Assembly (NCBI GenBank): GCA_965227295.1 | Contig: OZ245742.1 | Location: forward strand, 4,864,001 to 4,928,000 | Length of the DNA stretch: 64,000 bases | From: Leptonemataceae bacterium | GTDB taxonomy: Bacteria; Spirochaetota; Leptospiria; Leptospirales; Leptonemataceae | Reading direction: 5' to 3' | In this document: positions 1 to 64,000 of the stretch, piece after piece | Layout of the letters: the number at the start of each line of letters is the position of its first letter | Numbering within the stretch: the first letter of the stretch is position 1 | Notes under the pieces: generated by a model | The model's input: the letters and a program-made list of their open reading frames with translations, nothing else | What the model was told of the DNA's origin: nothing | Database searches by the model: none | Made by a program: the position numbers and the translations under genes

Positions 1-1
1 C

Positions 2-1237
2 GTGCGACATACGCGGCTCGTTCGCGAACTTGCACGGCAACTCTACGAAGAAGACGGTTCGCGGATCGTACTTCAGTACTCGCCGGAGTCATTCTCTTCC
101 ACGGAGCCGGACTTCGCCGTGGAGATCTGCGCTGCGGTGATGGAGACCTGGCAACCCACCGCGGAGGAGCCGATCATTCTGAATCTTCCGGCGACGGTGG
201 AACGCAGCGGCCCGCACATCTTCGCCGACCAAATCGAGTACTTTCATCGCAACCTCCCCGATCGCGAGCGCGCGGTGATCAGCATTCATCCGCACAACGA
301 CCGCGGTTGCGCCGTGGCCGCGGCGGAGTTCGGCATCCAGGCCGGAGGCGAACGCATTGAAGGTACGCTTTTCGGCAACGGCGAACGCACCGGCAACGTC
401 GATCTGGTAACGCTGGCGTTGAACCTGCACTCCCAGGGAGTGGATCCGCGCCTGGACTTTTCGAACATCGATGCCGTGCGCGAAACGTATGAGCGTTGCA
501 CCCGCATGCGCGTACACGAACGCCATCCCTACGCCGGGGACCTGGTCTATACGGCCTTCTCCGGTTCGCACCAGGACGCCATCCGCAAGGGCTTCACCTA
601 CCGCAAAGAACAGCTCACAGCGGCGGAACGTGCGGCGACCTGGGAGGTCCCGTACCTGCCCGTGGACCCGGCGGATGTCGGCCGTTCGTACGAGGCGGTG
701 GTGCGCGTAAATTCTCAGTCCGGCAAGGGCGGCGCCGCTTTTCTGCTGGAACGCGATTACGGCTTAAGTTTACCTAAAATGATGTTACCGGTTTTCGGGC
801 GAAACATCCAGGCCCGGGTAGACGCGGAAGAACGAGAACTCTCGGCCGCGGAAATCCATGCCGTCTTCGAAGAAGACTTTCTGGCGAAGGGAGGAAATGT
901 GCGCATCCTGGAGATCGCCCAGGACGAGCGGAGTTGCTCCGTGCGTTTCACGCTGCAAGACTCCCGGACATACTCCGGCAGCGGGGCCGGTCCCATCGAG
1001 GCCTGCCGGGATGCTCTGCGAGACGTTCTTCCGGAGTTCGAAGTCGTCCACTACTCCGAAAGCGCCCGGGGCTCCGGCACCGCGGCGGAGGCCGTGGCGT
1101 ATGTCGCCGTGCGTTTCGGAAACGAGGGCGAACTCCATTGGGGCGCCGGGATGGATCGCAGCATCACCACGGCGTCGCTGCGCGCGCTGTTCTCCGCGGT
1201 GCCGGTGATCTCTAAAGATACGCTGAGTGTTGGTTAG
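2..1237 (+). CDS. leuA: 2-isopropylmalate synthase (5'-truncated by window edge)
   Basis: DRE-TIM motifs YSPESF, NLPATVE, HPHNDRG, GNGERTGNVDL, AFSGSHQDAI, VRVNSQSGKGG plus a C-terminal regulatory domain (GxGPI...WGAG). N-terminus lies outside the window. Confidence 0.95.
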   Translation: MRHTRLVRELARQLYEEDGSRIVLQYSPESFSSTEPDFAVEICAAVMETWQPTAEEPIILNLPATVERSGPHIFADQIEYFHRNLPDRERAVISIHPHNDRGCAVAAAEFGIQAGGERIEGTLFGNGERTGNVDLVTLALNLHSQGVDPRLDFSNIDAVRETYERCTRMRVHERHPYAGDLVYTAFSGSHQDAIRKGFTYRKEQLTAAERAATWEVPYLPVDPADVGRSYEAVVRVNSQSGKGGAAFLLERDYGLSLPKMMLPVFGRNIQARVDAEERELSAAEIHAVFEEDFLAKGGNVRILEIAQDERSCSVRFTLQDSRTYSGSGAGPIEACRDALRDVLPEFEVVHYSESARGSGTAAEAVAYVAVRFGNEGELHWGAGMDRSITTASLRALFSAVPVISKDTLSVG

Positions 1238-2607
1238 TATTTCATGGGCAGGCTGATGCTCTGACCGGCGTCCAGGTCGAGGGGGACGAGAATATCAAAA
1301 CGCGTCCCCTGGCCCGGCATGGAGGTGATCTTAACGGTTCCCTCCATGTCGTCGACCCGGCGGCGGATGTTGTCCAGGCCGAAGCCGCGCAATTTGAGGC
1401 GTACCGCCTCCGGGGAAAAGCCGCGGCCGTCGTCTTCCAGCCTCAAGCTTACACGATCTCCCTGGTTCGCCAGGTGCAGACTCACCCGATCGGCGCCGGA
1501 GTGTTTGACGACGTTCGTGAAGAGTTCCTGCACGATGCGAAATAAATGCGTTTCCACCGTGCGTCCCGGCTTGGACTCGAGCTCGATCTCCAGGTCCACG
1601 TCGATGCCCTTCACGTCCAGGAAGTGTTTGGAGTACCAGCGGATCGCCGCTTCCAGGCCCAGATCGTTGAGCACCGAAGGATAGAGCCGCGTGTACAGAT
1701 CGCGTAATTCTTTGCTGGCCCGATCGATGAGATCCAGTCCGGCGCTGAACCGTTCCTTCATCTGCTCCGGATTCTTTTCGTACGACGTGAAGTTCAACTT
1801 CGCGGCGAGGATCGTCTGGCCCACCCCGTCGTGTAATTCCCGGGCGACCACCTGGCGCTCCCGCTCCTGCAAATGCAGCAGGCGCGAGTGCAGGGCCGTA
1901 ACTTTCTCTTCGAGTTTCTTAATGCGACTGATGTCTTTCAGAATCGCGCCGATCTGCGAACCGAAACGAAAGATGGTGTAACCGAACACCCGCTCGCCGG
2001 CCCGAAACTCGCAGTTCTCCACGACGGTGTGCTCCGATTCCTCGACGTTGGCCCGAAAGTCTTCTTCGTCCTTGCGGCTCATGGAGAGGACCTCGAATAC
2101 GGAGCGGTCTTCGACGCGGTCCCTGGAAATCCCGAACTCCCGCTCGAAGGTACGATTCACGAATCGAATGTGATAGTCACCGTCCATGGTGAGGATCGGC
2201 GAGATGTTGGAGACGATGCTGTCGAAGTGCGCGTGAATGCGCCGGGCTTCCCGGGCGGCGCCGGAGATACCCGTGAGGTCCACGACGATGCACTGGACCT
2301 CGTCACCGTAGAGGGGCTGAATGTAATAACGAACGTAAACGCTGTCGTCGTTGGCGGTGACGCAACCGCCCTCGGAGACAATGGGACGATCCTCCGCGAA
2401 GGAGCGGTCGAGGTAATCCGTGAGGCCGCAGTCCCGAAACGGCGCAAACTCCATGAGCGAACGCCCGGCACAGGCTTCCGGGGACGGCAGGTCCAACAGG
2501 GCGACCAGCACGGGATTGATTTCGATGATGCTTCCCTCCCGGCGAGCCCGCAACAAACCGATGGGGACGGAAGAGAATAACGTCTGGTACAGCTTCTCTT
2601 CGGACAC
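1234..2607 (-). CDS. PAS-domain sensor histidine kinase, HisKA_3 (NarX/UhpB-like)
   Basis: Two PAS-like segments, H-box ERERQVVARELHDGVGQ, N-box QELFTNVVKHS, G boxes DDGRGF and GFGL. GTG start; no transmembrane segment seen. Confidence 0.9.
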   Translation of the reverse strand: MSEEKLYQTLFSSVPIGLLRARREGSIIEINPVLVALLDLPSPEACAGRSLMEFAPFRDCGLTDYLDRSFAEDRPIVSEGGCVTANDDSVYVRYYIQPLYGDEVQCIVVDLTGISGAAREARRIHAHFDSIVSNISPILTMDGDYHIRFVNRTFEREFGISRDRVEDRSVFEVLSMSRKDEEDFRANVEESEHTVVENCEFRAGERVFGYTIFRFGSQIGAILKDISRIKKLEEKVTALHSRLLHLQERERQVVARELHDGVGQTILAAKLNFTSYEKNPEQMKERFSAGLDLIDRASKELRDLYTRLYPSVLNDLGLEAAIRWYSKHFLDVKGIDVDLEIELESKPGRTVETHLFRIVQELFTNVVKHSGADRVSLHLANQGDRVSLRLEDDGRGFSPEAVRLKLRGFGLDNIRRRVDDMEGTVKITSMPGQGTRFDILVPLDLDAGQSISLPMKY

Positions 2608-2648
2608 GTTTCAGGTTTAGTTCAAAAGACGAAAAAAATAAAGCAAAT

Positions 2649-3401
2649 TTATCTCAAATGATCGATCACCCGGGTCAGTTCCGCGTTCAGCGCGGCCAGT
2701 GTAGGGGTGGGATTGTCCCGAAGGAAGAAATGGGCACCGGGAATCATGTGCAGTCGAAAATCCGCGGACGTGTGAATGCGCCAGGCCTGAAGCTCGGACC
2801 GAATCGCGCGCTCATCTTCATCCCCCCCGAAGACTACGAGGGGTACCGGCAGGGGCGGCTCCGACCGATACTCATGAGATTCAAATACGGTAAAATCCGC
2901 ACGCAGCAACGGTACGAATATATCCAAAAGCTCACGATCTTCCAGCACGGCCCGGGGCGTACCGCCGTAGCTTTCCAGGCTTTTGATAAAATCCGGTTCC
3001 GCCAGCGTGTGCATAATCGGAAAACGCTCGGGTGTCTGTGGGGCCTTGCGCCCGGAAACAATCAGCAGTTCCGGGAGGCGGCGTCCTTCCCGGCGCAATC
3101 TGCGGGTAATCTCAAAGGAAATCAGGCCACCCATGCTGTGACCGAAAAGCACGAACGGTCCTCCGACGGCTTCCAGAACGGGCACAAACTCATCGATGAT
3201 GCGGTTCAAATCAGGAATCGGCGATTCCTTGATCCGCGTCTGACGCCCGGGTAGTTCCACTGCCAGGACTTCTACTTCCGGAGGCATGCTGTCATGCCAG
3301 GATCGATAGAGAGTAGAGTTGCCGCCGGCAGGCGGAAAACAGAACAGGCGTACAAGCGCCTCAGGCCGTTCCTGATTACAAACAATCCACGGACTCTTCA
3401 T
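2649..3401 (-). CDS. Type II thioesterase (GrsT/RifR-like)
   Basis: LFCFPPAGG, ELPGR, GHSMG nucleophile, LRADF, GAHFF. Start placed at MKSPW (3401), just after the monooxygenase stop. Confidence 0.92.
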   Translation of the reverse strand: MKSPWIVCNQERPEALVRLFCFPPAGGNSTLYRSWHDSMPPEVEVLAVELPGRQTRIKESPIPDLNRIIDEFVPVLEAVGGPFVLFGHSMGGLISFEITRRLRREGRRLPELLIVSGRKAPQTPERFPIMHTLAEPDFIKSLESYGGTPRAVLEDRELLDIFVPLLRADFTVFESHEYRSEPPLPVPLVVFGGDEDERAIRSELQAWRIHTSADFRLHMIPGAHFFLRDNPTPTLAALNAELTRVIDHLR

Positions 3402-3443
3402 CGGCGACAGCCTTACTGCCGCCGATGAGGTGTGCATCCGTTT

Positions 3444-4949
3444 TTACGCGGCAGCCTCGGATTTTGTCCGGCGATTGCCCGAACGTTTCCTCTTCCGCTG
3501 CTTGTCGGACTCGCGCAGTTTTTCCATAACGCCTTCACCGGGCTCCAGGGGGCGATACTGAGTTTCCGGACTCGGCATCGGCCCACGAAGCAGGCCGAAA
3601 GTATAACCCAGGATACGGAAAAACACGGAGGGACGGAAGAGTCCGACCGGCGTGTGAATGAAATGCAGCACCCGGAAGAACTCATCGTAAACGGCGGAGT
3701 ATTGGGCGGAGAGTTTGTGAACCGCACCGACATACCAGTGCAGGATTGGAAGATAGAAGGGACGCTTGCCCTCCGTCTCCTTATAGCGGAAATCTTCCGC
3801 GGTGGCCAGAACCCACGGGATCATCGAGACGGTCCACGAGGCCCGACGAAAAAAGCGTTTCGTAATATTCTTCAGGCCACGGTTCAAGGAACGATCCAAT
3901 GCTCGCACGGCCATCGATCCCACACTCATGCCCTGACCGTAGATGGGGTTAAACGAGCAAAGTGCGTCCCCTACGGCGACAAAGCCGTTGGGCAGCCTGC
4001 ACTTATCGTAACGCATACGCCTGGAGGCGGGCATTTTATATGAGGCAAATCCTGTGATAGGCTTCGCTTTTTTGATGGTTTCGTAGATATCCGGTCGGGC
4101 AAGGGACTTCGCGTGCTCAAGATAGCTTTCCTCGGTCATGGAAGCGTGCGCGCCGTGGTAGCCGGTCATGGTGACAATCCAACGCTTCCGTCCCTCGGGG
4201 CCCGGCTCGATGTGATAGATATAACCGAGGCGGCAATCCGGTGATTTCGGATAGATCATCATGGCCGCCCAGTCGCGCTCGGATTTCGCCGGCTGCTCGT
4301 ACAGGCGGGTCGTATAACCGATGTCGATGCGTACGCGATCTTCTCCAGGATGTTGATAACCGAGATCCTCAAGCCAGCGCGGGAATTTGGAACCGCGACC
4401 GGAGGCATCGACCACGAGATCAGCATGCACTTGTTCTTCGCGCATGGGGTTGTGAGACCGAATCGTGACCCCGCTAATGTTCTTTCGCTGCGCATCAACA
4501 ATCAAATTCATGACGTCGTGTTCGTAGAGAATGCGTACGTTCGCGCAATCCTGGTTCAGTCGCTTGCGAACCATCCACTCTACGAGCGGGCGGCTTTGGA
4601 GATAGAAGTACATATGGTTCGGCTTGCGTAACTTCCACACACCATGGTGATACCAGGCAAGATCCGCCGCCGTATCAGCCCGAACCGCGCCCGCAGCTTC
4701 CATTTCATCGAAAATTCCAGGGAAGTAATCCTGGACGATCTCCCGCCCTTTATCAAGCATAACATGGACATGCCAGCCTTGGGGAGCGCCCCGGCGGGGA
4801 AACGGCCCCTCCGGCGCATGGTCTCGCTCTACAACTATGACTTCGTCGAAGCGAGGCGAGAGGGCCCTGGCTGCCAGGAGGCCGATCATACTACCGCCAA
4901 CAACGATGGCTCGATCTCCGAGGCGTTTACCGTTTTTATTCTGAATCAT
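3444..4949 (-). CDS. FAD-dependent monooxygenase, Lsd18/MonCI epoxidase-like family
   Basis: GGSMIG Rossmann start, ERD...RRGAPQGWHVH, DLVVDASGRGS, GDALCSFNPIYGQGMS. GAGG RBS upstream. Confidence 0.8.
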   Translation of the reverse strand: MIQNKNGKRLGDRAIVVGGSMIGLLAARALSPRFDEVIVVERDHAPEGPFPRRGAPQGWHVHVMLDKGREIVQDYFPGIFDEMEAAGAVRADTAADLAWYHHGVWKLRKPNHMYFYLQSRPLVEWMVRKRLNQDCANVRILYEHDVMNLIVDAQRKNISGVTIRSHNPMREEQVHADLVVDASGRGSKFPRWLEDLGYQHPGEDRVRIDIGYTTRLYEQPAKSERDWAAMMIYPKSPDCRLGYIYHIEPGPEGRKRWIVTMTGYHGAHASMTEESYLEHAKSLARPDIYETIKKAKPITGFASYKMPASRRMRYDKCRLPNGFVAVGDALCSFNPIYGQGMSVGSMAVRALDRSLNRGLKNITKRFFRRASWTVSMIPWVLATAEDFRYKETEGKRPFYLPILHWYVGAVHKLSAQYSAVYDEFFRVLHFIHTPVGLFRPSVFFRILGYTFGLLRGPMPSPETQYRPLEPGEGVMEKLRESDKQRKRKRSGNRRTKSEAAA

Positions 4950-5145
4950 GTGTTACCTCCGCACCGTCACTTAAGCCGATTCAACTACAAACCGGCACTA
5001 AGCTATTATTATGACGATTTTTTAGTTAATAGTACCGAAAATAAAGAAAATAATTTCCTTTTTTCGACACTTAAGGCGGAAGTTAGTCGAGCCTCATACT
5101 CGCAGAGATCTGAAATAGTACGAAAGCACTAGAAGGTCACGAGCA

Positions 5146-5508
5146 TCAATCCCCGACTTTTGCCAGGACACTTTTGACGGGGGCGGGAATCGGCGCCGGC
5201 TGATGAAATTCAACGCCGACCAGATAGGCGTCCTGCTTGCCGACGGTCCCCATGCTCTGCCAGGCAACCCGTGCCACAAAGTGCATCTTTTCCTCAAGGT
5301 CCTTGCCGAGGAGGACACCTTCGATGTCGGCCCCGATTTCCGTGTGAAGGACAGCGCCTTTACTTACGGGAACCACAGCACAAAGGCCGGTCTCGGAGAT
5401 ATCACCGAGCATGGCGAAGAATTCTTCACCGGCAATGTTTAAGTTCAGTTCCAGCTTGAACTTGTTCAGGGCGTTGGCATAAACGCGCGGGCTTCGCATG
5501 CGTAACAT
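5146..5508 (-). CDS. Stand-alone PilZ-domain protein (~120 aa)
   Basis: GGAGG RBS before ATG at 5508; RMRSPR (imperfect RxxxR), DISETG (D/NxSxxG), VAW, GVEF. Confidence 0.8.
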   Translation of the reverse strand: MLRMRSPRVYANALNKFKLELNLNIAGEEFFAMLGDISETGLCAVVPVSKGAVLHTEIGADIEGVLLGKDLEEKMHFVARVAWQSMGTVGKQDAYLVGVEFHQPAPIPAPVKSVLAKVGD

Positions 5509-5598
5509 GGGGCACCTCCGGTCGCCATGGCGTCGGCCCCGACTTGAAAACGCCACAAAAAACTGGACTGGAATCCGGAATCCCATGATTCCGGATTC

Positions 5599-6393
5599 AT
5601 GCGCGTAAATCCCGACCGCTCCGCCTACATCGTCTTGGACTCCGTAGATTCTACCAATCAGTATCTTATGCAGGCGGGGGTTCCCTCCGGGACCGTCTGT
5701 GTGGCGCGAACGCAGACCGCGGGCCGGGGACGACGGGGGAGACACTGGCATGCGCGCCCCGGAACGGCCGTTCTCTTCTCCACACTGCTGGTGCTGGAAT
5801 CCGACGTGTACCGGAACCTCGGCCCTCGCGTCGTCTGGTTTCCGTTGCTGGCCGGTCTCGCGGTCCTAAGAGTCGCTGAGCGAATTCTTACGGAATCCAC
5901 ATCCGCACGCAAACCGGATCTCTGGTTGAAATGGCCGAACGACCTCTATGCTGTTCGCGACGGCGTTCCCGGCAAGGCTGCCGGCATTCTGGTGGAGTCT
6001 TCGATCGGAAAAACTGAGAGTATGCGAGTCGTGATCGGCGCGGGTATTAACTTCAGCGACGTTCCTGAGGACGTGCCGGATGCGACGGTGCCGCCGGCGG
6101 CTTTGCTTTCCGAAAGCAGGGCGGAACAGCAAGAACCTTTTGAAATCTTCGTACCGCTCTACATTGCCGAATTCAACGCGCGACTGAGCCAGCTCTCCGG
6201 CGACACAAAGGTACTCCCGGACTTTCTCCGGGAGATCCGCGCCAGGGATTACCTCCGGAATCGCCTGGTTCGCACTGGTGGAGAAACGTTTGCCGCACGC
6301 GGGATCTCCGACACCGGGCGGCTGATCCTGGAAAAAGACGGAGTGCGCACGGAAACGGATGACGCCCCGGATCTTGAGATCCTGCCGGACTAA
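5599..6393 (+). CDS. birA: Biotin-[acetyl-CoA-carboxylase] ligase (no HTH, monofunctional)
   Basis: VDSTN, QTAGRGRRGRHW, LKWPND, KAAGILVE, GAGIN. Confidence 0.93.
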   Translation: MRVNPDRSAYIVLDSVDSTNQYLMQAGVPSGTVCVARTQTAGRGRRGRHWHARPGTAVLFSTLLVLESDVYRNLGPRVVWFPLLAGLAVLRVAERILTESTSARKPDLWLKWPNDLYAVRDGVPGKAAGILVESSIGKTESMRVVIGAGINFSDVPEDVPDATVPPAALLSESRAEQQEPFEIFVPLYIAEFNARLSQLSGDTKVLPDFLREIRARDYLRNRLVRTGGETFAARGISDTGRLILEKDGVRTETDDAPDLEILPD

Positions 6394-6399
6394 TAGATA

Positions 6400-9300
6400 C
6401 TACGAGCCGGGATCGTCGGCACCAAAGGCCAGCTGATGTGAGTGTATGGCCTGCTCCATGCCTTTCACGACGGACGCCCGCAATTCTGTGACATCACTGA
6501 TGCCGATGTCCAACAGACCGGATTCCTGCGCATCATGGTCGGCGCGGGACTTTCGATTGAAGTCTTCCATAAACTTCCGGTGATTCTCACGAGCGCCGTC
6601 CTCGTCCCCGTTTGCAAGAAGTTCACCATGCTTGCGACCTTCAAAAAGGTCGTATGCGGCCTGTCCGCCCATCACAGCAACCAGTGAGGAATTCAAGGCG
6701 ACATACGCAATGCCCGGTCGCAGAAACTTACTGAACGCATGAATCTGCCGTCCGCCATAGTTCTGATGGAGGACCACAGACACCACAGGAACGCGCCCCA
6801 GGATATTTACATCCAGCGACTCGGCACCAATAGCCTGAATACGCAAACGCTCCTGCCGCGTCCCGGGTACGAAGCCCGGGGCATTCGAAAGCATCACCAC
6901 CGGTAGCCCGCGGCGGTTCACCAGCTCCATGAACACACGGAACTTCTCGGTACCGGGTGCATCCGGGGCTCCTCCCATGATCTGCGGCTGATCCGCGAGT
7001 ATCGCCACCACGCGACCGTCGAGTCGGCCGAGGCCGGTTACCAACGCCGGCCCCGCCGCAGGGTCATTCATCTCCCGGTACATTTCAATGAAACTGCCGT
7101 TGTCGCAAATCGCTTCGATCACCGAACCAACGATGTCGTAGGCTTGATTGACCTCGACCGGAATGTTCGCCGGACCGGCCGGTCCGACAGGAGACCGACT
7201 TCCCAGGGGAGAAAGCAGGGCAATCAGGTTCTGAGCGTAGTCAAAAGCTCCGGCAAAAGACGAGGCGATAAATGCGGCGTACTGCCTTACGGCCTGGAGC
7301 TGTTCTCGCGTTTCGTTACCGGAGCGAACATACACCAGTGCATCCGCAGATGCATTCAGCTCCACGCGATGCAAGCCGTCGGGATGCGTCAGAATATTAA
7401 TGTGCACGCCGCGCGTATCGCGCAGAGTGTTCAGAAAATCCATGCGCGCTCTGAGCCCGGCACGATCCTCGAAGCGGTCCGGAGGGCCCATTTCCTGAAA
7501 CCAACGGCGACCGAATATTAAGATTCGCGCCGACTTTGTACGAGCGGCGATCTTCAACAACTCCCGCGCCCTGATTGCCGTGGCACTGGAGCGCACACCA
7601 AAACGACTGCGAGTTCCCAGTAAGAGCGTTCGTCGGCCTCCCAGGCGGGCAAAACCCCCGACCACCGCGCCGGCAGCGAAGTACTCATCCTTAAGAGACC
7701 AGAAATCGCCATCATCAACGTTTTGCTGGAGAATGCGCTCGTTGACGACAGATCGGCCGCGCAGGGCCGTGCGGGTATAAACCTCATCCGATTCCGCGGC
7801 GCCTCCCTTGCGCTCGATTCGATCGCGTTCCCGTTCAGCACCGAACAGGCGGTGAATGCGCCGGACGATGGCGATTAAATGTATCTTGTCTCGTGCAATG
7901 AAATCCGCAATGCCGGTCCACTTGCCCATGATCTTCGCGCCGCCGATTTCGTAGTTCGTCAGATCTTCTCCCGTGACTGAGCGAATGACGTTGGAACCGG
8001 TGAGGACGCGATACGATTCCGGTGAGTCCAGCAGTACCTGCAAGGTAGCCTGACTTGATCCGTAGACATCCAGGCCGGCGGAAGAGCCGATCCCCACTGC
8101 TACGGTGAAAAGCGGAGGCCGGTCCTCTGCGATGAACTCCGGAAATTGAAATTGCCGGCCAATTTCCGCGAGCATGTTCCGCAACGTTTCGTCGGCATTG
8201 CGCTCGGTATAACGCGCGAAAGTCTCCGCGTCCACGTTCTCGGCCAACAGAGTATTCATCATGAATCCCTGCGCCGCGCGATTCAGGGAGATGACTCCTT
8301 CACGAATGTTCGCTCCGGCCCCGTCGTTCCAGACGTAAAGAGGTCGTCCCAGGCGATACGCGATGTAGGCCGCCGCAACGTATTTCAGTCCCTCAAGATT
8401 TCCGGTGGCGCCGCCGCGCACGCGACTGTCTTTCATAAAGAAGATTGCCGGCAGGCCATCGATCTGGCCTTCAAAGATTGAGGCGCCCACGACCAGCCTC
8501 TGCTTCGCGCCGGTCTCAGGATTCACGACCTGCTGGTCGTCAATCGAAGGGACCAGGATCTCCTGCACGGAATCCACATCGTCGAAGCACTCGCGAACCC
8601 AGAAATCAATGGGCCATTTGTCCCGGGCTAACATTCGCTCAACCCGTGGGTCCTCGGGCGCAGGTAACCCGGAGTAGGGATTGCGAAAATCCACATCCAG
8701 AAGATGAAAACGGATCGTCTCGCCGTCCCCATGAAAACCAATCATGCGTCGGGAGTAGGTCCCGCTGGCCCGGGCGTGTACATCCAGGTGCAGGATGCTC
8801 GCCTCAATCTGAGTAATTTTCAGGAAGGGAAAATGCTCCGTAAGCTCACGATTCAGCTCCCAGTAATCAAAATCGCCACCGAAGCCGCTGAAGTCGAAGC
8901 GGGAATCGCCGACGTGCGTTAGAATCTCGACGCGATGACCGTTTTCTCTGGGAATTTCCAGGGGTGGATTCTTGGCGATAAAGCGGGCCGCAAAGAGTAC
9001 CTGCACCGCATCCATAATCGCTTTCCAGATCCGTCGGGCGAAGGGGGTTTCTGCGCCCTGCTCGGAAGCCGCGTCCACAGCCGCAAAGGAAACCAGGCGA
9101 CGATCGTCCCCATTCGCCAGAACGTAGAGATAGACGGTCTCCAGAGGCGAATAGAGCCGGCGGACCCGAGAAGATTGCTTCAGAAATTTTAACTTACTCT
9201 CCAGTTCACTTTGTACCCAGGCCGGCGCTTCCGACGGGATCAACTCGCCCGTCTCGTCCGACTCCAGGGATTCACTGAATCCCGTAACGAGAGACATGAC

Positions 9301-12300
9301 GTCTTCCACGTCGAATACGAGCAGAGGATGTAGTTTATCGAGTGCTTCTTTGTAGAGATCCGCGCCGGAGGTTTCATCGTCTTCCGCAAAGAGCTCCAGG
9401 GTCCGCATCTCCGCCACGTCATCCGGAATGCGATGTACCAGAGGACGCACATACTCCACGAGAGACTCGTCCAGCTCGGTCATCTCTTGCTGCATCAAGG
9501 CGGAAAGACATTCCCGGATTTCGGCGCCCTGCTCTCGGGATCGCGCGAGCATATGTACCAGGCACCGCGTAATGGCCCGCCGGGCTTTATCGTTTACATT
9601 CGCGAGATGTAGATAGAGATATGCGTGGGATAGAACAATGCGCTGGTCCTCCTGATCACGGACGTGCTTGCGATAATTATAGGCATCGAGGACCGGGGAG
9701 ATTACGTCCTGGAAATTCTGCGAAGGCTTGTAATCTCCCAATCGCTTTTGCGCCATGAACAGTTGGAGTTCGGCACGGTACGAGATATCCGCCACGACAA
9801 TCGGCGAGAACAGTCTACGCATTCGGGTATAGAACGAAAGGATCTGGATTGCCTGCTTTCGTAAGACAGAGCGCACCTCGTACTCATAGCGATCTTCGAT
9901 GATGTTCTCCAGGATTTCCAGAAAGCCGTCCGGCAAAGACGATGTCGGGATGTAACCGCGAATAACGGAGTCCATGATCTTCAGGCAACGCGAAAGGTTT
10001 CGCTGCGGGTATTCCGCGAAGATGCTCTCGATGTCCTTTTGGTATAAGGTCTCAACGAGACTGGTTGCCCGACGTCGACGCCGGCCGACTGCAGGCTGTT
10101 CCGTGACCGCAACAGCGTCAAAATCCTCCTCATCCTCCGGGTCCACAATAGCGAGGACCTCGCCTTCGGAAATACTGCGGCCCAGAATCCTGCCGTCGGA
10201 AGTCTTTCCGAGTTGAAGCTTCGAAATGTCGCCGTTCTCCAGGAGATAGGTCAGGCGACCGTCGCGGCCGGCGTAGATTGTCGTCTCCATCTTCATGGCA
10301 GAAACTACAATGAGCGGATCGCCTTTCCGGACTTCCGTTCCCACTGCGAGTTCTCCACCGGATGCCGAGCCGGCGAATTTTACGAAAGTCGCCTGAAATG
10401 GTGCGCGCACCAGGTCGAGGTTGTCTTCATCTCCGTCACCACCCTCGGCGCGAATCTTCATGCGATAGTAGTGAATCTTGTCGTCACTGTCTTTGATGCG
10501 CAGAACGGTGTATGAGGGTTTATCATCGGTGCGAATGCGCAGTGAGCGGTTCCCGAAACGAACCAGGTATTCGTCCTCCGCATCCGCGATGCGTCCCAGA
10601 CCGATGCGACCACTGTATTCGTCATTAATATAGACGAAGAAGTTACTCATGGAACGCTGAACGAAACGCACACGGTAGTGCGATGAACCGTATTCGACAA
10701 GAAAGACCTGTCGGACTTCTTCCTTGATGGGGAGTTGATCCGCCTGCTCCGGATCATGGCGCCGGGCTATTTCCCCTGCGCGCTCGCGGATACTACGCAC
10801 GTATTCCGTAAAGGCCCCGAAACGCACGGCCATAATCCGACGCCGATCATAGTCGCCGGGGTCCGATTCCTGGCCGCTTTCCAGTTCCGGATAGTCGCCG
10901 AGCAGGCGATTCGTATAGTCCGGCTCGCGAAACGCATCGTGCCGGACGATTCTTAGCAATTGGGCAACGTTTGTTAATGTGCCCTTGATATAGAGTTCCT
11001 GCAAAGCGCGCTCCAGGCGCATTAAGGCCTGGGCCCGATCACTGCCCCGGACGATCACCTTGCCGATCATAGGATCGTAGTACGGTAGAACTCGATCCCC
11101 CTGTCGAAAACCGAAATCGCAACGCACGCCGTTAAACGTAGGGAGGTCTAACCGGACAATCTTGCCGGGGGCCGGGGCATATCCATTCTCCGGATCCTCG
11201 GCGTAGATACGGCATTCAATAGCATGATCGATCCGGTCGAATTGAAAGCGCCGCTCGCGGATAACTTCCACCGGTAGATCACATCCGCGCCCGTCGAAAT
11301 AGCGCACCTGCCAGGAAGCCAGATCCACGCCCAGGGACTGGTCCGTTACGGCATATTCCACCTGAAGGCGAGTGTTCATTTCGAGGAAACCAAACTCCCC
11401 GGTGTCCGCGTCGTAGAGGAATTCCACGGTACCGGCTCCGCCACCCTCTGAATAACCGGAAATGTCCGCCATGTTCTCCGCGGCCTCGAGAAGAAGCCGG
11501 GAGCGATCGGGCTCCAGGAAGGAGTGTCCGCTTTCTTCTATGATCTTCTGGTTGCGGCGCTGCACGGCGCACTTACGGATTCCCACCGCGAGATTATTGA
11601 AAATCTGCACTTCGATGTGCACCGGCCGGGTGATCAGCTTTTCAAGATAATAGTCGTCGTTATCGTAGAGGTCGTTGCCGATGCGCTGGGCCGATTCCAC
11701 CGCCGCCGTCAGCTCCGACTCCCGAAAGACCGGTTGCATGCCTTTGCCACCCCCGCCCTGGTCCAGCTTGATCAATACCGGATATCCAATGCGCGCCGCC
11801 TCCTGTGCGGCGTGCTCAAGATCCCGGATTTTTTCGCTGCCTTCAAAAACAGGAACGTTGTTCTGCTTCGCGAGCGCGCGCGCATCGAGCTTGTTGCCAA
11901 CCTTGCGCATCACGGAGGCCGGCGGTCCCATGAACATGATATCTCGCTGAAATTCGCGGGAACACACTCCGAGAGCATCTACGAAATCGACATTCTCCGA
12001 CAGAAAACCGTATCCGGGATAAACGGCATTCGCACCAGAGAGAACGGCGGCCGCCGCAATCGTGGGAATGTGGGTGTAGTTGTTGGCATCGCCGATGAGC
12101 ACCGTCTCGTCGGCAAACTCGTACCAGGATTGGCCGATGTCGGGCTCCGTGACAACCGCCACGGAGGGAATCCCCTCTTCGTGCAATGCGAGAAAGAAGC
12201 GTTTCGCGATTTCGCCGCGGTTGGCGACCAGGACCTTGCTAAGCTTATGATCACGCCCACCGTCATCGTGACGGCGGCGCTCCCGCGTACGCCGGTTTAA

Positions 12301-12384
12301 CTTTCTCAGAGCAGCAGTCGCATCTCGAACTTGCTTCAGCAAGGGCGCGTCGGCAATGGGCGCTTCGCTCTGGTAGTGACTCAT
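6400..12384 (-). CDS. Single-chain multidomain biotin-dependent acyl-CoA carboxylase (BC-BCCP-central region-CT-CT)
   Basis: BC motifs VLVANRGEIA, YPGYGFLSEN, GGGGKGM, QRRNQK, EMNTRLQVE, RIYAEDP; biotinyl motif SAMKME; CT motifs DGAGANIREG, LVTGLGRLDG, NAPGFVPG. Confidence 0.9.
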   Translation of the reverse strand: MSHYQSEAPIADAPLLKQVRDATAALRKLNRRTRERRRHDDGGRDHKLSKVLVANRGEIAKRFFLALHEEGIPSVAVVTEPDIGQSWYEFADETVLIGDANNYTHIPTIAAAAVLSGANAVYPGYGFLSENVDFVDALGVCSREFQRDIMFMGPPASVMRKVGNKLDARALAKQNNVPVFEGSEKIRDLEHAAQEAARIGYPVLIKLDQGGGGKGMQPVFRESELTAAVESAQRIGNDLYDNDDYYLEKLITRPVHIEVQIFNNLAVGIRKCAVQRRNQKIIEESGHSFLEPDRSRLLLEAAENMADISGYSEGGGAGTVEFLYDADTGEFGFLEMNTRLQVEYAVTDQSLGVDLASWQVRYFDGRGCDLPVEVIRERRFQFDRIDHAIECRIYAEDPENGYAPAPGKIVRLDLPTFNGVRCDFGFRQGDRVLPYYDPMIGKVIVRGSDRAQALMRLERALQELYIKGTLTNVAQLLRIVRHDAFREPDYTNRLLGDYPELESGQESDPGDYDRRRIMAVRFGAFTEYVRSIRERAGEIARRHDPEQADQLPIKEEVRQVFLVEYGSSHYRVRFVQRSMSNFFVYINDEYSGRIGLGRIADAEDEYLVRFGNRSLRIRTDDKPSYTVLRIKDSDDKIHYYRMKIRAEGGDGDEDNLDLVRAPFQATFVKFAGSASGGELAVGTEVRKGDPLIVVSAMKMETTIYAGRDGRLTYLLENGDISKLQLGKTSDGRILGRSISEGEVLAIVDPEDEEDFDAVAVTEQPAVGRRRRRATSLVETLYQKDIESIFAEYPQRNLSRCLKIMDSVIRGYIPTSSLPDGFLEILENIIEDRYEYEVRSVLRKQAIQILSFYTRMRRLFSPIVVADISYRAELQLFMAQKRLGDYKPSQNFQDVISPVLDAYNYRKHVRDQEDQRIVLSHAYLYLHLANVNDKARRAITRCLVHMLARSREQGAEIRECLSALMQQEMTELDESLVEYVRPLVHRIPDDVAEMRTLELFAEDDETSGADLYKEALDKLHPLLVFDVEDVMSLVTGFSESLESDETGELIPSEAPAWVQSELESKLKFLKQSSRVRRLYSPLETVYLYVLANGDDRRLVSFAAVDAASEQGAETPFARRIWKAIMDAVQVLFAARFIAKNPPLEIPRENGHRVEILTHVGDSRFDFSGFGGDFDYWELNRELTEHFPFLKITQIEASILHLDVHARASGTYSRRMIGFHGDGETIRFHLLDVDFRNPYSGLPAPEDPRVERMLARDKWPIDFWVRECFDDVDSVQEILVPSIDDQQVVNPETGAKQRLVVGASIFEGQIDGLPAIFFMKDSRVRGGATGNLEGLKYVAAAYIAYRLGRPLYVWNDGAGANIREGVISLNRAAQGFMMNTLLAENVDAETFARYTERNADETLRNMLAEIGRQFQFPEFIAEDRPPLFTVAVGIGSSAGLDVYGSSQATLQVLLDSPESYRVLTGSNVIRSVTGEDLTNYEIGGAKIMGKWTGIADFIARDKIHLIAIVRRIHRLFGAERERDRIERKGGAAESDEVYTRTALRGRSVVNERILQQNVDDGDFWSLKDEYFAAGAVVGGFARLGGRRTLLLGTRSRFGVRSSATAIRARELLKIAARTKSARILIFGRRWFQEMGPPDRFEDRAGLRARMDFLNTLRDTRGVHINILTHPDGLHRVELNASADALVYVRSGNETREQLQAVRQYAAFIASSFAGAFDYAQNLIALLSPLGSRSPVGPAGPANIPVEVNQAYDIVGSVIEAICDNGSFIEMYREMNDPAAGPALVTGLGRLDGRVVAILADQPQIMGGAPDAPGTEKFRVFMELVNRRGLPVVMLSNAPGFVPGTRQERLRIQAIGAESLDVNILGRVPVVSVVLHQNYGGRQIHAFSKFLRPGIAYVALNSSLVAVMGGQAAYDLFEGRKHGELLANGDEDGARENHRKFMEDFNRKSRADHDAQESGLLDIGISDVTELRASVVKGMEQAIHSHQLAFGADDPGS

Positions 12385-12561
12385 AGACGGCTCGGCTCTT
12401 ACAGTTTTTACGGTATTAGTCTTACCTACAAAACCATAAGAACTCGGGCTTTATACGCAGACTGACTCACCTCCCCTATTCCGATGCCGGAAGAGAGTCA
12501 ACCTGTTTCGCCGACTTTTAGTGAATCTGAGTAGAAAATAGCAGGCTTAACTTAATTTAGC

Positions 12562-15500
12562 TCACTTCTTTTCCATCAGGAAAAGTGTTACGTCGTCATC
12601 CTGCCGCGACATGAATTTGAAGCATGCTTCGACAATCCGATCGCGAACCGTTTCGATTCCATGTTCCGCATTAGTTTCGATGACTTCAATGAGGCGCGGC
12701 GTATCGAACTGTTCGTTTGACTCATTCCGGCATTCAATGACGCCGTCGGTGTAGAGAATGATGAAGTCTCCAGGAGCCAGGTGAAACTGCGCCTTACTGA
12801 TCATGCGCTCGTCCACCGTCGGCACGATGCCCATCCAGACGCCGTCAGATTGAATGACTTCCACCTTGCCCGTCGACTTACGCCAGACCAAAATATCCTC
12901 ATGCTTGCCGACGTGTTCAAAATTGCCCTCGGCATCCGCTTTGAGCGCAGTGAACGTCATGTACAGATTCTGCTTGGTGCGGTTCGCCATATTCTCGTGC
13001 AGCGTCTTGTTCAGGGCGGAGAACAGCTGCAGGGTATCCGGCTCCGGCGATGAGTTCAGATACGCACTGAATCCCGTTTGCGCCATAAGCATGAGCAGAC
13101 CGGAGTTCAGACCGTGCCCGGTCACGTCGCCAATGGCAATCCAGCGATGCCCGTCTAACCGATAGTAGTCGTAGTAGTCCCCCCCGACTTGCTCGGCCGG
13201 AGTCATGTGAGCCGCGATGTTGTAATCGTCGTCTTCGAGGGCGTTCGGCAAAATCGACATCTGCACATGCTTCGCCATTTCCATTTCTTTCTGGAGTTTC
13301 TGGCGTTCCGTTTCTTCCGCAACCAAACGAGAGTTTTCGAGGGAGATCGCCGCCTGAGAACCGAGAATTCCGAGAACCTCCAGACGATCCGGCGTGAATG
13401 CGCCGGTCGCCAGGTCGTTCTCCAGATACATAATGCCGACCAATCGTCCCTGTTTCGTGATCACGTGGGAAATCAGCGATTTGGTCTTCTTGGCCGCGAT
13501 GTAATCATCGCGCGTGAACCGGCCTTCGACGGCGGCGTTCTCCAGCACCACGTCCTGCCCTGTCCGCAAGGAATACTGCATGACCGAAGTGGGCACGTTA
13601 GCATCTGAAAGCGGAATGGATTTGAGAATGGAGGGTTGCGCACTGGTATCCGTTGTATCCTCCGCCTCAAGAAACAGAGCTCCGTCCTTTTCAAGAAGCA
13701 GACAGGCTCGCTGAGCCCCGGCGTTCTCGATTACGTTTTTCATTAAGTTTGAGAGAAGATTCTCCAGCTTGATCTCCCCGGAAATTGCCTGAGTGGCCTT
13801 AACGACCGTTGACATATCGAGGCCGCCCCCGCCGCCCGTGGACGTGGCCGTGGCCGCCGTTGTCGTGGCCGAAATCGTGGTGGTATCTCCGGACGAACCG
13901 CCGCGCCCGACCGAGAACCGTGAGAGCCGCAGTTCAGGGTGTTTCTGCTCCAGGTCGCGAACCTTGGCAACGGCGCCCCAACGCGCCCAATGGCGGTGGG
14001 CCTCATGCAGATACATCGATGAAATACGATCTTTGCCCTGTTCAGCGAAACAACGGGCCGCCAGTTCGTTGCCGAGACACAGCATGATCGGGTATCCGGC
14101 CTCTTCCGCCTCCTGGATCGCCGTATCGTAGAGGCGGCCGGCCTTTTCCCACTTACGTTTGTACCGGGCTTCTTCCGCGAGAACGAGGCTGTAATGTACC
14201 TGAAAGTTCTCAGGCATATTCTTCGCGGCATGTCGGAGGAGGAATCGGTTGAGGCGATATGCAACGCCGACGAAGAAACCCGTCGATTTCTTCCGGCTCT
14301 GGGCGAGAACGGACAGCATGAAGTAGAAGCGCTCGGCCTGGTCCAGGAGCAATCCGAGAACTTCAAGTACGATCTTGAAGCTATCCTTTGCGTATTTAAG
14401 GGCTTCTTCATATTGCTCGAAGGTATAGGCTTCGATCATCTTAAAAGTGAAGAAGTATGTTCGTACGGCAAAGTTGCCGGGGGTCCGCATTTCCTTCTCG
14501 AACATCTCCTCCGAGTAATCGTACATATCGGGGACATCGTCCATGTTCATGCCCCGCAATTTGCGAATAAAACCGATCAGGAAATATTGATTTAACGTTA
14601 CCTCGCGGTCTCGGAGGCGGTAGTGGTCATCGTAGAACCGCACGTTCTCTTCGTCGATCTCCGGGAGGGTCTTGTTGTAAAAGAGGATGCTCTGAGTGCG
14701 ACTAAAGGCAACCGCGTAGTTCCGCCAGTGAAGGTTTCCCGTATCCCGAAAACACTGCCGCGCAATCTGCATGTGTTCTACGTGATTCATAACCGGTTTC
14801 GTCCAGTGGCCGGTGAAACCGTTCTCCGTGAAGTGCACGCGTCCCTTTACGTCTACGTCGGGATTCTTTTCGTTGAGATCCATGGCCAGTTGCATGAACT
14901 GTGCGGATGTCTTGTATTCTTTCGTAACACCGGCCTGAACCAGCGCAATCATGGCATACGCGAAGGCCGAGTACATGGAGTTACCGTACCTCAGACACAG
15001 GCGGGCCATGTAGACGCAGATGTACCCCATGGTATCCGGCTGCGCGATGTAGGCCGAAGGAACCATGTCGTATAGAATCTTACAGATGTTCAGGACGCGG
15101 GCGTTTTGAATTTCTTTCAGATTTTTCAGGGACGCCGCTTTTCGGAAACCAAGCCGCAAACGGAACAGCACATATTGAAGACCGACGTTGACTTTGCCGA
15201 TTTTTTTCGGCAGACTTACACCGAGTTTGCGGAGCGCTTCGCGCGCACGATCCACACCGTCCTCGTGGCGGTTGAGCTGAAACAACACGGCCAGGTAGAT
15301 TTGATAGAGGCGAACCCTTTCATCGTCTGTTTCGCATCGATCGAGGGCATAGAGAATATCTCTTTCGCTCTCTTCGAACATGGTGCAACTGAACTCAGCT
15401 GAAGCCCGGTCCGCATAAATGTTCCAGATGAGGTCATGATTCTCGTCCCAGGCCCGATCCGCATCAAGGTAAGTGCTGGCGATGTTAAGGTACTCGACCG

Positions 15501-17817
15501 TCGATTCGAAAGCGGACGACTTAGATGCCTTCGCCGCGGCTCTCCAGTTGTACTCAGCGAGTTGATTGCGTTCCGCCGGGTCCGTAACGTAGTCACGCCC
15601 TTCATTGTATTGATTTACGATGTCAAAGAGGCGGTCCTCGACGTGTTCGGCCGTAACGCTCTTCAGCAAGAGGTTACCGATCCGCAAATGGATTTGCTTG
15701 CGTTCCTGTTCGTCGATCAGCCCGTAGCTCGCCTGCTGGACCCGGTCGTGGGCGAAACGAAAACCCGGGTTCGTACCTTTCTGCAATTCGGCGTCGCCGG
15801 CCACCTCCGCTTTAATATCGCGAAAGGATTCATCCATGGGCAGGATCATCTCTTCCTCGATCGCGGGCCAGAGATCTTCCAGGGTATCATGCATGTTCTT
15901 TTCATGAATGACGGCGAGCGTACGCAAGTCGAACTTGTTGCCGATGCACGCCGCGAATTGCAGCACACCTTGCGCCTCGGGGCTGAGGCGCGTCAGTTTC
16001 TGGGTCATGAGTTCGACAACGTTGTCTTGAATACCGAGTTTGGAGATGTAGGCAACATCCCACGTCCAGCCCTGGTCATAGTCGAATCTCAAGTGACCGT
16101 TTTCGTAGAGGTCCTTTAAGAGTTCCGCGGTGAAGAACGCGTTCCCCTGCGTCTTGGAAAAAATAAGACCCGCCAGTTCCTGGCTTCGAGTCGAATCGGA
16201 CTGAAGCGCGTCGCTGACCAACTGAGTCACGTCTTCCAGCGCCAGGTTGGATACCGCAATTTCGTGGGAGATGACATCGCTATCTTTGCGGAGCGATTCG
16301 ACCATCGACATCAGCGGATGGGAGGCATCCACCTCATTGTCGCGATAGGCGCCGATAAACAGGAAGTGACTGTTATCTTCGTCGGCCACCAGGGCCTTTA
16401 GCAAGGCCAGGGAGGCGTTATCCGCCCACTGGAGGTCGTCGATAAAGAGGACGAGCGGATGCTCCGCCCGAGAGATTGCCCGCAAAAAACCCTGAAAGAC
16501 GCGGATGAATCGGTTCTGAGATTCCTGAGGCCCCAGTTCCGGTACGGCGGGTTGCGAACCGATCACATGCTCCAGCCCGGGAATCAGCTCGACCAGGACC
16601 TGGCCGTTGTCACCGACTGCATCCAGGATCTTTTGTTTCCACTCATCCAGCCGATCCGCGCTCTCCGTCAGCAAAAGCTGGCAAAGGTCTTCGAAGGCCT
16701 GGGAAATTGCATAGTACGGAATACCCTTCTGTAACTGGTCGAATTTACCGGCGATGAAATTGCCGCGCTTTTCCGTAATGGGACGATGGACCTCGTTCAC
16801 CAGAGCGGACTTCCCGACGCCGGAGAATCCTTTGACCAGGACCATCTCGCATCGTCCGGTCGCCGCGCGCTCGAATGCGCTCATCAGAGCGGTGAGCTGA
16901 TTGTCCCGTCCGTAGAGCTTTTCCGGAACCTTGAAGGTGCCCGAAAAATCTTTGGTGCCGAGATCGAAAGTTTCGATCTCCCCATCCTTCAATCGTTCGA
17001 GACACTCGTCCAGGTCATTGCGCAGTCCGATGGCAGACTGATAACGATCCTCGGCATTCTTGGCCATAAGGCGAGTAACAATGTCGGACAGAATTCTTGG
17101 AACCTTGGGGTTCACCTCATGCACGGGCTCAGGTACCCGGGCGATGTGACAGTGCACGAGTTCCATGCTGTCCCGGGTCTCAAACGGAAGGCGTCCGGTC
17201 AGAATTTCGTAAAAGGTCACGCCCAGGGAGTACAGATCACTGCGCGAATCTACAATCCGGTTCATCCGCCCCGTTTGTTCCGGAGAAATATACGCCAGAG
17301 TCCCTTCCAGGGTTTCCGGGTTTCCCAGGTGCTGGTTCTTGAGGTTGATCCGAGTGGAGATACCGAAGTCGATGAACTTAACCGTGTTGGTATCCGGGTT
17401 TACCAGAATATTGGCCGGCTTGATGTCCTTGTGAATGATGCCTGCGCCGTGTATTGTCGCCAGATGCGAAGCGAGAATTCGGGCGATCTTAAGAAACGAA
17501 CGTACCGCCAGGCGCCCGCGCCCGATCAATTCCTTCAAAGACATGCCGCCGAAATCTTCGAGGATGAGGGCAACACCGGAGGACGATTCTTGCAGCATCA
17601 GCGGTCGCACGGCCGCATCTTCTGCGAGGGCCTTGCCGAACTCAAACTCCTGCTGAAGCTTGGCCATCTCTCGTAAGCCTGGATCCCGATTTCGCGGGAC
17701 CTTTACAATAACCTGCTCACCGGAGTCCAGGGTCGCACGATAGACCACCGTTGATTGCCCCTGATGTACGACATCTCCGAGGCTATATTCGAGTTTCTTT
17801 TCCGTCTGTTCGGCCAT
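12562..17817 (-). CDS. Ser/Thr kinase - AAA ATPase - GAF - SpoIIE/PP2C phosphatase fusion
   Basis: Kinase HKDIKPAN, DFG, SPEQ, DLYSLG; Walker A GFSGVGKS; Walker B LFIDDLQWAD; GAF (YLEN); PP2C VGGDYYD, GDVTGHG, YTDGV, DDDVT. Confidence 0.92.
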   Translation of the reverse strand: MAEQTEKKLEYSLGDVVHQGQSTVVYRATLDSGEQVIVKVPRNRDPGLREMAKLQQEFEFGKALAEDAAVRPLMLQESSSGVALILEDFGGMSLKELIGRGRLAVRSFLKIARILASHLATIHGAGIIHKDIKPANILVNPDTNTVKFIDFGISTRINLKNQHLGNPETLEGTLAYISPEQTGRMNRIVDSRSDLYSLGVTFYEILTGRLPFETRDSMELVHCHIARVPEPVHEVNPKVPRILSDIVTRLMAKNAEDRYQSAIGLRNDLDECLERLKDGEIETFDLGTKDFSGTFKVPEKLYGRDNQLTALMSAFERAATGRCEMVLVKGFSGVGKSALVNEVHRPITEKRGNFIAGKFDQLQKGIPYYAISQAFEDLCQLLLTESADRLDEWKQKILDAVGDNGQVLVELIPGLEHVIGSQPAVPELGPQESQNRFIRVFQGFLRAISRAEHPLVLFIDDLQWADNASLALLKALVADEDNSHFLFIGAYRDNEVDASHPLMSMVESLRKDSDVISHEIAVSNLALEDVTQLVSDALQSDSTRSQELAGLIFSKTQGNAFFTAELLKDLYENGHLRFDYDQGWTWDVAYISKLGIQDNVVELMTQKLTRLSPEAQGVLQFAACIGNKFDLRTLAVIHEKNMHDTLEDLWPAIEEEMILPMDESFRDIKAEVAGDAELQKGTNPGFRFAHDRVQQASYGLIDEQERKQIHLRIGNLLLKSVTAEHVEDRLFDIVNQYNEGRDYVTDPAERNQLAEYNWRAAAKASKSSAFESTVEYLNIASTYLDADRAWDENHDLIWNIYADRASAEFSCTMFEESERDILYALDRCETDDERVRLYQIYLAVLFQLNRHEDGVDRAREALRKLGVSLPKKIGKVNVGLQYVLFRLRLGFRKAASLKNLKEIQNARVLNICKILYDMVPSAYIAQPDTMGYICVYMARLCLRYGNSMYSAFAYAMIALVQAGVTKEYKTSAQFMQLAMDLNEKNPDVDVKGRVHFTENGFTGHWTKPVMNHVEHMQIARQCFRDTGNLHWRNYAVAFSRTQSILFYNKTLPEIDEENVRFYDDHYRLRDREVTLNQYFLIGFIRKLRGMNMDDVPDMYDYSEEMFEKEMRTPGNFAVRTYFFTFKMIEAYTFEQYEEALKYAKDSFKIVLEVLGLLLDQAERFYFMLSVLAQSRKKSTGFFVGVAYRLNRFLLRHAAKNMPENFQVHYSLVLAEEARYKRKWEKAGRLYDTAIQEAEEAGYPIMLCLGNELAARCFAEQGKDRISSMYLHEAHRHWARWGAVAKVRDLEQKHPELRLSRFSVGRGGSSGDTTTISATTTAATATSTGGGGGLDMSTVVKATQAISGEIKLENLLSNLMKNVIENAGAQRACLLLEKDGALFLEAEDTTDTSAQPSILKSIPLSDANVPTSVMQYSLRTGQDVVLENAAVEGRFTRDDYIAAKKTKSLISHVITKQGRLVGIMYLENDLATGAFTPDRLEVLGILGSQAAISLENSRLVAEETERQKLQKEMEMAKHVQMSILPNALEDDDYNIAAHMTPAEQVGGDYYDYYRLDGHRWIAIGDVTGHGLNSGLLMLMAQTGFSAYLNSSPEPDTLQLFSALNKTLHENMANRTKQNLYMTFTALKADAEGNFEHVGKHEDILVWRKSTGKVEVIQSDGVWMGIVPTVDERMISKAQFHLAPGDFIILYTDGVIECRNESNEQFDTPRLIEVIETNAEHGIETVRDRIVEACFKFMSRQDDDVTLFLMEKK

Positions 17818-18030
17818 AGTCTTCCTGGTGTTGGTTCGATAGGATGCGGTACGCTGATATTTGCCGCCCTATCCACCGATCGTCAACTCCTTTCCACAAG
17901 AATCAGGAGAATTGATGAAATGATCGTGGGGCGGAGCGGATACCAGAGGCAGGGCAAAGGCGCCCGGTCTGAGGAATCGACCGGGCACCGCGGAAATAGG
18001 TGGGGAAGAATACCGGATCGGAGATTCCGG

Positions 18031-18498
18031 TCAATGGTCTTCGAGAAACTCTCCGATACAGGGAAGAATGCCCAGCGCCGTAAAAAACGTCTGGGTATCG
18101 AAATTATGCCAGTCCTCTTCTAAACGACCTTCGTCATCCATGCGCCAGACGCCGGTCCCGGTAAACAATACGCTTCGATTTGCCGGTTCAATCTGGAGAA
18201 ACTTGCCGGTATGCGTCCCGCTAATCCAGTACTGCGCCGCGACTCGGTTTTCACCAACGCAGAGGGATTCATCGATCAACTCAATGGTGAGATCCGGGAA
18301 TGCATCCCGGTAGATTTTCACGAGCTTGCGAATGCCCGCATGGCTCACAATGCCGGCAGCATATGGATCGTGCCGGACATAATTCGGCGAATACAGTTCC
18401 TCCAGCGCGTCCGGATTCTTGCCGCTCCATACATCGGCCAGGATTCTGCGTACTGTATTCACAAGTTCGGTGGATGTGTGACTCTGGGTGGTAATCAT
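18031..18498 (-). CDS. SnoaL-like ester/polyketide cyclase (NTF2 fold)
   Basis: YRDAFPDL, GTHTGKF, W-x-NFD pattern; GGAG RBS before MITTQS at 18498; 28 bp after the thioesterase stop. Confidence 0.8.
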   Translation of the reverse strand: MITTQSHTSTELVNTVRRILADVWSGKNPDALEELYSPNYVRHDPYAAGIVSHAGIRKLVKIYRDAFPDLTIELIDESLCVGENRVAAQYWISGTHTGKFLQIEPANRSVLFTGTGVWRMDDEGRLEEDWHNFDTQTFFTALGILPCIGEFLEDH

Positions 18499-18526
18499 AA
18501 TCAGGTATCTCCTGGGGCCGGCGGCT

Positions 18527-19444
18527 TCAGCCTTTGACTCCGGCCAGTATTCGCATGAGCTGATCACCAAGAATACGCATGAGGTATTCCCGGTGTGTCT
18601 GCATATAGAAGTGGTTGCCGGGGAACATCGTTAAATCGTATTCTTTGGTAGTTTGCTTCTTCCATTCCTCGATCTCTTCGATGATCACCAGCTTGTCCTG
18701 GACCGCACCGAATGTAGAAATCGGGATATCCAGGGGAGCCTCGTCGATGTATTCGTACGCCCGTAGTAGATCCAGGTCGGCATCCATTACCACGCGCGCG
18801 AGGGTCATGAGTCCGAGGTTTTCCAGAACCTCCGGCGGCGTACCCCCGAGTTCTACAAAAAAGTCGTCCACCATCCCTTCCGGAATATTGAAAATCACCG
18901 AGCGACGCTGCGGCCGCGGAATATGGGGCCCGATAAACGACGAGATGAACATGTGCTCCGGTAGCCTGGCGCCCTGCCGACGAAGTTGCCGGGTGAGTTC
19001 GAAACTGGTCAACCCGCCCATGCAGTGACCAAAGAACGCGTAGGGTCTATCCAGAAACGGTGCGACGTTTTGCCCGAGTGCCTGAATCATCGGGAAAAAA
19101 TCCCGGTAGGGAGTTTCGTTCAGGCGATCCTCCCGGCCCGGAAGCTGGATCGCGCAAATCTCGACGTCCGCGGCCAGGGATTCGTGCCACGAGCGGTAGA
19201 GAGACCGTGCACCGCCGGCGTAGTGAAACGTGAAGAGTCGCATCTTCGCATTCGGCTTCTCTTCCGTTATGTGCACCCACGGATTGGCCTGTTGCGGTTT
19301 GGCCGCGGTCGTCGCGGCGGCGCCTCCGGCTGATGGACTCCGAGAAGCCGGTTGCCGGGCTGCCGGTCGTGCTCCATCGCCCTGCTGTGCAGGGCCACCG
19401 GAACGATTCTTAATTTTTGCGATTAGATCTTGTTTCTTACTCAT
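18527..19444 (-). CDS. Type II thioesterase with Cys nucleophile (GHCMG) and N-terminal extension
   Basis: LFTFHYAGG, QLPGRE, GHCMG, GNHFY. Start MSKKQ at 19444 overlaps the PKS-NRPS stop (ATGAGTAA). Confidence 0.88.
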   Translation of the reverse strand: MSKKQDLIAKIKNRSGGPAQQGDGARPAARQPASRSPSAGGAAATTAAKPQQANPWVHITEEKPNAKMRLFTFHYAGGARSLYRSWHESLAADVEICAIQLPGREDRLNETPYRDFFPMIQALGQNVAPFLDRPYAFFGHCMGGLTSFELTRQLRRQGARLPEHMFISSFIGPHIPRPQRRSVIFNIPEGMVDDFFVELGGTPPEVLENLGLMTLARVVMDADLDLLRAYEYIDEAPLDIPISTFGAVQDKLVIIEEIEEWKKQTTKEYDLTMFPGNHFYMQTHREYLMRILGDQLMRILAGVKG

Positions 19445-22400
19445 TTTCCGCCTCGTCTTCCAGTAATTGACTCCGCACGATTTCCTTAAGGTCTTCCTGT
19501 GACATCTCTTCAAGCGCCATTAAGGCTTCATTCAACTCCAGGTCTTTCTCTTTCTGAGCCTTCTTTTGCAAGACAATTTTACCGAGTTCCGAAATAGAGG
19601 GCGCCAGATACACACTGCTGACCGGTAAGTCTATATCCATTTCTTCCGAAAGTCGCGCCGCCACAACGAAGGCAGTCAGAGAATCCCCCCCGAGGTCAAA
19701 AAAGTTGTTATAGATCCCGACCTCGCCGTACTCTCGCTGCAGGACATCGATCCACACAGTCTGAATTACGCCTTCGATGGAGGTTCGCGGACTGACAAAG
19801 CTCTGCTCGGTTTCAAAATACTTTTTGCCGTGCTCAGTCCCCTCGCTTTCCAGCGCTCCTGCACCGGATCCCGGAAAACGCAGCGCAGTCTCGTTGACCG
19901 AACCATCCGGCAATTCTGGAAGGGAGTCAAGGATTACAAAGTTCAATGGAATCAGAAAATACGGTAATCGACTCTGGAGAAAGGTGCGCAGTTGCGTAAT
20001 CGAAAGCTGCTGGTGTTCCTTGAAATGCAGTGTAAACTCCTGTAGCAATTCGAGAGTTGCTTCGTCAGGTTCAAAGTTGAATCCCGTACGATTTGTGTCA
20101 TCGCGCCAGGCAAGCCAGCACTCCAGCTTGAGGGGATCAATGATGCCGGGCAAAGACAGCAAGATCCGCATCCGCATATCTTTCTCCCAGGCGACCGGAG
20201 CATCCAGAATGCTAACCCCCGTCGTCGAAATCTCACCTGCGGTCATCTCAAACCGACGGCCATCTTCCATTTCCACGGTGCACCGCCGACGTATGGGAAT
20301 ACGCGGCATCTGGCTTTCGTGCGCCAGAGTGAACTGTTCCAGCTCCAGAAGATAGGCCAAACTCTTTTTCAGGAGGGAGGCCTCCACAGGCGAAGTCTGG
20401 AAACCCACTCCGGCCAGTCCGTCCTCAATCCAGCGGACTTCACCACCTACGCGAAACTCATCGAAGAAGCCGGGCAACAGAAGGGTAATCCTCAGATGCA
20501 TGCCGACTTTCCAGTCCGCCGGCACGCCCTGTAGACGCAGGCCACCGGGAGAAACATCCTGAGTCACCAGGGTGATTCGCTGACTATCGCCGTACTCCAC
20601 ATGACAGTGGATGGTAGTGATCAATCGATCCACGATGCGATCCGAGACGATGTAAGCAACCAGTCCGTTGCCGGCCAGCTCCTGGTTCTGCGTCACGTAT
20701 GCCTGGGTAATCGCAGGATGTTCTTCGATCGCCAGTTCCAGTTCACGCAGATTTATATCGCGGCCCTCGATTCCGGCCGTACGCTCTCGAGACCCCAGCA
20801 ATTGAATCTCCCCGGAAGCATTGTAGCGGGCCAGCAGACCGGTTCGAAAGAGCCGTGCGTCCTTAGCTTTCGAAAAAGGACTCTTAACGAATCGTTCCCC
20901 GGTCATCTTTTTCTCGTTTCGATAGCCGGAAGCCAGACCGGGACCGCCGACGTAGAGCTCGCCGACAAACTCCAGGGCAGCAGGCTGCATCTGATCGTCG
21001 AGGATGTAGGCTTCCATGTCGTCGATGGGCCGTCCGATCGGAGGATAGTCCGGCCAGTCGAGAGAACGAAAATCCTTGAGGCGATAAGCGGCAAAGAGAC
21101 CGGTCTCAAAGGTACCGAAACGATAGTTTACTTCGCAGTAGCCGAGCTTTTCCAACATCTCGACCAACTGCCTCGTAATCGAAATCCGGCTGCCGACCAG
21201 ATGAACCTCTCGGAGGTACTGCGGAACCAGATCTTGCTCATGCGCGACCCGGGCAATGCCGCGAAGTACACCCTGATCGGCGAAAATCCGTTCAACGAAA
21301 TGGTCCTTCAGAAACTTGACGAATTCCATATCCTGTCTGCTTTTCTGCGGCGCGATAACGACCGTCCCGCCGGTCGCCAGAGTGGCGAAGGCTTCATGAA
21401 ACAGAACGGAAGAGCTGACCGAGTTGTGCAGCAACGTCCTGGCTCCGAGGGAGAGAGGAGAATTCCGAATGGTATACATCAGCGAGTGGACAAAGCTCGC
21501 GTGGTCCACCTCCACCCCGAGCGGTTTCACCTGATCGTGAGCACGGTAAAACAAAAAAGCGGTGGGATTGGCGGGGACCTTTACGGATTTCGCTGTCTTC
21601 GCCGCCTTCTTTTTGGCCGCTTTTTTCTTTGAAGCCTTCTTTTTCCCCCTGGCAGCCTCCGCCACAACGAACTGACCCGTGCGTAGTTCCAAAACCATAC
21701 GCTGATTCGCAAAATCCTCCGGCCCGCGAATGTCTTGCTCGGCGAAGGTGATGAGCTTGAAAGGATCGGCATCGTGCATGAAGACACTCATGCGCGCCAC
21801 GGAGTATTCGGGGTCCAGGGGCAGAACCGTGCCGCCGACTTTGAGAATTCCAAGTACGGCAGCCAGGAAGGCAAAGGAGCGATCACCGGCCACGGCGACG
21901 ACAGCGCCGGCCGGAATACCCTGTTCCGTAAGATGATCCGCAACCTGTCCGGCTCGCTCGTCGAGATCCGCGTAGGTGAACTTCTGTTCCCCATCTACCG
22001 CGGCAATCGCCCCGGGCACCAGGCGGGCCATGTTCGCTACGAGTTCGTGAATCAGTACGCCCTTCGCCTCAAGGTCCGTCAACAGGCCGTGATGGGGAAC
22101 CGCTTCGGGTGCCGCCTCCCGTTGACGAACGGCTTGCAACTCCTCGCTCACCGGCACGGCGTGCAGGTTCAAGCCATCGACCGAGGTCTTCGGTGCCTGC
22201 CCGGCGCTTTTCAGAATTTCGGCATAGGAAGCCGCGAAGTGTTCCATCGTCGTACGTGCATAGAGTTCCGTCTTGTACCGCAGATCGATACGCAGACCAT
22301 CGTCGCCGCGTCGAATCATTACGACGATATCATCGAAGCCCGCAGTTCGATCGAGGTCGAGCACGTCTATATCCAGCCCGTCAGGAAGACTTCGGGATTC

Positions 22401-25400
22401 CTCTTCAAAGACAAAAGCAAACTGCACAAGCGGGGAACGCGAAGGATCACGCAGAGGATTCAATTCTCTGACGACCTGGAGGAACGGCACATTCGCGTGC
22501 GGTTCGATCCGTTGCAGGTCCTCTCGAATATTCTGCTGAAGGACGGAAATGCTCTGGTCGCCCGACACGCCGACTCGCAGGACAAACAGATTCGTGAGCG
22601 GACCAAGGGGTACATCGGGTTGTACGGGAGACATACGCCGATACACGCCGAGGGGTAGGTCCGTAAGACCGGTGACACGATGCAGGAGAGCAGCCGCGGC
22701 ACTGACGATGACTGGAAGCTCGTCTTTCGGCGCGCTTCCGGAGAACGCTTCCACCGGAACATCAAAGCCTACGGTTTCCGTCCGGAAATTGCGCAGCGGT
22801 GGAATACTCCTGGCAGTGGGCAGCCTTACCGCAGGAAGATCGCCCTGTAGATACTCCTTCCAGAATCTCAGGTTGGCGTCGGTCACCGTCCGGGCGGCCG
22901 CATACTCCCGGTACGGTGTCGGATAAGCAGCCGCGCCTGAATCAGTACCGGCCAGTAAATCAAGCAGTTCCTGTCCGAAAGCCCGGATAGCCGTTTCATC
23001 AAGGATGACGGTATGAGCGGCAATCAACAAGATACTTCCGGATGCGAGTGGAAACAGGCGAACGCGCACCAACGGAGAACGACTCACGGTAAAACCTTCC
23101 TGCGCCCGCGCGATCAATGAATCGAGAATTTCTTCTTCGGATAGTTCTTCGGTATCTACGATTTCGAAATCCGGTGCGGCACCGGAATAGATACGTTGAA
23201 CGGCAACACCGACTTTCGAGGCAACGGACGTCCGCAGGAATTCATAGCGTTTTGTTAATGTTTCAAGAGCTGAACTTACCTGGTTACCGCTGAGTTCGGC
23301 ACCGACAATGTAGGCCACGTGCACGTTCGTAATGTTCGCCCCGGGAGCGACCCGGTCCATAAAGTACGCACTCTCCTGCTCCGGAGACAACGGAAACTCC
23401 TCGAAGGTAAAACCACCGGCAGCCTCGGGGATATCCAGATTCTTGAGAATGTAAATGGAAAGCTGAGCAATACTGGAGCCGTCGGTAATGCGTCCGGCCG
23501 ACAGCTCATAGTCAAGGTCCCGACGCACCCGGCTTTGCAGTTCTACTCCCATGAGAGAATCGATGCCGATCTCTTTCAATGACCGTCCCGGTTCCAGGCG
23601 CGAAACGGGATAACGCATGATCTCTGCTACATTCTTCGCGATGTAGCCCTGCAGCATGGCTCCGCGTTGATCCTCCGGTGTTTTCGCCAGAACGGCCAGC
23701 GAGAAAGGCTGCCCGGAATCCAACTCCCGCGCCGAGGATTTCGCCGGTGCGACGCTGATCCGCGAAGCCAGGATATCTCGATACAACGGACTCGCCGCGG
23801 GCTCTTTCATCGTCGCCTGGAAACGATCCCAGTCGATCTTTATGGCGACGGGCACGGCTAACTGGTGGACAATAGATGCTTCGAGAACGGCCAGGCCGCG
23901 GCGCGAAGACAACGCATGGATGCCCCGGGACAGAAGATTCGCAATCATGCGACTTCCGGTGTCAGACTGCGCGGCAAAACCCGTGTCAGCCCAGGGACCC
24001 CAGACAATGCTCGTTGCCGGCAGCCCCAGAGAACGGCGATAGTGAGCCAGGGCATCCAGGAAAGCGTTACTGGCCGCGTAGTTGGCAAGTCCGTCCGCCA
24101 GCCCGGTGACCGCACCGGAGACGGAAGAGAACAGAACAAAAAAATCGAGTTCGGTATCGGCCAGACACTTATGGAGGACCCAGCCACCGTTCACCTTCGG
24201 ACGAAGAACTTTATGCAGTGCGTCTGCATCGAGATCCATCACCGACCGCCCTTCCAGGACTCCCGCCGAATGAATCACGCCGCGCAGCGGAGGATGGTTG
24301 GCATTGTACTCCTTAAGAAAGTCGTTGAAGCTGTCCTCGTCGGCCGTATCCACGGCGGCGGTGACGATTTCGATCTTTTCGCCGCCCAGGGATTCGCCCA
24401 GGCTTTCGAGGTGGCGCAGTGCCTGAATGCGATCTTTGACCGATTCCCGGTGATCGCCGTCCCAATCTTCCCGGGGCGGCAGCGGCGTGCGTCCGAGGAG
24501 GACCAGGTGCCGGGCCCCCTTCTCGATCAACCAGCGGGCAACCAGCAACCCGATCCCGGTCAGTCCGCCGGTCACCAGATAACCGGCGTCCGCGCGAACC
24601 TCCGCCGATGCCGGCTCCAGTCCCGTAATCGCATGCAGGCGTGCCACGTAACGATCGCCGCCGCGCAGAGCCACATAGTCTTCGTCATCATCGCTTTGTA
24701 ATTCGACAAAGAGCAACTCAGCGGCCTTCGCGGGATCGATCCCCGCTTCCAGATCGACGAGACCTCCCCAGATCAAGGAATGCTCCACCGCCACCGCCCG
24801 GGCAAATCCCCACACAGCCGATTCGATCAGGGATGAGGGTACTTCGTCGCCGATCCGCTGCGCGCCCTCGGTCACGAGGAAAACCCGAGGCCGGTGATCC
24901 GTCGGCACGGCATCCTGGGATTGGATGGCGTGAGTCGTACTCATGAGAACAAGATCATGCACGAGAGCGATCGTCTCCGGAGTGATGTCCTCAGGCGCCA
25001 GCGGGTCGAGGCCCCACAGATTGACCATCGTAAACGGCGTGTCCGGCTCTACCTGGATGAGATCGTCCCGGAGGCCGACGAAATCATCACGGCTGGCCGG
25101 GTTCAATTCGTACTGATCGCGATCGAGTTTCTGAAACTCTTCCCCCGGGAATACCAGGACGGCACGACCACCGGCTGCCTCTGCCAGCGTAGCCAGGGCC
25201 TTGCCGACCCCACGGCCGTCACACAGAATCAGCCAGTTCAGAATCGCCGCGCGATGCTCGCCTTCCCGGGCCTTCGACTGCCAGGTTGTTTCGTAGAGCC
25301 AATCTTTGATGCCCGGGCCGCGCTCTTCTTCCGCGCCCCCATCGTCAACAGGCAGTTGCAGATTGCGCCCCTCGGGCAGCAAACGCTCCCAACGAATATC

Positions 25401-28400
25401 GTAACCAGCGCAATGGATTCGCCCGAGGGCGGCGCGGGTCATGCGAAAATCGTCCACCTTGCGGCGCAGGGTCGGCACAGCGAGGCCGTCGAATCCGCCT
25501 TCCTGCAAGGTCTGCTCAATGGGCACGGTCAGTACGTTATGCGGCCCGATTTCGATAAAAAGATCCGACTCCTCCTCTGCCAGGGTCCGAATCGCCGGAG
25601 CAAAAGAAACAGCCTCGCGCATATTGCGCGGCCAGTAAGCGGCTCCAAAGTCGCCGGTAGCCGCAGCTTCGCCCGTCACCGTGGATACGATCGGCAGCAG
25701 GGGCTCGCTGACGGGCAGACCGCGCAGGGCTTCCTGTAACTCTTCTTTGAAAGATTCCATCTGCGGGCTGTGAAAGGCGTAGTTTACCGGGAGCATCATC
25801 TTGAACACTCCTTCGGGCAGACCGTCCACGACCGCCTGAACCGCTTCTTCTTCGCCGGAGAACACGACGGAGTTCGGGCTGTTGTGCGCGCCAACCGCGA
25901 TGCGATCTTCCTTGCCGGCGATCCGCCGTCGGGCTTCCTCCAGAGGAATTCCCGCTGCCGCCATACGGCCGAGCCCCGTAGCCTTTTGCATGACGCGCGA
26001 ACGATGGTAGATGACCCGCACCGCATCAGCCAGAGCCAGGACACCGGCAGCATGAGCGGCAGCAACCTCGCCGACACTGTGGCCGACCAGGGCATGCGGA
26101 CGCACGCCGTAATGCGCCAGGGTTTCTACGAGGCCGACCTGCAGGGCGAAGATGGCCGGCTGCGCTACCTCTGTTTCGCTCAGGCGCGACTCTTCGGCCG
26201 GGCGACGCAGTTCGTCAATGATGGACCAGCCTGTATGTTCGCGCAAGAGGCGGTCGATCTCTTCTACTTTCGCGCGAAAGACCGGCTCTTGTTCCAGCAA
26301 CGCCGTCCCCATGCCCGGCCACTGCGAACCCTGACCGGAGAAAGCGAAGACAACACGATGTTTGCCCGGTCGGACTTCGCCGCGGCTCACATACGGACTG
26401 GATGCTCCTTCCAGGGCTTCGGCAAGGTGCTCGCTGAGTTCATCGCCGGAATTACCAACGATGGTCATGCGAAACTGTTTCGGATCGCGCTTACGGGCGG
26501 CCGTGCAGCAGAGTTCCTCGAACGCGGCGGCATCGTTGCGGCCCTGCAACCACTGGCGATACAGTGCTGCCTGCTTGTTCAGAGCTTTTGCATCCGGGGC
26601 GCTGAGGGCCAGAATACGCGGCACATCGGACTTGCCGGTCTTTGCATTGGGATTGGCCACAGCCTCATCCCAGGTCATAGTGCGACCGGCGTCCTTCTTG
26701 CGTGCCGTAGATTTGCGTTCGACATTCTCGCCGACAACGGCATCACGAAAGTCCACGTCGATCCAGTACCGATCCCTCGTCCAGGCATGCAGGGGGAGAT
26801 CCACGTGTCGGGCAAATCGGGGGAACAGGCCCGCCAGCTTTACAGGAGCGCCGGCTGCATGCAGCGCAGCAAGTGCATCCATCGCAGCCGCGGTGCAATG
26901 GGAACCAGCCAGGGAGAGGCCCACAGCCACGCCTGGCTGTTCCATTTTCGCGGCCTCTTCCGCGAGGACGGACTGATGGCCAGCGTCCGGCGATAGATCA
27001 ATGAAGAGATCGTGGCCGTCTTCGACTGCCTGACGGACCGAGTCGGTGAGTTCCTCGCCAGAAAGCCTCAGCTCGGACGGAGAAATCTTACCCGCGAACG
27101 AAAAGACTCCGTCGTCGTCGCCGTGATCCCGAACGAACTGTAATGCATCGTCCGGAGATGTCCCGCTGAGCGCCAGGGCGGCCCCCGCTCCCGCGGCCCC
27201 CTGCCCCATCATCATCAGAGGTTGCACTCCGGCCTGCCGGAGCACAGCTCCCAATGCTGCCTGGAGTGCAGCCACGGCGTAACGATCCAGATCGGGGTCC
27301 CGATCCGCGGGTGCGTTAGTACAGTAATTTAGAAGAGACTTCGAGTTATTGTTCAACAACTGCTGGAGCGAGATGTCCCATGCTTCGAGGGTTTCTCGCA
27401 GCACCGGCAGGGCCGCGAGGTCTTCCTCCCGGATGCCCGGCATTCCATTCACCGTGCTCGACAGGACGAACGCGGCCTTGCGTTTCCGGCGGGGATTCAC
27501 CTCACCGCTGTGGACGCCTGCTGCTTTGCCGTTCAGGAAGTCGTCGAGCAAATCGGCGAGGCCTTCTTTTGAAGTTCCGGCAATACATACGCGATGTAAA
27601 TGCTGGTCTCGACGCAATGTCGCATTGTAGGCAATCTCGTAGAGATCGTGGTTGGTTTCGCGGAGAAAATCCCGATACCGACCGGCCATAATCCGAAGAG
27701 CCTCGGAGTTGTGCGCGGTTACCGGCAAGAAGACAACATCCTCGCGTCGGATGAAAGCATCGGGCACATCGTCGTCGTGCTCAGGTTCTTCCGGAGCATC
27801 CGAAACGATGATGTGCGCATTGGTACCGCCGAGGCCGAAGGAGCTTACTCCCGCGTAACGCGGCGTGTCGCTTTGCTTCCATTCCCGGGTCTCGGTCGGA
27901 ATGATGTACTTCGATGTATCAAGGGTGATATGCGGATTAAGGTTCTCAAAGTGCAGGTTACGCGGAATCCGATTGTTTCGCAGGGAGAGCACGGTCTTCA
28001 TGAAGCCGGCCACACCCGCCGCGGTTTCCAGGTGGCCGATGTTCGTTTTTACCGCGCCCAGGACGAGGGGCTTCTCGGCCGTACGTCCCTGACCGTAAAC
28101 GGAGGTAATCGCATCCACCTCGATCGGATCGCCGAGTTCGGTTCCTGTTCCATGAGCCTCGACATAACCCACATCTGCCGGAGCAATGCCGGCGAAGCGA
28201 GACGCGCGGGTCAGCACGTCCTTTTGAGCCTGCATGTTGGGTTGGGTCAGGCCCACGCCGCGACCGTTTTGATTTACGGCGGATCCGAGAATCACGCCGA
28301 GCACTCGATCCCGGTCTGCCAGAGCGTCGGACAGACGCTTGAGCACGACGAGTCCGCAGCCTTCACCCCGCACGAATCCGTTCGCGCGGGAATCGAAGGT

Positions 28401-29180
28401 CATGCACCGGCCGTCGGGCGACAGAGCGCGGAGCCGTGAGATTCCCAGAGTCATCATCGGAGTGAGGTGCAGGTTCACTCCGCCGGCTACAGCCATATCG
28501 CATTCGCGAACCCGTAATGCCTGGCAACCGAAATGAATCGTCGCGAGGGATGATGCGCACGAGGAATTCACCCCGACACTCGGTCCCTTTAGATCAAAGG
28601 TAAACGATAGTCTGTTCGCGCCAAAGCCCGGAGCGTCGCCCGTGCTCGTGTAAGGATCAATTAAGTCAATGTTCGCATGCGTGAGCTGACCGTAATCCCT
28701 GGCGTAGACACCGACATAGACACCGGCTCGAACCCCCGCAATGCTCTCTCTCGTGTACCCGGCATTCTGAAAGGCTTCGTAGGCAACCTCGAGCACCAGG
28801 CGTTGCTGCGGATCGAGGTTGGTCGCCTCGCGCGGATTGATGCCGAAGAAACTCGCGTCGAACTGATCGACCTGATCCAGGAATCCGCCCCAGCGCGAGT
28901 AGATACGCCCGGGCGCGTTTTGATCGGGATCGAAGTAATCGTCGAGATCGTACCGGTCCTCCGGCACCTCACGAATGGCATCCACTCCGTCCTCAAGGAG
29001 TTTCCAGTAGTCGTCCGGCGACTCCACGCCGCCGGGCAAACGACACCCCATACCGACCACGGCGATGGGCTCCCGCTCCCGGGACTCCAGGTCTTCGATG
29101 CGCGCACGCATCTTCTGCATGGCGGCCAGGGCCCGCTTTACGGGAGATATCTCTTTTGACGATCCTTTGTTATCACTCAT
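19437..29180 (-). CDS. Hybrid PKS-NRPS: KS-AT(degenerate)-AT-KR-ACP-C(degenerate)-A(degenerate, with 2x PilZ insertion)-PCP
   Basis: KS NSSCASS/EAHGTGT/NIGHLE; AT GHSVG...YAFHS; KR TGGLTGIG...YAASN; ACP GIDSL; C HTVILDE; A FTYADL, GELYVGGPGLASGY, LPYFLIP; PCP FFDLGGDSL. Confidence 0.92.
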   Translation of the reverse strand: MSDNKGSSKEISPVKRALAAMQKMRARIEDLESREREPIAVVGMGCRLPGGVESPDDYWKLLEDGVDAIREVPEDRYDLDDYFDPDQNAPGRIYSRWGGFLDQVDQFDASFFGINPREATNLDPQQRLVLEVAYEAFQNAGYTRESIAGVRAGVYVGVYARDYGQLTHANIDLIDPYTSTGDAPGFGANRLSFTFDLKGPSVGVNSSCASSLATIHFGCQALRVRECDMAVAGGVNLHLTPMMTLGISRLRALSPDGRCMTFDSRANGFVRGEGCGLVVLKRLSDALADRDRVLGVILGSAVNQNGRGVGLTQPNMQAQKDVLTRASRFAGIAPADVGYVEAHGTGTELGDPIEVDAITSVYGQGRTAEKPLVLGAVKTNIGHLETAAGVAGFMKTVLSLRNNRIPRNLHFENLNPHITLDTSKYIIPTETREWKQSDTPRYAGVSSFGLGGTNAHIIVSDAPEEPEHDDDVPDAFIRREDVVFLPVTAHNSEALRIMAGRYRDFLRETNHDLYEIAYNATLRRDQHLHRVCIAGTSKEGLADLLDDFLNGKAAGVHSGEVNPRRKRKAAFVLSSTVNGMPGIREEDLAALPVLRETLEAWDISLQQLLNNNSKSLLNYCTNAPADRDPDLDRYAVAALQAALGAVLRQAGVQPLMMMGQGAAGAGAALALSGTSPDDALQFVRDHGDDDGVFSFAGKISPSELRLSGEELTDSVRQAVEDGHDLFIDLSPDAGHQSVLAEEAAKMEQPGVAVGLSLAGSHCTAAAMDALAALHAAGAPVKLAGLFPRFARHVDLPLHAWTRDRYWIDVDFRDAVVGENVERKSTARKKDAGRTMTWDEAVANPNAKTGKSDVPRILALSAPDAKALNKQAALYRQWLQGRNDAAAFEELCCTAARKRDPKQFRMTIVGNSGDELSEHLAEALEGASSPYVSRGEVRPGKHRVVFAFSGQGSQWPGMGTALLEQEPVFRAKVEEIDRLLREHTGWSIIDELRRPAEESRLSETEVAQPAIFALQVGLVETLAHYGVRPHALVGHSVGEVAAAHAAGVLALADAVRVIYHRSRVMQKATGLGRMAAAGIPLEEARRRIAGKEDRIAVGAHNSPNSVVFSGEEEAVQAVVDGLPEGVFKMMLPVNYAFHSPQMESFKEELQEALRGLPVSEPLLPIVSTVTGEAAATGDFGAAYWPRNMREAVSFAPAIRTLAEEESDLFIEIGPHNVLTVPIEQTLQEGGFDGLAVPTLRRKVDDFRMTRAALGRIHCAGYDIRWERLLPEGRNLQLPVDDGGAEEERGPGIKDWLYETTWQSKAREGEHRAAILNWLILCDGRGVGKALATLAEAAGGRAVLVFPGEEFQKLDRDQYELNPASRDDFVGLRDDLIQVEPDTPFTMVNLWGLDPLAPEDITPETIALVHDLVLMSTTHAIQSQDAVPTDHRPRVFLVTEGAQRIGDEVPSSLIESAVWGFARAVAVEHSLIWGGLVDLEAGIDPAKAAELLFVELQSDDDEDYVALRGGDRYVARLHAITGLEPASAEVRADAGYLVTGGLTGIGLLVARWLIEKGARHLVLLGRTPLPPREDWDGDHRESVKDRIQALRHLESLGESLGGEKIEIVTAAVDTADEDSFNDFLKEYNANHPPLRGVIHSAGVLEGRSVMDLDADALHKVLRPKVNGGWVLHKCLADTELDFFVLFSSVSGAVTGLADGLANYAASNAFLDALAHYRRSLGLPATSIVWGPWADTGFAAQSDTGSRMIANLLSRGIHALSSRRGLAVLEASIVHQLAVPVAIKIDWDRFQATMKEPAASPLYRDILASRISVAPAKSSARELDSGQPFSLAVLAKTPEDQRGAMLQGYIAKNVAEIMRYPVSRLEPGRSLKEIGIDSLMGVELQSRVRRDLDYELSAGRITDGSSIAQLSIYILKNLDIPEAAGGFTFEEFPLSPEQESAYFMDRVAPGANITNVHVAYIVGAELSGNQVSSALETLTKRYEFLRTSVASKVGVAVQRIYSGAAPDFEIVDTEELSEEEILDSLIARAQEGFTVSRSPLVRVRLFPLASGSILLIAAHTVILDETAIRAFGQELLDLLAGTDSGAAAYPTPYREYAAARTVTDANLRFWKEYLQGDLPAVRLPTARSIPPLRNFRTETVGFDVPVEAFSGSAPKDELPVIVSAAAALLHRVTGLTDLPLGVYRRMSPVQPDVPLGPLTNLFVLRVGVSGDQSISVLQQNIREDLQRIEPHANVPFLQVVRELNPLRDPSRSPLVQFAFVFEEESRSLPDGLDIDVLDLDRTAGFDDIVVMIRRGDDGLRIDLRYKTELYARTTMEHFAASYAEILKSAGQAPKTSVDGLNLHAVPVSEELQAVRQREAAPEAVPHHGLLTDLEAKGVLIHELVANMARLVPGAIAAVDGEQKFTYADLDERAGQVADHLTEQGIPAGAVVAVAGDRSFAFLAAVLGILKVGGTVLPLDPEYSVARMSVFMHDADPFKLITFAEQDIRGPEDFANQRMVLELRTGQFVVAEAARGKKKASKKKAAKKKAAKTAKSVKVPANPTAFLFYRAHDQVKPLGVEVDHASFVHSLMYTIRNSPLSLGARTLLHNSVSSSVLFHEAFATLATGGTVVIAPQKSRQDMEFVKFLKDHFVERIFADQGVLRGIARVAHEQDLVPQYLREVHLVGSRISITRQLVEMLEKLGYCEVNYRFGTFETGLFAAYRLKDFRSLDWPDYPPIGRPIDDMEAYILDDQMQPAALEFVGELYVGGPGLASGYRNEKKMTGERFVKSPFSKAKDARLFRTGLLARYNASGEIQLLGSRERTAGIEGRDINLRELELAIEEHPAITQAYVTQNQELAGNGLVAYIVSDRIVDRLITTIHCHVEYGDSQRITLVTQDVSPGGLRLQGVPADWKVGMHLRITLLLPGFFDEFRVGGEVRWIEDGLAGVGFQTSPVEASLLKKSLAYLLELEQFTLAHESQMPRIPIRRRCTVEMEDGRRFEMTAGEISTTGVSILDAPVAWEKDMRMRILLSLPGIIDPLKLECWLAWRDDTNRTGFNFEPDEATLELLQEFTLHFKEHQQLSITQLRTFLQSRLPYFLIPLNFVILDSLPELPDGSVNETALRFPGSGAGALESEGTEHGKKYFETEQSFVSPRTSIEGVIQTVWIDVLQREYGEVGIYNNFFDLGGDSLTAFVVAARLSEEMDIDLPVSSVYLAPSISELGKIVLQKKAQKEKDLELNEALMALEEMSQEDLKEIVRSQLLEDEAENE

Positions 29181-29190
29181 TCAGTACTTC

Positions 29191-32100
29191 TCAGTTCTCA
29201 AACATTTCGAGTTCTTTCTCGAGCAGGGCTTCCGCATCTTCATCGGAAAGAGAGTCCAGTTCGTTTTGATCCAGAACCTTCTCTGAGGAACCGGATGCGC
29301 GACGAGCCGCAACCGGTTCTTCCGTCGTTGGGGCCGTTACTTCGCCCGCCCCGTCGAGGGGAATGCCCATCTCCGATGCCAGGTGCGGCCCCATCAGCGC
29401 GATAGTAGGGTACGCCCAGGCCAGGGTGGCCGGCAGTGTAAGACCCGTAGCCGCCTGCAGGCGGTTACGCAATTCCAGCGCCATCAACGAATCCAGTCCG
29501 AAGGAACCCAGGGGTTGATTGACGTCGACGTCTTCGGGTGACAGGCGGAGCACCTGCGCCGTAATATTCTGCAGGTAACTCAAGATCAGCGTCACACGCT
29601 CTTTGCCGTCTTCTACGGCCATCAGCTCTTCCCGCAGGTTGACGCCTTCGCCTTCGCCGGCCACTGCTTCCGCCGTGATGTTTTCCTGCTTTGAGAGTTC
29701 GTCGTAAAGCGGAGTTTCCGCGGCACTCTTGTAGTTCTGAAACCACTTCTTCAGATTCAGCGGCATCACAACGGCGCGCGCTCGGTCGGCCTTCAGCAAG
29801 AAGTCGAGGGATTTCACCCCGGCCTTCAAAGAGAGCGGCGTGAGGCCACGGGCTTCCAGGCGATCGCCGCGCACGCCTTCGGCCGCGGCCAGGCCCACCT
29901 CCGCCCAGGTCCCCCAGTTCACACTGAGACCGGGACGTCCTTCCGAACGCATGCGGTTGGCGAGTGCGTCCATAAAGGCGTTCGAAGCCGCGTAGTTACC
30001 CTGACCGACGGTTCCGAGGATCGCTGAAGCCGAAGAAAACAGGACGAAAAAGTCGAGATTCACGTCCTTTGTCTTTTCGTATAACATCCAGGCGCCGCGG
30101 ACTTTAGGAGCCATGACGCTCTCAAAGTGTTTTGCGGTCATTTGCAGGAGCGTGCTGTCATCGAGTATGCCGGCAGAGTGAATGATACCTTTCAATTCCG
30201 GCAGAGACTTCAGCTCGCCAAACATACGATCCACATCGTCCGCCTGCGCGATGTCGCCCTTCGCGATCGTAACCTTCGCGCCGAAGCTTTCGATTTCGGA
30301 AATCTGCTCGCGCACTTCGGGCTTCGGATCGCTCCGTCCCGTCAGAACGATGTGACCGCCGCCGCTTTCGGCGATCCAGCGGGCGAAGGTCAGGCCGAGG
30401 CCGCCCATCCCGCCGGTGATCAAATACGTGCCGTTCTTCTTGAGTTCATACGGTCCGCGCGCGCTCTCCTGCTGAACCTTGTGTTTTGAAACTCGAATGA
30501 GGCGAGCACACAGCCGCTCCCGCCCCCGCAGGGCCACGCGATTCTCCGAAGAACCGGAGAGGAGTTCCCCGGCGAGGATACGGGCCTCCTGGGCATCCGC
30601 GTTGCCGAGGTCCACGGCGCTGCAATGAAATTCTTCGTGTTCGTTGATGGCTACGGAAACGAGCCCCCAGACCGCCGCCTGCTCGGGATGAATCTTTTCA
30701 TCCGATTTACCGGTCGCCTGGGCGTTGCGGGTCGCAACCCACAGTCGCGGCTGAAGACTGAAGCCGGCCTGCAGAAATGCCTGCATTACATAGACCACGC
30801 TCACGGTCGTCGCCGGTCGGGCGGCCTCAATCTCGGCCACGGTAGGCGCTTCGTAGGTGTGCGGCAGACTCCAGGCATGCAGCACGCCGACCGGGGGGCC
30901 ATCCGGAAAGGCTTCAGCGACCAGCTTCGCGAAATCCTCGGGGTTGGCCGGGTTCACGGTGTAGCCGTCGCCGTTTTTCGCATAGCCGTCTCCGGCCGTT
31001 ACCGTGACAACATCGGCACCGCGCTTCTCCATCTCCCCGCGTAAGACCGCATCAAACTCGTCTCCGTTTCCGAGGACCAGCCAGGTTCCCTTCACGGCCG
31101 CGGCCTTCTTCGGATCCTCCGCAAGTGTTACGGTTTCCCAGTCAAACTCGTAAACGATGTCGCCCAGTCTTTGTTCGGAACGCAGCAGGCCTTCCACCGG
31201 CGTACGCTTAAGGTTGAAGTCCTGCGCCTCCAACAGCACACGACCTTCATCGTTGAACATTACGAGATCGCCACCGAACAGTTCCTTGTTTTCCCTCGAA
31301 CCGGTTTTCAGCTTGTAGTAACACCAGATGCCTTCCGACGGCGGAACCTCATAGAACCGCAGGTTGCCGGCACTGAACGGAACGTATAGAACGCCTTCCT
31401 CTTTGATCCATGGAACGCCACCCGGAATACCGTTACACCCGTGCTGGAAAAGCGAGTCCATGAGACCAGGATGAATTTGGTACACTTCGAGGTCCGGGAT
31501 CGATTCAGGATTCTGAACCTTCAGTTTGCACAGTGCTTCGCCGTCCCGGCGCCACACATCATCGATCCATTCGAAGGACGGACCAAGTTCGTAGCGCGCG
31601 GCAAAGAACCAATCCTGGAACTCGCGGCCGGTCAATCGTTCACTGCATCGTTCTTTAATCGCGTCCAGATCGAGGCCGAAATCGGAGATGTGCTTACGTT
31701 CATCCGTATCTTCCAGACGGTAGGTGGCCATCGCATGATGAGTCCAGTCTCCCTCCGGCCCGTCTTCCTGCGAAATGCTGTAGATGTTCACGTTCCCGGC
31801 GTGGCTGCCTTCCGCTCCCGGCTCATAGATGAGATGGGTCATGCGGGTTTCGTCGAAACCAATGACATTCGCCTGCAAAAAGGAAATGTTGTTGAGCGTC
31901 ACAGTGTCGCGCCCAAATCCTTCGCGAATTCCGCTCAACATAAAGGAGATATTGCAGGCTCCCGGAACAACGAGCGCGCCACCGATGATGTGATCTCGAT
32001 ACGCGGGCTTATCGGGAGTAAACGGTGATTCAAATTCGACCGTCTTCCGTACGGGTGACGATCTACGAAAACCGAGGAAGGGATGTTCGTCCGGCGCCAG

Positions 32101-34887
32101 AAAGTGCGCCGTCTGACTCTCGCTCTCATCGATCCAGTAGCTCTTTCGGTTCCACTGATACGTCGGCAGGATGTCCGTATAGTTCGCGCCGTTCGGATAC
32201 ATTTTGTGAAAGTCCACATCGTAACCGGCCGCCCATAGTCCACCGAACGTGCTCACGAGAAACGGAATGCGCTGGCCATCCGGAACGTCCCGACGCAAAG
32301 ACGCGAGCACGGAGCCGCTGGCTTCCCGGGCCTGCATACACTGCTCCACGGATTGCGAGAGGGCGGGGTGCGGAGCAATTTCGACGAAGACATCGAAGTT
32401 TTCGTCCAGGAGTTGATTGATCGTCGTGGAAAAGAGTACCGGTTGGCGGATGTTCGTGGCCCAGTAGTCGGCTCCGAGCTTTGAGCCATCCGTGTATTTT
32501 CCGTATACGGTCGAATAAAACGGCGCGTCCCCTTCTTTCGGCTGAAGGCCCTGGAGCGAATCCCGGAACTCATCCTGGATGACCTCCATCTGCGGGCTGT
32601 GCGAGGCGAAGTCCACCGATTCCAGGACCTTGAAGAACACGTTATCCTTCTCGAACTTCGCGGTTACTTCTTTCAGAGCCGCGACATCGCCGGAAATCAC
32701 GGTGTTGCCGGGACTATTATTGGCGGCGACACTGAGCTTCGTTTCGTATCCGCGCAGATACTGCTCGGTCTTCTCCAGGGAGAGATCCACGAAGGCCATC
32801 TTGCCTTTGCCGCCGGTAAGTCCCTGAATCAAACGCCCGCGGTGATAGATGACCCGCATCGTATCTTCGATGCTGAGCGCTCCGGCCACACATGCCGCAG
32901 AGACTTCCCCCATGCTGTGACCGACTACCGCATCGGGCACGATTCCCCGGGACCGCCAGACCGCGGCCAGGGCGATCTGCACGGCACACAGTCCAGGCTG
33001 TGTATATTCGGTTCGGTCCATGTTCGCGCTGCCTTCGCGCAGTTCTTTCAGGATGGACCAGCCGGCAATTTTCTGTAATGCGACGTCGCACTGCTCCAGG
33101 GTTTCTCGAAAGACTGGTTCTTTGTCCCAGAGTTCTTGCGGCAGCGGCCAGAACTTCGGCCCCTGACCGGAACAGAAGAAGACCAGCTTTCGTTTTCCGG
33201 AAGCGCCCGGAACAATCTTGTGCACCGCCATTCCGAAGCGTTCTTCGTCGGCCGCATAAGCCTCGAGTTTTTCGGCCAACTCCTGTCCGGAGAAACCGGC
33301 CACAGCCAGGCGGATATCGTGGTACGAGCGATGCAAACTCGCCGAGTAGCAGATGTCGCGCAGTACGGCCGGATCCGAACTCTCGCGCACGAGCGTAGCA
33401 TATTTCTTCGCGAGGCGTTGCAGCGATTCTTTGCTGCGCGCGGAGATCGGCAGAAGATAGCAGTACTCCGCTCCCGGCGCGGGAATGGCCTTTTGAACGA
33501 CCGGCGGAGCTTCTTCTACAATTACATGGCTATTGGTACCGCTGATACCGAAAGAGCTGATCGCTGCGCGACGGATCCCGTCCTGGCTTTGCGGCTCCCA
33601 CGGAGTGAGTTGCGTAAGAACCGTGGCCTTAATGTTATCCAGCTCGATGTGCGGGTTCGGCTTCTGAAAATGCAGGTTTGCCGGAATCTTCTGATTACGC
33701 ATGGCCAGGACGGCCTTCATGAGACCGGCGATGCCGGCGGCCGCTTCGAGGTGCCCCATATTGGTTTTAACGGAACCAAGGACGAACGGCTTCTGCCGCT
33801 GCTTGCCGTAGACGGCGCCGAGGGCATTCGCTTCAATAGGATCGCCCAGCGGAGTACCGGTGCCATGGCATTCTACATAACTCACATCCTGCGAATCGAG
33901 ATCAGCAAACTCCAGCGCTTCCCGAATGAGCCGCTGCTGGGAAACCCCGTTCGGCACCGTCAGTCCACTCGCCGGCCCATCATGATTCACGGAAGAACCG
34001 CGAATCACAGCGAGCACACGATCGCCGTCGCGCTCGGCATCGCTCAGTCGCTTGAGGGCGATCATGCCGGCGCCTTCGCCGCGGACATATCCGTTGGCAG
34101 AAGCATCAAAGGTGGCGCATCGGCCGTCGGGTGAAAGAGCATGGGCCCGGGTCAGGAACATGTGCATGGACGGTGCCAGCATCAGGTGAGCACCGCCCGC
34201 CAGGGCAAGATTGCATTCGCCGAGGCGCAGGCTCTGACACGCCACGTGGACTGCTGTCAGCGAAGAGGCACAACCGACATCGATGGAGTAGTTCGGGCCC
34301 TGCAAACCGAGGACGTAAGAGATACGACCGCCCGCAACACAGAAGAGGTTACCGGTTCCCGTATAGGTATCTATGTTCGTGTAGCGCTGAGGGTTCATGG
34401 CCCGAAGCTTGTAGTCGTCAATCCCGATACCCACGACAACGCCGGTCTTACTGTTTACGAGTTCCTCGGTGCGAATGCCCGCGTGTTCCAGGGCCTCCCA
34501 TGCAACTTCCAAAAGGACGCGCTGCTGCGGATCCATGGTATCGGCTTCCCGGGGCGAAATGCCGAAGAACTGCGCGTCGAATTGATCCACCGGCTCTTCC
34601 AGGAAACCACCGACTCTTGTGTGAATCTTCCCGGCTCGATCTTGATCCTGATCAAAAAATTCGTCCGCGTCCCAGCGCTGCGTCGGAACATCGCGGATGG
34701 CGTTACGCCCTTCACTCAGAAGATCCCAATAGCTTTCCGGATCGTTGGCCCCACCGGGATACCGCAGCCCCATACCGATGATCGCGATCGGCTCGCGCAT
34801 GCGGTACTCGTAACTCTCGAGTTCCGAACGCATGTGCTGAATTGCCGCGAGGGCTTGTTTAACGGCTGAATTTGAATTTGCACTCAT
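29191..34887 (-). CDS. Type I modular PKS: KS-AT-DH-KR-ACP
   Basis: KS DVGCASS/ECHGTGT/NMGHLE; AT GHSMG...FASHS (methylmalonyl-like); DH HIIGGALVVP and HPGLMD; KR TGGMGGLG, LDD, YAASN; ACP GLDSL. Confidence 0.95.
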   Translation of the reverse strand: MSANSNSAVKQALAAIQHMRSELESYEYRMREPIAIIGMGLRYPGGANDPESYWDLLSEGRNAIRDVPTQRWDADEFFDQDQDRAGKIHTRVGGFLEEPVDQFDAQFFGISPREADTMDPQQRVLLEVAWEALEHAGIRTEELVNSKTGVVVGIGIDDYKLRAMNPQRYTNIDTYTGTGNLFCVAGGRISYVLGLQGPNYSIDVGCASSLTAVHVACQSLRLGECNLALAGGAHLMLAPSMHMFLTRAHALSPDGRCATFDASANGYVRGEGAGMIALKRLSDAERDGDRVLAVIRGSSVNHDGPASGLTVPNGVSQQRLIREALEFADLDSQDVSYVECHGTGTPLGDPIEANALGAVYGKQRQKPFVLGSVKTNMGHLEAAAGIAGLMKAVLAMRNQKIPANLHFQKPNPHIELDNIKATVLTQLTPWEPQSQDGIRRAAISSFGISGTNSHVIVEEAPPVVQKAIPAPGAEYCYLLPISARSKESLQRLAKKYATLVRESSDPAVLRDICYSASLHRSYHDIRLAVAGFSGQELAEKLEAYAADEERFGMAVHKIVPGASGKRKLVFFCSGQGPKFWPLPQELWDKEPVFRETLEQCDVALQKIAGWSILKELREGSANMDRTEYTQPGLCAVQIALAAVWRSRGIVPDAVVGHSMGEVSAACVAGALSIEDTMRVIYHRGRLIQGLTGGKGKMAFVDLSLEKTEQYLRGYETKLSVAANNSPGNTVISGDVAALKEVTAKFEKDNVFFKVLESVDFASHSPQMEVIQDEFRDSLQGLQPKEGDAPFYSTVYGKYTDGSKLGADYWATNIRQPVLFSTTINQLLDENFDVFVEIAPHPALSQSVEQCMQAREASGSVLASLRRDVPDGQRIPFLVSTFGGLWAAGYDVDFHKMYPNGANYTDILPTYQWNRKSYWIDESESQTAHFLAPDEHPFLGFRRSSPVRKTVEFESPFTPDKPAYRDHIIGGALVVPGACNISFMLSGIREGFGRDTVTLNNISFLQANVIGFDETRMTHLIYEPGAEGSHAGNVNIYSISQEDGPEGDWTHHAMATYRLEDTDERKHISDFGLDLDAIKERCSERLTGREFQDWFFAARYELGPSFEWIDDVWRRDGEALCKLKVQNPESIPDLEVYQIHPGLMDSLFQHGCNGIPGGVPWIKEEGVLYVPFSAGNLRFYEVPPSEGIWCYYKLKTGSRENKELFGGDLVMFNDEGRVLLEAQDFNLKRTPVEGLLRSEQRLGDIVYEFDWETVTLAEDPKKAAAVKGTWLVLGNGDEFDAVLRGEMEKRGADVVTVTAGDGYAKNGDGYTVNPANPEDFAKLVAEAFPDGPPVGVLHAWSLPHTYEAPTVAEIEAARPATTVSVVYVMQAFLQAGFSLQPRLWVATRNAQATGKSDEKIHPEQAAVWGLVSVAINEHEEFHCSAVDLGNADAQEARILAGELLSGSSENRVALRGRERLCARLIRVSKHKVQQESARGPYELKKNGTYLITGGMGGLGLTFARWIAESGGGHIVLTGRSDPKPEVREQISEIESFGAKVTIAKGDIAQADDVDRMFGELKSLPELKGIIHSAGILDDSTLLQMTAKHFESVMAPKVRGAWMLYEKTKDVNLDFFVLFSSASAILGTVGQGNYAASNAFMDALANRMRSEGRPGLSVNWGTWAEVGLAAAEGVRGDRLEARGLTPLSLKAGVKSLDFLLKADRARAVVMPLNLKKWFQNYKSAAETPLYDELSKQENITAEAVAGEGEGVNLREELMAVEDGKERVTLILSYLQNITAQVLRLSPEDVDVNQPLGSFGLDSLMALELRNRLQAATGLTLPATLAWAYPTIALMGPHLASEMGIPLDGAGEVTAPTTEEPVAARRASGSSEKVLDQNELDSLSDEDAEALLEKELEMFEN

Positions 34888-37800
34888 TGGGATTTCCTTT
34901 GTCCAAAAATTTTCAGTTCTGCTTGCAATAGTTGTTCGGCTTCATCGTCGGAGATAGAATCCAGTTGATCGGCGGAAAGCACGCCGGGTTTCCCGTTTTC
35001 GCTCCCGCCCGAACTGCCATTCGAATTCACTTCCGCCGACGGCGCCGCGGGTTTAACATCTGAAGTTTGTACATTAACGTCCGAGGCCTTCGATTCCGGA
35101 CGAGGGGGCGCGGTATTCGGAGCCGGTGCGGCAACCGGATTCGCGACGCTTTTCGCCTGCGGCCGCGCCGGTCGCCGGCGTTGTCCCGACTGCCGCGCCT
35201 TAAAGATATCAAGTTCGGCGAGGAGCATGGACTCGGCGTCTTCCTCGGACAGGGCGTCCACGTCTTCTCCGCGCAGAACCTCCGCCGCCGGGGAGGCCGG
35301 CAACGCGGGCGCAGCCACCAGGGCCGGGGCCTCCTCCGGGTCGGATGCGGCGCCTTCTGACTCGGGGCCGGGCAAGGTGAGCGCCTGTTCCAGGAGAAAG
35401 GTCGTCAGGGTATTCAGGTTGGGATAGTCGAAGGCCAGGGTCGACGGCAACGTCGTATCGAGTCCCTGCTGCAGGCGATTGCGAAACTCCACGGTCATCA
35501 GGGAGTCCATGCCGACGTCTTTAAAGCCCTTAGACGGATCCACGGGCTGATTGGGCTTCATGCCGAGAATCTGCCGCACTTGATCACGCAGATAACCGAG
35601 CAAGACTTCTTCGCGACGGTTGACGGGAGTGGACGCCAGGCTGTCCAAAATGCCCGCCGTAGACCCGGCGCCGCCCGCACCGGACTCCCCGCCGATTTCC
35701 GAAATTAGTTCGGAGAGATAGCCGGGAACGATACCGCCAGGAAGCATCTGCGCGAAGGTATCCCACTGCACGTGAATGACGCCGGCTTCCGCGGCCCCCG
35801 AATGGAGCAGATGCTCAAAGGCCTGCCAGCCGAGTTCGGGCGGCATAAAGCTCGTCCCTGTACGACGCAGGCGCGTACCTTCCTCGCTCGCAGCCAGATC
35901 GGCCACCATACCAATTTGCGCCCACGGTCCCCAATGAATACTGAGGCCCGGCAGTCCCATGCTACGGCGTTGATGAGCCAGCGCGTCCATAAAGGCATTG
36001 GCCGCGCTGTAGTTACTCTGAGCGGGAAGCCCGAGCAACGAAGCGATCGAAGAAAAGAAGACGAAGAAATCCAGTGACCGCCCCACGGTCATCTCGTGAA
36101 GTGCCTGTGAACCCGCGACCTTCGCCTGCATCACTTTTGCGTAGCGCTCCCAGGTTTGATCGCGAAAGAGACCGTCGTCGATGACACCGGCAGCATGAAC
36201 AATGCCGCGCAGGGCCGGCATGCCGGCATCCATGCTCGCGAGAATCTTGCGAACGTCTTCCGTCTGCGATACATCACCGCGCAGAACCTGAACGCGTGCG
36301 CCCGTTTCTTCTTCGATCGCACGGATCTTTTCTTTTACTTCTTCCCGGGGTTCCCGGCGCCCGGTGAGTACGATATTGCCCGCGCCTGACGAGGCCAGGC
36401 GTCGCGCAAAGAACAGACCCAGATCTCCGAGACCGCCGGTGATCAGGTAGGTTCCGTCCTCGCGGAAGCCCTCGAAGGTCTGAGCTGCAACCCTGGCTTG
36501 CTCATGGGAGACCACCAGCTTGCCGATGTGTTTGCCCCGGGCCATCTGGCGGAACGCATCGCGGACATGGGCGAAATCAAATTGCGTGAGCGGTTCTGTC
36601 GCAAGGTTGCCGTTTTCAAATTCCTCGCTCAAATGCAAGAGCATGGACTGAATCAGATCCGGTGTTTTGTGCGCAACGTCCATGAGATCGATGACGAAGT
36701 ACGAGACGCCCTTCTTGATGGCGGCGACGTCCTTGGCACTGAAAATATCCTTCTTGCCGATCTCCAAAAAGCGGCCGTTCTTGCGCAGAATTTCGATACC
36801 TTTTGGAATGAACTCGCCGGATAGCGAATTGAGGACGATGTCGATTCCTTCGCCGTTAGTGAGTTCCATGATCCGGGTCGCGAAGTCCGTGGAGCGAGAG
36901 TCAAAGATGCAGTCGGGCTCGACACCTATGGATTCGAGGTACTGACGTTTTTCGTCCGTACTGACCGTCGCGAAGATCTTCGCACCTTCCATGCGCGCCA
37001 CCTGGATCGCGGCCAGGCCGACCCCACCGGCCGCCGAATGAATCAAAATCCGATCGTCACCGGAAATTCGTGCCAGGTGATTTAGCGCGTAGTAACAAGT
37101 CAGAAAGACCAGCGGTACACCGGCGGCCGCTTCCAAATTCAACGTAGACGGTTTCCGGATGACCAGGTCCGCGGGAGTAACGACATAGGATGCGAAGCCC
37201 GGCTCCACACAGAGTCCCATCACCTGGTCGCCGACGCTCAGATCGATTACGTTCTCACCGACACTCGCAATACGACCGGCACACTCAATCCCGAACGGTA
37301 CGGGTCCTTCCGGATACATGTCCAGGGCGGAGAGCACGTCCCGGAAATTAAGTCCGGTGTATGCAACTTCGATCTCGACCTCGTCCGGTCCCGGCATTCG
37401 TCGCTGGAGCGGATGAACCGTAAGATTGTCTATCAATCCCCGACCGGTGGTTTCCAGAACGACCGGTTCCCGCGTCGCAGATGTCCGGCCGCCACTATCG
37501 CGCGCGACGGCTTTGCGATCCAGGCGTTGCACGTAACGGAGCCCTCCGCGGTACCCAACCTGGGAATCGCCTCCGGATGAGATCAGTTCTTCGAGAATGA
37601 GCCGGGCTCCGGCGACCGGCTCTTCGCGCGGGTCCAGGTCAAGACGCAGGGGGCGCCACTGCGGAAACTCCGATGCAATGACCGAGCCCATGCCCCAGAG
37701 TGTCGCGGCATGATAGTCCGGAACGGCTTCGGTGTGTACCGGCTGGGCGCCCCGGGTAACAATCATCAGACGAGCGTCTACGTCATACTCTGCCATGTTC

Positions 37801-40800
37801 TGCACGAGAGTGATGAGATCCTTACACAACGCTTCCTGGCGCGCCAGGTCCGTACTTTCGTCGCGTTCCGATAGGCCGCGTAAATATACAATACCGAAGG
37901 AGCCGCCGCGCGCGAGGTATGTTCGTGCAAGATCGATGGAACTGATCATTTGTATTTCGGTTCCGTCTTGCCCCAGCACACCGGCTACGGCTTCATCCAC
38001 CGCAGATGTCCCGGAACCGATGACGAGATAACCGTCGTAGGTCCCGGTCTGATGCTCGGGCCGTAGCGAAGCTTCCACCCACTTCGGTTCGTAGAGCCAG
38101 TCCCGAATGCCCTTCGGCGAAACGAGCATAAGATCCGGATGGCTCATGGCACGGAAGCGGAGATGACTCATTTCAATCAACACGGTACCATCGGCCCCAT
38201 AGAATCGGAGCGAGCCGTTCAGGTTCTGCCCGGTGGAGGCGTCCAGGCGGGCCTCAAGCCACGCCACGGAAGCTTTTTGCCAGCGACTGACCAGGCGTAT
38301 GCGATCAATGCTGCACGGTGTGTAGAGATGACCGGGAGCGGCATCTTCCCGGAACAGTGCCTGGAACAGAGCAAAGCCGAACGAGAACACCGTGGCGTCC
38401 GGCAAAGCCCCCGGTTCGAGTGAGGCGATGGCCTCCGCGTCTTTGGTGCGGATCTCTGTGACGGCAGCACGCATGCCTTCTTCGAAATGAACACCCGCGT
38501 CGGCCAGAGTATCGTAAAAATCGTTCGGCGCTATGGATTGCGAAAAGCCGCGAAACTTCGGTGCGATGTCTTCATCACGAACAGTTCCGGGAATCTCCAG
38601 CGATACCTTTCCATATAAATGGCGACGCCATTCGCCCCCGTCTTCACTTTCGATACGATCATATGCCCGAAAATCGTTCGCGGACAGCAGTAATTGAATC
38701 TCCACGGCTTCATCATCAAACAAGCCGACAGGCCGTTCGATCTGTAGATCCCGCAGAACCAGGGTCTTGTTGCTATCCTGTACGGTGCGCAGGTGCTCAT
38801 CCACTGCCAGTAGTGTCGCTTCCAGCGAGTCACCGGGCGTCAGCGTCATGATTTCAAAGAGGCTGTGTCCGAAGAGCGGAGCCGTATCGTTTTCTCGCAG
38901 CAGCAACGCCTGTACAATCGGTTCAGCGGCGGCAATTCTGCTTTGCAATAAGGGATGCGGCGTATTGCTGAGCGCCCGACCTTCGGCCGCGCCGCGCTTC
39001 GGCGGATCAATCCAGTAGCGCTCGCGTTGCCAGGCGTAGGCCGGGAGTCGCTGCGCGCGACCGCGACCGTCGAAGTAACGTTCCCAATCAATCGTGTAAC
39101 CGAGAGTGAAAAGTTTGCCCAGGTTCCCGAGCAAATGCAGATGCTCCGGTTGTTTGCGATTCAGCGAAGCCACCGTGTGACCCCGGGCCTCGGCGCGTTC
39201 CAGGCATTCGTTCACGTAACCGGAGAGCACCGGATGCGGGCCGATCTCAAGAAAGAGATCGTAGCCGGCGTCGATCAACACGTCGACGGCGGTGACGAAG
39301 AGTACCGAGCCGCGAATGTTCTGCCCCCAGTATTCGGCACCGTAATCTTCGTCGCCGGCAAGTTTACCGGTGACCGTAGAAACGATGGGCGTCTCCGGGG
39401 CCCGGGCCTGCAGTCCGAGCTTCTTCATCTCGGCGCTCATCTTCTCTTTGAACGGTTCCATCTGCGGACTGTGGAAGGCGTAGTTGTTCGGCAGCATCTT
39501 CTGGTAGATGCCGTCCTGTTCGATCTTCGCCAGGATCTCTTCCAGCGCCGCGGTTTCTCCGGAGAGCACGCTGGAGCCCGGCGAGTTCGCGACGCCGATT
39601 TCCACACGGCCCTCGTATCCTGCTAAGTATTTCTCACAAGCTTCTAACGTAAGTTGCACCGCGGCCATCTTACCGAGGCCGGTGGCCTCCTGCATGAGCC
39701 GCCCGCGATGATAGATGACCGTGACCGCATCTTCCAGACTCAGTTTGCCGGAGACGTGGGCGGCGGCCACTTCTCCGACGCTGTGCCCGGTGATGGCATC
39801 CGGCAGAACACCCCAGGACTTCCAGAGTTCGGCCAGGCCCACCTGTAAGGCGAAGATCGCGGGCTGGGCGATTTCGGTGTCCATGATGCGCGAGGCGCCT
39901 TCGTCTTTGTTCAGTTCGTCCAGGAGCGACCAGGTATCGTGGCCGGCCTTCTTTTGTGCCTGCTGCAAGAGCGCGTCGATCTCTTCGATCTTATTGCGAT
40001 AGATCGGCTCACGTTCGAAGAGTTCCCGGCCCATGGCGTACCACTGCGGACCCTGACCGGAAAACACAAAGGCCACTCGCGGACGACCATCGTGGAGGCG
40101 CAGCGGATTCAGCGATGAATCCCGGCGCAGGCGATCGAGGTCCACCTCCACGCCGCCGGAGGCCAGCTTCGACAGGGCGCGTTCGAGGGCAGCGGCCTCA
40201 TCACTTTCGGAACGCAAAGTGCTCGCCGCGACGCCTTTGGCCTGGTGTTCACTCAGACACTCTTCAATAGAACGTTCCACGATGGCGTGGGGCGAGACTT
40301 CCAGAAAAGCATCCACGTGATCGTCGACGATGGCATCCACCGCACTCTTAAACAGGACCGGCTCGCGGATGTTGTCCCACCAGTAACCGGCATCCAGGCG
40401 ATGGCCGTCATAGGCCATGCCCAACGTCGCCGAATAAAACGGAATCGCCGCGGACTGGAGCGAGAGATCCTTCAGTTGCTCAAGCAAACGATCCTTCAGC
40501 GGGTCCATGAGCGCGCAGTGGACGGCCGCCGGCGTATTCACCCGGCGTGCCAGGATGTCCCGGCCTTCGAGATCCCGAACGACCTCGTCCAGGGCGGTGA
40601 TGTCGCCGGAGAGCACGGTGGACTTCGGACTCGCTTCGATGGCGGCGACGAGTTTCCCGCCGTACTTCTCCACCTCGGCCTCCGCTTCGTGGAACGGCAG
40701 GCCGATCAACGCCATGCCGCCCTGCCCGCTGGTCTCGTGAACGAGTTTGCCCTGGGTAACAATGACCCGCACGGCATCGGCCAGGCTGATGGAGCCCGAG

Positions 40801-42749
40801 GCCCAGGCCGCCGCCGCTTCGCCGATGCTGTGCCCGACCACCGCGGCCGGTCGAATGCCGTAATGCTTCAGGAGTTCGGTCAGCGCGACCTGCATGGAAA
40901 AGATGGCCGGCCACATGACCTCAATGTCGCCGAGACGCGAGGAGCCTTCGTCCTTCTGAAGCTCCTCGATGAGCGACCAGCCCGCCAGGCTTTTGATTTC
41001 CCGGTCACATTCTTCTATAATAATGCGAAATACTTCCTCTCGTTCCAGCAGCTCGCGCCCCATGCCGATCCACTGAGAGCCCTGCCCGGAATAGACAAAG
41101 GCCACGCGGCGATCCGGACCGCGCTCGTACTCGTAGGCGTCCTCGCCTGCGACCAGGCCGGGACGCTCTTCTTCCGCCAGATAGGCCTGCAATTGTTCGA
41201 TGAGTTCCGCGCGATCACGACCGGCCACGGCGAGCCGGTGGCCGTGCAGGCTGCGCCGTGCACTGAGGGTGTAGCAGACATCGGCCAGGGGCAGGTCCTC
41301 GTTTTCTTCGAGCAGTGCCAGGTAACGCGAGGCCAGTTCACGCAGGGCCTCCGGGGCCCGGGCCGTCAAATTCAGTACAAAACGTCCGATGGAATCGTCC
41401 GCCGCCTGGCGGGACGGAGCCGGGGCCTCTTCCATCACCACGTGGGCGTTGGTCCCGCCGATGCCGAAGGAATTTACCGAGGCGAACCGCACCTGGGCAT
41501 CTCTGGGAAGTTCCATGACTTCCGTCGGGATGCGAATGGGCAGGCGATCCCAGGGGATGTTCGGATTGGGTTCTTTGAAGTGCAGCGAAGGCGGAACGAG
41601 CCCCCGATCCAGGACCAGGGCCGTTTTTACCAGGCCGCCGATTCCGGCGGCGGCCTCCATGTGACCGACGTTCGTTTTCACGGAGCCGATGAGCAGCGTA
41701 TCATCCTCCGGACGGTTTTCGCAGAGCACGTTCGACAGCGCGCGTACTTCCACCGGATCGCCGCGCTTCGTGCCGGTGCCGTGGGCCTCGACGTAGCGGA
41801 CCTCGCGCGGGTCCACGCCCGCGGTGCGATATGCCTGGCGCAGCATGGCCTCCTGGCCGCGCACGCCCGGCGTGCCGAAGGATCCACTGGTCCGCGCGTC
41901 GTTGTTCACGGCACTGCCGCGGACGACCGCGTAGATGGGATCGTTGTCGGCCACGGCGTCTTCCAGGGGCTTGAGTAAGATGAGTCCGGCACCTTCCGCC
42001 CGCACGTAACCGGAGCCGGTGGCGTCGCCGAAGCGACAGCGGCCGTCTTTGGCCATCATGCGTGACTGAGAGTAAGCGATGGTGATCTGCGGTTGCAGGA
42101 GCAGGTTCACGCCGCCGGCCAGGGCCATCTCGCAACCACGTTCCCGCAGACTCTGGCAGGCCAGGTGCACCGTTACCAGGGACGACGAACAGGCCGTGTC
42201 CACCGCCATGCTGGGGCCGTCCAGGCCCAGGGTAAACGAGAGCCGACCGGCCGCGGTATAGCGTCCGGTGCCCTGCGTACGATAGAAGTCCATGCCCGCG
42301 GGATCATTGAACAGAAAGTCTTCGTAGTCACTGCCCCACAGGCCGACGAACACACCGGTACGCCGTCCGCGAAAGTGCTCGGGAGTTTGTCCGCCGTCGT
42401 CAATGGCCTCCACCGCGGTTTCGAGCAGCAGACGCTGCTGCGGGTCCATGGCCTGGGCCTCCCGGGGCGTAATGCCGAAGTACGCGGCGTCGAAACCATC
42501 CACCTGATCCAGGAAGCCGCCCCATTTCGCGTAGGTCTTCCCGCGCTGGGGCTTCGGATCGTAGTAATCGTCGAGGTTCCAGCGACTGCCGGGAACCTCG
42601 GTGATGGCATCGACTTCGTTGGTCAGCAGCTTCCAGAAGGACGCGGGATCCGCGGCAGACCCGGGAAAGCGACAGCCGATGCCGATGATGGCGATCGGCT
42701 CGTCCGGATCGACTCGCTGGATTTGCGGGCTGTTTGCGTTACGTTCCAT
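34884..42749 (-). CDS. Type I modular PKS: KS-AT-AT-DH(atypical)-ER-KR-ACP
   Basis: KS DTACSSS/EAHGTGT/NVGHME; AT1 GHSIG...AAVHC; AT2 GHSVG...YAFHS; ER LIHSAAGGVG; KR TGGLGDLG, IDD, YSAAN; ACP GMDSL. Stop overlaps next start (ATGA). Confidence 0.95.
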   Translation of the reverse strand: MERNANSPQIQRVDPDEPIAIIGIGCRFPGSAADPASFWKLLTNEVDAITEVPGSRWNLDDYYDPKPQRGKTYAKWGGFLDQVDGFDAAYFGITPREAQAMDPQQRLLLETAVEAIDDGGQTPEHFRGRRTGVFVGLWGSDYEDFLFNDPAGMDFYRTQGTGRYTAAGRLSFTLGLDGPSMAVDTACSSSLVTVHLACQSLRERGCEMALAGGVNLLLQPQITIAYSQSRMMAKDGRCRFGDATGSGYVRAEGAGLILLKPLEDAVADNDPIYAVVRGSAVNNDARTSGSFGTPGVRGQEAMLRQAYRTAGVDPREVRYVEAHGTGTKRGDPVEVRALSNVLCENRPEDDTLLIGSVKTNVGHMEAAAGIGGLVKTALVLDRGLVPPSLHFKEPNPNIPWDRLPIRIPTEVMELPRDAQVRFASVNSFGIGGTNAHVVMEEAPAPSRQAADDSIGRFVLNLTARAPEALRELASRYLALLEENEDLPLADVCYTLSARRSLHGHRLAVAGRDRAELIEQLQAYLAEEERPGLVAGEDAYEYERGPDRRVAFVYSGQGSQWIGMGRELLEREEVFRIIIEECDREIKSLAGWSLIEELQKDEGSSRLGDIEVMWPAIFSMQVALTELLKHYGIRPAAVVGHSIGEAAAAWASGSISLADAVRVIVTQGKLVHETSGQGGMALIGLPFHEAEAEVEKYGGKLVAAIEASPKSTVLSGDITALDEVVRDLEGRDILARRVNTPAAVHCALMDPLKDRLLEQLKDLSLQSAAIPFYSATLGMAYDGHRLDAGYWWDNIREPVLFKSAVDAIVDDHVDAFLEVSPHAIVERSIEECLSEHQAKGVAASTLRSESDEAAALERALSKLASGGVEVDLDRLRRDSSLNPLRLHDGRPRVAFVFSGQGPQWYAMGRELFEREPIYRNKIEEIDALLQQAQKKAGHDTWSLLDELNKDEGASRIMDTEIAQPAIFALQVGLAELWKSWGVLPDAITGHSVGEVAAAHVSGKLSLEDAVTVIYHRGRLMQEATGLGKMAAVQLTLEACEKYLAGYEGRVEIGVANSPGSSVLSGETAALEEILAKIEQDGIYQKMLPNNYAFHSPQMEPFKEKMSAEMKKLGLQARAPETPIVSTVTGKLAGDEDYGAEYWGQNIRGSVLFVTAVDVLIDAGYDLFLEIGPHPVLSGYVNECLERAEARGHTVASLNRKQPEHLHLLGNLGKLFTLGYTIDWERYFDGRGRAQRLPAYAWQRERYWIDPPKRGAAEGRALSNTPHPLLQSRIAAAEPIVQALLLRENDTAPLFGHSLFEIMTLTPGDSLEATLLAVDEHLRTVQDSNKTLVLRDLQIERPVGLFDDEAVEIQLLLSANDFRAYDRIESEDGGEWRRHLYGKVSLEIPGTVRDEDIAPKFRGFSQSIAPNDFYDTLADAGVHFEEGMRAAVTEIRTKDAEAIASLEPGALPDATVFSFGFALFQALFREDAAPGHLYTPCSIDRIRLVSRWQKASVAWLEARLDASTGQNLNGSLRFYGADGTVLIEMSHLRFRAMSHPDLMLVSPKGIRDWLYEPKWVEASLRPEHQTGTYDGYLVIGSGTSAVDEAVAGVLGQDGTEIQMISSIDLARTYLARGGSFGIVYLRGLSERDESTDLARQEALCKDLITLVQNMAEYDVDARLMIVTRGAQPVHTEAVPDYHAATLWGMGSVIASEFPQWRPLRLDLDPREEPVAGARLILEELISSGGDSQVGYRGGLRYVQRLDRKAVARDSGGRTSATREPVVLETTGRGLIDNLTVHPLQRRMPGPDEVEIEVAYTGLNFRDVLSALDMYPEGPVPFGIECAGRIASVGENVIDLSVGDQVMGLCVEPGFASYVVTPADLVIRKPSTLNLEAAAGVPLVFLTCYYALNHLARISGDDRILIHSAAGGVGLAAIQVARMEGAKIFATVSTDEKRQYLESIGVEPDCIFDSRSTDFATRIMELTNGEGIDIVLNSLSGEFIPKGIEILRKNGRFLEIGKKDIFSAKDVAAIKKGVSYFVIDLMDVAHKTPDLIQSMLLHLSEEFENGNLATEPLTQFDFAHVRDAFRQMARGKHIGKLVVSHEQARVAAQTFEGFREDGTYLITGGLGDLGLFFARRLASSGAGNIVLTGRREPREEVKEKIRAIEEETGARVQVLRGDVSQTEDVRKILASMDAGMPALRGIVHAAGVIDDGLFRDQTWERYAKVMQAKVAGSQALHEMTVGRSLDFFVFFSSIASLLGLPAQSNYSAANAFMDALAHQRRSMGLPGLSIHWGPWAQIGMVADLAASEEGTRLRRTGTSFMPPELGWQAFEHLLHSGAAEAGVIHVQWDTFAQMLPGGIVPGYLSELISEIGGESGAGGAGSTAGILDSLASTPVNRREEVLLGYLRDQVRQILGMKPNQPVDPSKGFKDVGMDSLMTVEFRNRLQQGLDTTLPSTLAFDYPNLNTLTTFLLEQALTLPGPESEGAASDPEEAPALVAAPALPASPAAEVLRGEDVDALSEEDAESMLLAELDIFKARQSGQRRRPARPQAKSVANPVAAPAPNTAPPRPESKASDVNVQTSDVKPAAPSAEVNSNGSSGGSENGKPGVLSADQLDSISDDEAEQLLQAELKIFGQRKSQ

Positions 42750-43200
42750 AGACCATATCCCACCGAAGCGTCGCCGTCGCGACCCTGCTGCATTCTAAAC
42801 TGTAAATTTTATTGAAAATGACCGAACAATCAGACTGCCCTGCGGAACGGCGCGCTGAATGCTTTCGAATGTGAAGTCGTACCATGTAAAATGACGACAG
42901 TGAAAACTATCTAACAAAGTGCTTCAGTAGGACGGCTTAAAAAAGCAAGTGTTAAATCTCAGGCAACGATAAACTGTATCAAAACTACTTCGGCTCTGTC
43001 TTTATGGATCTTTTCCGGAACATTAAGCAACAAACAATTTCGAATCTTACGTTTCTCGCAGTGTATTTTTGAGATGCGGGTAAAATTACTGAAACTAAAA
43101 GTTTAAGCGGGAAAATTTCGGAATCTTAATTGCACGAAACTTAAAAAAACGGCAGTTCCTCAAGTTAGCCGCCGCCCCGGGCGGCGGTGACAGCGGCGAA
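42750..43200. promoter_or_regulatory. AT-rich divergent promoter region between the PKS operon and the STAS gene
   Basis: About 450 bp non-coding and clearly AT-rich compared with flanking genes, between divergent starts. Individual promoter elements not assigned. Confidence 0.55.
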
Positions 43201-43296
43201 ATGCGGAAATCGAGCCGGGAAAATTGCTTGTATCTTCCGCCCTGGCTCCGGAATTTCCGTAAACATAGTCATTTCTCCCCCTTGCCGGCTGACTCT

Positions 43297-43641
43297 ATGC
43301 AATTAAACGAAAAAGACTGCCTCCTTACCTACGATCCCTCCAGCGCCGTGGTTGCCATGGAGGGCAGCCTGCGCCTCGCCGGCATACCTGAGTACGATCC
43401 CGTAAAAGATTTTCTCCAGCGCTCCGCCGAACAGGCCGGCGAGAAACTGATCCTGGACGTTCGGGGCCTTGAGTTCCTGAACAGCGCCGGCATTACGGCC
43501 ATCAGCCTCTTTGTGATTGCGGCGAAGAAAAACGGCCGGCCCCGTCTACAGTTCGTCGCTTCGAAAGAGTATGCCTGGCAGGGCAAGTCGCTGCGGAATT
43601 TTACGCGGCTCTGGGATCAGGTGGATCTGCGGATCGAATAA
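43297..43641 (+). CDS. STAS-domain anti-sigma factor antagonist-like protein (Slr1659-like)
   Basis: GSLRL...LDVRGLEFLNSAGI (STAS phospho-Ser motif) and C-terminal WQGKSLRNF. Start at MQLNEK. Confidence 0.75.
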   Translation: MQLNEKDCLLTYDPSSAVVAMEGSLRLAGIPEYDPVKDFLQRSAEQAGEKLILDVRGLEFLNSAGITAISLFVIAAKKNGRPRLQFVASKEYAWQGKSLRNFTRLWDQVDLRIE

Positions 43642-43682
43642 AACGAAAAACGGCGCGACCGGGAGTTCCGACCGCGCCGTTT
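43640..43682 (-). terminator. Intrinsic terminator of the Cys-rich gene, possibly bidirectional
   Basis: AAACGGCGCG (43648-43657) and CGCGCCGTTT (43673-43682) form a stem; on the minus strand it runs into TTTTTCGTTTT; lies between convergent genes. Confidence 0.7.
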
Positions 43683-43706
43683 CCACGGAAAAAGATTCCG
43701 TTAACT

Positions 43707-44060
43707 TTACTTCTTCTGAACGTAAGGATAGAGGCACTGACCGCCGGCGATGCACGCCTGAGCGTTGGCCGTAGGACCGTGCTGCTGATAGCAGCCCAGC
43801 GCCGCGGCCTTGTTGGCCTCGCAGCCCTTCACGCAATTACTGATGAAACGGCGCTTCTGACGCTGAATCTTGCGCAGCTCATTGGCCCGGGACGGATCCT
43901 GGTTACCAAGCACCAAACACTCATGCATAAATTCGCAGACCGCCGTGCAGTTGTTGGCCTGCGCCGGGGTCGATTGTAGGGCCAGAAGGCCGATAAAGGC
44001 GGCCGCCATGGCCGCGGTGGACAAAGATTTTCCTGTAATTTTCCGGATGCTGTGAATCAT
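43707..44060 (-). CDS. Secreted 8-Cys protein, resembles Leptospira Cys-rich small proteins
   Basis: Signal peptide ending AQA; mature part has 8 Cys with two CxxxC pairs. Start could be 44069 or 44060. Confidence 0.7.
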   Translation of the reverse strand: MIHSIRKITGKSLSTAAMAAAFIGLLALQSTPAQANNCTAVCEFMHECLVLGNQDPSRANELRKIQRQKRRFISNCVKGCEANKAAALGCYQQHGPTANAQACIAGGQCLYPYVQKK

Positions 44061-44233
44061 AGACTCCATTCTCCTGCGTGTTTCGACGGGGATGGTCACT
44101 CCCGCGAAACTGTATCAATTTCGCAACACTTTTCCCGTGTTGCTTATCCGACGAGCGGTCTAAGGGTCGCGTTTACTTTTTTCGTTGTTGTTCAGGTGCC
44201 GGTCTGATGATTTTGTGAGCATTTTTCAGAACC

Positions 44234-46243
44234 ATGAATCAGACAAATCTGCAGAAATCCCGCACCTACGCCGTTTTTGCGATCTTCGGACTCGCCCTGC
44301 TCTACCGACTGTGGGGCATCGAAAATTCCCTGAGCGACTTCCATCATTTCCGTCAGACCTACACGGCGCTCTTTGCCCGCTTTTTCTATCGCGAGGGCAT
44401 GAACATCCTCGATCCCAACGTCGGCATCCACAACTACGCGAACATCTCCGAGTTTCAGCTCTATCCGTTCGTCGTCGCCGCACTGTATCACATCTTCGGC
44501 GAACACGCGATCATTGGTCGTTTGGTTTCGGTGGCCTGCTCCATGGTTACCATGACGCTGCTGTACTTTACGGTGAAGCGCTACTACAACCGGCGGGCGG
44601 CCATCTTCGCGGCTCTGTTTTTCGCCATCCTGCCGATGATGGTCTACTACTCGCGCACGTTCATGCTGGAGTCCATGCTCGTCATGTTCTGCATGCTCGC
44701 TCTCTACGGCCTCACGCGCTTCCTCGACGGTGACGGCTTCGTATTCTACATTCTGGGCGTGCTGGGAGCGGCCCTGGCCATGCTGGTAAAAATCCCTTCG
44801 GCCTTCATTATGCTGCCCATGGCGTTTCTGTTTTTCAATCGCTTCGGCCTGCGCATCTTTCTCGCGCCGTCGGCGTATCTTTTCGCCCTGCTCGCCGCGG
44901 CACCGGCCGTTACCTGGTACTACATTTTCCCGGAACTTTTCACGGAGTCCGGCATCTTCGACAGTGCCGCCCGGGACATCTATACGCACCCGGCCATGGT
45001 AGAACTCTACAAACAGCAACTCGCCCGCTGGGACACCTGGTCCAAACTATTGTTCGATCGCCTGGGAGAAAAGTACCTGGCGGTGAGCGGTTTCGTGTTC
45101 CTTATGGCAGCGGTACAACTGCGGGTCTGGGACGTCTTCCGTGCGCGCCTGCTTGAACCGCTGCGGGAACGCACTCCGCTCGTTCGGAACCTGACGAAAG
45201 AGAACCGGATCGCCGCCGGCGCCCTGCTCGTATTGTACATCATCGGCGGATGGCTTCTGGCGTTGCTCGCATCGTTGATCGTCTGGTTGATCGACTTCTT
45301 TGCCCGCGTCGGCGAACGCGGCATCCCCGATGCCGACCGTGTGTTCGCCGACGGCCGCGTGCGCAACGAGCGTGGAGACAGCCGCGAGCAGCTTGTGTTC
45401 TACGTCTGGATTCTGGGCGTGTTCGCCTTCGCCGTGGCGTTCATCATGCCGAACCTGGTGCACGACTACTATCAACTGCCCATCCTCGTGCCGGCCTGCG
45501 TACTCATCGGAGGCTACCTGGACTTCATCTTACGCAAACACGAAACACAATCTCAGGATCGCCGGCGCTACGGCCTGGTGATCCTGCATGCGGTGCTCGT
45601 TGCGGCAGTGGCCCCGTACTCCATCATCAAGGTCTCAGAAAAACTCACGATCGATCCTTTTTACGAAGACTTCGGCAAACGCATCCAGGCCGTGACCGAA
45701 CCCGACGAGGACGTCGCTTACATCGATCGCATGCCCCGCACCGAGGTCCTGTACTTCGCCGATCGAAAAGGGTACATCGGCACCACGGTAGCGAGTCCCA
45801 TCGGCGGCGGGGTTCTGTTTGTAATGCCCGGTGCCCAGAAAGTTTTGATTCATCACATCGAGCACTTTCATCGTGAGGGCGCGCGCTACATGGCGACGCC
45901 GTACATCGAGTTTCCGAAGTACTTTCCCATCGTGAAAGAGTACATGGACGAAAACTACGTCAATCTGCTCGAGGGCGTCGAAGTGGAACAACCGCCGGGC
46001 GAGGTCTTCGATCCGGCGAAACGTTTCCCGGGCGTGGTCTACGACCTCGGTCCGCCGGAAACGGCGCCTCCGGAAGAGGAATCGAAGCGACTCCTGGAAG
46101 ACCTCCCGGCCCTTCAGGGAAAACAAACGAAATCATCCGGCGATAAGCCGCGGCGCATCTTCGGTTTCGAAGGCGATGAACACGGGGGCAAGAAGTTCGA
46201 CGAACTCCTCGGCCCCGAAAACGGAGGAAGCAATCATGAGTGA
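44234..46243 (+). CDS. ArnT/PMT-like (GT39/GT83) membrane glycosyltransferase
   Basis: Many hydrophobic helices; RQTYT, EFQLY, GRLVS, YYSRTFMLES, HDYYQLP patterns typical of GT-C/PMT_2 proteins. Confidence 0.75.
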   Translation: MNQTNLQKSRTYAVFAIFGLALLYRLWGIENSLSDFHHFRQTYTALFARFFYREGMNILDPNVGIHNYANISEFQLYPFVVAALYHIFGEHAIIGRLVSVACSMVTMTLLYFTVKRYYNRRAAIFAALFFAILPMMVYYSRTFMLESMLVMFCMLALYGLTRFLDGDGFVFYILGVLGAALAMLVKIPSAFIMLPMAFLFFNRFGLRIFLAPSAYLFALLAAAPAVTWYYIFPELFTESGIFDSAARDIYTHPAMVELYKQQLARWDTWSKLLFDRLGEKYLAVSGFVFLMAAVQLRVWDVFRARLLEPLRERTPLVRNLTKENRIAAGALLVLYIIGGWLLALLASLIVWLIDFFARVGERGIPDADRVFADGRVRNERGDSREQLVFYVWILGVFAFAVAFIMPNLVHDYYQLPILVPACVLIGGYLDFILRKHETQSQDRRRYGLVILHAVLVAAVAPYSIIKVSEKLTIDPFYEDFGKRIQAVTEPDEDVAYIDRMPRTEVLYFADRKGYIGTTVASPIGGGVLFVMPGAQKVLIHHIEHFHREGARYMATPYIEFPKYFPIVKEYMDENYVNLLEGVEVEQPPGEVFDPAKRFPGVVYDLGPPETAPPEEESKRLLEDLPALQGKQTKSSGDKPRRIFGFEGDEHGGKKFDELLGPENGGSNHE

Positions 46244-46583
46244 AGGCGAGTTTCACGCAAAACAACTGGGCAGTCGAACGATCGTTACCATCGAGGGACC
46301 GCGCATCGACATTTCGTCCGTAAGTATACTGCGGCGCAACTTACTGGAGTACATGCAGGGTCTGCCTCCGGAAGCCATGGAGATTGCCGTGGATCTGGGC
46401 GAGCTGATCAACCTGGATTCCAGCGGCATTGCGCTGATGGTGCATCTGAAAAAACAGGTGAGCGAGCAGAATCGTAAGTTCTATTTGCTCCGGGCCAACG
46501 ATGCCATCCGCAAAATGCTACAGCTTTCGAACCTCAGTAACCTCTTCGAATACCTGGAAACCGACGACGGGCAGCCCGCCTGA
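46236..46583 (+). CDS. STAS-domain anti-sigma factor antagonist
   Basis: GGAGG RBS; VDLGELINLDSSGIALM motif; start overlaps the end of the glycosyltransferase gene. Confidence 0.85.
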   Translation: MSEGEFHAKQLGSRTIVTIEGPRIDISSVSILRRNLLEYMQGLPPEAMEIAVDLGELINLDSSGIALMVHLKKQVSEQNRKFYLLRANDAIRKMLQLSNLSNLFEYLETDDGQPA

Positions 46584-46587
46584 GCCG

Positions 46588-48042
46588 TCAGCCTTTCGCC
46601 GGCACGTTCGCCGTAAGCTCTTCGTGAATCGTGGCCGCACACTTGCGTCCCTCGGAGATGGCCCAGACAATGAGCGACTGCCCCCGGCGGGCGTCGCCGC
46701 AGCTGTAGACGCGATCCAGGTTCGTCTTGAAGAAGCCGGGCTCGCGACCGAACTCCGATTTCACGTTCCCCCACTGGTCCAGTTCCAGGCCCATATCGAC
46801 GAGTTCCTGCACGAGACCGTTTCTCACCGGGGCAGCGTAGCCCATGGCCAGCAGTACGAGGTCGGCGTCCCACAGCTCCTCGGAGCCCGGGACATCGATG
46901 AAACGCCCTTCCTCGTTTTTCTCGACACGACAAATGCGCAGATGGGTGACCTGCCCGCTCGCGTTGCCGACTAATTCCAGGGGTTTGATGTTAAAGCGAC
47001 GGTCCACGCCCTCTTCGTGGGATGATGACGTGTAGTAGATGTCCGGATACAACGGCCAGGGCTGATGCTCGGGACGATCTTCCGGCGGCTTCGGAGAACG
47101 GCGGAAGTTGATGATGTTCTTCGCACCCTGACGATTGGCCGTGCCGATGCAATCCGAACCGGTGTCCCCGCCGCCGATGACGATGACGCTTTTGCCCGTG
47201 GCCGAGATGGCACCGGGAACCTCGTCGCCGGCCACCTGACGGTTGGCCTGGATGAGATACTTCATGGCAAACTCGACGCCCTTCAGGTCGGCGCCGGGAA
47301 TCCGCAACGGAATGGGCGCCTCGGCGCCGATGGCAACGACCAGTGCGTCGAAGCTATGCAGCAGTTCTTTCGCGGAGACGTCCTCGCCCACGGTGATACC
47401 GCACTTAAAGACGACGCCTTCTTGTTTCATTTGCTTCACGCGGCGATCGATGTGCCACTTTTCCATTTTGAAGTCGGGGATGCCGTAGCGCAACAGCCCG
47501 CCGATGCGATCGAACTTCTCGAATACGGTGACGCTGTGCCCGGCCCGGGCCAGTTGTTGGGCACAGGACAGGCCGGCGGGGCCGGAGCCGACGACGGCCA
47601 CGGTCTTGCCGCTGAGCTTCTCCGGCGGATGCGGTTCCACCCAGCCTTCCTCGAAACCGTGATCGATGATGGAACGCTCAATGCTCTTAATGGTTACCGG
47701 CGGATCGGTGATGCCCAGGACGCAGGCGGACTCGCACGGTGCCGGACACAGGCGGCCGGTGAATTCCGGGAAGTTATTGGTGCTGTGCAGATTGTCCAGG
47801 GCGTCTCGCCACAGGCCGCGGTATACCAGGTCGTTGAACTCGGGGATGATGTTATCCGTGGGGCAGCCGGTTTCGCCGTGGCAGAAAGGGATGCCGCAGT
47901 CCATGCAGCGGGACGCCTGGGCCCGGGTCGCGCGATCGTCGAGGGTCTTCTCGAATTCCTTGTAGTGCCGCACCCGTTTCTCGACGGGCTCGTAGGTCGG
48001 CGACACCCGATTGACTTCCATGAATCCGCGAATCTTGCTCAT
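46588..48042 (-). CDS. gltD: Glutamate synthase (NADPH) small subunit
   Basis: RCMDCGIPFC, GRLCPAPCESAC, GSGPAGL, GGGDTGSDC, GDARRGQSLIVWAISEGR. Confidence 0.95.
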   Translation of the reverse strand: MSKIRGFMEVNRVSPTYEPVEKRVRHYKEFEKTLDDRATRAQASRCMDCGIPFCHGETGCPTDNIIPEFNDLVYRGLWRDALDNLHSTNNFPEFTGRLCPAPCESACVLGITDPPVTIKSIERSIIDHGFEEGWVEPHPPEKLSGKTVAVVGSGPAGLSCAQQLARAGHSVTVFEKFDRIGGLLRYGIPDFKMEKWHIDRRVKQMKQEGVVFKCGITVGEDVSAKELLHSFDALVVAIGAEAPIPLRIPGADLKGVEFAMKYLIQANRQVAGDEVPGAISATGKSVIVIGGGDTGSDCIGTANRQGAKNIINFRRSPKPPEDRPEHQPWPLYPDIYYTSSSHEEGVDRRFNIKPLELVGNASGQVTHLRICRVEKNEEGRFIDVPGSEELWDADLVLLAMGYAAPVRNGLVQELVDMGLELDQWGNVKSEFGREPGFFKTNLDRVYSCGDARRGQSLIVWAISEGRKCAATIHEELTANVPAKG

Positions 48043-48179
48043 GTGACTGGCTCCGCCCCGCGCAAGCGCTCACACGATTGCGCGGGGAATACTACTATTA
48101 TAGTAAGTATACAACCAGAAATGCGGAGCGGGGGCCCTGCTTCAATAGAAAAAAGGCCGGAAATCGCGACCTGACCCGT

Positions 48180-49016
48180 TCAGCCGAAACGACCGGTGAT
48201 GTAGTCCTCGGTGAGTTTCTCGGACGGGTTCGTAAAGATGCGGAACGTGCGATCGTATTCGACGATGCGGCCCTGGTAAAAGAACGCGGTGTAGTCGCCG
48301 ACGCGGGCGGCCTGCTGCATGTTGTGCGTTACAATCAGAATGGTGTAGTTCTTCTTGAGTTCGGAAATGAGTTCTTCGATCTTGCGCGTGGAGATGGGAT
48401 CCAGGGACGCCGTGGGTTCGTCCATGAGCAGGACCTCCGGCAGCATGGCGATCGCCCGCGCGATGCAGAGCCGTTGTTGCTGACCACCCGACAGGCTGTA
48501 GGCGCTCTCTTCGAGTTTGTCTTTGACTTCATCCCACAGGTACGCGCGCTGTAGCGACTCTTCGACGAGTTGATCGAGTTCGCCCGTATAGCCGTTCAGC
48601 CGCGGACCCAGGGCGATGTTTTCGTAGATGGTCTTCGGAAAAGGATTCGGTTGCTGGAAGACCATGCCGACGCGCAGACGAATTTCCACGGGATCCACGC
48701 GCGGCCCGTAAATGCCCTCGCCGCCGATCCGGATATCCCCCGCCACGTGACAGTCCGGAATGAAATCGTTCATGCGATTCAGCGCGCGCAAGAACGTGGA
48801 CTTTCCGCAGCCCGACGGACCGATGAAAGCCGTGATGCGATTCTTGTACACGTCAAGGTCCAGCCCGTCGATGGCGTGAAAGTCCCCGTAGGAGATGCGC
48901 ACATTCCGGCAGGCAAACTCAATCTCCGGAAGCTCTTCGGCCTCTCCGGGTTGCACGGAAAATTGCATTCGACCTCTTTCCGCTGATTCGGCCATTTTAC
49001 TCGTGTCGCCGCGCAT
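48180..49016 (-). CDS. pstB: Phosphate ABC transporter ATP-binding protein
   Basis: [47 protein letters not shown]. Confidence 0.96.
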
Positions 49017-49020
49017 AGGT

Positions 49021-49884
49021 TCAGTGTAGATGTTTCAGACGATTGGCGTAATAGACGCGCAGGCCGATGGCCACGGCGTTCATGGCCAGCAGCACCACGA
49101 GCAAGACAATGATGCCCGAGGCGGCGAGGGAATGAAACTCCGGTTGCGGCCGGCTCGTCCAGTTGAATATCTGAATCGGCAGCACCGTAAAGCCGTCCAG
49201 CGGAGACGCCGGCAGGAACGCCACGAAGGTCAGCGCGCCGATCATGATCAACGGAGCCGTTTCGCCGATCGCCCGCGAGAGGGCCAGGATGATTCCGGTG
49301 AGCATGCCCGGCAAGGCCACCGGCAATACCATGTGACGGACCACCTGCCAGCGCGTCATGCCGATGCCGAAGCCGGCGTGACGAAAGCTGTCCGGCACCG
49401 CCCGCAACGCTTCCTGCGCTGCAATGGTAATGACCGGTAAGATCAACAAAGCCATAGTTAAGGAGCCGGCCAGCAGAGAACGGCCCAGGGAAAGCCCGCG
49501 CACAAATAACGTGAGCCCCAGGATGCCGTAGACGATGGACGGCACGCCGGCCAGATTCTGGATGTTCAGTTTAATGAAACGCACCGCTCGAGATTCGCGG
49601 GCATACTCTTCAATGTAAATGGCCGCGCCGATGCCCATGGGAATGGCGAACAGCGCGGTAAGGCCGAGCATGAAAACACTGCCGACGATGGCCGAGAGAA
49701 TGCCGGCCTTTGCCGGCGTCCGCGACGGATAGTTGCCGAGGAAGTCCAGTGAAAGATACGTGAGGCCGTCGCCGAGTACACCGAAGAGGAGCGCCAGCAG
49801 AAACAGTAACGCGAGGACGTTGGCCGCGAGGCAAAACGACTGGAAGATGAGTCCGAAGATCTGGTAGCGAATCCGCAGGTTCAA
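49021..49884 (-). CDS. pstA: Phosphate ABC transporter permease
   Basis: [32 protein letters not shown] start overlaps the pstC stop. Confidence 0.95.
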
Positions 49885-50876
49885 TGGTATACCTCCCGGA
49901 AGCGCAGTACGATGCGCGATGCCAGAATGTTAAACGCAAACGTAACGAGAAACAAACTCAGGCCGATGGCGTAAATGGTATAGTATTCGATGGTGCCCGC
50001 GGGCGTGTCGCCCATGCTGATCTGCACAATGAAGGCCGTCATGGTCTGGATGCCTTCCAGGTAATTCAGTTCGAGACTCGGCGTCGCCCCGGCGGCGAGC
50101 ACCACGGCCATAGTTTCACCCACGGCGCGGGCGAAAGCGAGAATGAACGAAGCCACGATGCCCGAGGTCGCGGCCGGAATCATGATACGCGTGACCACGT
50201 GAAACTTACGCATGCCGAGGGCGTAGCCGGCGTTACGAATGGAAACCGGTACGGCCCGCAAAGCGTCAATGGAGAGGCTCGATATCATCGGCAGAATGGC
50301 GATGCCCACCACGATGGAAGCGGCGAGTGCGTTGAAGACCTCGATGCCGGGAAAGATACTGTCGCGCAGAAACGGCGTCACCGTGGTCAGCGCAAAGTAA
50401 CCGTAGACGACCGTGGGAATGCCGCCCAGGATTTCTACGATGGGCGCCACGATGTTCCGCATGCGACGGCTCGCGTACTGGGTGAGATAGACGGCGGTGC
50501 CGAGTCCCAGGGGAATGGCCACCAGGGACGAGCCGACGGCGACCATGAGCGTGCCGGCCAAAAGCGGCAACACGCCGAGTTTCTTCGGTTCACCGAACGG
50601 TTCCCAGCGCGTGCCGGTCAGAAAATCGATGATGCTCACCTGCCGAAAAAACTGAAACGAGTCTACGAACAGAACGATGAGAATCGAGAACGTAACGCCC
50701 ACGGTTAAATACGCAAGCCCGCGCAACACGTACCGCACGGCTCGTTCGCCGAAGCTGTACGACGGCCGCTGACCGTACCTGGCAAACACGGCCGCGCGAT
50801 TCTGCGTATTCAACATCCCGGCCTGTCTGGCGACGGCACCGGGGTCTTCTTTTTTCTGTGCGTCTTCGGCGGACAT
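49881..50876 (-). CDS. pstC: Phosphate ABC transporter permease
   Basis: GIPTVVYG, ARAVGETMAV, QTMTAFIV, C-terminal RFREVY. Confidence 0.95.
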   Translation of the reverse strand: MSAEDAQKKEDPGAVARQAGMLNTQNRAAVFARYGQRPSYSFGERAVRYVLRGLAYLTVGVTFSILIVLFVDSFQFFRQVSIIDFLTGTRWEPFGEPKKLGVLPLLAGTLMVAVGSSLVAIPLGLGTAVYLTQYASRRMRNIVAPIVEILGGIPTVVYGYFALTTVTPFLRDSIFPGIEVFNALAASIVVGIAILPMISSLSIDALRAVPVSIRNAGYALGMRKFHVVTRIMIPAATSGIVASFILAFARAVGETMAVVLAAGATPSLELNYLEGIQTMTAFIVQISMGDTPAGTIEYYTIYAIGLSLFLVTFAFNILASRIVLRFREVYH

Positions 50877-50879
50877 GCG

Positions 50880-51818
50880 TCAAAGGCCGATCTTGCTTTT
50901 GTTCTCGGCGTAGAGTTCGGCCGCCAGCGGGATGTAACCGACGGCCTGACTGAGTTTCGCCGCGGAGTCCATGTAATAGCCGACGAACTGCCGCACTTCC
51001 GGTTTATCCAGCGCGGCCTTGCGGACGTAGATGAAGATGGGCCGCGACAGCGGGGCATAGGTACCGCTCTTCACTGTTTCGAGGTTCGGCTCCACCGCGC
51101 TGCCGGTGTTCGGATTCTTCACGGCGACCAGGTTCAGCATTTCCGAGTTCTCTTCGTAGTAAGCCAGGCCGAAGAAGGCGACGGCGTAAGGATCGCCGCT
51201 GACGCCGGTGACAAGAATGTTGTCGTCTTCGCTGTAACTCGCATCCGGACGCATCTGTGCTTTCTTGCCGAGGATGGCCTCCACGAAGTAATCGAAGGTG
51301 CCGGAGTCCTGGCCGGGGGCGTAGACCTTGATCTCTTCGGCCGGCCACGCGGGGTTCACATCGCTCCACTTCTGCGCCGGATTCTCGGCCTGGAAGATGA
51401 GCTTGAGTTGTTCGACGGTCAGCGACTCCACGAAGTCGTTGTCCTTGTTGACTATCACGGCGAGTCCGTCGTAGGCCACCGGCAGTTCGATGTACTCAAT
51501 GTTCGCCGCGGCACACTTCTCTTTCTCCACGGACTTGATGTGCCGCGAAGCGTCGGCGATGTCGATCTCGCCGTTGCAAAATTTCTTAAAGCCGCCACCG
51601 GTACCGGAGATGCCCACCGTGACATTGACGTTGCTGTTCACGCCGCGGAATTCTTCGGCCACCGCTTCGGTGATGGGATAGACGGTACTCGAACCGTCGA
51701 CCTGCACTTTCTTCTTCGCAGCGCACGCTCCCAGGAACGTCGCGGCGCAAACGCCGGCGACCAGAGCCGGAATATAGAATTTAGTACGTGAGAATATGGT
51801 ATGATGTTGTTGATTCAT
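50880..51818 (-). CDS. pstS: Phosphate ABC transporter substrate-binding lipoprotein
   Basis: Lipobox [41 protein letters not shown]. Start at MNQQHH. Confidence 0.95.
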
Positions 51819-52056
51819 GGGATCCTGGTTGCCTGTCGGTCTTTTCCTGTACGGCCCTTTCCTGGCGGCCGATGTTCCAGAGTTTGAGCGGGGGGGTAAT
51901 CTTACAAGGATTACGCACCCCCGGGACAATGCATGTGCCGGTTTCAGGAATGCAGTCTTTTGCCCTGATTTTTACGGGTTTTCCACGGAAATGGTTGACC
52001 GTCCCTGCATGAAGTGCTCTGCTTTCATCTATAAATAGATATCCAGAGGAATCATC

Positions 52057-52674
52057 TTGAGTCTCGTCGAACACATCGCCCAACTGCGCACGGAAGTCAT
52101 TCGCATGGCCAGAAAGGCCGAAGCCATCTATGCGGAGTCCATTCGCTGCCTGAAAAACCCCGACGACAAACTTGTCGCCGAGGTCCGACGATTGGACGCG
52201 GACCTCGATGAGTTCGAGCTGTATCTGGATCGCCTGTGCGTGCAGGTCCTCGCGTTGCAGGAACCCTACGCCGTCGACTTTCGCTTCGTCTTCAGTGTCG
52301 TAAAGGTCATCAAGGACCTCGAACGCGTCGGGGATCAGTCCAAGACCATCGCCAAGTGGTCGCTCAAGCTGCCGGGCGGACCGGACGCCGATATGCTGTC
52401 GTTGGCCGATAAGGCCGGCGAGGCCCTCCAGACCGCGGTGCAGGCCCTCGTCGGCGACGACCGCGCCCTGGCGGACCGCGTCATGGAAATCGAATTCACC
52501 GTCGACGAAATCGAGGACCGCATCATCGAAAGCGCCACGTCCATCGCCGAAGCGTTCATCGCCAAGGCCATCGAACGCATCGGCGACCTGGCGACGAACG
52601 TTGCGGAGAACGTCATCTTCACGGTGGACGCTCACGATGTTCGCCACGGCCATTTTCACGAATCCCCCCGGTAA
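52057..52674 (+). CDS. phoU: Phosphate signalling complex protein PhoU
   Basis: QEPYAVDFR, DLERVGD, ERIGDLATNVAE; GAGG RBS before TTG. Confidence 0.92.
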   Translation: MSLVEHIAQLRTEVIRMARKAEAIYAESIRCLKNPDDKLVAEVRRLDADLDEFELYLDRLCVQVLALQEPYAVDFRFVFSVVKVIKDLERVGDQSKTIAKWSLKLPGGPDADMLSLADKAGEALQTAVQALVGDDRALADRVMEIEFTVDEIEDRIIESATSIAEAFIAKAIERIGDLATNVAENVIFTVDAHDVRHGHFHESPR

Positions 52675-52685
52675 ACCGTAGAAAA

Positions 52686-54368
52686 TCAAAACGTCAGTTG
52701 CGCTCGAATGAACACCTGACGTGTATCGATGCGGGAGCCGACGAAATCATTCAGCACGAGCGTCTCGTTCGGACCGTAACCGAAGGCCCCCTTCACGGCG
52801 CTGTTCCCCTCCAGTTGTTCGGCGATGGTATCGCCGGTGGGCGTGGACGCTCCGCTGCCGTCGAAACGTTCGAAGACGTTCGTTCGGTACTCGCGGCCGG
52901 TCTGATCGCGCCCGCGCAACTCACTGACGCCGAGGGATATGCGAAAGTACTCGCCCGTTGCCGACGGGAAGAACGTCACACCGTAGATGGTGTTGAAGTA
53001 ACGCCCTTCGCCGTGATCGATGTTCGCGTCGGCCGAAGCGAGACTCAGGTTGCCGAACTGGTTGTCCGCCGCATCCAGCGCCAGCGCCTGTCCGATCCAG
53101 GGAGTGCCGTCCACCGGAGCGATGCGTGAGGACAGACGATCCGTCGAAGTGCCGGCGATCACTCTACCGAAAACGCCGATGTAGCGCCAGCGCGCGTGTG
53201 CGTAGACGTAATTGGCCCAACCGATCGCGTCCCGGTCTTCCGAACGACTGACGCTATCGCTGACCGTACCGGTGCCGCCGGAGCTGAGATTGTAGGTCGT
53301 TACGGCGCCGCGCCTGTCGAGATGCGTTACGTTCCCGACGCCGAGCGTAAATGTAAACTCACCTGAGGTTACGCTGACATCGGTCTCGACCCCGTAGTGC
53401 AGATCGCGCTTAGCCCGCGTATCGCCCTCCATGTAGACGAACTCGAAAGTATTCGGAGCGCCGCTTACGTCGGCCGTAAGATAGCGGCTCTCGTCATCCG
53501 AGATGCCGTGCACGTTGTGCACGCGCAGCGGAAAATTCACGGACCAGTGCAAGGTCCGATTCTTACCGGTGGGCACAATGGAGAGCAGGCTGTAGAAATC
53601 GAGGGCATAGCTGTCGCCGGCTCCGGTGGCCAGGTCTTCCTCGTCGGTGTTCGCCAGTTCTTCGGCGTTCGTGTGATGATAGCCCTCGCCGTTGCCGAGG
53701 AGGACGTGAAACGCCACGTAGTCACTGCCGAAGATGTACGCCAGCCCCGCGTCGGCGGAACTGGACATGCCGACCTTATCAGTGGGGGCCCGGTCCACGT
53801 AGCGATGGCCCCAGTACTTCTGCAACGAGACGCCACCCTGGGCGTCCACCGTCGGCGTATGCTGGAGTCCCAGCCGCAAATAGTGTTTTCCGAAGTTGCC
53901 GTTCAACACCGGTACGGGCATTTGCACAAAGCCGTACTTGAGTCCGACGGCGTAGTCGTTGTCTTCGCTGCACGACGAACCGCAGCCGTCGCCGAGTTCG
54001 GCGCTGCGGGCAATGTCCGTCGTGATGCGGAAGCCCCAGCCGGCATACTCGCCGTCCTTCACGGCGCCGCGGAAGTTGAGATAGGCACGCCCCATGCGGA
54101 AGCCGGCATTTTCGGAGGTCGGCCCGTTCTCGTCCGGCCGATCCACGGCGTCGTAGTCGTTCAACTCGTATCCGGTGAAAAGGAGGCCGTCGATCTTGAA
54201 ACTGTAGTCGGGAAGATCGGAGACTTTGCGAGCCGGCTTTTCGTCACTCGCGGCCGGTTTGTCCTGGTCCACCGCGGGGGGCCCATCATCCTGAGCGAAG
54301 AGAGTCGTCGTATGAAAGAGAAGCGCGAGCAGCGGCACAACCCGGAACTCTCGCAAGAAATCGGTCAT
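52686..54368 (-). CDS. Putative outer-membrane beta-barrel/porin, possibly phosphate-related
   Basis: Signal peptide (LFA/Q), GFRMGRAYLNF and FRITTD beta-strand patterns, C-terminal FIRAQLTF (terminal Phe); AGGAG RBS; adjacent to pst/phoU. Confidence 0.6.
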   Translation of the reverse strand: MTDFLREFRVVPLLALLFHTTTLFAQDDGPPAVDQDKPAASDEKPARKVSDLPDYSFKIDGLLFTGYELNDYDAVDRPDENGPTSENAGFRMGRAYLNFRGAVKDGEYAGWGFRITTDIARSAELGDGCGSSCSEDNDYAVGLKYGFVQMPVPVLNGNFGKHYLRLGLQHTPTVDAQGGVSLQKYWGHRYVDRAPTDKVGMSSSADAGLAYIFGSDYVAFHVLLGNGEGYHHTNAEELANTDEEDLATGAGDSYALDFYSLLSIVPTGKNRTLHWSVNFPLRVHNVHGISDDESRYLTADVSGAPNTFEFVYMEGDTRAKRDLHYGVETDVSVTSGEFTFTLGVGNVTHLDRRGAVTTYNLSSGGTGTVSDSVSRSEDRDAIGWANYVYAHARWRYIGVFGRVIAGTSTDRLSSRIAPVDGTPWIGQALALDAADNQFGNLSLASADANIDHGEGRYFNTIYGVTFFPSATGEYFRISLGVSELRGRDQTGREYRTNVFERFDGSGASTPTGDTIAEQLEGNSAVKGAFGYGPNETLVLNDFVGSRIDTRQVFIRAQLTF

Positions 54369-54421
54369 TGCAGCTCCTATTGTTACAAATAAATTTCAGA
54401 AGCTATGAAATCCGACCCTTA

Positions 54422-54452
54422 TATTACAAAACAACTACATTTTCATGTCATA
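54422..54452 (-). promoter_or_regulatory. Pho-box-like 11-bp-period direct repeats upstream of the porin gene
   Basis: Minus strand reads TGACAT-N5-TGTAGT-N5-TGTAAT, resembling TGTCA half-sites with an 11-bp period. Confidence 0.4.
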
Positions 54453-54642
54453 CGATATTAGAGTTACACCATTCGCACATATTTTTGCAATGTTCTGGTT
54501 GCTGAAAGGATGGAGCGAGACCGCCTCCATCTCTCCGGTTCGCCTTTTTCTGACACGGATTGTTTTTTTCTGGACGTAATGCGGCGCACCAAAATAATTG
54601 TGCATCGCACTATGGGCGAGACATAACGGACCGGAGGATATT

Positions 54643-54867
54643 ATGCTCAGCGAACGAACTCTCACCGACAGCCATCGCGACCTGCGGCTCTGGCTGCTAC
54701 TACAGGAAGCCGGCGAGCGCATGCACGGCATCGGCGTGCAACTCCGGCGCTTCCGCCACGAGGCCCGGGAAACGGCCCGCGTCGAAGCCGATGCCACTTC
54801 CCCGGAAGCCCGGCGGCGCATTGCGTTGTTACAGGAAGTTCATCTTAACGTACCGACGCCCTCATAA
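54643..54867 (+). CDS. Hypothetical small protein (74 aa)
   Basis: GGAGG RBS before ATG at 54643; no motif recognised. Confidence 0.5.
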   Translation: MLSERTLTDSHRDLRLWLLLQEAGERMHGIGVQLRRFRHEARETARVEADATSPEARRRIALLQEVHLNVPTPS

Positions 54868-54973
54868 CGCAGCACCTCGCTCCGCCGCTCGCCGCCGGAA
54901 ATTTCCAGGAACGGGCCTCATTCGAAAAAAGCCCGGAATCCACCTGGATCCCGGGCTCTGGCAACTCTCCCCA

Positions 54974-55375
54974 TTACTGGTACGGGGCACTTGTCAGGAT
55001 CGAATACTTGCAAATGTCGAAGGAAAAGCCCGGAAGAAAAGTCCCGTCTTCAAAGCGTTCGTGGACGACATAGTTACCCTGAAAGTTGGCGATATCCGAA
55101 GTAATGGAGAGCCGGTCTGGATCTTGACAATCCGCCACGGACCACGGACCGCCAGGCTTTCCCACCTCGTATGAGAGAATTTCGGACTGATAGATACATC
55201 CAATTCCCTGCCAGCTCAAACCCGCGATCGTATGCGTCGTCGGTCCGTCACAACGATAATTCGGTGAGGGAGGATTGCACGTGATCGTTACGTGCATGTC
55301 CGGACAGACTTGCGCGGAAACCGCGGCCGGAATCAGCAAGGCCGCAGCAGCCACAGTAGCTAATAAGAATCTCAT
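54974..55375 (-). CDS. Hypothetical secreted protein with 6 Cys
   Basis: AAGGAG RBS; signal peptide MRFLLATVAAAALLIPAAVSA/Q; 6 Cys in the mature part. Confidence 0.75.
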   Translation of the reverse strand: MRFLLATVAAAALLIPAAVSAQVCPDMHVTITCNPPSPNYRCDGPTTHTIAGLSWQGIGCIYQSEILSYEVGKPGGPWSVADCQDPDRLSITSDIANFQGNYVVHERFEDGTFLPGFSFDICKYSILTSAPYQ

Positions 55376-55542
55376 AGGTATGCTCCTTAAAAATTAGTGA
55401 GCAAAACCTATCATACTATGCCCCACTGCGCAATAGTTCATTCTACCCCTTTACATCTGGCGGCCATGTAGTACTAACCAGGGGAAACGAGCCGATCCAA
55501 CATTGTTGTAGAACATTTTGCAGAATCCGATGGGCCGTCATT

Positions 55543-56619
55543 TTATTGAGGTCTTGATCCACTTCCGACGGGCGACGCGCTGAAGCGATCGGCGGCCGTG
55601 TTTGCACGTACGCAGAACGGAATGTCCTCGTGCATGTCGCGGTGTTTTTCCGAAGGACGCAGGAGCCCGCCGTCCCGGCAATCTTCGCGATAACGGCAGC
55701 CCGAGCAGCCTGCATCGTCCGCGGAAGTAGCGCCGGCGTACTCCGCCGATTCGTGGACCTCCCGCAGGCGACCGGGTTCGTAGCGCGTAAAGTGCGCGCG
55801 GTTCGAATGCGCCGGGCAGATGTTGCCGTTGTGCAATACGGCCAGGCGTCCCGGTCGAATGAGCGGCGGAGACCAGACCCATTCCAGTCCCATGCGGTCG
55901 GCCAGAACACCGGCCAGGGGATTGTCCAGGAAGCGGATGGGATACAATCTTCCTAGAAATCCCGCAAGGCGCACGAGCGAAACAAACTCCTCCGGTGATA
56001 GAAGATCCCGGCTGACGTCGTAGTAATCGTTTTCGACGCGATGCAGTTGCACCAGGGTCAGGCACGTGAGCTGCGGAAATCGTTGAAAGACATCGCGAAT
56101 GAATTCCGGCATAACGGCGAGCAACGGTCGATGCACGGTCGTAAAGATCTCCACTTCCCAGCCGTGATCCAGGGCGGCCTGTATGCCGCGTATCGTGGGG
56201 GCGTAACTGCCGTCGCCGCGCGAAGCCTCGTGGATTTTTTCCGGGCCGTTCAGGCTCACGGTACACGCAATGCGACCGGCGTACTTTTCGAAACGCTGAA
56301 ACATGCGCTCCGTAAACAACATGGCGTTCGTATTAAAGAAGACGTACTCGTAGCCGTTTTCCAGGGCGTATTCCACGAGATCGCCGAAGGGTTTCCAGAG
56401 CGTCGGTTCGCCGCCGCTGAGATGCAACACCCGGTACCCCAGTTCCCGGCCTTCGTCGACGATGGAACGCGCCATTTCGAACGGCATGCCGGTTTTCTCG
56501 GGCAAATCCGCCAGGGCAAAACAATACGGGCAGTCCAGGTTGCATTTCGTGGTGACCTCGAGGGTGAGGGATTCCCTGGCCGCGGCCTGGCGGATGGATT
56601 CGGTGTACGTCGCGTTCAA
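55543..56619 (-). CDS. Radical SAM protein with SPASM/twitch-like C-terminus
   Basis: CNLDCPYC, LSGGEP, SLNG...H...RG, C-terminal ICP...CSGCRYREDC...FC; TTG start overlaps the upstream stop. Confidence 0.9.
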   Translation of the reverse strand: MNATYTESIRQAAARESLTLEVTTKCNLDCPYCFALADLPEKTGMPFEMARSIVDEGRELGYRVLHLSGGEPTLWKPFGDLVEYALENGYEYVFFNTNAMLFTERMFQRFEKYAGRIACTVSLNGPEKIHEASRGDGSYAPTIRGIQAALDHGWEVEIFTTVHRPLLAVMPEFIRDVFQRFPQLTCLTLVQLHRVENDYYDVSRDLLSPEEFVSLVRLAGFLGRLYPIRFLDNPLAGVLADRMGLEWVWSPPLIRPGRLAVLHNGNICPAHSNRAHFTRYEPGRLREVHESAEYAGATSADDAGCSGCRYREDCRDGGLLRPSEKHRDMHEDIPFCVRANTAADRFSASPVGSGSRPQ

Positions 56620-57638
56620 TGTTCTACTCCCTGAATGTTTGTGAGATTATGTTTGTGATCGGCCTGAAATTGCATAAGCGGCGCGCATAGATTGTCCAGG
56701 TCCGCCGCGAGGCCGGGACAGGCGTCCGGTACGACCCGGCGGACACGCCGCAACGTTTCCAGAGCGAGGTCCACGGCACGTTCCAGTACGCCTTCGCGCC
56801 GGAGCGCCTGCTCCAGTTCGCGCAGCCTCGCCGTCTCGGTCGCCACCGCGTCGAAACACCCGGCCGATTCCGGAGACAGCAGGTAGTACACGGCCGAACG
56901 ATGACCGGCCACGGCATCGTCCTGCCAATCCCGCAGATCATCCACGAGACGCCACGCCGTTGAGACCGCGGCAATCAAATCAAACCAGAACGAAGTCCCG
57001 GGCGCCGACTCAGGCGGAAACAAATCGCGCGTGTGCAGCGCGAGCAACGCCGGCGCCGCGGACCAGATGTGCATTTCCCGACGCGAACGTTCCAGATACG
57101 CATCGAGATCCCCGACGGCCTCGGGGTGATGCAGGCTTTCGAAGTAAAGATCGATGGCAGAGCGGACGGGATCGCGCTCGGCTTCCGCGAGATTCCGGGA
57201 GAGTTCTTCGATGTGCCGCGCGAAACGATTCCAGACGGCGGTGCGAAGTTGCAGCAGTAAGATACTCGGCGCCGTTTGCCCGTCGATGATGTGATCGTCC
57301 ATGAGATGCAGCAAAAAGGACATGGCCTGCGCCGTCAGCGCGGAGCGGTACAGGCCCGCGTGGGATGCCGCCGACGTAACTTCCGGACCGGCGGCGTCCA
57401 GCACGGACCACAGCGGCACGGGAAACTCCGCGCAAAAATCGTAGGCTTCCCCGGGTCGCAGTCCCCCGGCCATGAGCACCATGGTTCCCGGCACGCGCAG
57501 GCTCTCGGGCAGATCCCGGCAGACTTCCAGGATTTCCCGGTTCAGATTCCGGTACAACGTTCCGTGTTCATCGGAACATCTGGCGCCGAAATCCTCAAGC
57601 GGAGCGGTATTCAGGAGATTGTCATGGAGATTCGCCAC
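56616..57638 (-). CDS. Class I isoprenoid synthase-fold protein (ComQ-like prenyltransferase/terpene synthase-like)
   Basis: Two Asp-rich motifs, LMDDHIID and LVDDLRDWQDD, in a helical, Leu/Ala-rich protein; GTG start. Confidence 0.7.
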   Translation of the reverse strand: MANLHDNLLNTAPLEDFGARCSDEHGTLYRNLNREILEVCRDLPESLRVPGTMVLMAGGLRPGEAYDFCAEFPVPLWSVLDAAGPEVTSAASHAGLYRSALTAQAMSFLLHLMDDHIIDGQTAPSILLLQLRTAVWNRFARHIEELSRNLAEAERDPVRSAIDLYFESLHHPEAVGDLDAYLERSRREMHIWSAAPALLALHTRDLFPPESAPGTSFWFDLIAAVSTAWRLVDDLRDWQDDAVAGHRSAVYYLLSPESAGCFDAVATETARLRELEQALRREGVLERAVDLALETLRRVRRVVPDACPGLAADLDNLCAPLMQFQADHKHNLTNIQGVEH

Positions 57639-57763
57639 ACGCTACCCGGGAAACGACTCATATGACGCCCTAACTGCTTTTCCGTCAATCGTAAGAAATT
57701 GCAGCGCCGGCTTAACCTGCATTAGAAAATATGTAAGGCGAAAGGATTAGTTCACGCAGTAAG

Positions 57764-57796
57764 ATTGAAATTCTGTCTCCTGAATAAAATTTCAAT
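57764..57796. promoter_or_regulatory. Inverted repeat ATTGAAATT-N15-AATTTCAAT in the divergent promoter
   Basis: Perfect 9-bp arms at 57764-57772 and 57788-57796 in an AT-rich intergenic region. Confidence 0.45.
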
Positions 57797-57874
57797 TGCG
57801 AGATTCTCTCCGGGTAATGAATGTTAATGAATTTTAAAGGATTCGCCCCGGCGGGTCCCATTTCGGAGAAACAC

Positions 57875-58078
57875 ATGGATATAATCGAGTTCGCTGCCAA
57901 ATGCGTGGACGACGAGGGCCTCGGGAAAGGCTTCGTAGAGTCTCTCAAGGATGGTACGGTGGAAAGCTACCTCAGTAAAAACGGGGTCAGTGCATCCGCA
58001 CAGGAAATCCAACAGCTCAAAGCCAATGCCGATACGCTCGCAAAGATCGGAGAAGGCAACGCTGTGCGGGGCTACTGA
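57875..58078 (+). CDS. 67-aa peptide, candidate Nif11-like RiPP/pheromone precursor ending in RGY
   Basis: GGAG RBS; MDIIEFAAKCVDDEGLGKGFVESLKDGTVESYLSKNGVSASAQEIQQLKANADTLAKIGEGNAVRGY; followed by a strong hairpin. Confidence 0.7.
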   Translation: MDIIEFAAKCVDDEGLGKGFVESLKDGTVESYLSKNGVSASAQEIQQLKANADTLAKIGEGNAVRGY

Positions 58079-58086
58079 AACTCCTG

Positions 58087-58106
58087 GGGCCGCCCTCGGG
58101 CGGCCC
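58087..58106 (+). other. GC-rich stem-loop after the peptide gene
   Basis: GGGCCGCCC-TC-GGGCGGCCC, with no U-tract directly after it. Confidence 0.6.
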
Positions 58107-58158
58107 GAAGCATTCCTTCCATATATAAACACAAAAATCAACGGCCCGAGTTTTCTTT

Positions 58159-61100
58159 ATGCGAATTGTTACATGGTCCTGTCTGTTGTTACTCTCTTTC
58201 ACGCTCAGCAGCAGCGGATTGGGAGCCCAGGAGGCGATCCTGAGCATCGACACGACGGACACGCTGCACGAAATCGCGGGACAGTGCTCCTTCGCCGTCG
58301 ACGATAATCCGGCATACGCGGCGAAGGATTTTGACGCCTCGGGCTGGCCCACAATTCCCTGCAACAAACCGTGGGTTCTCACCCCGGATTTCGCCGACGT
58401 ACAGGGACCCGTCTGGTATCGCGTCGCCATCGATATCCCGAACCCCGAAGCCGTACGGAACCCGGCGCTGTTCCTGCCGCTCCAGTACCGCGGCATCCGC
58501 CTGTATCTGAACGGCCGGCAAATCCGCGAAACGCGCCCGCACAACGAAGCCGGAGAAACCCCGCTCCTTCCGGGAAAACCGGAGATCGTTCCGCTTCAAC
58601 TGGATCAGTTGGATGCGGGCCGCAACGTCATCGCCATTCGTACCGAGGCGCTGTCTTACTGGGGCGGTCTGGACGGCAGCATGTTCTTCGGTCCCGCCGC
58701 CCAACTGGAGAACCGCTGGATGTCGCGCATGATTCGTTACGCCGGCCTGGCCTTCGTCTCCATGTTCGTTGGTCTGTACTTCTTTCTGTTTTTTCTGCAA
58801 CGCCGCGAAGAAGTCTACACGCTCTTCATGGCCCTTACGTCCTTCGCGCTGGGCTCCTGGATCCTCGGCTACCGCGGACTCATTTTTTTCCTGGTGGACC
58901 AGTACTGGCTCTACCTGGCACTAACCTTTGCCGGTGCGATTCTAACGAACGCCTTCGTTATTCGTTTTATTCACTCGTTCTTCGGCATGCGTCAGGGCAT
59001 TTTCGCGCTTTCACTCGAGTTTACGTCCTACGCTCTCGTCGCCGCCCTGGTCATTGAATTCCTGGCCACCGGCCTCATTCGGTTCTTCACACAGTTTCTC
59101 TTTCTCGCGTTCATGGGCATCTCGCTTTTGATCGCCGTCTACCTGCTGATTATTTGCATTCGCGCCGCCCTGGCGCGCAAAACGTTCGGCCGGCGCATCC
59201 TCTTCGGATTTTTGCTCTACACCCTCGCCCTCACCTACAGCATGCAGGACTTCCTGGACATCGCCAAGGTGGAACCGGTACTCAGCGAAGGTTTCTTCGC
59301 CATGATCGTGGTTTTCTCGACCGTGCTGGCTTCGCGCTTCTCGTCCATGCACCGCGAACTGGAGCGCGCCCACGAGGACCTGCTCGCCCTGGATCGCATT
59401 AAGGACGACTTCCTCGCGAACACATCGCATGAACTGCGCACTCCGCTGAACGGCATCATCGGCGTGGCCGAGTCGCTGCTCGCCGGGGCGGCGGGAACAC
59501 CCTCGGATGCCATGCGCATGAACCTCAGCCTCATCGCGAGGAGCGGTCGCCGGCTCGCCTCGCTCGTGGACGACATCCTGGATTTCTCGCGTCTGAAGAA
59601 CCGCGACCTGCGCATCAATCCCGTTTCCGTGGATGTGCATCCGGCCACGGAGCTGGTATTCGCCCTCATGCGACCGCTCGCCGAAACAAAGGGCCTGGTC
59701 CTGGAAAACCATGTCCCGCAGTCCGCGCCACCGGTCCTGGTGGACGAAAACCGTCTGCAACAGGTGCTCATGAACCTCGTCGGCAACGCGATCAAGTTTA
59801 CCGAACAGGGACAGGTGGCCGTGTATGCCCGCGAGATCGGTGGGCCCGAGGCCGCCGCCCTGGAAATCGAGGTGCGGGACACGGGCATCGGCATCGACGA
59901 GAAAGATATGGAAGGTGTCTTTCGTCCGTTCGAACAGGCCTCGGGAACCGCGGCGCGGGAGTACGGCGGCGCCGGACTGGGACTCAGCATCAGCCGTCAG
60001 CTCGTCGAACTGCACGGCGGAACGGTGCGCGTCGAATCAATTCCTGGAGAAGGATCGCACTTTTTCTTTACGCTGCCGGTGGCGTTGCAGGCCCCGGCCG
60101 TGAAGGAGACGGAGCGCCTCGTCGCCGCCGGACTTCATCACGACAATGCGGAGTCGAGCGTAAGCACTCCGGCGAACGTTATGCACCCGACCAACGGCTA
60201 CCGCATCCTGGCCGTGGACGATGAGCCGGTCAACCTCCAGGTATTGCATAACTCGCTGAGCGTCGCGGGCTTTCAGGTCACCTCCGCCGTGGACGGTCGC
60301 CAGGCCCTGGAGGTCATCGAACGCGACGGAGCCCCGGATCTGTTGTTGTTGGATGTGATGATGCCGAAGATGAGCGGCTACGAGGTGTGCCGCGTGCTCC
60401 GGGAACGTCATTCCCTTTCCGAACTTCCGATTCTCATGCTGACCGCGAGGAATCGCATTCAGGATCTCGTCACCGGTTTTGAGGTCGGCGCCAACGACTA
60501 CGTGGCGAAACCCTTCGATCAAAAAGAACTGCTGGCGCGGGTCACCACGCTGTTAACCTTAAAAGACGCCGTAGACTCACGCATGCGGTTGGTATCTTTG
60601 CAACAGGAACTGGCCATCGCCGAACGCCTGCAACTTTCGCTGCTGCCGGAAAACGCGCCGCAAAGCGACAGTGTGCGCGCGGCCATGCGTTATCAACCCA
60701 TGCAGAAGGTCGGCGGCGATTTCTACGATTTTCACCGCGGGGCGGACGGCGGCATCGGTTGCATCGTGGCGGATGTTTGCGGCCATGGAATTCCGGCCGC
60801 CTTGATCGCCTCGATGGTGAAACTTTCGTTCGCCGTACATTTCGGCTCCGCGGAGAAACCGGCCGAACTCCTGCAGGGCATGAACCGCATGCTCATCGAC
60901 ATGGTGGGCACGAACTTCGTATCCGCGGTCTACGCCTACGTGAGTCCGCAGGACGGCCGCGTGTCCCTGGTCAACGCCGGTCATCCGGCAACACTCATCC
61001 ATCGGCGCGCAACCGGCGAGATTCTTTCGCTGCGCCCCCGGGGCCTGCCCCTGGGATGTTTCGACGATATGAAGTTGCTGGTGGAATCGGTGGAGCTGAA

Positions 61101-61353
61101 TCCCGGAGATCGCATCCTGCTCTTTACGGACGGCGTCACCGAAACACCGAATCCCGAGGACGTCTGGTTCGGCGAAGGCCAGGTGGAGAGTTTCCTGAAA
61201 AGACACGCGGACACTGCCCTGGATGAGCTGCCGGATCGCCTGCTGGAACACGTCACCGGATATACCGGTAAAGACGGGGTACTCAAGGACGATCTTACGG
61301 TCATCGCCCTTGAGTACGACGGCGCGGTGCTGGACCGCGCCGCCGCAAGTTGA
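58159..61353 (+). CDS. Hybrid sensor: extracellular jelly-roll domain - 7TM (7TM-DISM-like) - HisKA - HATPase - REC - SpoIIE/PP2C
   Basis: Signal peptide, WYR...LYLNG sugar-binding-like domain, about 7 TM helices, FLANTSHELRTPL, NLVGNAIKF, DTGIG, GLGL, VDDE...LLDVMMP...KPF, VGGDFYD, DVCGHG, FTDGV, DDLT. Confidence 0.9.
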   Translation: MRIVTWSCLLLLSFTLSSSGLGAQEAILSIDTTDTLHEIAGQCSFAVDDNPAYAAKDFDASGWPTIPCNKPWVLTPDFADVQGPVWYRVAIDIPNPEAVRNPALFLPLQYRGIRLYLNGRQIRETRPHNEAGETPLLPGKPEIVPLQLDQLDAGRNVIAIRTEALSYWGGLDGSMFFGPAAQLENRWMSRMIRYAGLAFVSMFVGLYFFLFFLQRREEVYTLFMALTSFALGSWILGYRGLIFFLVDQYWLYLALTFAGAILTNAFVIRFIHSFFGMRQGIFALSLEFTSYALVAALVIEFLATGLIRFFTQFLFLAFMGISLLIAVYLLIICIRAALARKTFGRRILFGFLLYTLALTYSMQDFLDIAKVEPVLSEGFFAMIVVFSTVLASRFSSMHRELERAHEDLLALDRIKDDFLANTSHELRTPLNGIIGVAESLLAGAAGTPSDAMRMNLSLIARSGRRLASLVDDILDFSRLKNRDLRINPVSVDVHPATELVFALMRPLAETKGLVLENHVPQSAPPVLVDENRLQQVLMNLVGNAIKFTEQGQVAVYAREIGGPEAAALEIEVRDTGIGIDEKDMEGVFRPFEQASGTAAREYGGAGLGLSISRQLVELHGGTVRVESIPGEGSHFFFTLPVALQAPAVKETERLVAAGLHHDNAESSVSTPANVMHPTNGYRILAVDDEPVNLQVLHNSLSVAGFQVTSAVDGRQALEVIERDGAPDLLLLDVMMPKMSGYEVCRVLRERHSLSELPILMLTARNRIQDLVTGFEVGANDYVAKPFDQKELLARVTTLLTLKDAVDSRMRLVSLQQELAIAERLQLSLLPENAPQSDSVRAAMRYQPMQKVGGDFYDFHRGADGGIGCIVADVCGHGIPAALIASMVKLSFAVHFGSAEKPAELLQGMNRMLIDMVGTNFVSAVYAYVSPQDGRVSLVNAGHPATLIHRRATGEILSLRPRGLPLGCFDDMKLLVESVELNPGDRILLFTDGVTETPNPEDVWFGEGQVESFLKRHADTALDELPDRLLEHVTGYTGKDGVLKDDLTVIALEYDGAVLDRAAAS

Positions 61354-63429
61354 TCAATAGACGTTGAAGGATCGAGACGAACCGCTGTAGCTGGAAATGT
61401 TCCCGGTCCAGCCGGACTTCCAGTGTCCCTGCTGCACGAAGCGGTACTCGCCGGACGCTGCGTCCGCGGGAATCTTCCATTCCACGGTTACCTTCGAGTT
61501 CGCCACGCCGCTGCGTTTCCAGATGTAACGCGTTTCCGGATCCCAGTCGTTGGCGATGGTCTGCCACGAACCGCCGACGCGGCGTTGCACCTTAAGGTAC
61601 GTTCCCTGGATTCTAAGGTTGTTCTTCGGATGCGCGCCCCAGAAGACGGCCTTCGCGGTCTGGCCGCGGCTGTAGGAACCCGCCGGCTGGGATTCCACAT
61701 CGCCGAAGTCTTTAAAGAGCGGCTTGTCGTCGAAGACCACGCCGGTTTGCAGGCTGATCTGCTCGTCTTTCAGATCGCGCGGAGTGGGGCCCGGCAGATT
61801 GTCGTTCCCGTTTACCAGGAAGTCGGCGAGCTTCGAGGTTTCCTGACGGAGGGCGTTTTCGGTCCACGGACCGAAGTGCGTCGACGCGCCCTCGTACTGC
61901 TGCTCGCTGTACTCTTCGCGGGTGGCGACGTAGCCGGCGTAGGCGTTCGCGAGGCCGACGATCACGGCGCGGGATACGCCGGTGTCTCCCAGCTTCGCGA
62001 GCACTTCTTCGCGCAGACGGCGACCGGCCATGGTCGTAATCTCGAACGGCACCGCGATCAACGCCAGGTCGCCGATGACACCGATCTGCACCGGCAGGAC
62101 CTCCGGCGTCCAGGGATACGGCGTAAATCGTCCCATGGGCAGCAGGATCACCTTTTCCCCGTGACAGGCCTGATCTTCCGGCACTAATGTAAACTGAGGC
62201 CAACTTACGCCGTCGTAAACGAGACCTTCGGGAATGAACTCGATGCCCGGCCCGTCCTCGGTGGAACCGGCGATCATCGATACACCGATGGCGGCGACAC
62301 AGGTGCGCCGGGAACCCACGCCGGTGAAGTCCGGCTGAATGGTTAGATCGGAGAAGTCGATGTACTTGTGACGATAGTCCACGCCGCCGACCAGATTCTG
62401 GCTGGCGCCGTTGTAGAGCTCAAGGGCTTTGTCGTACTGGCGGCGGGCGATGATCTCGTTGCGCGGATAATCGTTTACGTTGTCCGGCACGCCCCAGAGA
62501 TTTGGCGAAACGTCGCCCTCGTTGGCGTTCGCGAACGAGGCCACGAAGGTATCCGCGGCGCCGTAGTTCGTGCCCTTCGCCTCTTCGAAGAGGTACGAGG
62601 CCAGACCCTTGTTGTCGCCGGAGATCAGCTTGTTCTTGTTGCCGATGTTCGTCGCATGCACGGCGAACCAGGAGATCATGCCGCGCTCCTGGCCGCCGCG
62701 GCTTAACTTCAACACGGTCATGTCTTTGTCCGTGTCGTGTTGGTACTGCATGCGTTCGTGGGCGGGGTTCGCGTTGTAGGCGACGATGGAACGGTTGAAC
62801 GAGGCATCGAGTAACTCGCCGTCGTTGATCTTGATTTCACCGGCACCGACGTTGTTATGCGCACGCACGATGCTTTCGTAGATGCCGTCGACGATGGCGT
62901 TGTAGTTCTGCGAGTCGAAGCCGAAGCTCGTTAAGTTGTAGAGCGCGTAGTGCGAGTAAGCGCCGGGACCGCTGTGGGTATGCGTGGCGCTGATCATCAC
63001 GTTTTCGTCGGTGTAGAGCGAGCCGTAGGTTTGTTTGAGTTTTTTTACGACGCCCTGCTTCACGGACTGGAAGATCTGTCCGAGATCGGCGCTTACAAAA
63101 ACCAGGCGTTTGCCGTTGCAGGCCGTGCCGATGACGTAGGCGCGCGAACGCAGACGCATGTGAATGCCCTCGGTCTTTTGATCGACGGAGGCGTAGCCCA
63201 TCATGCCCAGCTCCGCGGCCGGACCGGTGATGTCGTAGATGCCGGTACCGATATCGAAGGTGGTGTTGTTGGTGCAGCCCTCGGGCGCGGTGGTCGGCGT
63301 GGTTACCGGCGGTGGTACAACGACGGGTGCGTCGTCGTCACAGAACGTGAGTGTGAGCGGTAAGATGAGCGCCAGCGCAACGGCCGCGCGCTTCGTCCGC
63401 CCGCCGGGCGTACGGATTGAGTGAAACAT
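61354..63429 (-). CDS. Neutral/alkaline ceramidase, lipoprotein
   Basis: DITGPAAE-GMMGYA, SATHTHSGPG, WFAVH, GDVSPN, EITTMAGRR, YEGASTHFGP; lipobox-like LTLTFC. Confidence 0.92.
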   Translation of the reverse strand: MFHSIRTPGGRTKRAAVALALILPLTLTFCDDDAPVVVPPPVTTPTTAPEGCTNNTTFDIGTGIYDITGPAAELGMMGYASVDQKTEGIHMRLRSRAYVIGTACNGKRLVFVSADLGQIFQSVKQGVVKKLKQTYGSLYTDENVMISATHTHSGPGAYSHYALYNLTSFGFDSQNYNAIVDGIYESIVRAHNNVGAGEIKINDGELLDASFNRSIVAYNANPAHERMQYQHDTDKDMTVLKLSRGGQERGMISWFAVHATNIGNKNKLISGDNKGLASYLFEEAKGTNYGAADTFVASFANANEGDVSPNLWGVPDNVNDYPRNEIIARRQYDKALELYNGASQNLVGGVDYRHKYIDFSDLTIQPDFTGVGSRRTCVAAIGVSMIAGSTEDGPGIEFIPEGLVYDGVSWPQFTLVPEDQACHGEKVILLPMGRFTPYPWTPEVLPVQIGVIGDLALIAVPFEITTMAGRRLREEVLAKLGDTGVSRAVIVGLANAYAGYVATREEYSEQQYEGASTHFGPWTENALRQETSKLADFLVNGNDNLPGPTPRDLKDEQISLQTGVVFDDKPLFKDFGDVESQPAGSYSRGQTAKAVFWGAHPKNNLRIQGTYLKVQRRVGGSWQTIANDWDPETRYIWKRSGVANSKVTVEWKIPADAASGEYRFVQQGHWKSGWTGNISSYSGSSRSFNVY

Positions 63430-63556
63430 GGGGTCCCCCTTTTTGAATCGAGCGCACCCGCCTGGAAGACGCTTGCCTTCGCAGGACGGTTCGCATTATG
63501 AACACTGTTAGCCGCCGTCGTTATGTTTTATGTGGTTTTGGCGGCAACGTGGGCAG

Positions 63557-63575
63557 ATGTTACCATGGGTAACAT
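63557..63575. promoter_or_regulatory. Palindromic operator candidate ATGTTACC-ATG-GGTAACAT
   Basis: Perfect 8-bp inverted repeat about 130 bp upstream of the ceramidase start. Confidence 0.5.
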
Positions 63576-63766
63576 TGGCTGTCTTGAAGGATTATGTTAT
63601 GCGCGGATTTTTTCCGCCGATGAATTCTTCGCGAAGGCGGGACCGGCGTCCGGTGTTGTCATCATAACACTGTTCAATATGTTGCGCGTAGTACCTGGTG
63701 TTGACGGTCGCCCTGCCCTTCGGCCGTCAGCTCCGCAGATACATCGGCCGTCCAGGCGTTTGTAGT

Positions 63767-64000
63767 TCAATCATGGACCGCGGTGTTGATATAGAGGATG
63801 TTCCCCGCCTGATTCACACCGACCAGTAGATCACGATCCCCGTCTCCGTCTACGTCGCGCCAGATGACATGAACGAAGCCGCCGTCCGCGGCGTCCGCCC
63901 CCAGAACCGACGGCTCCACAATAAATTGCGGCGGAGTGAGAGGACCACCGCCCGATTCTACACTTTGATTTTCCAGATACACAGCGGCGGAGTTAAACGG
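63767..64000 (-). CDS. C-terminus of an FG-GAP/VCBS-repeat protein (5'-truncated by window edge)
   Basis: DVDGDGDRDLLVG...YIN motif; the frame stays open to position 64000. Confidence 0.7.
   Translation of the reverse strand, partial: PFNSAAVYLENQSVESGGGPLTPPQFIVEPSVLGADAADGGFVHVIWRDVDGDGDRDLLVGVNQAGNILYINTAVHD

Follow-up and report, generated by a model that had tools for sequence, protein, structure and literature searches.

Tandem-acyltransferase (AT) starts have been reported mainly from myxobacterial pathways, according to the excerpted text of PMC10646177. The substrate of the epoxidase MonCI is tethered to a discrete carrier, and the product is released by a discrete thioesterase (TE), MonCII, in the portion of PMC10560226 that covers this step. 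A catalytic Cys is known in the β-lactone TE of ObiF1 and the β-lactam TE of SulM, as given in a part of PMC11298585. A metagenomic nonribosomal peptide synthetase (NRPS), P0096, carries one canonical PilZ domain between motifs A8 and A9, the same site as in our locus, but in an adenylation (A) domain that is fully intact. Here, we describe a cis-AT type I polyketide synthase (PKS) cluster on the minus strand at positions 2649-42749 of the window, the 64,000-nt stretch of DNA that was analyzed, in agreement with the first-pass annotation. We propose from sequence, with moderate confidence, that it makes a short, reduced, epoxidized polyketide that would be held on a terminal peptidyl carrier protein (PCP) and released under c-di-GMP control, possibly as a β-lactone.

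The host is an uncultured spirochaete of the order Leptospirales, as had been supposed. The FlaA sheath-protein family PF04620 has four matches in its genome and none in 14 control genomes, and the cluster carriers of the same genus and the same family are Leptospirales or Leptospiraceae metagenome-assembled genomes (MAGs). The genome is a single 5.94-Mb contig, the cluster is chromosomal, and two congeneric genomes share its gene order together with the PAS-kinase flank, which argues that the contig is not chimeric. Every gene of the first-pass annotation was found in place, all but birA on the minus strand (Table 1). From PKS1 through PKS2, PKS3, the TE and SnoaL, no gap between neighboring genes exceeds 28 nt, and some genes overlap: the PKS1 stop and PKS2 start share 4 nt, PKS2 and PKS3 are separated by 10 nt, and the start of the TE gene lies within the end of PKS3. 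The three PKS-type ketosynthase (KS) domains of the whole genome all lie in the cluster; PF00109 has eight matches in the genome, and the other five are at E 2e-6 or weaker in ORFs of 290-433 residues. As stated earlier, the window holds no phosphopantetheinyl transferase gene; a Sfp-type enzyme of 246 residues is encoded about 440 kb from the cluster, and AcpS is encoded as well. A Pfam scan of the cluster ORFs found neither an exporter gene nor a separate AMP-binding gene.

Table 1. Features of the cluster and its flank, in window coordinates
Feature	Positions	Strand	Basis
PAS histidine kinase (cluster flank, syntenic within genus only)	1234..2607	-	Pfam
Type II (editing) TE, Ser nucleophile	2649..3437	-	Pfam Thioesterase E 6e-47
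Flavin-dependent epoxidase homologue, MonCI/Lsd18 type	3444..4949	-	PDB matches
Small PilZ protein	5146..5751	-	Pfam PilZ E 5e-7
birA, biotin-protein ligase without repressor domain	5599..6393	+	TIGR00121
Single-chain acyl-CoA carboxylase, BC-BCCP-CT, 1994 aa	6400..12384	-	Pfam
Ser/Thr kinase-AAA_16 NTPase-GAF-PP2C (SpoIIE), 1751 aa	12562..17817	-	Pfam
SnoaL-fold protein, 155 aa	18031..18498 (ORF to 18570)	-	Pfam SnoaL
Discrete release TE, Cys nucleophile	18527..19444 (ORF readable to 19513)	-	Pfam Thioesterase E 2e-37
PKS3, 3247 aa, KS-(dead AT)-AT-KR-ACP-C*-A*(PilZ-PilZ)-PCP	19437..29180	-	Pfam
Terminal PCP	19578..19766	-	Pfam PP-binding
Two PilZ domains in A sub-domain, between A8 and A9	20016..20636	-	Pfam PilZ E 7e-16, two stretches
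A* core, degenerate adenylation domain with poly-Lys insertion	20922..22025	-	Alignment to LgrA
C*, condensation-like domain without catalytic second His	22164..23399	-	Motif and HMMER alignment
PKS2, 1898 aa, KS-AT-DH-KR-ACP	29191..34887	-	Pfam
PKS1, 2621 aa, KS-AT1-AT2-DH(divergent)-ER-KR-ACP	34884..42749	-	Pfam
AT1 of PKS1, starter-type acyltransferase	40146..41099	-	Motif and HMMER alignment

PKS1 carries two AT domains, which corrects the earlier reading of this gene, and the order KS-AT-AT-...-ER-KR-ACP is kept in all four of its homologues; neither an N-terminal ACP nor a docking element was found in it. Its KS has, as read by eye, Cys184 and both His residues. Its ER and KR carry the motifs GGVG and IDD. 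AT1 keeps GHSIG, has Gln at the conserved carboxylate-binding Arg (HMMER alignment, tylactone synthase AT 8jpu) and reads AAVH, not HAFH or YASH. These features are common to the cluster-bearing genomes G002 and G019; the G001 AT instead reads FASH and retains the Arg. The lack of this Arg agrees with the unknown starter of the first-pass annotation, and AT1 would load a non-carboxylated starter. The AT motif is linked by rule to the extender unit, and the motifs of the extender ATs, YAFH, FASH and YAFH, fit the malonyl, methylmalonyl and malonyl units assigned before. PKS2, which holds the FASH domain, has the motifs HIIGGALVVP in its DH and LDD in its KR. In all four complete loci the last module is preceded by one or more DH-KR modules, and that last module is KS-AT-KR without a DH in five of five homologues. 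Module 1 would add a malonyl-type unit and reduce it, module 2 a methylmalonyl-type unit to give an α-methyl enoyl group, and module 3 a malonyl-type unit whose β-hydroxyl is left, the three docking-linked proteins thereby giving a short, partly reduced polyketide. Because the PKS1 DH lacks HxxxGxxxxP in four of four homologues, it is uncertain whether module 1 reduces its unit fully, and because PKS1 resembles the iterative mycocerosic acid synthase (MAS; best PDB match, 9d2y, E 3e-300), chain length is uncertain too; the tetraketide previously read from colinearity is unsafe.

The third PKS gene is present as annotated but is not a plain PKS, since it adds Condensation, AMP-binding and two PilZ domains and a second carrier; the earlier assembly-line reading had omitted both this catalytically degenerate C-A-PCP module and its PilZ insert. 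The architecture is identical in four of four homologues, and all five PKS3 reading frames are intact. In the dead AT, GQGAAG replaces GHSxG and no AT match is obtained at E 0.05. The HHxxxDG motif of C* reads H-T-V-I-L-D-E, the kept His being the first in an HMMER alignment to Txo2, and the position of the second His is T, S, S, R or M across the five homologues. Relative to LgrA, A* has RAHDQVKPLG for TSGSTGKPKG at A3, SSSV for FDxS at A4 and Leu for Asp at A7; the P-loop and A7 Asp are absent from all five homologues, and the A10 Lys is present in G019 only. The terminal unit is a former NRPS module whose catalytic residues have been lost and whose PCP, with the GGxS Ser invariant in five of five, can by motif still be phosphopantetheinylated. 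Between G000 and G001, identity is highest in PilZ1 (79%), the PCP (77%) and the KS (72%) and lowest in the A* core (49%) and C* (43%). We propose that C*-A*(PilZ)2-PCP is a holding and recruitment platform, not an amino-acid-adding module, and that the PCP carries or presents the completed chain. Transfer of the chain from ACP3 to the PCP would have to occur without an active C domain, which is a point against the platform reading.

The PilZ insert suggests how such a platform could be regulated. PilZ1 has RIVDR and DVSPGG, with RxxxR kept in four of five homologues (the first Arg is missing in the other) and DxSxxG in all five; PilZ2 has RIPIR and EISTTG, its second motif having E, Q or S instead of D/N. 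In an AF2 model of moderate quality built from six sequences (pLDDT 70, pTM 0.49), the insert forms two β-barrels, each followed by a helix. Its top Foldseek matches are PlzA, MotI, YcgR and MrkH, and the predicted fold resembles known two-domain c-di-GMP switches (PlzA, YcgR and MotI) as well as the PilZ domains found in BcsA and Alg44. Because P0096 also has a PilZ domain at A8-A9, insertion at this site is a recurring design. The genome encodes 13 GGDEF proteins. Binding of c-di-GMP to the PilZ pair, which sits in the mobile A sub-domain, may shift the positioning of the PCP by that sub-domain and would thereby impose a post-translational gate on tailoring and release.

Candidates for these last steps lie downstream. 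The "FAD monooxygenase" of the first-pass annotation is indeed an FAD enzyme, more precisely a homologue of the MonCI/Lsd18 epoxidases (residues 13-390; MonCI, E 9e-59; Lsd18/LasC, E 2e-56), conserved at 41-59% identity in G001, G002 and G019. Its presence agrees with the oxidation step proposed earlier, and it may oxidize the olefin at the PCP. Both annotated TEs are present, although both are type-II-like. The first, with a Cys nucleophile, likely starts at Met24, reads GHCMG in five of five homologues and has RedJ and RifR as nearest PDB entries; it is discrete with His-Cys-Met, whereas SulTE has Gln-Cys-Asn (PMC11298585, in the part noted above). This enzyme would release the product, and given the predicted β-hydroxyl, release could be as a β-lactone. 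The editing TE reads GHSMG in three of three homologues. The SnoaL-fold protein (database homologues, 154-155 aa; AF2 model, pLDDT 83) has SnoaL2, AclR and IdmH as nearest Foldseek matches; limonene epoxide hydrolases appear only at ranks 35 and 49 and Lsd19/MonB are absent from the list, so a role as epoxide-opening partner is unsupported. G000, G001 and G008 carry its gene, whereas the search of G002 and G019 did not find it.

The carboxylase and the biotin ligase beside it would supply extender units. The carboxylase has about 700 residues without a match between BCCP and CT; its BC is nearest to bacterial BC/MCC/PC and its CT to PccB/AccD5 (E 2e-38), its counterparts in G001, G002 and G019 are 56-60% identical, and clusters with the same single-chain architecture exist in the Atlas. 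The BirA protein scores 106 bits against a TIGR00121 cut-off of 83, and birA is conserved in G001 and G002. The kinase-GAF-PP2C protein and the small PilZ protein may be further signal inputs. The former, with about 870 residues without a family match between AAA_16 and GAF, is encoded next to the cluster in G001, G002, G019 and G008 (42-66% identity). In the latter, DISETG is present without a strict RxxxR, and the conserved part begins near Met82 (about position 5508), the G002 homologue aligning to residues 81-200 only. The carboxylase, kinase-PP2C and epoxidase travel with the cluster across genera.

Other explanations of the PKS3 end and of the product must be weighed against gated release from a platform. 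The C-A-PCP unit may work through non-canonical residues, or its PCP may be loaded in trans, in which case an amino acid or amine would be added to give a polyketide-peptide hybrid and PilZ would regulate ordinary elongation. The Pfam matches (Condensation, E 1e-44; AMP-binding, E 3e-41), the first His and Asp kept in the C motif, the conserved PCP Ser, the presumably active A domain around the PilZ of P0096 and 17 other AMP-binding matches in the genome, which allow trans loading in principle, are consistent with this. Nevertheless, the P-loop, A4 Asp, A7 Asp and, in four of five homologues, A10 Lys are missing, as is the catalytic His of C in all five; among the folded parts C* and the A* core evolve fastest, an NRPS-type A query has no other match in the genome and the cluster lacks an AMP-binding gene, so that we regard an active module as quite unlikely. 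The lost residues and poor conservation of C* and the A* core could also mark a functionless relic, with the TE taking the chain from ACP3 and the PilZ domains as passengers, but about 1300 residues remain in frame in five homologues only 31-55% identical, conservation of PilZ1, the A sub-domain and the PCP matches that of KS and KR, and the c-di-GMP motifs and PCP Ser are retained, which makes a relic very unlikely. An unlikely but conceivable product is a cell-envelope lipid, for which an iterative PKS1 would build a long chain, later modules would append a functionalized head, and transfer to an acceptor would fall to the C-like domain or the TE. The MAS match, which extends to the fully reducing domain set, the presence of a carboxylase and biotin ligase dedicated to the cluster, as in mycobacterial lipid pathways, and the lack of an exporter gene in the cluster all fit a lipid, and c-di-GMP typically governs surface and biofilm traits. 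The high MAS score, however, comes mostly from shared domain content; docking-linked proteins of one module each, with modules shuffled between genomes, are typical of a collinear assembly line, and neither a MonCI-type epoxidase nor a Cys-TE is known from lipid pathways.

Recent acquisition from a myxobacterium or actinomycete is an extremely improbable origin for the locus, as is chimeric assembly; a recent transfer across phyla is unlikely. Compositional differences do exist: the cluster has 58.0% GC and the genome 59.8%, which places the cluster at the 3rd percentile of 40-kb windows; its tetranucleotide distance of 0.134 compares with 0.069 ± 0.025; and its GC3 is 0.61-0.71, with 0.79-0.80 in flanking genes, the PAS kinase being host-like at 0.79. 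Distribution is patchy as well: of 42 genomes of the family, 5 carry the cluster; these fall into three separate lineages and require at least three changes on an RpoB tree. However, among long ORFs the cluster genes rank at the 17th-32nd percentile for GC3, which is not extreme. Beyond the single contig and the synteny described above, the window has no tRNA, and the scan of flanking ORFs gave no transposase or integrase family. Outside PKSs reach no more than 51% identity over KS-AT, the best being a metagenome protein (51%) and the best named match Archangium (50%), which bears out the earlier statement that no named cluster is a close match. The PilZ hallmark, searched as two peptide patterns among 185,579 species genomes, occurs only in Leptospirales-type MAGs. 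The label "myxobacterial-style" fits only loosely; it suits the tandem AT, but myxobacterial KS-AT matches (46-50%) are barely above actinomycete ones (37-49%). Nor does the view hold that modular PKSs are foreign to spirochaetes, as type I PKSs occur in 21 of 400 other sampled genomes of the phylum, with none in 75 of the Leptospira-like family f2. The PAS kinase adjoins the editing TE gene in G001 and G002 (56-58% identity) and has no match in the G019 locus. The gene tree conflicts with the species tree and modules have been shuffled between cluster versions; exchange of the cluster within the family is likely.

The third megasynthase gene, described in the first-pass annotation as one of three cis-AT PKS genes, does encode KS, AT, KR and ACP domains, but it is not a plain PKS gene, since Pfam adds a condensation (C), an adenylation (A) and a PCP domain together with two PilZ stretches. 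All other genes named for the cluster (2649-42749) are likewise present in the ORF list and the Pfam scans, birA alone lying on the plus strand, and within the run of five biosynthetic genes that begins with PKS1 and ends with SnoaL, neighbours overlap or are separated by 28 nt or less. The three KSs of the cluster are the only PKS-type KSs in the genome, where the other five of eight PF00109 matches have E 2e-6 or weaker. The window contains no PPTase, as had been stated at first reading; a Sfp-type PPTase (246 aa, ACPS plus AASDHPPT_N) is encoded about 440 kb away, and the genome also encodes AcpS. There are no tRNA genes in the 64-kb window, and scans for promoters and terminators gave results at chance (1 promoter-like site against 1.0 expected; 8 against 8.6 expected).

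Genes of the cluster, with window coordinates, strand, product and source of the assignment
Feature	Position	Strand	Description	Source
PKS1	34884-42749	minus	KS-AT-AT-DH-ER-KR-ACP, 2621 aa	ORF list + Pfam
PKS2	29191-34887	minus	KS-AT-DH-KR-ACP, 1898 aa	ORF list + Pfam
Third megasynthase (PKS3)	19437-29180	minus	3247 aa, KS-(dead AT)-AT-KR-ACP-C-A-PCP, two PilZ stretches inside A	Pfam
Discrete thioesterase (release TE)	18527-19513	minus		
SnoaL-fold gene	18031-18570	minus	real length 155 aa	
Signalling protein	12562-17817	minus	Ser/Thr kinase-AAA_16-GAF-PP2C, 1751 aa	
Carboxylase	6400-12384	minus	single-chain BC-BCCP-CT, 1994 aa	
Biotin ligase (birA)	5599-6393	plus	TIGR00121 above cut-off	
Small PilZ protein	5146-5751	minus	PilZ domain	
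FAD enzyme	3444-4949	minus	MonCI/Lsd18-type epoxidase homologue	
Second thioesterase (TEII)	2649-3437	minus	type II TE	

The C and A core motifs of PKS3 depart from those of an NRPS elongation module. In an HMMER alignment to LgrA, the P-loop motif A3 of the A domain reads RAHDQVKPLG where the LgrA type has TSGSTGKPKG, and the LgrA and five-way alignments place Ser at the A4 Asp, Leu at the A7 Asp and Ser at the A10 Lys; none of the five homologues has the P-loop or the A7 Asp, and the A10 Lys is retained only in G019, a carrier from another part of the family. Aligned to Txo2, the C domain reads H-T-xxx-D-E, in which the retained His is the first of HHxxxDG, and the position of the catalytic second His is occupied by T, S, S, R or M across the five homologues. 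The phosphopantetheine Ser in the GGxS of the PCP (FFD/E-x-GG-x-SL) is invariant (5/5 homologues), and the domain has a Pfam PP-binding match. Comparison of the genome that holds the window (G000) with the same-genus carrier G001 gives the highest domain identities for PilZ1 (79%), PCP (77%), KS (72%) and KR (70%) and the lowest for the A core, that is, A without the A sub-domain (49%), and for C (43%). Judged by these patterns of conservation, selection acts on the C-A-PCP unit, though not for C or A catalysis. The cluster shows that an entire C-A module can persist as a conserved pseudo-enzyme. In glycopeptide NRPSs, Oxy P450s are recruited by the X-domain, a degenerate C domain, and the C domain of PKS3 resembles this X-domain in being of C type with a mutated HHxxxDG, in its place beside the last carrier and in belonging to a pathway with a trans-acting oxygenase, although that oxygenase is a flavoenzyme here and a P450 there, and recruitment by the C domain is putative. 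A special kinship between the two was rejected, because the domain is no closer to 4tx2 (E 9.5e-14), which together with 4tx3 we take to be the glycopeptide NRPS X-domain, than to generic C domains such as that of Txo2 (E 9e-27).

An 862-aa fragment of the A region (from residue 2386 of the PKS3 protein, P0001) matches LgrA over fragment residues 1-462 and 671-821, and the PilZ pair therefore fills about 208 residues between A8 and A9. PilZ1 has RIVDR and DVSPGG, with RxxxR present in four and DxSxxG in all of five homologues; PilZ2 has RIPIR but EISTTG, and thus only part of the receptor motif. Modelled with AF2 (pLDDT 70, pTM 0.49, six sequences), the segment forms two beta-barrels with a long helix after each one, and its top Foldseek matches are the two-domain c-di-GMP switches PlzA of Borreliella (E 1.4e-9), MotI, YcgR and MrkH, with single-PilZ matches to Alg44 and to the CeSA cellulose synthase PilZ (4i86) at TM 0.71-0.75. 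The genome encodes 13 GGDEF proteins. With BcsA, Alg44, YcgR, MotI and PlzA the pair has in common the RxxxR and DxSxxG motifs and the PilZ fold, and as in BcsA, where PilZ gates the enzyme, it is fused to a processive biosynthetic enzyme. It differs from these receptors in being embedded within an NRPS-type domain of a PKS line, in that its binding is predicted and in the degenerate second motif of PilZ2.

Insertion of foreign domains into A domains has precedent. The available part of a survey of interrupted A domains (Lundy, Mori and Garneau-Tsodikova 2020; PMC8341866) gives a8-a9 as one known interruption site and describes the known inserts, families 1-7, as catalytic methyltransferase domains. 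Interrupted A domains carry the foreign domain at a2-a3, a6-a7 or a8-a9. The insert of PKS3 is likewise a foreign one between conserved A motifs, in the A sub-domain at a8-a9, but it consists of two PilZ receptor domains instead of a catalytic methyltransferase, and its host A domain is dead rather than active. The word "PilZ" has 0 occurrences in the main text of that survey, and, judged by title or abstract, no account of a megasynthase carrying PilZ came to light in the literature on PilZ with NRPS adenylation domains or PKS; the papers listed that join PilZ domain, PKS and c-di-GMP concern, judged by title, regulation in Dickeya or Streptomyces. The metagenomic protein P0096 (4049 aa) is a three-module NRPS with a TE, the first A domain of which has intact catalytic motifs and a single canonical PilZ (RRHVR ... 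NLSVGG) between A8 and A9. PilZ-interrupted A domains therefore occur outside this lineage, and P0096 is an independent, possibly active form of the arrangement. Among the matches listed, which are dominated by giant NRPSs, PF07238 is carried by 3 of 120 proteins, and the whole segment is matched in one stretch by 3 of 150 representatives besides the query.

The chain that would reach this terminal module can be predicted in part from the PKS domains. Each module has an integrated AT and an ACP, as in cis-AT modular type I PKSs, and the KS Cys-His-His triad is complete in all three proteins (DTACSSS, DVGCASS and NSSCASS, with HGTGT and GH motifs after each of them). A motif scan, with which Pfam agrees, finds four active ATs (GHSxG) and three ACPs with the DSL serine; the dead AT of PKS3 has no Pfam match at E 0.05. 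The first AT of PKS1 (AT1) keeps GHSIG, yet in alignment to the tylactone AT (8jpu) Gln takes the place of the Arg to which the extender carboxylate binds. Its specificity motif, AAVH, is unusual too, and starter loading is therefore the role that fits this AT best; AT1 of the G001 homologue is a normal extender-type AT. The extender ATs carry YAFH (PKS1), FASH (PKS2) and YAFH (PKS3), which fits the malonyl, methylmalonyl, malonyl pattern proposed at first reading by the HAFH/YASH rule, as we presume it to link AT motif to malonyl or methylmalonyl extender. PKS2 has a canonical DH motif and a KR with LDD. In PKS1 the ER is intact (GGVG) and the DH is divergent, lacking HxxxGxxxxP in 4/4 homologues and matching Pfam PS-DH only at E 2e-7, and the best PDB match of the protein is the iterative mycocerosic acid synthase (MAS; E 3e-300). 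By eye, the PKS proteins have docking-like tails, acidic at the C terminus and coiled-coil at the N terminus. The short collinear tetraketide of the first-pass annotation is a reasonable guess rather than an established result. All five homologues have a last module of KS-AT-KR type that lacks DH, preceded by at least one DH-KR module in each of the four complete loci, and the shared predicted end-product is therefore a beta-hydroxy, gamma,delta-unsaturated thioester.

Tandem ATs in a first module with an N-terminal ACP are known from ajudazol, aurafuron, chondramide and gulmirecin, and without that ACP from Kid13 of kidamycin, according to the available part of PMC10646177. PKS1 also has two ATs in its first module, for starter and extender, and like Kid13, as that part describes it, lacks the N-terminal ACP. 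Its KS-AT linkers are also CurL-like, and myxobacteria are among the best named matches. It differs in its spirochaete host, in a first module that is fully reducing by domain set and in KS-AT regions only 37-50% identical to named proteins.

The genes that would act after chain assembly point towards epoxidation on a carrier, followed by release. The FAD monooxygenase of the first-pass annotation is indeed a flavin enzyme, and more specifically a homologue of polyether epoxidases: its residues 13-390 align with MonCI (E 9e-59) and with Lsd18/LasC (E 2e-56). In the monensin pathway, as covered in the available part of PMC10560226, premonensin is bound to a discrete carrier, MonACPX, when MonCI acts on it, and release falls to a discrete thioesterase, MonCII. 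The extra terminal carrier and discrete TE of the present cluster fit such carrier-tethered epoxidation followed by MonCII release, within what that part of the source relates. In contrast to monensin and lasalocid biosynthesis, however, a short chain bearing one or two olefins is predicted here instead of a polyene; in place of the free ACP of the monensin pathway stands a PCP that follows dead C and A domains in the same protein, and the TE, unlike MonCII, has Cys. Both TEs of the cluster are type-II-like and nearest RedJ and RifR. The release TE, which is translationally coupled to PKS3, reads GHCMG, with Cys at the nucleophile position in 5/5 homologues, and the distal TEII reads GHSMG in 3/3. 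A catalytic Cys is named as the hallmark of the ObiF1 beta-lactone TE and the SulM beta-lactam TE in the available part of PMC11298585. In the release TE Cys replaces Ser as well, and the predicted substrate bears a beta-hydroxyl, but the enzyme is discrete instead of an integrated type I domain and its predicted substrate is a polyketide; its sequence match to ObiF1 is weak (E 1e-7), and it reads His-Cys-Met, not the Gln-Cys-Asn that the same excerpt gives for SulTE. Sequence and fold searches of the SnoaL-fold protein identified no MonB/Lsd19-like hydrolase. Its model (pLDDT 83) has SnoaL2, AclR, IdmH and ChaU as closest folds, with limonene epoxide hydrolases at ranks 35 and 49 and Lsd19 not among the matches listed. 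Neither search singled this protein out as an epoxide-opening cyclase, a role that is at most putative; the gene was not found in the loci of G019 or of G002, a second same-genus carrier.

In the reading that we favour, the finished chain would wait on the terminal PCP of PKS3 or be offered by it, with the Cys-TE acting as a transthioesterase as one possible means of handover from ACP3, and would be epoxidised there before release by the Cys-TE, possibly as a beta-lactone. Binding of c-di-GMP by the PilZ pair would reposition the A sub-domain and the PCP and so gate epoxidation and release. That the terminal NRPS module has become a second-messenger gate, in which the pair within the dead A domain repositions the carrier and in this way directly decides, at protein level, epoxidation and Cys-TE release of a reactive epoxy-beta-lactone-type molecule, is a tentative proposal that we hold to be possible but rather doubtful. 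If true, it would be the first assembly line under allosteric control by a nucleotide second messenger and would give pseudo-enzyme domains a new role in megasynthases. To our knowledge, the regulation of modular PKSs and NRPSs is thought to be almost wholly transcriptional; a c-di-GMP receptor within an assembly line would mean direct post-translational control by a second messenger, and a PilZ gate would offer engineers a natural, reusable switch. The pairing of a polyether-type epoxidase with a Cys thioesterase, itself rare, on a short chain suggests a reactive small molecule that has yet to be described.

The attribution of the supply and signalling genes to the cluster is supported by their joint conservation with the PKS genes across carriers. 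The carboxylase is conserved in this way in G001, G002 and G019, the kinase-GAF-PP2C protein in these three and in G008, a further carrier in the family, and the birA, small PilZ and TEII genes in G001 and G002. The BC of the carboxylase is of bacterial type and its CT is nearest PccB/AccD5 (E 2e-38), the single-chain LCC 4rcn matching at just 9e-10; its central approximately 700 residues (about 720-1430) have no Pfam match at E 0.05, save for the CT start, and no PDB sequence match. The Atlas contains several clusters of 1.8-2.0 kaa with the same architecture, some labelled eukaryotic ACC central region, so the carboxylase is not unique. The middle of the kinase protein, about 870 aa, gave nothing by Pfam at E 0.05. 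Elsewhere in the window, 58159-61353 (+) encodes a 1064-aa hybrid sensor (HisKA-HATPase, receiver and PP2C (SpoIIE)), and PP2C fusions recur in the genome, also in the 1751-aa cluster protein and in a PP2C-TPR gene adjoining the Sfp-type PPTase.

The genome around the window is one contig of 5.94 Mb, with a completeness of 93.6%. The host is a spirochaete, as proposed at first reading, and belongs to the order Leptospirales; the genome has four matches to the spirochaete flagellar-sheath family FlaA (PF04620), which has none in 14 control genomes. Had the contig been chimeric, as the first-pass annotation allowed, the cluster and its PAS-kinase flank would not be expected to be syntenic in two congeneric genomes, as they are. 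Between 98 and 100% of sampled words are present in each of two DNA sequencing runs from one study, and a third run, under the same species label but from another study, contains next to none of them; no RNA run with this DNA was among those listed. Chimerism of the assembly is very unlikely. The cluster is mildly atypical in composition, not extreme: its GC is 58.0% against 59.8% for the genome, its tetranucleotide distance is 2.6 SD over the mean, and its GC3 of 0.61-0.71, against 0.79-0.80 in the flanks, falls in the 17th-32nd percentile of long ORFs.

The PilZ hallmark is carried by 5 of 42 family genomes and 3 of 21 genera, all carriers having the largest genomes (5.9-7.0 Mb), and two peptide patterns find it at only 4 loci among 185,579 species genomes. 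On a quick IQ-TREE tree of RpoB from 30 of the 42 family genomes, the carriers of genus g1 are monophyletic and G008 and G019 each stand beside a non-carrier (support 99), which requires at least three gains or losses of the cluster. The C-A-PCP unit is just 35% identical between G001 and G002 despite their nearly identical RpoB, as against 55% between G000 and G001 and 40% between G002 and G019. G002 has four PKS genes. The KS-AT with FASH belongs to PKS2 in G000 and G001, whereas G002, G019 and G008 carry it in their final protein. From the shuffled modules and the discord of gene and species trees, it follows that members of the family have exchanged or replaced cluster versions, in part at one and the same locus. 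The G001 and G002 loci (L010/L013; rpoB loci L029/L030) differ in PKS gene number and in the presence of SnoaL, and the occurrence of differing versions beside the same PAS-kinase flank suggests that the site may be a replacement hot spot. Five cluster versions with shuffled modules, partly at one chromosomal locus, provide a compact natural experiment in how assembly lines evolve.

KS-AT didomains from outside the family reach no more than 51% identity, the named matches being from Archangium (50%), Allokutzneria (49%), Sorangium (46-47%), cyanobacteria (43-49%) and Streptomyces (37-47%). Type I PKS KS-AT genes were found in 21 of 400 other sampled genomes of the phylum and in none of 75 from the Leptospira-like family f2. 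The other spirochaete carriers of KS-AT genes (G231, G239, G324 and 18 more genomes; families f35, f46, f34, f7, f36, f42, f45 and f47) have ORFs of up to 3988 aa, with a best identity to the cluster of 41%. A literature search found no relevant account of polyketide synthases in Leptospiraceae. Survey papers that mention both Spirochaetota and biosynthetic gene clusters do exist. Spirochaete PKSs appear to be under-described. We know of no natural products from the host lineage, which comprises uncultured large-genome relatives of Leptospira.

The surroundings of the cluster hold several further genes. The stretch 43201-43684 contains a small regulator of the slr1659 superfamily (NF047705, 110 bits; cut-off 100), transcribed divergently from PKS1, and after it a GC-rich hairpin of 17 bp (43646-43684), and a PMT_2/ArnT-like membrane glycosyltransferase of 669 aa lies directly upstream of the cluster at 44234-46243 (+); in the loci of relatives, neither the regulator nor the glycosyltransferase gene was found beside the cluster. 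Six co-directional ORFs at 51781-57638 (-) include a radical SAM enzyme (55543-56619), whose best NCBIfam matches are all far under cut-offs, and five companions (128-560 aa) that fall in no Pfam or NCBIfam family; perhaps the group forms a second maturation or biosynthetic cassette, as yet uncharacterised. A full-length neutral/alkaline ceramidase homologue at 61354-63429 (-), with a Pfam match of E 1.6e-172 and an NCBIfam ceramidase_neut score of 501 bits, under the cut-off of 1200, hints at sphingolipid turnover in this spirochaete.

Follow-up and report, generated by a model that had tools for sequence, protein, structure and literature searches.

Tandem PilZ domains interrupt a degenerate adenylation domain of a polyketide assembly line and may form a c-di-GMP-operated scaffold

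Why should the adenylation (A) domain of an NRPS module carry, inside its own fold, two copies of PilZ, the classic receptor fold for the bacterial signal c-di-GMP? The question is raised by a hybrid PKS-NRPS gene in a stretch of Leptonemataceae bacterium DNA of 64,000 nucleotides, the whole of which is called the window here. The gene and its neighbours were assigned as follows.

34884..42749, minus strand: PKS module KS-AT-AT-DH-ER-KR-ACP (Pfam)
29191..34887, minus strand: PKS module KS-AT-DH-KR-ACP (Pfam)
19437..29180, minus strand: hybrid PKS-NRPS gene, 3247 aa, KS-AT-KR-ACP-C-A(dead, two PilZ units inserted)-PCP (open reading frame, translation, Pfam domains)
18527..19444, minus strand: separate thioesterase gene (Pfam PF00975, E 2.1e-37; translation)
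18031..18570, minus strand: SnoaL-like polyketide cyclase open reading frame (Pfam PF07366, E 4.8e-22)
12562..17817, minus strand: Ser/Thr kinase-AAA_16-GAF-PP2C (SpoIIE) regulator, 1751 aa (Pfam)

Three genes make up the polyketide assembly line; its last module is the C-A-PCP segment, and a separate thioesterase gene then follows. The thioesterase gene probably starts at the ATG at 19444 and would thus overlap with the last letters of the hybrid gene, and the true start of the SnoaL-like cyclase probably lies further into its open reading frame. On the two sides of the A domain, the condensation domain keeps both the catalytic His and the Asp in its motif AHTVILDE (xHxxxD), a His shared by 10 of the 11 distinct proteins of the clade, and the phosphopantetheine Ser of the PCP was found in every clade-alignment row that covers this domain. 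The C-A-PCP segment was divided as follows.

22164..23399, minus strand: condensation domain, residues 1928–2339 (Pfam PF00668, E 1.2e-44)
20640..22025, minus strand: adenylation-like core and first half of the A_sub lobe, residues 2386–2847 (Pfam PF00501; LgrA and clade alignments; Foldseek)
20340..20639, minus strand: PilZ unit 1, residues 2848–2947 (Pfam, 37.3 bits; motif columns; model; PDB matches)
20019..20339, minus strand: PilZ unit 2, degenerate, residues 2948–3054 (Pfam, 29.1 bits; motifs; model)
19866..20018, minus strand: second half of the A_sub lobe, residues 3055–3105 (LgrA alignment, resuming at query 675; clade alignment)
19578..19766, minus strand: PCP carrier domain with GGDS, residues 3139–3201 (Pfam PF00550)

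Positions 20010–20642 encode residues 2847–3057 of the 3247-aa open reading frame, and the insert proper comprises 207 aa (residues 2848–3054) between motifs A8 and A9. In the alignment with LgrA (6mfz), query 5–467 and 675–826 matched LgrA 1233–1668 and 1667–1800; since the alignment stops at 467/1668 and resumes at 675/1667, the 207 residues of the insert were added cleanly at one point of the mobile C-terminal lobe (A_sub), with the A-domain sequence and fold continuous on either side of it. The PilZ profile PF07238 matched the whole protein with an E value of 1.3e-13 and the insert alone, in two stretches, with 1e-16 (61.5 bits), and when the units were searched singly both scored above the gathering score of 22.5. 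PilZ was the only Pfam family on the insert, Pfam detected no tailoring enzyme (methyltransferase and the like) there, and among NCBIfam profiles only the PilZ-type TIGR02266 matched, below its cut-off.

The insert was then modelled alone, using only double-insert rows in the alignments; a mixed single- and double-PilZ alignment spread the single units over both query units and was left out of the folding. The model (pLDDT 85.8) consisted of two six-strand barrels, each followed by a C-terminal helix, and its barrels agree with the six-strand PilZ barrel of solved structures. The top Foldseek matches of the insert were c-di-GMP receptors, PlzA (7mie, E 3e-9) followed by MotI, YcgR, VCA0042 and MrkH. 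Single PilZ domains (Alg44, CeSA, 4xrn and PA0012) also matched the insert model with TMt of 0.71–0.78 and rmsd of 2.5–3.2, and the single-domain matches included 4rt0, 4i86, 4p00 and 9fp0. With the whole 867-aa model, Foldseek returned only NRPS A-PCP chains.

The insert therefore consists of two genuine PilZ domains at the A8–A9 site. Two tandem PilZ units between A8 and A9, in the last module and at 20010–20642, were what an earlier sequence-only reading had proposed, together with a PF07238 search and a structure prediction as checks; both checks bore it out, and the location stood, with the strand corrected to minus. A plus-strand reading of this interval was ruled out, as it is full of stops.

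Further, the state of the host A domain was analysed motif by motif. A3 reads FYRAHDQVKPLG, where the P-loop TSGSTGxPKG is replaced by RAHDQVKPLG in the LgrA alignment; A7 reads FRTGLL, with Leu in place of the ribose-binding Asp; A8 is degenerate (GSRERTAGIEGRDIN / GSRERTAGIEGRDINLRELE); A9 is kept as LPYFLIP; and A10 reads PDGSVNE, with Ser in place of the catalytic Lys. A3, A7, A8 and A10 were degenerate and variable in all six clade rows and canonical in distant members. The fold of the A core is kept, as it matched 1amu with an rmsd of 2.8 over 484 columns, and its TIGR01733 scores (216.2 and 222 bits) fell below the cut-off of 317.4 for a functional A domain. Judged from the lost P-loop, Asp and Lys of A3, A7 and A10, the host A domain cannot adenylate, a state that the sequence-only reading had missed. 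Any control would then have to act on the scaffold or on carrier positioning, not on amino-acid activation.

A TIGR01733 search of the genome for an A domain that could load the module in trans gave 23 matches, none over the cut-off, and those outside the hybrid gene (open frames of 514–693 aa) were read, by size alone, as candidate acyl-CoA-ligase-type proteins. Because the A domain is dead and the genome has no other of the NRPS type, the module may be in the course of decay.

The two PilZ units differ in their c-di-GMP motifs. LVAYIV, RIVDR, DVSPGG, VRW, GVGF, SQMPR, EISTTG and LRTFLQSRLPYFLIP were all present in the translation. Unit 1 carries RxxxR as R2848..R2852 (RIVDR) and, 23 residues past it, DxSxxG as D2875, S2877 and G2880 (DVSPGG), and the motif columns aligned as the sequence-only reading had them. 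Unit 2 keeps the fold and neither motif: the first Arg is lost in SQMPR and Glu stands in place of Asp/Asn in EISTTG. Another string in unit 2, RIPIR, is out of register, and an alignment to 111 units put the conserved Arg of unit 2 at the R of SQMPR, so that the earlier description of this unit as degenerate was right. With HESQMPR and EISTTG, the tandem here lacks the linker RRxxxR and barrel-2 [D/N]xSxxG of the YcgR/PlzA type.

This architecture was not unique to the window. The search for it in other genomes, which had also been proposed earlier, showed one to three PilZ units in 83 of the 84 cluster representatives taken from the database, a family of 83 or more clusters at 50% identity. 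The first unit starts 56–59 residues after A8 in 35 of the 84 representatives. Across the family, the second Arg was present in 111/111 units, the Ser in 122/128 and the Gly in 123/128; [DN]xSxxG was found in 105/128 units and the full signature (RxxxR plus DxSxxG) in only 31/111. In a tree of the units, the unit 1s of the clade grouped together (support 0.94) and the unit 2s grouped apart (support 0.90), with no resolution at depth.

When the representatives were divided by the state of their A domains, the canonical motifs changed places between the two units. Unit 1 was canonical in 8/12 dead-A representatives and in 2/16 of those outside the dead-A group, while unit 2 was canonical in 0/10 and 14/19, respectively; the 14 of 19 second units outside the group had the linker and barrel-2 signature of the YcgR/PlzA type. 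As the dead-A representatives probably form one clade, this motif swap should be counted as one event, not many, and the clade may have lost binding at the linker RRxxxR rather than moved the binding site.

As for the signal itself, no GGDEF or EAL gene was matched inside the 64-kb window, and an Rfam scan gave no c-di-GMP riboswitch there. In the genome, profile matches comprised 15 GGDEF, 7 EAL and 12 PilZ, by which it has predicted c-di-GMP turnover genes.

From the sequence and the models, we give an even chance to the module being a putative scaffold operated by c-di-GMP, with carrier-domain traffic or chain release under its control. The A domain would have turned into a pseudo-enzyme scaffold, with the A_sub-PilZ lobe as its working part. 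Because the RxxxR of unit 1 starts two residues past the A_sub strand LVAYIVS, binding of c-di-GMP at this site would make the junction of A_sub with the barrels stiffer or change its orientation; and because the PCP lies directly behind A_sub, a change at this junction would alter the reach of the PCP, be it toward the acceptor site of the C domain or toward the trans thioesterase, by which chain transfer or release would be switched on or off. The architecture suggests, without proving it, a direct effect of a second messenger on natural-product assembly.

It is possible, if doubtful, that the tandem is instead a relic inherited from an active c-di-GMP-regulated NRPS, with A domain and ligand site alike decayed in this clade and the barrels left as no more than a folded spacer or a dimerisation or docking surface that holds C, PCP and thioesterase, with no response to ligand. 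The dead A domain would agree with such a history, as would the loss of both motifs from unit 2 and of the inter-barrel RRxxxR that intact relatives have. Against this, in five relatives at 37–72% identity, exactly the ligand-contact residues R16, D39, S41 and G44 of unit 1 were invariant while the catalytic A motifs drifted, and the sequence identity of unit 1 was 40–81% compared with 30–50% for the A core, being higher in 6/6 rows. The Arg at −4 of unit 1 was present in 4/5 close relatives, and its distribution, 9/12 dead-A representatives vs. 2/16 others, looks like gain rather than decay, even though this first Arg of RxxxR is Gln (QxxxR) in two clade representatives, P0150 and P0151. PilZ domains without c-di-GMP binding are known, and xPilZ domains are described as PilZ domains that lost the motifs in the available part of the survey of PilZ-related domains (10.1101/814665).

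The output of ligand binding could also lie outside the module. Unit 1 would in that case bind c-di-GMP in order to recruit another protein or to place the synthase in the cell, rather than to work an internal gate. As partners, the trans thioesterase, the SnoaL-like cyclase and the neighbouring small PilZ protein are candidates. The fold matches of the insert include PilZ receptors that bind partners, namely MapZ-CheR1 (5xly), YcgR and MotI; MapZ binds CheR1 and YcgR binds the flagellar motor. The thioesterase and the cyclase are separate genes whose products must dock on the module, and free-standing A_sub(PilZ2) proteins of 327–331 aa exist, by which the lobe is able to work on its own. We nevertheless regard recruitment or localisation as rather unlikely, since an insertion point fixed in the PCP-carrying lobe is more simply explained by an effect in cis. 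An active A domain with c-di-GMP-gated amino-acid activation or thiolation cycle, the form implied by the sequence-only reading, is plausible for the catalytically intact relatives (A3, A7, A8 and A10 regexes surround a PilZ unit in 26/84 representatives) and very improbable here, where A3 has no P-loop, A7 no Asp and A10 no Lys, as in all clade rows.

Among known systems, interrupted A domains of the a8–a9 type resemble the putative scaffold in layout. In TioS A-M-A (5wmm), and in families 1, 2 and 5 in the available part of Lundy et al. 2020 (PMC8341866), a foreign domain is likewise placed at one A_sub point with A fold on both sides, and 5wmm was among the sequence and fold matches of the window's A domain. 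However, the known inserts are tailoring enzymes, while the insert here is a signalling-receptor fold without a catalytic role, in one to three copies across the family, and the window's host A domain is catalytically dead. The available part of PMC8341866 categorises methyltransferase inserts only and has no occurrence of PilZ or c-di-GMP, and PMC11237744 mentions PilZ in its reference list only. No description of a PilZ-interrupted A domain was found in the literature searched, which accords with the sequence-only reading, whose author knew of none.

The insert shares its tandem barrels with the two-barrel receptors PlzA (7mie), MotI/DgrA (5vx6), YcgR (5y6f), VCA0042/PlzD and MrkH, which were also its best structural matches. 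In detail, the intact relatives resemble the xPilZ-PilZ proteins in the available part of the PilZ survey (10.1101/814665), with the linker RRxxxR and N/DxSxxG in the second barrel. In contrast to the two-barrel receptors, which are free-standing and act on motors, DNA or RNA, the tandem here is nested in an enzyme lobe, both barrels keep their C-terminal helix, and the clade lacks the linker site and has the full signature at the start of barrel 1. BcsA cellulose synthase and Alg44 similarly have PilZ in cis with a polymer-making machine, in which c-di-GMP allosterically switches synthesis. These are terminal fusions to membrane polysaccharide machinery, while here the tandem is inserted internally, into a soluble megasynthase of the thiotemplate kind. 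NRPS modules whose A domains are non-functional likewise have an A-like fold without catalytic motifs beside an intact carrier domain, and they can be loaded in trans; in contrast, no A domain that could do so here passed the TIGR01733 cut-off in the search of the genome, and we know of no dead-A NRPS module with a receptor insert.

Taken across the family, a wider reading is put forward only tentatively. PilZ-interrupted A domains would form a class that is widespread and has gone undescribed, and c-di-GMP would clamp their mobile A_sub and so switch thiotemplate lines directly at the protein level; in the clade of the window, the A domain without catalysis would have become a dedicated polyketide-release gate, its ligand site having moved from the linker between the barrels to the junction of A_sub and barrel 1. 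That, in this one clade, the A domain has decayed as an enzyme and the receptor-bearing lobe is kept under selection argues that the insert, not adenylation, is the purpose of the domain.

To our knowledge, nearly all known control of natural-product assembly lines is transcriptional. A second-messenger receptor in the one lobe by which the carrier domain is moved would switch a megasynthase directly, at the post-translational level, and, if the proposal is true, would add a new class to the outputs of c-di-GMP. It would likewise provide a means of switching on silent clusters and a natural model for the engineering of ligand-gated NRPS/PKS modules. With its 83 or more clusters, the family is large enough to provide test cases of both kinds, catalytically intact and dead.

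Kin of the source organism share the gene. The PilZ-containing assembly-line gene was found in 5/41 genomes, including the window's own, the remaining four being among the 24 other genomes of the same family. In 3/3 related loci the thioesterase gene was found at the same position, with the gene of the kinase-AAA_16-GAF-PP2C regulator after it, a conserved neighbour of the cluster, and a SnoaL-like cyclase was also found in one related locus (L007).

The insert is encoded within a hybrid PKS-NRPS gene.

Window 19437-29180, minus strand: hybrid gene, a single long ORF translated to 3247 aa

Pfam ordered the domains of its product as KS, AT, KR, ACP, Condensation, AMP-binding, PilZ (two stretches) and PP-binding. 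The coordinates proposed by the sequence-only reading fell inside this real ORF, and all of its peptide strings were found in the translation, but the strand is minus; the plus-strand reading was interrupted by stops. Against PF07238 (gathering cut-off, 22.5 bits) the whole insert scored 61.5 bits (E 1e-16), and the proposed two units held up, as the first and second halves scanned alone scored 37.3 and 29.1 bits. The single addition from NCBIfam was TIGR02266, a PilZ-type paralog domain, which scored below cut-off. In a phmmer search against PDB chains, the A region aligned to the second A domain of LgrA, query 5-467 matching LgrA 1233-1668 and query 675-826 matching LgrA 1667-1800. Since the alignment breaks and resumes at one point, the 207-residue stretch (protein 2848-3054) between the post-A8 strand and A9 is a clean single-point insertion.

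Modelled alone (pLDDT 85.8), the insert was predicted to form two six-strand barrels with a long helix behind each. The top PDB matches of this model were two-barrel c-di-GMP receptors, PlzA 7mie (E 3e-9), MotI, YcgR, VCA0042 and MrkH; single PilZ domains (Alg44, the CeSA PilZ domain, 4xrn and PA0012) also matched, with TMt of 0.71-0.78 and rmsd of 2.5-3.2. The 867-aa A-PilZ2-PCP model, for which an alignment of 25 double-insert rows was used, had a mean pLDDT of 80.7 and matched NRPS A-PCP structures in Foldseek, for example 1amu with rmsd 2.8 over 484 columns. The assignment of the insert to PilZ is secure.

A word-index search with the insert returned 28 matches (proteins of 406-2000 aa), all 28 carrying PF07238, PF00550 and PF00501 and/or PF13193. 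With the A-to-end query (proteins of 1785-5683 aa), five of the 120 matches listed carried PF07238, the query counted, among them a 3265-aa protein of 59% identity and identical architecture. An exhaustive phmmer search of 1.84 billion cluster representatives (E <= 0.001) yielded 84 representatives, 37 at <= 1e-10 and 10 at <= 1e-30, and a custom HMM located 128 PilZ units in 83 of them, so that the architecture sought in other genomes does occur there. The flanking A motifs were scored by strict motif regexes.

Flanking A motifs in the 84 representatives
A8 before a unit and A9/A10 after it: 40
Motif on the downstream side alone: 22
Motif on the upstream side alone: 1
Unit without flanking motif (fragments, free-standing forms, dead-A group): 20
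Representative without any unit: 1

The first unit began 56-59 residues past A8 in 35 representatives, and A3, A7, A8 and A10 were all found around a unit in 26. With a gap of over 60 aa taken to separate inserts, 49 inserts held one unit, 35 two and three held three. The named carriers are Microcoleus, Oscillatoria princeps, an Oculatellaceae cyanobacterium and an Acidobacteriota MAG. Of the 41 genomes searched, 5 had the insert: the window's own, the remaining two of its genus, and those from two further genera within the family. It was found in none of the 16 sister-family genomes.

The statement that no described PilZ-interrupted A domain was known agreed with the freely accessible literature covered, where nothing relevant was found on PilZ with NRPS/PKS, peptide synthetases or interrupted A domains. 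In the accessible text, a paper that sorts interrupted A domains systematically into categories (PMC8341866) contained neither PilZ nor c-di-GMP, and a PilZ-domain survey (preprint 10.1101/814665) contained none of the terms adenylation, nonribosomal, AMP-binding, polyketide or synthetase. We conclude that the PilZ-interrupted A domain is a real feature, and that, as far as the literature covered goes, PilZ is a new kind of insert among interrupted A domains.

Two variant forms were also observed. P0170, P0173, P0193 and P0208 (database representatives, 322-331 aa) are free-standing A_sub lobes with a tandem PilZ insert, without A core, PCP or the A10 Lys; as the P0170 cluster has five members of 327-329 aa and the P0193 gene lies on a 69.5-kb contig, they are not fragments. 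In P0021, P0011, P0020 and P0028 (cyanobacterial-type C-A-PCP), two successive A_sub lobes with one PilZ unit each are parted by a degenerate carrier-like stretch, that is, the whole A_sub(PilZ) lobe is duplicated.

The host A domain of the window protein was compared with LgrA.

A motifs, LgrA vs. window protein
A3: YTSGSTGKPKG vs. FYRAHDQVKPLG
A7: YRTGD vs. FRTGL
A8: GRLDNLVKIRGYRIE vs. GSRERTAGIEGRDIN
A10: NGKVD vs. DGSVN

The P-loop, ribose-binding Asp and catalytic Lys are all absent, and from its sequence the domain appears catalytically dead. With TIGR01733, whose cut-off is 317.4 bits, it scored 216-222 and was the best of 23 matches genome-wide, none of which exceeded the cut-off. In the six alignment rows of its clade (related loci L007-L010, and P0003 and P0155) the A motifs are degenerate too, varying from row to row; in double-insert proteins further away they are of textbook form. 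The PCP serine was kept in all alignment rows covering that site, and the xHxxxD His of the C domain in 10 of 11 distinct clade proteins (Asn in L008/P0150). Across the six rows, identity to the window protein was 30-50% in the A core, 40-81% in PilZ unit 1 and 51-76% in the second half of A_sub, which argues that selection maintains the lobe formed by A_sub and PilZ and not the catalytic core. The window protein would be a decayed-enzyme, retained-sensor member of the PilZ-interrupted A domains. A Lys/Ala-rich low-complexity stretch (KKKASKKKAAKKKAAK...; window 21576-21662, minus strand; residues about 2507-2535) lies in the A core directly ahead of the former A3, and pLDDT fell below 50 at its start (positions 124-135 of the 867-aa model, about protein 2504-2515).

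Among 111 aligned units, the second Arg of RxxxR was found in all, the first in 34 (Leu in 44) and the full signature in 31; [DN]xSxxG was found in 105 of 128. Double inserts were grouped by A-domain state, not by PilZ motifs; a representative counted as dead-A when it lacked the A3, A7 and A8 regexes, which gave a group of 12.

Full signature in double inserts
Dead-A representatives: unit 1, 8/12; unit 2, 0/10
Other representatives: unit 1, 2/16; unit 2, 14/19

The intact-A relatives resemble YcgR/PlzA, with RRxxxR in the inter-barrel linker, where the PilZ survey (preprint 10.1101/814665, accessible text) places binding in xPilZ-PilZ proteins, whereas the window clade differs in having the full signature at the A_sub/barrel 1 junction. 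Five close relatives all retain R16, D39, S41 and G44 in unit 1; one of the five has Gln as the first Arg of RxxxR. As the dead-A representatives are related and probably form a single clade, the motif shift would be one evolutionary event. In the unit tree, clade unit 1s grouped together (support 0.94), as did clade unit 2s (0.90), and no deeper grouping was supported.

The RxxxR starts two residues past the A_sub strand and the PCP comes behind A_sub, so ligand binding would most simply change the docking reach of the PCP. We give about an even chance to a reading where the A domain serves as a pseudo-enzyme scaffold, its mobile lobe bears a c-di-GMP sensor, and altered PCP docking would alter chain transfer or release. 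That the insert is a relic or spacer without ligand binding is clearly less probable. Recruitment of a partner by the insert in a ligand-dependent manner is improbable. Gating of an active A domain, as originally implied, is very hard to sustain with the P-loop, A7 Asp and A10 Lys missing.

The hybrid gene lies in a minus-strand cluster that starts with two PKS genes (KS-AT-AT-DH-ER-KR-ACP and KS-AT-DH-KR-ACP), followed by the hybrid gene itself, a separate thioesterase (TE), the cyclase, kinase, carboxylase, biotin ligase and small PilZ ORF listed below, and then an FAD mono-oxygenase, a type II thioesterase and a PAS histidine kinase. An Rfam scan of the window gave no match.

Window 18031-18570, minus: SnoaL-like polyketide cyclase ORF, between TE and kinase; present in L007 too
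Window 12562-17817, minus: Ser/Thr kinase-AAA_16-GAF-PP2C (SpoIIE) protein, 1751 aa (Pfam)
Window 6400-12384, minus: single-chain fused carboxylase, 1994 aa (biotin carboxylase, BCCP and carboxyltransferase domains)
Window 5599-6393, plus: biotin-protein ligase, adjoining the carboxylase
Window 5146-5751, minus: small PilZ ORF flanking the cluster (30.5 bits with PF07238)
Window 52686-54368, 56616-57638 and 51781-52689, minus: three ORFs of 302-560 aa without Pfam match at E <= 1e-5, adjoining a radical SAM gene and an ABC/phosphate-type transporter operon

The cyclase hints that the polyketide product is cyclised, and the carboxylase presumably supplies extender units. The 5.94-Mb, one-contig genome has 15 GGDEF, 7 EAL and 12 PilZ matches, with no GGDEF or EAL match within the window. 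The small PilZ ORF, one of the 12, has DISETG and no clean RxxxR; its true start may be an internal Met, in which case the protein would have one domain and about 120 aa. The order hybrid gene, TE, kinase/phosphatase was repeated in all three related loci, with the carboxylase next behind the kinase in two. The kinase counterparts are about 1750 aa (L007 12948-18206, L008 12367-17580 and L010 12098-17347), and this protein is a conserved cluster-linked regulator.

Follow-up and report, generated by a model that had tools for sequence, protein, structure and literature searches.

The gene at positions 19437-29180 of the window, by which is meant the whole 64,000-nucleotide stretch of DNA analysed, encodes a 3247-residue synthase (P0001) whose layout, derived from the ORF list, the translation and the Pfam architecture, is KS-AT-KR-ACP-C*-A*(PilZ-PilZ)-PCP; this gene and all other features described below lie on the minus strand. 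The KS Cys and His, the AT motifs GHSVGE and YAFHS, the KR motif YAASN and the ACP motif GIDSL are all present, and the C-A-PCP end spans residues 1928-3205, the region 19560-23400 corresponding to about residues 1927-3207. The PCP (residues 3136-3205, 19566-19775; Pfam PP-binding, PF00550 match at residues 3139-3201) carries GGDSL with Ser 3167 (19677-19691) and is followed by a conserved, acidic, helical C-terminal tail with the motif LSQEDLK (19440-19565; alignments), which may serve to dock the thioesterase. The latter is free-standing (18527-19444; Pfam Thioesterase and translation), its ATG overlaps the synthase stop by 8 nt, its N-terminus forms a conserved KKQDLI helix, and its nucleophile is the Cys of GHCMG, a motif found in 5/5 orthologues; the second thioesterase of the window has GHSMG. 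Next to these genes in 5/5 genomes stands one for a 1751-residue Ser/Thr kinase-AAA16-GAF-SpoIIE(PP2C) protein (12562-17817; Pfam), and the cluster also holds a free-standing PilZ gene (5146-5751; Pfam PilZ, 30.5 bits), conserved at the corresponding position of G001 and G002, whose product has DISETG and no clean RxxxR.

The C* domain (residues 1928-2339, 22164-23399) reaches 153.2 bits with Pfam Condensation (PF00668, cut-off 30.6), and its alignment with Txo2 (6p1j) sets HTVILDE (residues 2056-2062, 22995-23015) against HHIVSDG, bearing out the predicted replacement of HHxxxDG: the first His is retained, the catalytic second His has become Thr, and Gly has become Glu. Similarity of A* to adenylation domains is evident from PF00501 (142 bits for the core, residues 2386-2845, 20646-22025) and from a phmmer match to LgrA 6mfz (E 5e-80); with TIGR01733, by comparison, it attains only 216.2-222 bits, below the curated cut-off of 317.4. 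A column comparison took the 68 positions at which 36 active cores reach an identity of 90% or more: A* retains 38 of these, active rows 53-68 (median 67). Compared with LgrA and the 36 active cores, A* reads FYRAHDQVKPLG (21516-21551) in place of the expected A3 motif YTSGSTGKPKG; the Phe-Asp of the A4 region is Ser-Ser (21405-21428), A5 is NYRFGTFET, with Tyr for Asn (21102-21128), A7 is FRTGLL, with Leu for Asp (20832-20849), and A8 has eroded from GRxDxQVKIRGxRIExxEIE to GSRERTAGIEGRDINLRELE (20736-20795). The remaining C-terminal subdomain of A* (residues 3057-3110, 19851-20012) includes A9 (LPYFLIP, 19947-19967), which is kept, and A10 (PDGSVNETAL, 19881-19910), in which the catalytic Lys is replaced by Ser. 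Also kept are A1 (FTYADL, 21963-21980), A2 (LKVGGTVLPLDP, 21810-21845) and A6 (GELYVGGPGLASGY, 20922-20963), together with GGDSL of the PCP, and the core contains a Lys-rich loop (21579-21647). A* is in this way left without P-loop, ribose-binding Asp, hinge motif and catalytic Lys, and its motif losses exceed chance. Alignments and coordinate checks bore out all the motif readings of the original prediction, including an ORF that runs unbroken through the C-A-PCP module in the translation of 19437-29180.

The same losses characterise 11 related records (class I), nine of them full length, which have in common the degenerate C and A domains, the PilZ insert described below and the PCP Ser. The A3, A7 and A8 patterns match in 0/11 class I records, the A3 Thr and Gly columns, the A4 Phe-Asp and the A7 Asp are each kept in 0/9 rows, and the A10 Lys is found only in P0122 among these relatives. 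Likewise, 0/9 full-length relatives keep the catalytic second His in their C domains; they have T, S, S, R, M, A, R, K and R at that position, so no new conserved catalytic residue has arisen there. Within the 5.94-Mb genome, no A domain exceeds the TIGR01733 cut-off (the best is A* itself) and no Condensation domain other than C* was found. With A* and C* the only NRPS domains of their types in the genome, the evidence supports a module that adds no amino acid, in agreement with what had been predicted from the motifs, and it is very probable that the terminal module is catalytically dead.

A module of this kind might still elongate if a free-standing adenylating enzyme supplied its PCP in trans, in the manner of albicidin-type systems, and if C* condensed by means of other residues. 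The accessible part of one source describes such trans-complemented inactive A domains for albicidin, cystobactamid, ramoplanin and enduracidin, besides the glycopeptide X domain, a dead C domain (PMC8949500); the synthase resembles all of these in having C or A folds without canonical chemistry, and the PCP Ser is conserved in 10/10 relatives whose sequence extends that far. The modules of those trans-complemented systems, however, go on elongating; the present one has lost the chemistry of C as well as A, there is no A domain in the genome to complement it, and it bears an insert of sensor type. The five ANL enzymes ranking behind A* are best matched as fatty-acid, acetate, acetoacetate or benzoate-type CoA ligases or acyl-ACP ligase, no [A-T] gene was found in the window, and the variable catalytic-His position offers no substitute residue, all of which makes elongation in trans very unlikely.

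The key feature of the module, overlooked in the original prediction, is a 211-residue insert (residues 2846-3056) of two PilZ domains (PF07238; 36.3 and 28.4 bits, Pfam cut-off 22.5) that interrupts A* between A8 and A9 and gives a concrete basis to the 'sensor' role proposed there as one option. PilZ1 (residues 2846-2950, 20331-20645) bears both binding-type motifs, RIVDR (20625-20639) and DVSPGG (20541-20558). The linker to PilZ2 (residues 2951-3056, 20013-20330) carries RIPIRRR (20283-20303), so that PilZ2 has RIPIR, but its EISTTG (20217-20234) has Glu for Asp/Asn; Glu or Gln occupies this canonical Asp or Asn position in the class I family. Foldseek searches with an AF2 model of middling confidence (pLDDT 68.9, pTM 0.44, 5-sequence alignment) returned MotI 5vx6 (E 9e-8), PlzA 7mie, YcgR 5y6f and MrkH 5ejl, as well as BcsA chains. 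The two-domain matches (probability 1.00, 224-236 columns, E 9e-8 to 3e-6) have an rmsd of 12-14 Å, and with two-domain superpositions at about 12-18 Å their geometry is not informative; single barrels of the predicted structure match 4xrn (TM 0.70, rmsd 3.3) and Alg44 4rt1 (TM 0.72). The PilZ folds are almost certainly real, and the arrangement, two PilZ-type barrels in succession joined by a segment bearing RxxxR and structurally matching family members, is that of YcgR-like xPilZ-PilZ receptors. The nearest Atlas clusters to the insert are free-standing PilZ proteins of 213-234 aa, which is the length of the insert.

The pair would probably bind c-di-GMP. A non-binding pair could instead serve as a protein-protein adaptor, for example with the kinase-GAF-phosphatase or the free-standing PilZ protein as partner, or in localisation, and several observations would suit such a role: PilZ2 deviates from [DN]xSxxG, the first barrel of active PilZ-bearing NRPSs lacks the first Arg, the kinase gene is syntenic in all five genomes, and non-binding PilZ-related domains are common according to the accessible part of a preprint (Galperin and Chou, 10.1101/814665). 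The PilZ1 motifs nevertheless hold across class I at overall identities of 35-61%, DxSxxG in 11/11 records and RxxxR in 9/11 (a count that includes RIVDR of P0126, read outside the narrower motif pattern; two relatives have QIVDR), and the genome encodes a c-di-GMP network with 15 GGDEF matches, so a purely adaptor or localisation function seems unlikely.

Whether the module is retained or merely decaying is addressed by its relatives. The class I records form one clade in the tree, from which it follows that the dead state persisted through speciation, and the gene is found in synteny with the Cys-type thioesterase and kinase-GAF-phosphatase genes in five Leptospirales-type genomes of at least four genera, with frames open in all five and the same architecture in the nine full-length records. 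A skipped relic without role, its tail tolerated while the thioesterase unloads the ACP directly, would be consistent with the long class I branches and with the divergence of C and A core from the same-genus orthologue (44% and 52% identity, against 72% for KS and 73% for KR); their pN values of 0.39 and 0.32 exceed those of KS (0.19) and KR (0.18), so that both change about twice as fast. Such a relic is, however, quite unlikely to have kept its architecture and open frames in a clade that outlasted speciation, to have preserved its PCP Ser in every relative that reaches it, or to conserve PilZ1 (81%, the highest of all domains), the PCP (77%) and the A9-A10 piece (76%) at or above the level of the active PKS domains (the tail is at 72%). 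The pN of 0.32-0.39 in C and A also lies far under a saturated pS, dN/dS not being calculable because synonymous sites are saturated, and the losses are concentrated in catalytic columns; together with the open frames, the single clade and the conserved Ser, this sustains the predicted retention over random decay. That the A fold now senses a ligand in what was its substrate pocket, independently of PilZ, could be read into seven class-specific invariant columns of A* (e.g., Tyr 2686, Arg 2631, Glu 2658 and Arg 2665), but the columns that once formed the pocket or bound nucleotide differ among the relatives, A3 showing as many as seven residues at one column in nine class I rows, which indicates relaxed constraint and not a new conserved site and renders that idea highly improbable.

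Homologous inserts at the same site occur in active A domains, mostly of cyanobacterial NRPSs, such as P0136 (Oscillatoria princeps), P0153 (Microcoleus sp. FACHB-831), P0088 and P0027, all annotated merely as 'amino acid adenylation domain-containing protein'. The PilZ1 profile matches these proteins at 1e-14 to 1e-24; unlike the window synthase, they have A3, A7, A8 and A10 intact and are not PKS hybrids. Among the other 34 PilZ-bearing A domains, A3 matches in 31, A7 in 31 and A8 in 30, the A3 misses being two records truncated at the N-terminus and P0154 (position 771), and the A7 misses three truncated internal repeats in which A8 is missing too; P0210, also outside class I, likewise lacks A8. 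The second barrel is canonical in seven records (RRxxxR and [DN]xSxxG), and P0263 combines RRxxxR with ELSCGG.

No published description of PilZ inside A domains was found, and PilZ and c-di-GMP have 0 occurrences in the accessible part of a survey of a8-a9 interrupted A domains, which include TioS A-M-A (PDB 5WMM) (PMC8341866). As in these, foreign sequence interrupts A* between A8 and A9 and the fold of the subdomain is retained, but the guest is a non-catalytic receptor pair and not a methyltransferase, ketoreductase or oxidase, and the host is dead where theirs is active and the guest catalytic. With YcgR, MotI, PlzA, MrkH and PilZ-PilZ tandems it has in common two PilZ-type barrels and RxxxR in the linker; it differs in being embedded in a megasynthase loop instead of free-standing, global superposition is poor, and both barrels bear motifs in the window-synthase family. 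BcsA and Alg44 are polysaccharide synthases under the control of terminally fused PilZ domains; the present synthase, a PKS-NRPS with an internal PilZ insertion, would resemble them if c-di-GMP acts post-translationally through the built-in domains.

The best explanation, to which a probability of roughly 0.5 is assigned, is a module that does not elongate but responds to c-di-GMP in handing over and releasing the chain, ligand binding and gating being deduced. The terminal C-A-PCP would be a pseudo-module whose two folds serve as a platform, and the mobile C-terminal subdomain of A* carries both PilZ barrels as one complete unit at the a8-a9 site, a position taken by methyltransferases in other NRPSs. 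The switch segment of PilZ1, with its RxxxR, would form the physical joint to the subdomain. Placed between the last ACP and the docked Cys-thioesterase, the holo-PCP (the genome has 2 PPTase genes) would take up or present the completed beta-hydroxyacyl chain. During catalysis the A subdomain turns by about 140 degrees, and YcgR-type receptors clamp upon c-di-GMP; ligand on the PilZ pair could reposition the subdomain-PCP unit and so switch hand-over and release. As a receptor-type PilZ pair is built into the module, c-di-GMP may act directly on product release, and gating of hand-over or release by c-di-GMP is plausible at somewhat below even odds. The suggested passing of the chain to PCP and thioesterase fits the architecture, for example that of P0125, a relative with PCP and TE fused. 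In the enacyloxin system (Masschelein et al. 2019), the PKS reportedly passes the chain to a PCP on another protein for release, with a KS0 domain and a C domain that is active reportedly performing the two transfers. The proposed route is alike in that a PKS carrier hands the polyketide to an NRPS-type PCP ahead of off-loading, but with C* lacking its His no catalyst for ACP-to-PCP transfer is evident here; we infer thiol-thioester exchange in the C tunnel as a route, or the thioesterase might take the chain directly from the ACP.

To our knowledge, c-di-GMP control of polyketide or non-ribosomal peptide synthesis has been known only at the transcription level. A receptor inside the synthetase would, if true, constitute a direct post-translational switch, in which case shifting the c-di-GMP level up or down could be a simple means of waking silent clusters, and ligand-switchable synthetases would have a natural template. 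More broadly, and as a tentative proposal, PilZ pairs in the moving lid of NRPS A domains may make loading, or in the dead module hand-over and release, depend on c-di-GMP. The Leptospirales-type family would then have gone furthest, its module stripped of chemistry and serving purely as a gate through which c-di-GMP controls how the Cys-thioesterase frees the polyketide. The class I family is a clear case of pseudo-enzyme evolution in a megasynthase, in which the catalytic columns drift while carrier, lid and sensor stay.

The C-terminal 1,320 residues of a 3,247-residue synthase (P0001; 19437-29180, minus strand) constitute a terminal NRPS module that has lost its own chemistry and has nonetheless been kept. 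According to Pfam, the KS, AT, KR, and ACP domains of this protein are followed by a Condensation domain (residues 1928-2339; C*), an AMP-binding domain (2386-2753; A*), PilZ in two stretches, and a PP-binding domain (3139-3201; PCP). All of the expected PKS motifs were found (the KS Cys and His residues, GHSVGE and YAFHS in the AT, YAASN in the KR, and GIDSL in the ACP), and this portion of the protein looks active from its motifs. Two PKS genes lie upstream on the minus strand, encoding KS-AT-AT-DH-ER-KR-ACP (34884-42749) and KS-AT-DH-KR-ACP (29191-34887), while the genes downstream on the same strand encode, in order, a thioesterase, a SnoaL-like cyclase, a kinase-AAA16-GAF-SpoIIE protein, a biotin carboxylase, a PilZ protein, an FAD mono-oxygenase, a type II thioesterase, and a histidine kinase. 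In this arrangement, the degenerate module closes P0001 and the assembly line alike.

Several neighboring features deserve mention. Both AT domains of the 34884-42749 gene carry GHSxGE (residues 639 and 988), and one of them may load the starter. The single-chain biotin carboxylase (BC-BCCP-carboxyltransferase, 1994 aa; 6400-12384, minus strand) lies inside the cluster, is kept in two genomes of the same genus (G001 and G002), and may supply extender units. The Ser/Thr kinase-AAA16-GAF-SpoIIE(PP2C) gene (1751 aa; 12562-17817, minus strand) is syntenic with the synthase and thioesterase in 5/5 genomes, making it a candidate regulator or partner of the cluster. Within P0001 itself, approximately 530 extra residues separate the KS from the AT (413-943; 26352-27944, minus strand), in which the KS-AT linker families occur twice (two stretches each of CurL-like_PKS_C and of the RhiE-like linker) and a degenerate AT-like stretch can be discerned by eye; this region is shared with the G001 orthologue only, the remaining three orthologues covering 27-28% of it.

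The original prediction, made from the sequence alone, held that the terminal module is catalytically degenerate in its C and A domains with an intact PCP, and every motif that it quoted is present where it was reported. Alignment of C* to Txo2 (6p1j, E 8.9e-27) places AHTVILDE opposite MHHIVSDG, such that the first His is retained and the catalytic second His is replaced by Thr; the second-best PDB match of C* is 8Z0Q, a "special condensation domain" for which a literature search returned nothing relevant. Alignment of A* to LgrA (6mfz, E 5e-80) reveals FYRAHDQVKPLG in place of YTSGSTGKPKG at A3, Ser for Asp at A4, NYRFGTFET at A5, FRTGLL versus YRTGD at A7, an eroded A8, and PDGSVNETAL versus NGKVDRRAL at A10, with A1, A2, A6, A9, and the PCP motif GGDSL intact. 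A* scores 216-222 bits against TIGR01733, for which the cut-off is 317.4. A Lys/Ala-rich low-complexity loop, GKKKASKKKAAKKKAAKTAKSVK, separates A2 from the former A3 at residues 2512-2534 (21579-21647, minus strand); G001 has a shorter version and the three other orthologues have none, and a role as stand-in for A3 was rejected on the grounds of its absence from 3/4 orthologues.

A column comparison of nine full-length family members with the same dead domains (class I, described below) and 36 active A cores, all from one protein set, extends this picture. At the 68 columns that are at least 90% identical in active cores, P0001 keeps 38 and its relatives 28-43, versus 53-68 (median 67) in the active rows. 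The losses are focused on particular positions: all nine class I members lack the Asp of A7, the Thr and Gly columns of A3, the Phe-Asp of A4, the Asn of A5, and the Glu of A8. Structural glycines are retained, as are A1, A2, and A6. The lost columns differ among relatives, with up to seven residue types per nine rows in A3, a variability that amounts to relaxed constraint rather than new conserved chemistry and makes an unlikely rival of the reading of A* as a pocket sensor. Together, the motif check, the Txo2 and LgrA alignments, and the 68-column comparison bear out the predicted degeneracy, and the module is incapable of activating or condensing an amino acid by canonical mechanisms.

Loading of the carrier by a separate enzyme is a rival explanation, and inactive A domains complemented in trans, as well as the X domain, have been described (PMC8949500, as far as the consulted portion of that article extends). 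The 5.94-Mb single-contig genome offers little to such a scheme: C* is its only Condensation domain, no A domain above the TIGR01733 cut-off occurs anywhere in it, and its next five ANL enzymes score highest as CoA ligases (fatty-acid, acetate, acetoacetate, or benzoate-type) or as acyl-ACP ligase.

The feature that the original prediction passed over is a 211-residue insert (2846-3056) between A8 (2796-2815) and A9 (3072-3078) of A*, which comprises two PilZ domains (36.3 and 28.4 bits, Pfam cut-off 22.5). The first barrel, PilZ1, carries RIVDR and DVSPGG, its RxxxR following immediately upon the A-subdomain strand LVAYIVSD, and the second, PilZ2, carries EISTTG, with RIPIRRR in the linker between the barrels. 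In an AF2 model of residues 2740-3135 (5-sequence alignment; mean pLDDT 68.9, pTM 0.44), the best Foldseek matches are two-domain c-di-GMP receptors, namely MotI/DgrA (5vx6, E 9e-8), PlzA (7mie), YcgR (5y6f), and MrkH (5ejl); these superpositions span 224-236 columns, but at an rmsd of 12-14 Å. Single PilZ domains are also matched (4xrn, TM 0.70, rmsd 3.3; Alg44 4rt1, TM 0.72), and in the Atlas the insert comes closest to clusters of free-standing PilZ proteins, 213-234 aa in length (score 0.93-0.94). Word-index searches, which are uninformative on family size, gave no match at E 1e-5 for the PilZ pair among proteins of 371-2000 aa and three matched proteins for the region 2840-3062. A separate, free-standing PilZ gene (5146-5751, minus strand) encodes DISETG without a clean RxxxR; it occupies the same cluster position in G001 and G002 at 41-53% identity, and none was found in the G019 locus as far as that locus sequence extends.

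Whether the module is a relic that the assembly line skips can be weighed from its conservation. The erosion of C* and A* is what such a relic would display, and relative to the G001 orthologue these domains are 44% (C*) and 52% (A* core) identical; the PKS domains stand at 72 (KS), 64 (AT), 73 (KR), and 64% (ACP), and the kept parts at 81 (PilZ1), 61 (PilZ2), 76 (A9-A10 piece), and 77% (PCP). For the A9-A10 piece, identity to the three distant orthologues (55-61%) is on a par with that of the KS (54-57%). By the Nei-Gojobori method, synonymous differences between P0001 and its G001 orthologue are saturated (pS 0.63-0.89), and pN is thus quoted without a dN/dS ratio: 0.39 for C*, 0.32 for A*, 0.19 for KS, 0.18 for KR, 0.15 for PilZ1, and 0.13 for PCP. 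Set against the saturated pS, the values for C* and A* indicate weaker but real purifying selection, and the lid (the mobile C-terminal subdomain of the A domain), sensor, and carrier are under strong selection. The expectation that the module adds no amino acid and has been retained is supported and can be sharpened to that of a conserved pseudo-module.

Related modules were sought in 41 genomes (own, genus, family, and order), 5 of which contain a full-length A*-PilZ-PCP match within ORFs of 2,870-3,268 aa: the own genome, G001 and G002 of the same genus, and G019 and G008 of the same family. No full-length match was obtained in a second family (0/16 genomes). Among sequencing runs, no RNA-type match was listed, and the two DNA-type matches stem from a single study. 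Further members came from searching 1.84 billion representatives without a profile, and P0002 from a separate search, bringing class I to 11 records, nine of full length (P0001, P0002, P0122, P0123, P0125, P0126, P0127, P0130, and P0143) and two fragments (P0124 and P0131); the proteins of G019, G002, and G008 seem to correspond to P0122, P0126, and P0130, respectively. Each is a PKS-NRPS hybrid whose dead module comes after the final ACP and closes the protein, with the architecture KS-AT-KR-ACP-C*-A*-PCP or variants having a cMT and two ACPs (P0123), lacking the KR (P0143), or lacking the KR with a fused TE (P0125). The A3, A7, and A8 patterns match in 0/11 records and the A10 Lys is present in one, while the PCP Ser is found in 10/10 (the eleventh record stops short of the PCP). 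The C domain has kept its second His in 0/9 (T, S, S, R, M, A, R, K, and R being found there) and its first in 8/9. PilZ1 has RxxxR in 9/11 and DxSxxG in 11/11, and PilZ2 has [E/Q]xSxxG, with an RxxxR-type linker in most members. In a quick IQ-TREE analysis of 45 A cores, which carries limited weight, class I forms a single clade (SH-aLRT 100) on long branches.

Homologous inserts also reside in ordinary NRPSs whose A domains are intact, including tandem-barrel forms such as P0136 (Oscillatoria princeps, C-A-T-TE) and P0153 (Microcoleus sp. FACHB-831, A-T-TE), single-barrel forms (P0088, P0027, and P0003), and P0128, with three barrels within one A domain (residues 3117-3430). Outside class I, 34 A domains bear PilZ, and A3 is present in 31 of them (the misses being two records cut at the N-terminus and P0154 position 771) and A7 likewise in 31 (the misses being three truncated internal repeats). 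Such repeats, A8-PilZ-A9-A10 without an A core of their own, occur in the cyanobacterial NRPSs P0088, P0129, and P0132. The second barrel is canonical (RRxxxR and [DN]xSxxG) in seven active tandem forms, P0263 having RRxxxR with ELSCGG, and the first barrel of these forms lacks the first Arg. The PilZ-bearing A domain stands first in 10, last in 8, alone in 7, and in the middle in 3 of 28 assignable cases, a purely descriptive tally from short proteins. A pattern search built from the active tandem alignment reduced to a generic A10 pattern that mostly returned ordinary A domains and is no guide to distribution. In a weak FastTree analysis (69 PilZ units, 109 columns), PilZ1 and PilZ2 of class I are sister clades, such that the class I tandem would be its own duplication.

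The terminal module has been kept with a PilZ pair bearing binding-type motifs, and a working model may be outlined. The C*-A* core would act as a rigid platform and the lid-PilZ-PCP unit as the working part, with the PCP serving as a carrier that feeds the thioesterase, a role argued from the kept PCP serine, the PCP-TE fusion in one relative, and the helices on both partners (an acidic, conserved C-terminal helix on the synthase and, at the N-terminus of the free thioesterase, a conserved helix reading KKQDLI or KLKQDLL that sits on a flexible linker). In lieu of a catalytic C domain, the chain might pass from ACP to PCP by thiol-thioester exchange between two pantetheine arms in the C* tunnel. 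Binding of c-di-GMP would order the RxxxR joints, namely the lid-PilZ1 junction and the PilZ1-PilZ2 linker, altering the positions that the lid and PCP can reach and thereby switching hand-over and release; in active relatives, the c-di-GMP event would act on loading. GGDEF is matched 15 times and PilZ 12 times in the genome, which also has two genes of the PPTase family. An adaptor that operates independently of c-di-GMP, a less likely rival, would accommodate the departure of PilZ2 from [DN]xSxxG, and is disfavored by the motifs that PilZ1 keeps (RxxxR in 9/11 and DxSxxG in 11/11) and by the GGDEF matches. The working model as a whole is given roughly even odds (about 0.5).

The free-standing thioesterase (18527-19444, minus strand) possesses a Cys nucleophile (GHCMG) in 5/5 orthologues, each of which follows a last PKS module with a KR and without a DH and hence a beta-hydroxyacyl end; in the KR-less P0125, the fused TE reads GHSLG. 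Given that the GXCXG thioesterase of ObiF forms a beta-lactone (PMC6668435, from the portion consulted), release of the product as a beta-lactone may be taken as a lead by analogy.

No description of PilZ fused into an NRPS or adenylation domain was found among titles and abstract openings, in which subscription journals are thinly covered. The accessible portions of a survey from 2020 covering interrupted A domains (PMC8341866) contain zero occurrences of PilZ or c-di-GMP, and those of a preprint by Galperin and Chou on PilZ-related domains (10.1101/814665) never mention adenylation, peptide synthetase, or polyketide. Within the pseudo-module, conservation is highest in its carrier domain and in a built-in pair of the c-di-GMP-receptor type. 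In summary, the terminal module belongs both with the interrupted A domains and with the pseudo-enzymes.

Follow-up and report, generated by a model that had tools for sequence, protein, structure and literature searches.

A four-gene locus of spirochaetes proposed as a tyrosine-directed relative of lipid-tagged peptide signalling systems

What is made by a pair of enzyme genes that diverges from a small peptide gene and a sensor gene in a leptospiral spirochaete, and does the sensor read it? The question arose from a preliminary description of 64,000 nucleotides of Leptonemataceae bacterium DNA (assembly GCA_965227295.1, contig OZ245742.1, positions 4,864,001 to 4,928,000 of the forward strand; hereafter the window), and was addressed by computational comparison. 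The four-gene set was confirmed at positions 55543-61353 of the window: a radical SAM gene, a gene for a 340-aa enzyme, a 67-aa peptide gene and a sensor gene. The suggestion that the host was a probable spirochaete fits the names (Leptospiraceae or Leptospira) given by the sources to homologues from relatives of the same order. No published description of this gene set was found in the literature searched. We consider it moderately probable that the locus is a module of the PalQ/PalX/PalP or ComQXP kind, in which the 340-aa enzyme prenylates the terminal Tyr of the peptide, an oxidative enzyme tailors the product and the adjacent sensor reads it.

The 340-aa enzyme gene (56616-57638) and the radical SAM gene (55543-56619, 358 aa) are both on the minus strand. 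The TTG start of the radical SAM gene overlaps the TGA stop of the 340-aa enzyme gene and is preceded by GGAG at a distance of 7 nt, and the two genes are therefore translationally coupled; the description of a DDxxD-type isoprenoid-synthase-fold gene coupled to a radical SAM gene was borne out by this overlap, by the motifs and by the modelled fold. On the plus strand, the 67-aa precursor peptide gene (57875-58078; ATG at 57875, stop at 58078, GGAG 7 nt upstream) is followed by the gene for a hybrid sensor of 1064 aa (58159-61353). The enzyme and peptide-sensor operons diverge from an intergenic region (57639-57874) in which both promoters presumably lie; its GC content drops to 0.50, and no sigma-70-like site was found there. 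A GC-rich hairpin separates the peptide and sensor genes (58087-58106, plus strand): its stem consists of 8 bp of GC, and a 50-nt stretch folds at -23 kcal/mol (z -3.0; 1 of 200 shuffles as stable). The 67-aa form of the peptide gene, with its own ribosome-binding site and 3' hairpin and divergent from the enzyme pair, had been correctly described. The hairpin was considered as a canonical intrinsic terminator and rejected, because no U run follows it; it is also absent from the terminator scan. It is probably an attenuator or an mRNA stabiliser that permits some read-through transcription.

Two intact Asp-rich motifs, DDHIID and DDLRDWQDD, are present in the 340-aa enzyme and correspond to the family patterns H-x-x-D-D-H-x-x-D-G and A-W-R-x-x-D-D-x-x-D-x-x-x-D. 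Both motifs are invariant across 80 diverged sequences (23-44% identity), in which the invariant residues are D115, H116, D119, Y165, R230, D233, D234 and D241. The enzyme could not be assigned by sequence as a ComQ or a polyprenyl synthase: no Pfam or NCBIfam model matched at E<=0.1, Pfam polyprenyl_synt included, and the best match of the family profile to PDB sequences had an E value of 0.0056. The AlphaFold model (pLDDT 91.7) was searched with Foldseek, and the top PDB matches were polyprenyl (trans-prenyl) diphosphate synthases (TM 0.6-0.7); the predicted fold is that of a class I isoprenoid synthase (trans-IDS), and the gene is treated here as that of a candidate peptide prenyltransferase. 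HMMER retrieved 200 relatives at E<=1e-3. Five of the 13 long relatives are fusions with a radical SAM protein, and fusions with FAD domains also exist. One automatic cluster name in the Atlas is 'Terpene synthase'.

The neighbouring enzyme had been called radical SAM/SPASM-like. The first part of this name was upheld by the Pfam Radical_SAM match (E 5.4e-22) and by the CxxxCxxC cluster motif (C26, C30, C33), which is invariant in 39 orthologues. The second part was not: the full SPASM domain (PF13186, seven-Cys motif) gave no Pfam match, and of the invariant C-terminal residues of the 39 orthologues (H271, S272, C305, C308, C314, C336) four are Cys, enough, to judge from the sequence, for one auxiliary cluster. 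The C-terminal domain is best regarded as SPASM-like but reduced, because the profile aligns with anSME over the whole length (23-343). Profile searches against solved chains gave SkfB (1.1e-21), the decarboxylase BlsE (1e-16) and PqqE (2e-11), and the best NCBIfam matches were far below their cut-offs (TIGR03962, MftC, 57.8 bits against 265; PqqE model, 44.6 bits against 381). No PqqD family match was obtained at the N-terminus, and since the core begins at about residue 20-21 there is no room for an RRE (PqqD-like) domain. The radical SAM enzyme was found at 35 of 45 loci within the phylum and at 58 of 78 cross-phylum loci; where it is absent, a FAD_binding_4, FAD_binding_3, GMC oxidoreductase or P450 protein is usually encoded beside the 340-aa enzyme or fused to it. 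The radical SAM enzyme is thus an exchangeable, not a fixed, partner of the 340-aa enzyme and the peptide.

The window peptide ends in AVRGY (KGY in relatives of the same genus) and contains no Trp. The terminal Tyr, Y67, had already been singled out as the possible target, and proved to be the most conserved residue of the family, nearly invariant in the alignment: the final residue is Tyr in 31 of 33 peptides, in 24 of 40, and in 50 of 51 in the cross-phylum set. The tail ahead of it is variable in sequence, but a basic residue and the length are kept. AlphaFold placed helices at residues 3-60 (pLDDT about 80) and gave the tail (61-67) a pLDDT below 50, a prediction consistent with a helical recognition domain and a short flexible tail. 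A strong ribosome-binding site precedes the peptide gene at nearly all loci. Pfam ComX (PF05952) matched none of 31 peptides and, in whole-genome searches, nothing at the peptide locus at E<=10; the NHLP leader family was not among the Pfam/NCBIfam matches of the 31 peptides, and neither Nif11 model (PF07862, TIGR03798) matched the window peptide. Across the family, Pfam Nif11 matched two of 31 spirochaete peptides (best E 0.089) and none of 30 from other phyla, and TIGR03798 matched one of the 31 (E 0.0014). The nearest Atlas clusters are Nif11 families (score 0.82, taken as a lead only), and a Gly-Gly cleavage motif is not conserved in the family alignment. Where the sources name these peptides at all, they are called 'hypothetical protein'.

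The sensor begins with a signal or N-terminal transmembrane segment, an extracellular part (about 21-195) and a 7TM region (201-393), followed by HisKA (415-481), HATPase_c (529-642), a receiver (683-795) and a SpoIIE/PP2C phosphatase (863-1053). All of the domains from HisKA onwards were above the Pfam cut-offs, the 7TM region was below (7TMR-DISM_7TM, PF07695, 22.1 bits against 29), and no Pfam family was assigned to residues 1-214. The membrane hybrid kinase with an extracellular domain was therefore as first described, except that the C-terminal phosphatase had been omitted. Orthologues of the extracellular and 7TM part (E<=1e-30) were found in 46 of 401 genomes of the phylum, 43 of which also have the peptide, and in 26 of the 28 loci that hold both genes the peptide gene is directly upstream of the sensor gene on the same strand; the proposed tie between sensor and peptide is supported by this co-occurrence. 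The 67-aa peptide is cytoplasmic and the sensor domain extracellular, and the 45 loci of the phylum have no conserved export route.

The four-gene set is conserved and is not a chance neighbourhood. In the single sample of 401 phylum genomes, the enzyme was found in 61, the peptide in 57, the radical SAM enzyme in 44, the sensor orthologue in 46 and all four in 37, tallies that overstate independence because the counted genomes are related to one another. The system is not confined to spirochaetes, either: 78 enzyme loci were collected from about eight phyla, and in 48 of them the peptide is beside the enzyme. These loci, together with the 52 of 61 enzyme-positive genomes of the phylum in which the peptide family is present, answer the objection, anticipated in the preliminary description, that homologous enzymes might lack a conserved adjacent peptide. 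Outside spirochaetes the peptide gene is directly downstream of the enzyme gene or genes on the same strand, and it still adjoins the enzyme where no sensor is nearby (loci L012 and L035); at some spirochaete loci the peptide-sensor pair is 2.7-4 kb from the enzyme pair. Polyprenyl synthase and IspH genes are directly upstream at a Pseudonocardiales locus, and IspG and terpene synthase genes are nearby at a Streptomyces locus. In one genus (g23), the radical SAM enzyme occurs in three of 20 genomes, and each of these three also has a peptide ending in Tyr and a sensor orthologue; the other 17 keep the enzyme without radical SAM, and ten peptides there end in PSxLH or otherwise without Tyr. A terminal Tyr is therefore no strict requirement of the enzyme.

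A Tyr-ended peptide with its enzymes and sensor in many spirochaetes, and the peptide-enzyme pair in other phyla, suggest a kind of signal, not yet described, that is related to the lipid-tagged peptides of Bacillus and Paenibacillus. We infer that the product of 57875-58078 would be the precursor, whose helical part would fold as a recognition domain and whose short free tail ends in Tyr. With its two Asp-rich motifs the 340-aa enzyme would bind a prenyl diphosphate and pass the prenyl group on to the C-terminal Tyr, and the radical SAM enzyme, replaced by a flavoenzyme or P450 in other lineages, would add an oxidative or radical modification on or beside that residue. The co-transcribed 7TM hybrid kinase may then read the modified peptide, or a fragment of it, and drive its own receiver and PP2C phosphatase output. 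The isoprenoid genes at the two actinobacterial loci, the exchange of oxidases, the four receptor types described below and the co-variation within g23 would all support such a scheme. An analogous signalling or RiPP system had been proposed from the window, and all the parts of that proposal open to comparison turned out as predicted. Several points count against the prenylation-and-sensing scheme, among them the g23 genomes described above: the peptide profile found no match at 30 of the 78 cross-phylum loci; no transporter or leader protease is conserved, the next commonest neighbour family being present at only 6 of 45 loci; and free terpene synthases, too, commonly have P450s and flavin oxidases as partners.

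The analogy first drawn with ComQXP holds as to kind, but the PalQ/PalX/PalP system of Paenibacillus is the nearer precedent. In the part of PMC10853753 used here, the Paenibacillus alvei system likewise combines a kinase, a structured-leader precursor and an isoprenoid-superfamily enzyme unclassified by family models, and PalQ prenylates only a strictly C-terminal Trp of the precursor encoded beside the histidine kinase. PalX and the window peptide thus share a conserved aromatic residue at the very C-terminus, Trp in PalX and Tyr here. PalQ benefits from a Gly immediately ahead of its acceptor Trp (PMC13290415, passages on PalQ), and the window peptide likewise ends in Gly-Tyr; the spacing of the Asp motifs is also similar (111 residues in PalQ, D89 to D200, from the same part of PMC10853753; 118 here, D115 to D233). 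Two published observations weigh against a Tyr acceptor: according to the excerpted text of PMC13290415, isoprenoid-synthase-fold (trans-IDS-like) peptide prenylation is known from ComQ, from the P domain of ChrPC and from PalQ, all three of which act on Trp, and PalQ did not accept the other electron-rich residues that were tried at the C-terminus (PMC10853753, in part). The likeness to PalQ was drawn from its published description (the parts cited) and not from its sequence; the 78 enzyme loci include no Paenibacillus record. Unlike in the Pal system, no Pfam NHLP family is among the peptide matches (the Nif11 likeness is weak), a radical SAM enzyme or other oxidase regularly accompanies the module, the 7TM hybrid kinase proposed as sensor also carries receiver and PP2C domains, and the hosts are diderm bacteria of several phyla.

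In the comQXPA gene order of Bacillus a membrane kinase gene (comP) adjoins the peptide gene, as it does in the window. ComQ/ComX and StheQ/StheX (Sphaerobacter) also resemble the present locus in that a trans-IPPS-fold enzyme is encoded beside a peptide of about 55-70 aa (bioRxiv 10.64898/2026.08.29.745113, in the portion cited here). StheX has 69 aa, ordered at 1-59 with a floppy tail, and the window peptide is predicted to share with ComX and StheX the combination of an ordered N-terminus and a floppy C-terminus, the latter with an aromatic acceptor; ComQ and StheQ modify a Trp located 2-3 residues from the end, a residue absent from the window peptide, and StheQ has a single metal site, its second motif being a pseudo-motif, whereas both motifs are intact here (same portion). 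Unlike in ComQXP, the peptide has no Pfam ComX match and the enzyme no Pfam polyprenyl_synt match. MftC (mycofactocin) and PqqE (PQQ) are radical SAM enzymes that act on peptide Tyr, which is C-terminal in MftA; the pairs MftA/MftC and PqqA/PqqE resemble the window in having a SPASM/twitch-group radical SAM enzyme beside a small peptide with Tyr as the likely site. They differ in that the MftC and PqqE models score below their cut-offs here, neither an RRE partner nor a peptidase nor any further gene of those pathways is conserved, and the constant partner is an isoprenoid-fold enzyme. Tyr in ribosomal peptides is prenylated by the cyanobactin ABBA-type Tyr O-prenyltransferases (PagF type), which have an ABBA barrel in place of the all-helical isoprenoid-synthase fold and belong to a pathway that lacks a kinase partner and any rule on the terminal residue; PirF is mentioned in the excerpted text of PMC13290415. 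Nif11-type precursors share a small helical N-terminal domain and a similar length and pattern, but HMM support is marginal and there is no conserved Gly-Gly motif or peptidase-transporter here.

In a different account the peptide would be a disposable scaffold (as in mycofactocin, PQQ and pearlins), and a prenylated, oxidised, lipophilic small molecule derived from its C-terminal Tyr would be released by a housekeeping peptidase as cue or cofactor. MftA ends in Val-Tyr, and modification here would likewise fall on the final residue. Scores of the radical SAM enzyme against the MftC and PqqE models (far below cut-offs) and against the radical SAM decarboxylase BlsE lean the same way, a membrane-permeant small product would account for the lack of a conserved exporter or dedicated protease, and peptidases are encoded near some Desulfobacterota loci (Peptidase_C25 in L144 and L148, an S33/S9-type hydrolase in L132). 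We nevertheless judge a scaffold unlikely: the tail before the Tyr is variable yet keeps its basic residue and length, the tie of peptide gene to receptor gene (26 of 28 loci) is typical of peptide cues, the MftC score of 57.8 bits is well short of 265, and no MftB-like partner was found in the loci.

More doubtful still is the idea of the 340-aa protein as a free terpene or polyprenyl synthase whose terpenoid product is tailored by the radical SAM enzyme or oxidase, while the small protein is no substrate but assists or regulates the sensor or the enzymes. The near-invariant C-terminal Tyr (50 of 51 cross-phylum peptides) would then be unexplained, as would the peptide directly after the enzyme genes at loci without a 7TM or PP2C sensor match and the co-variation of Tyr, radical SAM and sensor within one genus. 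In its favour are a fold and motifs like those of enzymes acting on free prenyl diphosphates, the automatic cluster name, the presence of P450 and flavin oxidases (classic terpenoid tailoring partners), the persistence of enzyme and peptide N-domain after Tyr loss in g23, and the 2.7-4 kb between the two gene pairs at some spirochaete loci. We find it equally improbable that the 340-aa protein transfers no prenyl group and instead docks the leader for an oxidative enzyme without RRE, or carries out another peptide reaction, the sole covalent change being radical or oxidative and on the Tyr. A radical SAM core that starts at about residue 20, without room for an RRE, would suit such a role, as would the coupling or fusion of the two proteins and the constancy of the 340-aa protein and peptide beside a variable oxidase; but the two Asp motifs for metal binding do not vary across 80 diverged sequences (23-44% identity), which is unexpected for a mere docking protein, and isoprenoid-precursor genes are found beside two actinobacterial loci.

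If prenylation of the terminal Tyr is the correct reading, the 340-aa enzyme would be the first Tyr-directed member of its enzyme group, and peptide lipidation would be extended by a new reaction, directed at Tyr and with a radical or oxidative step built in. A function would be gained for a family of about 200 cluster representatives unrecognised by Pfam and NCBIfam. We know of no peptide pheromone in spirochaetes; these bacteria, some Leptospira included, would gain a candidate self-produced signal with its receptor, and the locus would be a candidate for the first pheromone system based on a lipidated peptide among spirochaetes and other diderms. Only tentatively do we extend this to a widespread, unrecognised class of peptide signals, with a C-terminal Tyr that is lipidated by a new trans-IDS-like branch and then oxidised by one of several interchangeable enzymes (radical SAM, flavin or P450), the whole being wired to the lineage's own receptor. 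Four receptor types were found beside the module in different phyla (7TM kinase-PP2C, cyclase-AAA_16-TPR, dCache-cyclase and STK-GAF-HATPase); the 7TM kinase-PP2C type belongs to spirochaetes, cyclase-STAND-TPR to Desulfobacterota and dCache-cyclase to one Rhodoferax record. Because the receptor is exchanged repeatedly while the enzyme-peptide core stays constant, the signalling idea is open to direct testing.

The four genes claimed in the preliminary description, which read the interval 55543..61353 as a candidate prenylated RiPP or ComQXP-like peptide-pheromone system with a radical SAM enzyme, were all confirmed from the list of open reading frames and by Pfam. The radical SAM gene (55543-56619, minus strand, 358 aa; Pfam Radical_SAM, E 5.4e-22) lies downstream of the gene encoding the candidate peptide prenyltransferase (56616-57638, minus strand, 340 aa; hereafter, the enzyme). 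The TGA stop of the enzyme gene is overlapped by the TTG start of the radical SAM gene, with GGAG 7 nt ahead of the TTG. The peptide gene (ATG at 57875, end at 58078) has GGAG ahead of its start and encodes 67 residues, with the tail ...AVRGY. After it stands a hairpin with an 8-bp GC stem (58087-58106), and the 50-nt stretch containing this hairpin has a folding energy of -23 kcal/mol (z -3.0). Because no U run follows the stem, the hairpin was ruled out as an intrinsic terminator, and transcription is likely to read through into the sensor gene, which starts at 58159. The sensor (1064 aa) is composed of HisKA, HATPase_c, receiver and SpoIIE/PP2C phosphatase domains and a 7TM block (Pfam); this block was assigned to 7TMR-DISM_7TM with a score under the family cut-off, and the N-terminal extracellular part matched no Pfam family.

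In genome searches, the peptide, enzyme and radical SAM genes were each found in single copy in the source genome, at the window locus. A distant paralogue of the extracellular-7TM part of the sensor is encoded elsewhere in the same genome (G000:C1:2177270-2178379; E 2.5e-15, 20% identity), in an open frame of 1079 aa. On the sensor side, the locus is bordered by a gene for a 691-aa neutral/alkaline ceramidase (61354-63429, minus strand; Pfam Ceramidase_alk, E 1.6e-172, plus its C-terminal domain), which is convergent with the sensor gene, the two stops abutting. On the other side, a gap of 168 nt separates the radical SAM gene from a downstream gene (54974-55375, minus strand) whose 133-aa product has a start resembling a signal peptide, contains several Cys and belongs to no family; this gene is not conserved in the two same-genus loci compared. 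Beyond it, a gene for a 560-aa protein without a Pfam family (52686-54368, minus strand) adjoins a PhoU gene (52057-52674).

The gene order sensor - peptide - (divergent) - enzyme - radical SAM recurs in the two other genomes of the genus, where the peptide tail reads ...LKGY. Conservation was then assessed in 45 loci around enzyme homologues: the radical SAM gene was present in 35, a sensor of the same build in 35 and the peptide in 29, and in 26 of the 28 loci having both, the peptide gene was co-directional with the sensor gene and immediately upstream of it. When all neighbours of these 45 loci were clustered, no further gene family occurred in more than 6 loci, and this included transporters, proteases and RRE proteins. 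Genome counts refer to a single fixed set of 401 genomes from the phylum and, given the kinship among these genomes, are descriptive and carry no statistical test: enzyme 61, peptide 60 (57 strong matches), radical SAM orthologue 44 (E<=1e-40) and sensor extracellular-7TM orthologue 46 (E<=1e-30). The enzyme co-occurred with the peptide in 52 genomes and with the radical SAM protein in 42; radical SAM and peptide shared 40 genomes, sensor and peptide 43, and all four genes were found together in 37. The module is real and conserved, and its earlier reading is supported as far as the comparison reaches.

The enzyme matched no Pfam or NCBIfam family, and a word-indexed protein search returned the self-match alone; a full HMMER scan yielded 200 representatives at E<=1e-3. 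In an alignment of 80 of these 200 relatives, D115, H116, D119, Y165, R230, D233, D234 and D241 were invariant, and the two Asp-rich motifs of the family read DDHxxD and AWRxxDDxxDxxxD. The AlphaFold model of the enzyme (pLDDT 91.7) was best matched in the PDB by medium- and long-chain prenyl diphosphate synthases (TM 0.6-0.7, 12-17% identity), and the family profile matched prenyl diphosphate synthase sequences weakly (best E 0.0056). Among 13 long relatives scanned, five were fused to radical SAM, five to FAD_binding_4 and one to FAD_binding_3; the remaining two were a protein without a Pfam family and a TPR/CHAT protein, the latter probably a spurious match.

For the radical SAM protein, the closest solved chains by profile were SkfB, a radical SAM decarboxylase and PqqE, and one auxiliary cluster is predicted. 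All its NCBIfam matches were far under the family cut-offs, by which mycofactocin and PQQ membership were ruled out. A complex prediction of enzyme, radical SAM protein and peptide with alignments scored 0.27 (mark 0.32) and speaks neither for nor against binding. Two enzyme-gene copies lie close together in four loci: L045 (7001-9744), L051 (6992-10186), L140 (6217-8960) and L149 (6046-8987). In the first three, small unassigned ORFs lie in the interval of several kb that separates the radical SAM gene from the enzyme copies; in L149 this interval is about 0.8 kb.

Nearly all copies of the peptide gene are preceded by a GGAGG-type RBS. The peptide family has a conserved N-terminal part of about 55 residues (consensus MxxFIDF...L..WF...GY.VS..DC..LI.NK) and a variable tail of 8-15 residues, in which a basic residue often precedes the final Tyr by two to four positions. 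For the window peptide, five helices are predicted within residues 3-60 (pLDDT about 80), followed by a floppy tail (61-67). Nif11 membership was ruled out on HMM scores, with matches in 2 of 31 peptides for the Pfam model, in 1 of 31 for TIGR03798, and in 0 of 30 non-spirochaete peptides; the nearest Atlas likeness of the peptide to Nif11 leaders (score 0.82) is a lead only. ComX membership was also ruled out. Database twins of the peptide, from several Leptospira species, are named 'hypothetical protein'.

For a cross-phylum pattern scan, one genome per species was used, with a pattern derived from a 34-sequence subset of the enzyme alignment, and 78 loci were obtained. Their record names include cyanobacteria (Calothrix, Aetokthonos, Alkalinema), Telluribacter, many Desulfobacterota, Streptomyces, Pseudonocardiales, Planctomycetota, Firmicutes, Rhodoferax and Spirochaetota: the distribution of the module is wide and spans several phyla. 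A radical SAM orthologue was present in 58 of the 78 loci and the peptide in 48; 50 of 51 peptides of the cross-phylum loci end in Tyr. Desulfobacterota loci encode the enzyme, the radical SAM protein and the peptide, in that order, on a single strand. The loci of cyanobacteria, Telluribacter and actinobacteria have the peptide (...EQ[IV][NH]Y) directly after the enzyme, no radical SAM gene, and FAD_binding_4 or GMC oxidoreductase genes next. Other oxidative stand-ins were found in loci without radical SAM: a fused FAD_binding_3 domain (L035, peptide ...DDGY), an FAD_binding_4 gene immediately upstream of the enzyme (L071, L199, L200) and a P450 (L012, peptide ...NIAY). The families of these flavin and P450 enzymes commonly oxidise phenols.

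In a Pseudonocardiales locus (L186, 4646-6677), a polyprenyl synthase and IspH/LytB are encoded directly upstream of the module, and in a Streptomyces locus (L142, 4750-5910 and 11305-12342), IspG/GcpE and a family-2 terpene synthase are encoded nearby. Gene clusters whose pathways use up prenyl diphosphates commonly carry extra isoprenoid-precursor genes. A Trp-halogenase-like flavoenzyme is also encoded downstream of the module in L186. The receptor type varies: in five Desulfobacterota loci (L132, L144, L148, L152 and L181, about 4300-7960 in each), a Guanylate_cyc plus AAA_16 protein of 1171-1225 aa, which in three cases also contains TPR, is encoded immediately upstream of the enzyme operon; the Rhodoferax locus has a dCache-cyclase, plus an ABC exporter and an outer-membrane factor; the Aetokthonos locus has a Ser/Thr-kinase-GAF-HATPase protein. 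Two of the five Desulfobacterota loci (L132, L181) have cNMP-binding proteins ahead of the cyclase protein, and two (L144, L148) have Peptidase_C25 and B12-binding radical SAM genes after the operon.

The nearest precedent is the Pal cluster of Paenibacillus. As described in PMC10853753, this comprises the histidine kinase PalP, the precursor PalX with an NHLP leader and a conserved C-terminal Trp, and PalQ, an isoprenoid-superfamily enzyme earlier called a terpene synthase, which transfers C5-C15 groups onto Trp only, and only at the last residue. In ComQ/ComX and StheQ/StheX, according to bioRxiv 10.64898/2026.08.29.745113, the modified Trp stands two or three residues short of the C-terminus, and StheX has an ordered region (1-59) followed by a floppy tail. 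The trans-IDS-like peptide prenyltransferases named in the accessible sections of a 2026 review (PMC13290415) are ComQ, the ChrPC P domain and PalQ, all acting on Trp. The present family differs from the known systems in acceptor residue and leader type, in having both Asp motifs intact, in its regular oxidative partner, and in its hosts and receptors. Sequence tests for ComQ, ComX, Nif11, SPASM and MftC all failed. The family belongs to none of these groups, yet probably works like ComQ and ComX. A literature search, thin on subscription journals, found no published account of a system that pairs a Tyr-ended peptide with both an isoprenoid-fold enzyme and a radical SAM protein.

Given the observed folds, motifs, gene coupling, co-occurrence and terminal Tyr, we infer a model that covers prenyl donor and acceptor site, the radical reaction, sensing, and export or trimming. 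If the enzyme behaves as PalQ and ComQ do, the helical domain of the peptide would be bound and the free C-terminal Tyr would enter the active site, where a prenyl diphosphate would be ionised on Asp-bound metals and the phenol alkylated on oxygen or a ring carbon. The coupled radical SAM protein would then act at or near the C-terminal Tyr; candidate reactions are cross-linking and a decarboxylation that begins with abstraction of a hydrogen from the benzylic carbon. The product, whole or trimmed, would serve as the cue for the co-transcribed sensor, whose kinase would phosphorylate its own receiver and thereby switch the PP2C output.

Variation within one genus of the phylum (g23, database twins named Leptospira spp.) bears on this model. 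The enzyme was present in all 20 sampled genomes and the radical SAM gene in 3; in the same three genomes the peptide ends in Tyr (...NVRSY, ...VKAGY) and the sensor orthologue is present, which ties Tyr, radical SAM and sensor together. Ten further peptides were read from the other g23 genomes: eight share another conserved tail, ...PSxLH, and the others end in ...NTNLL and ...HKKKD. These Tyr-less loci (L011, 7812-9496; L078, 6451-7915; L087-L096) retain enzyme and peptide and have a shorter 7TM-PP2C sensor nearby; radical SAM, HisKA and receiver are absent. This shows that the enzyme and the peptide N-domain can persist without the Tyr, which the proposed model does not explain.

A second peptide class (L116-L122, e.g. 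G292:C1:47112-48924) has only the N-terminal domain in common with the first, with tails reading ...AIPFLFLT[R/Q/H] or ...MWAY / ...MAGY. In the four genomes for which coordinates were compared, its genes adjoin shorter (~510-800 aa) paralogues of the sensor extracellular-7TM part, and some genomes have two second-class peptide genes about 4.3 kb apart.
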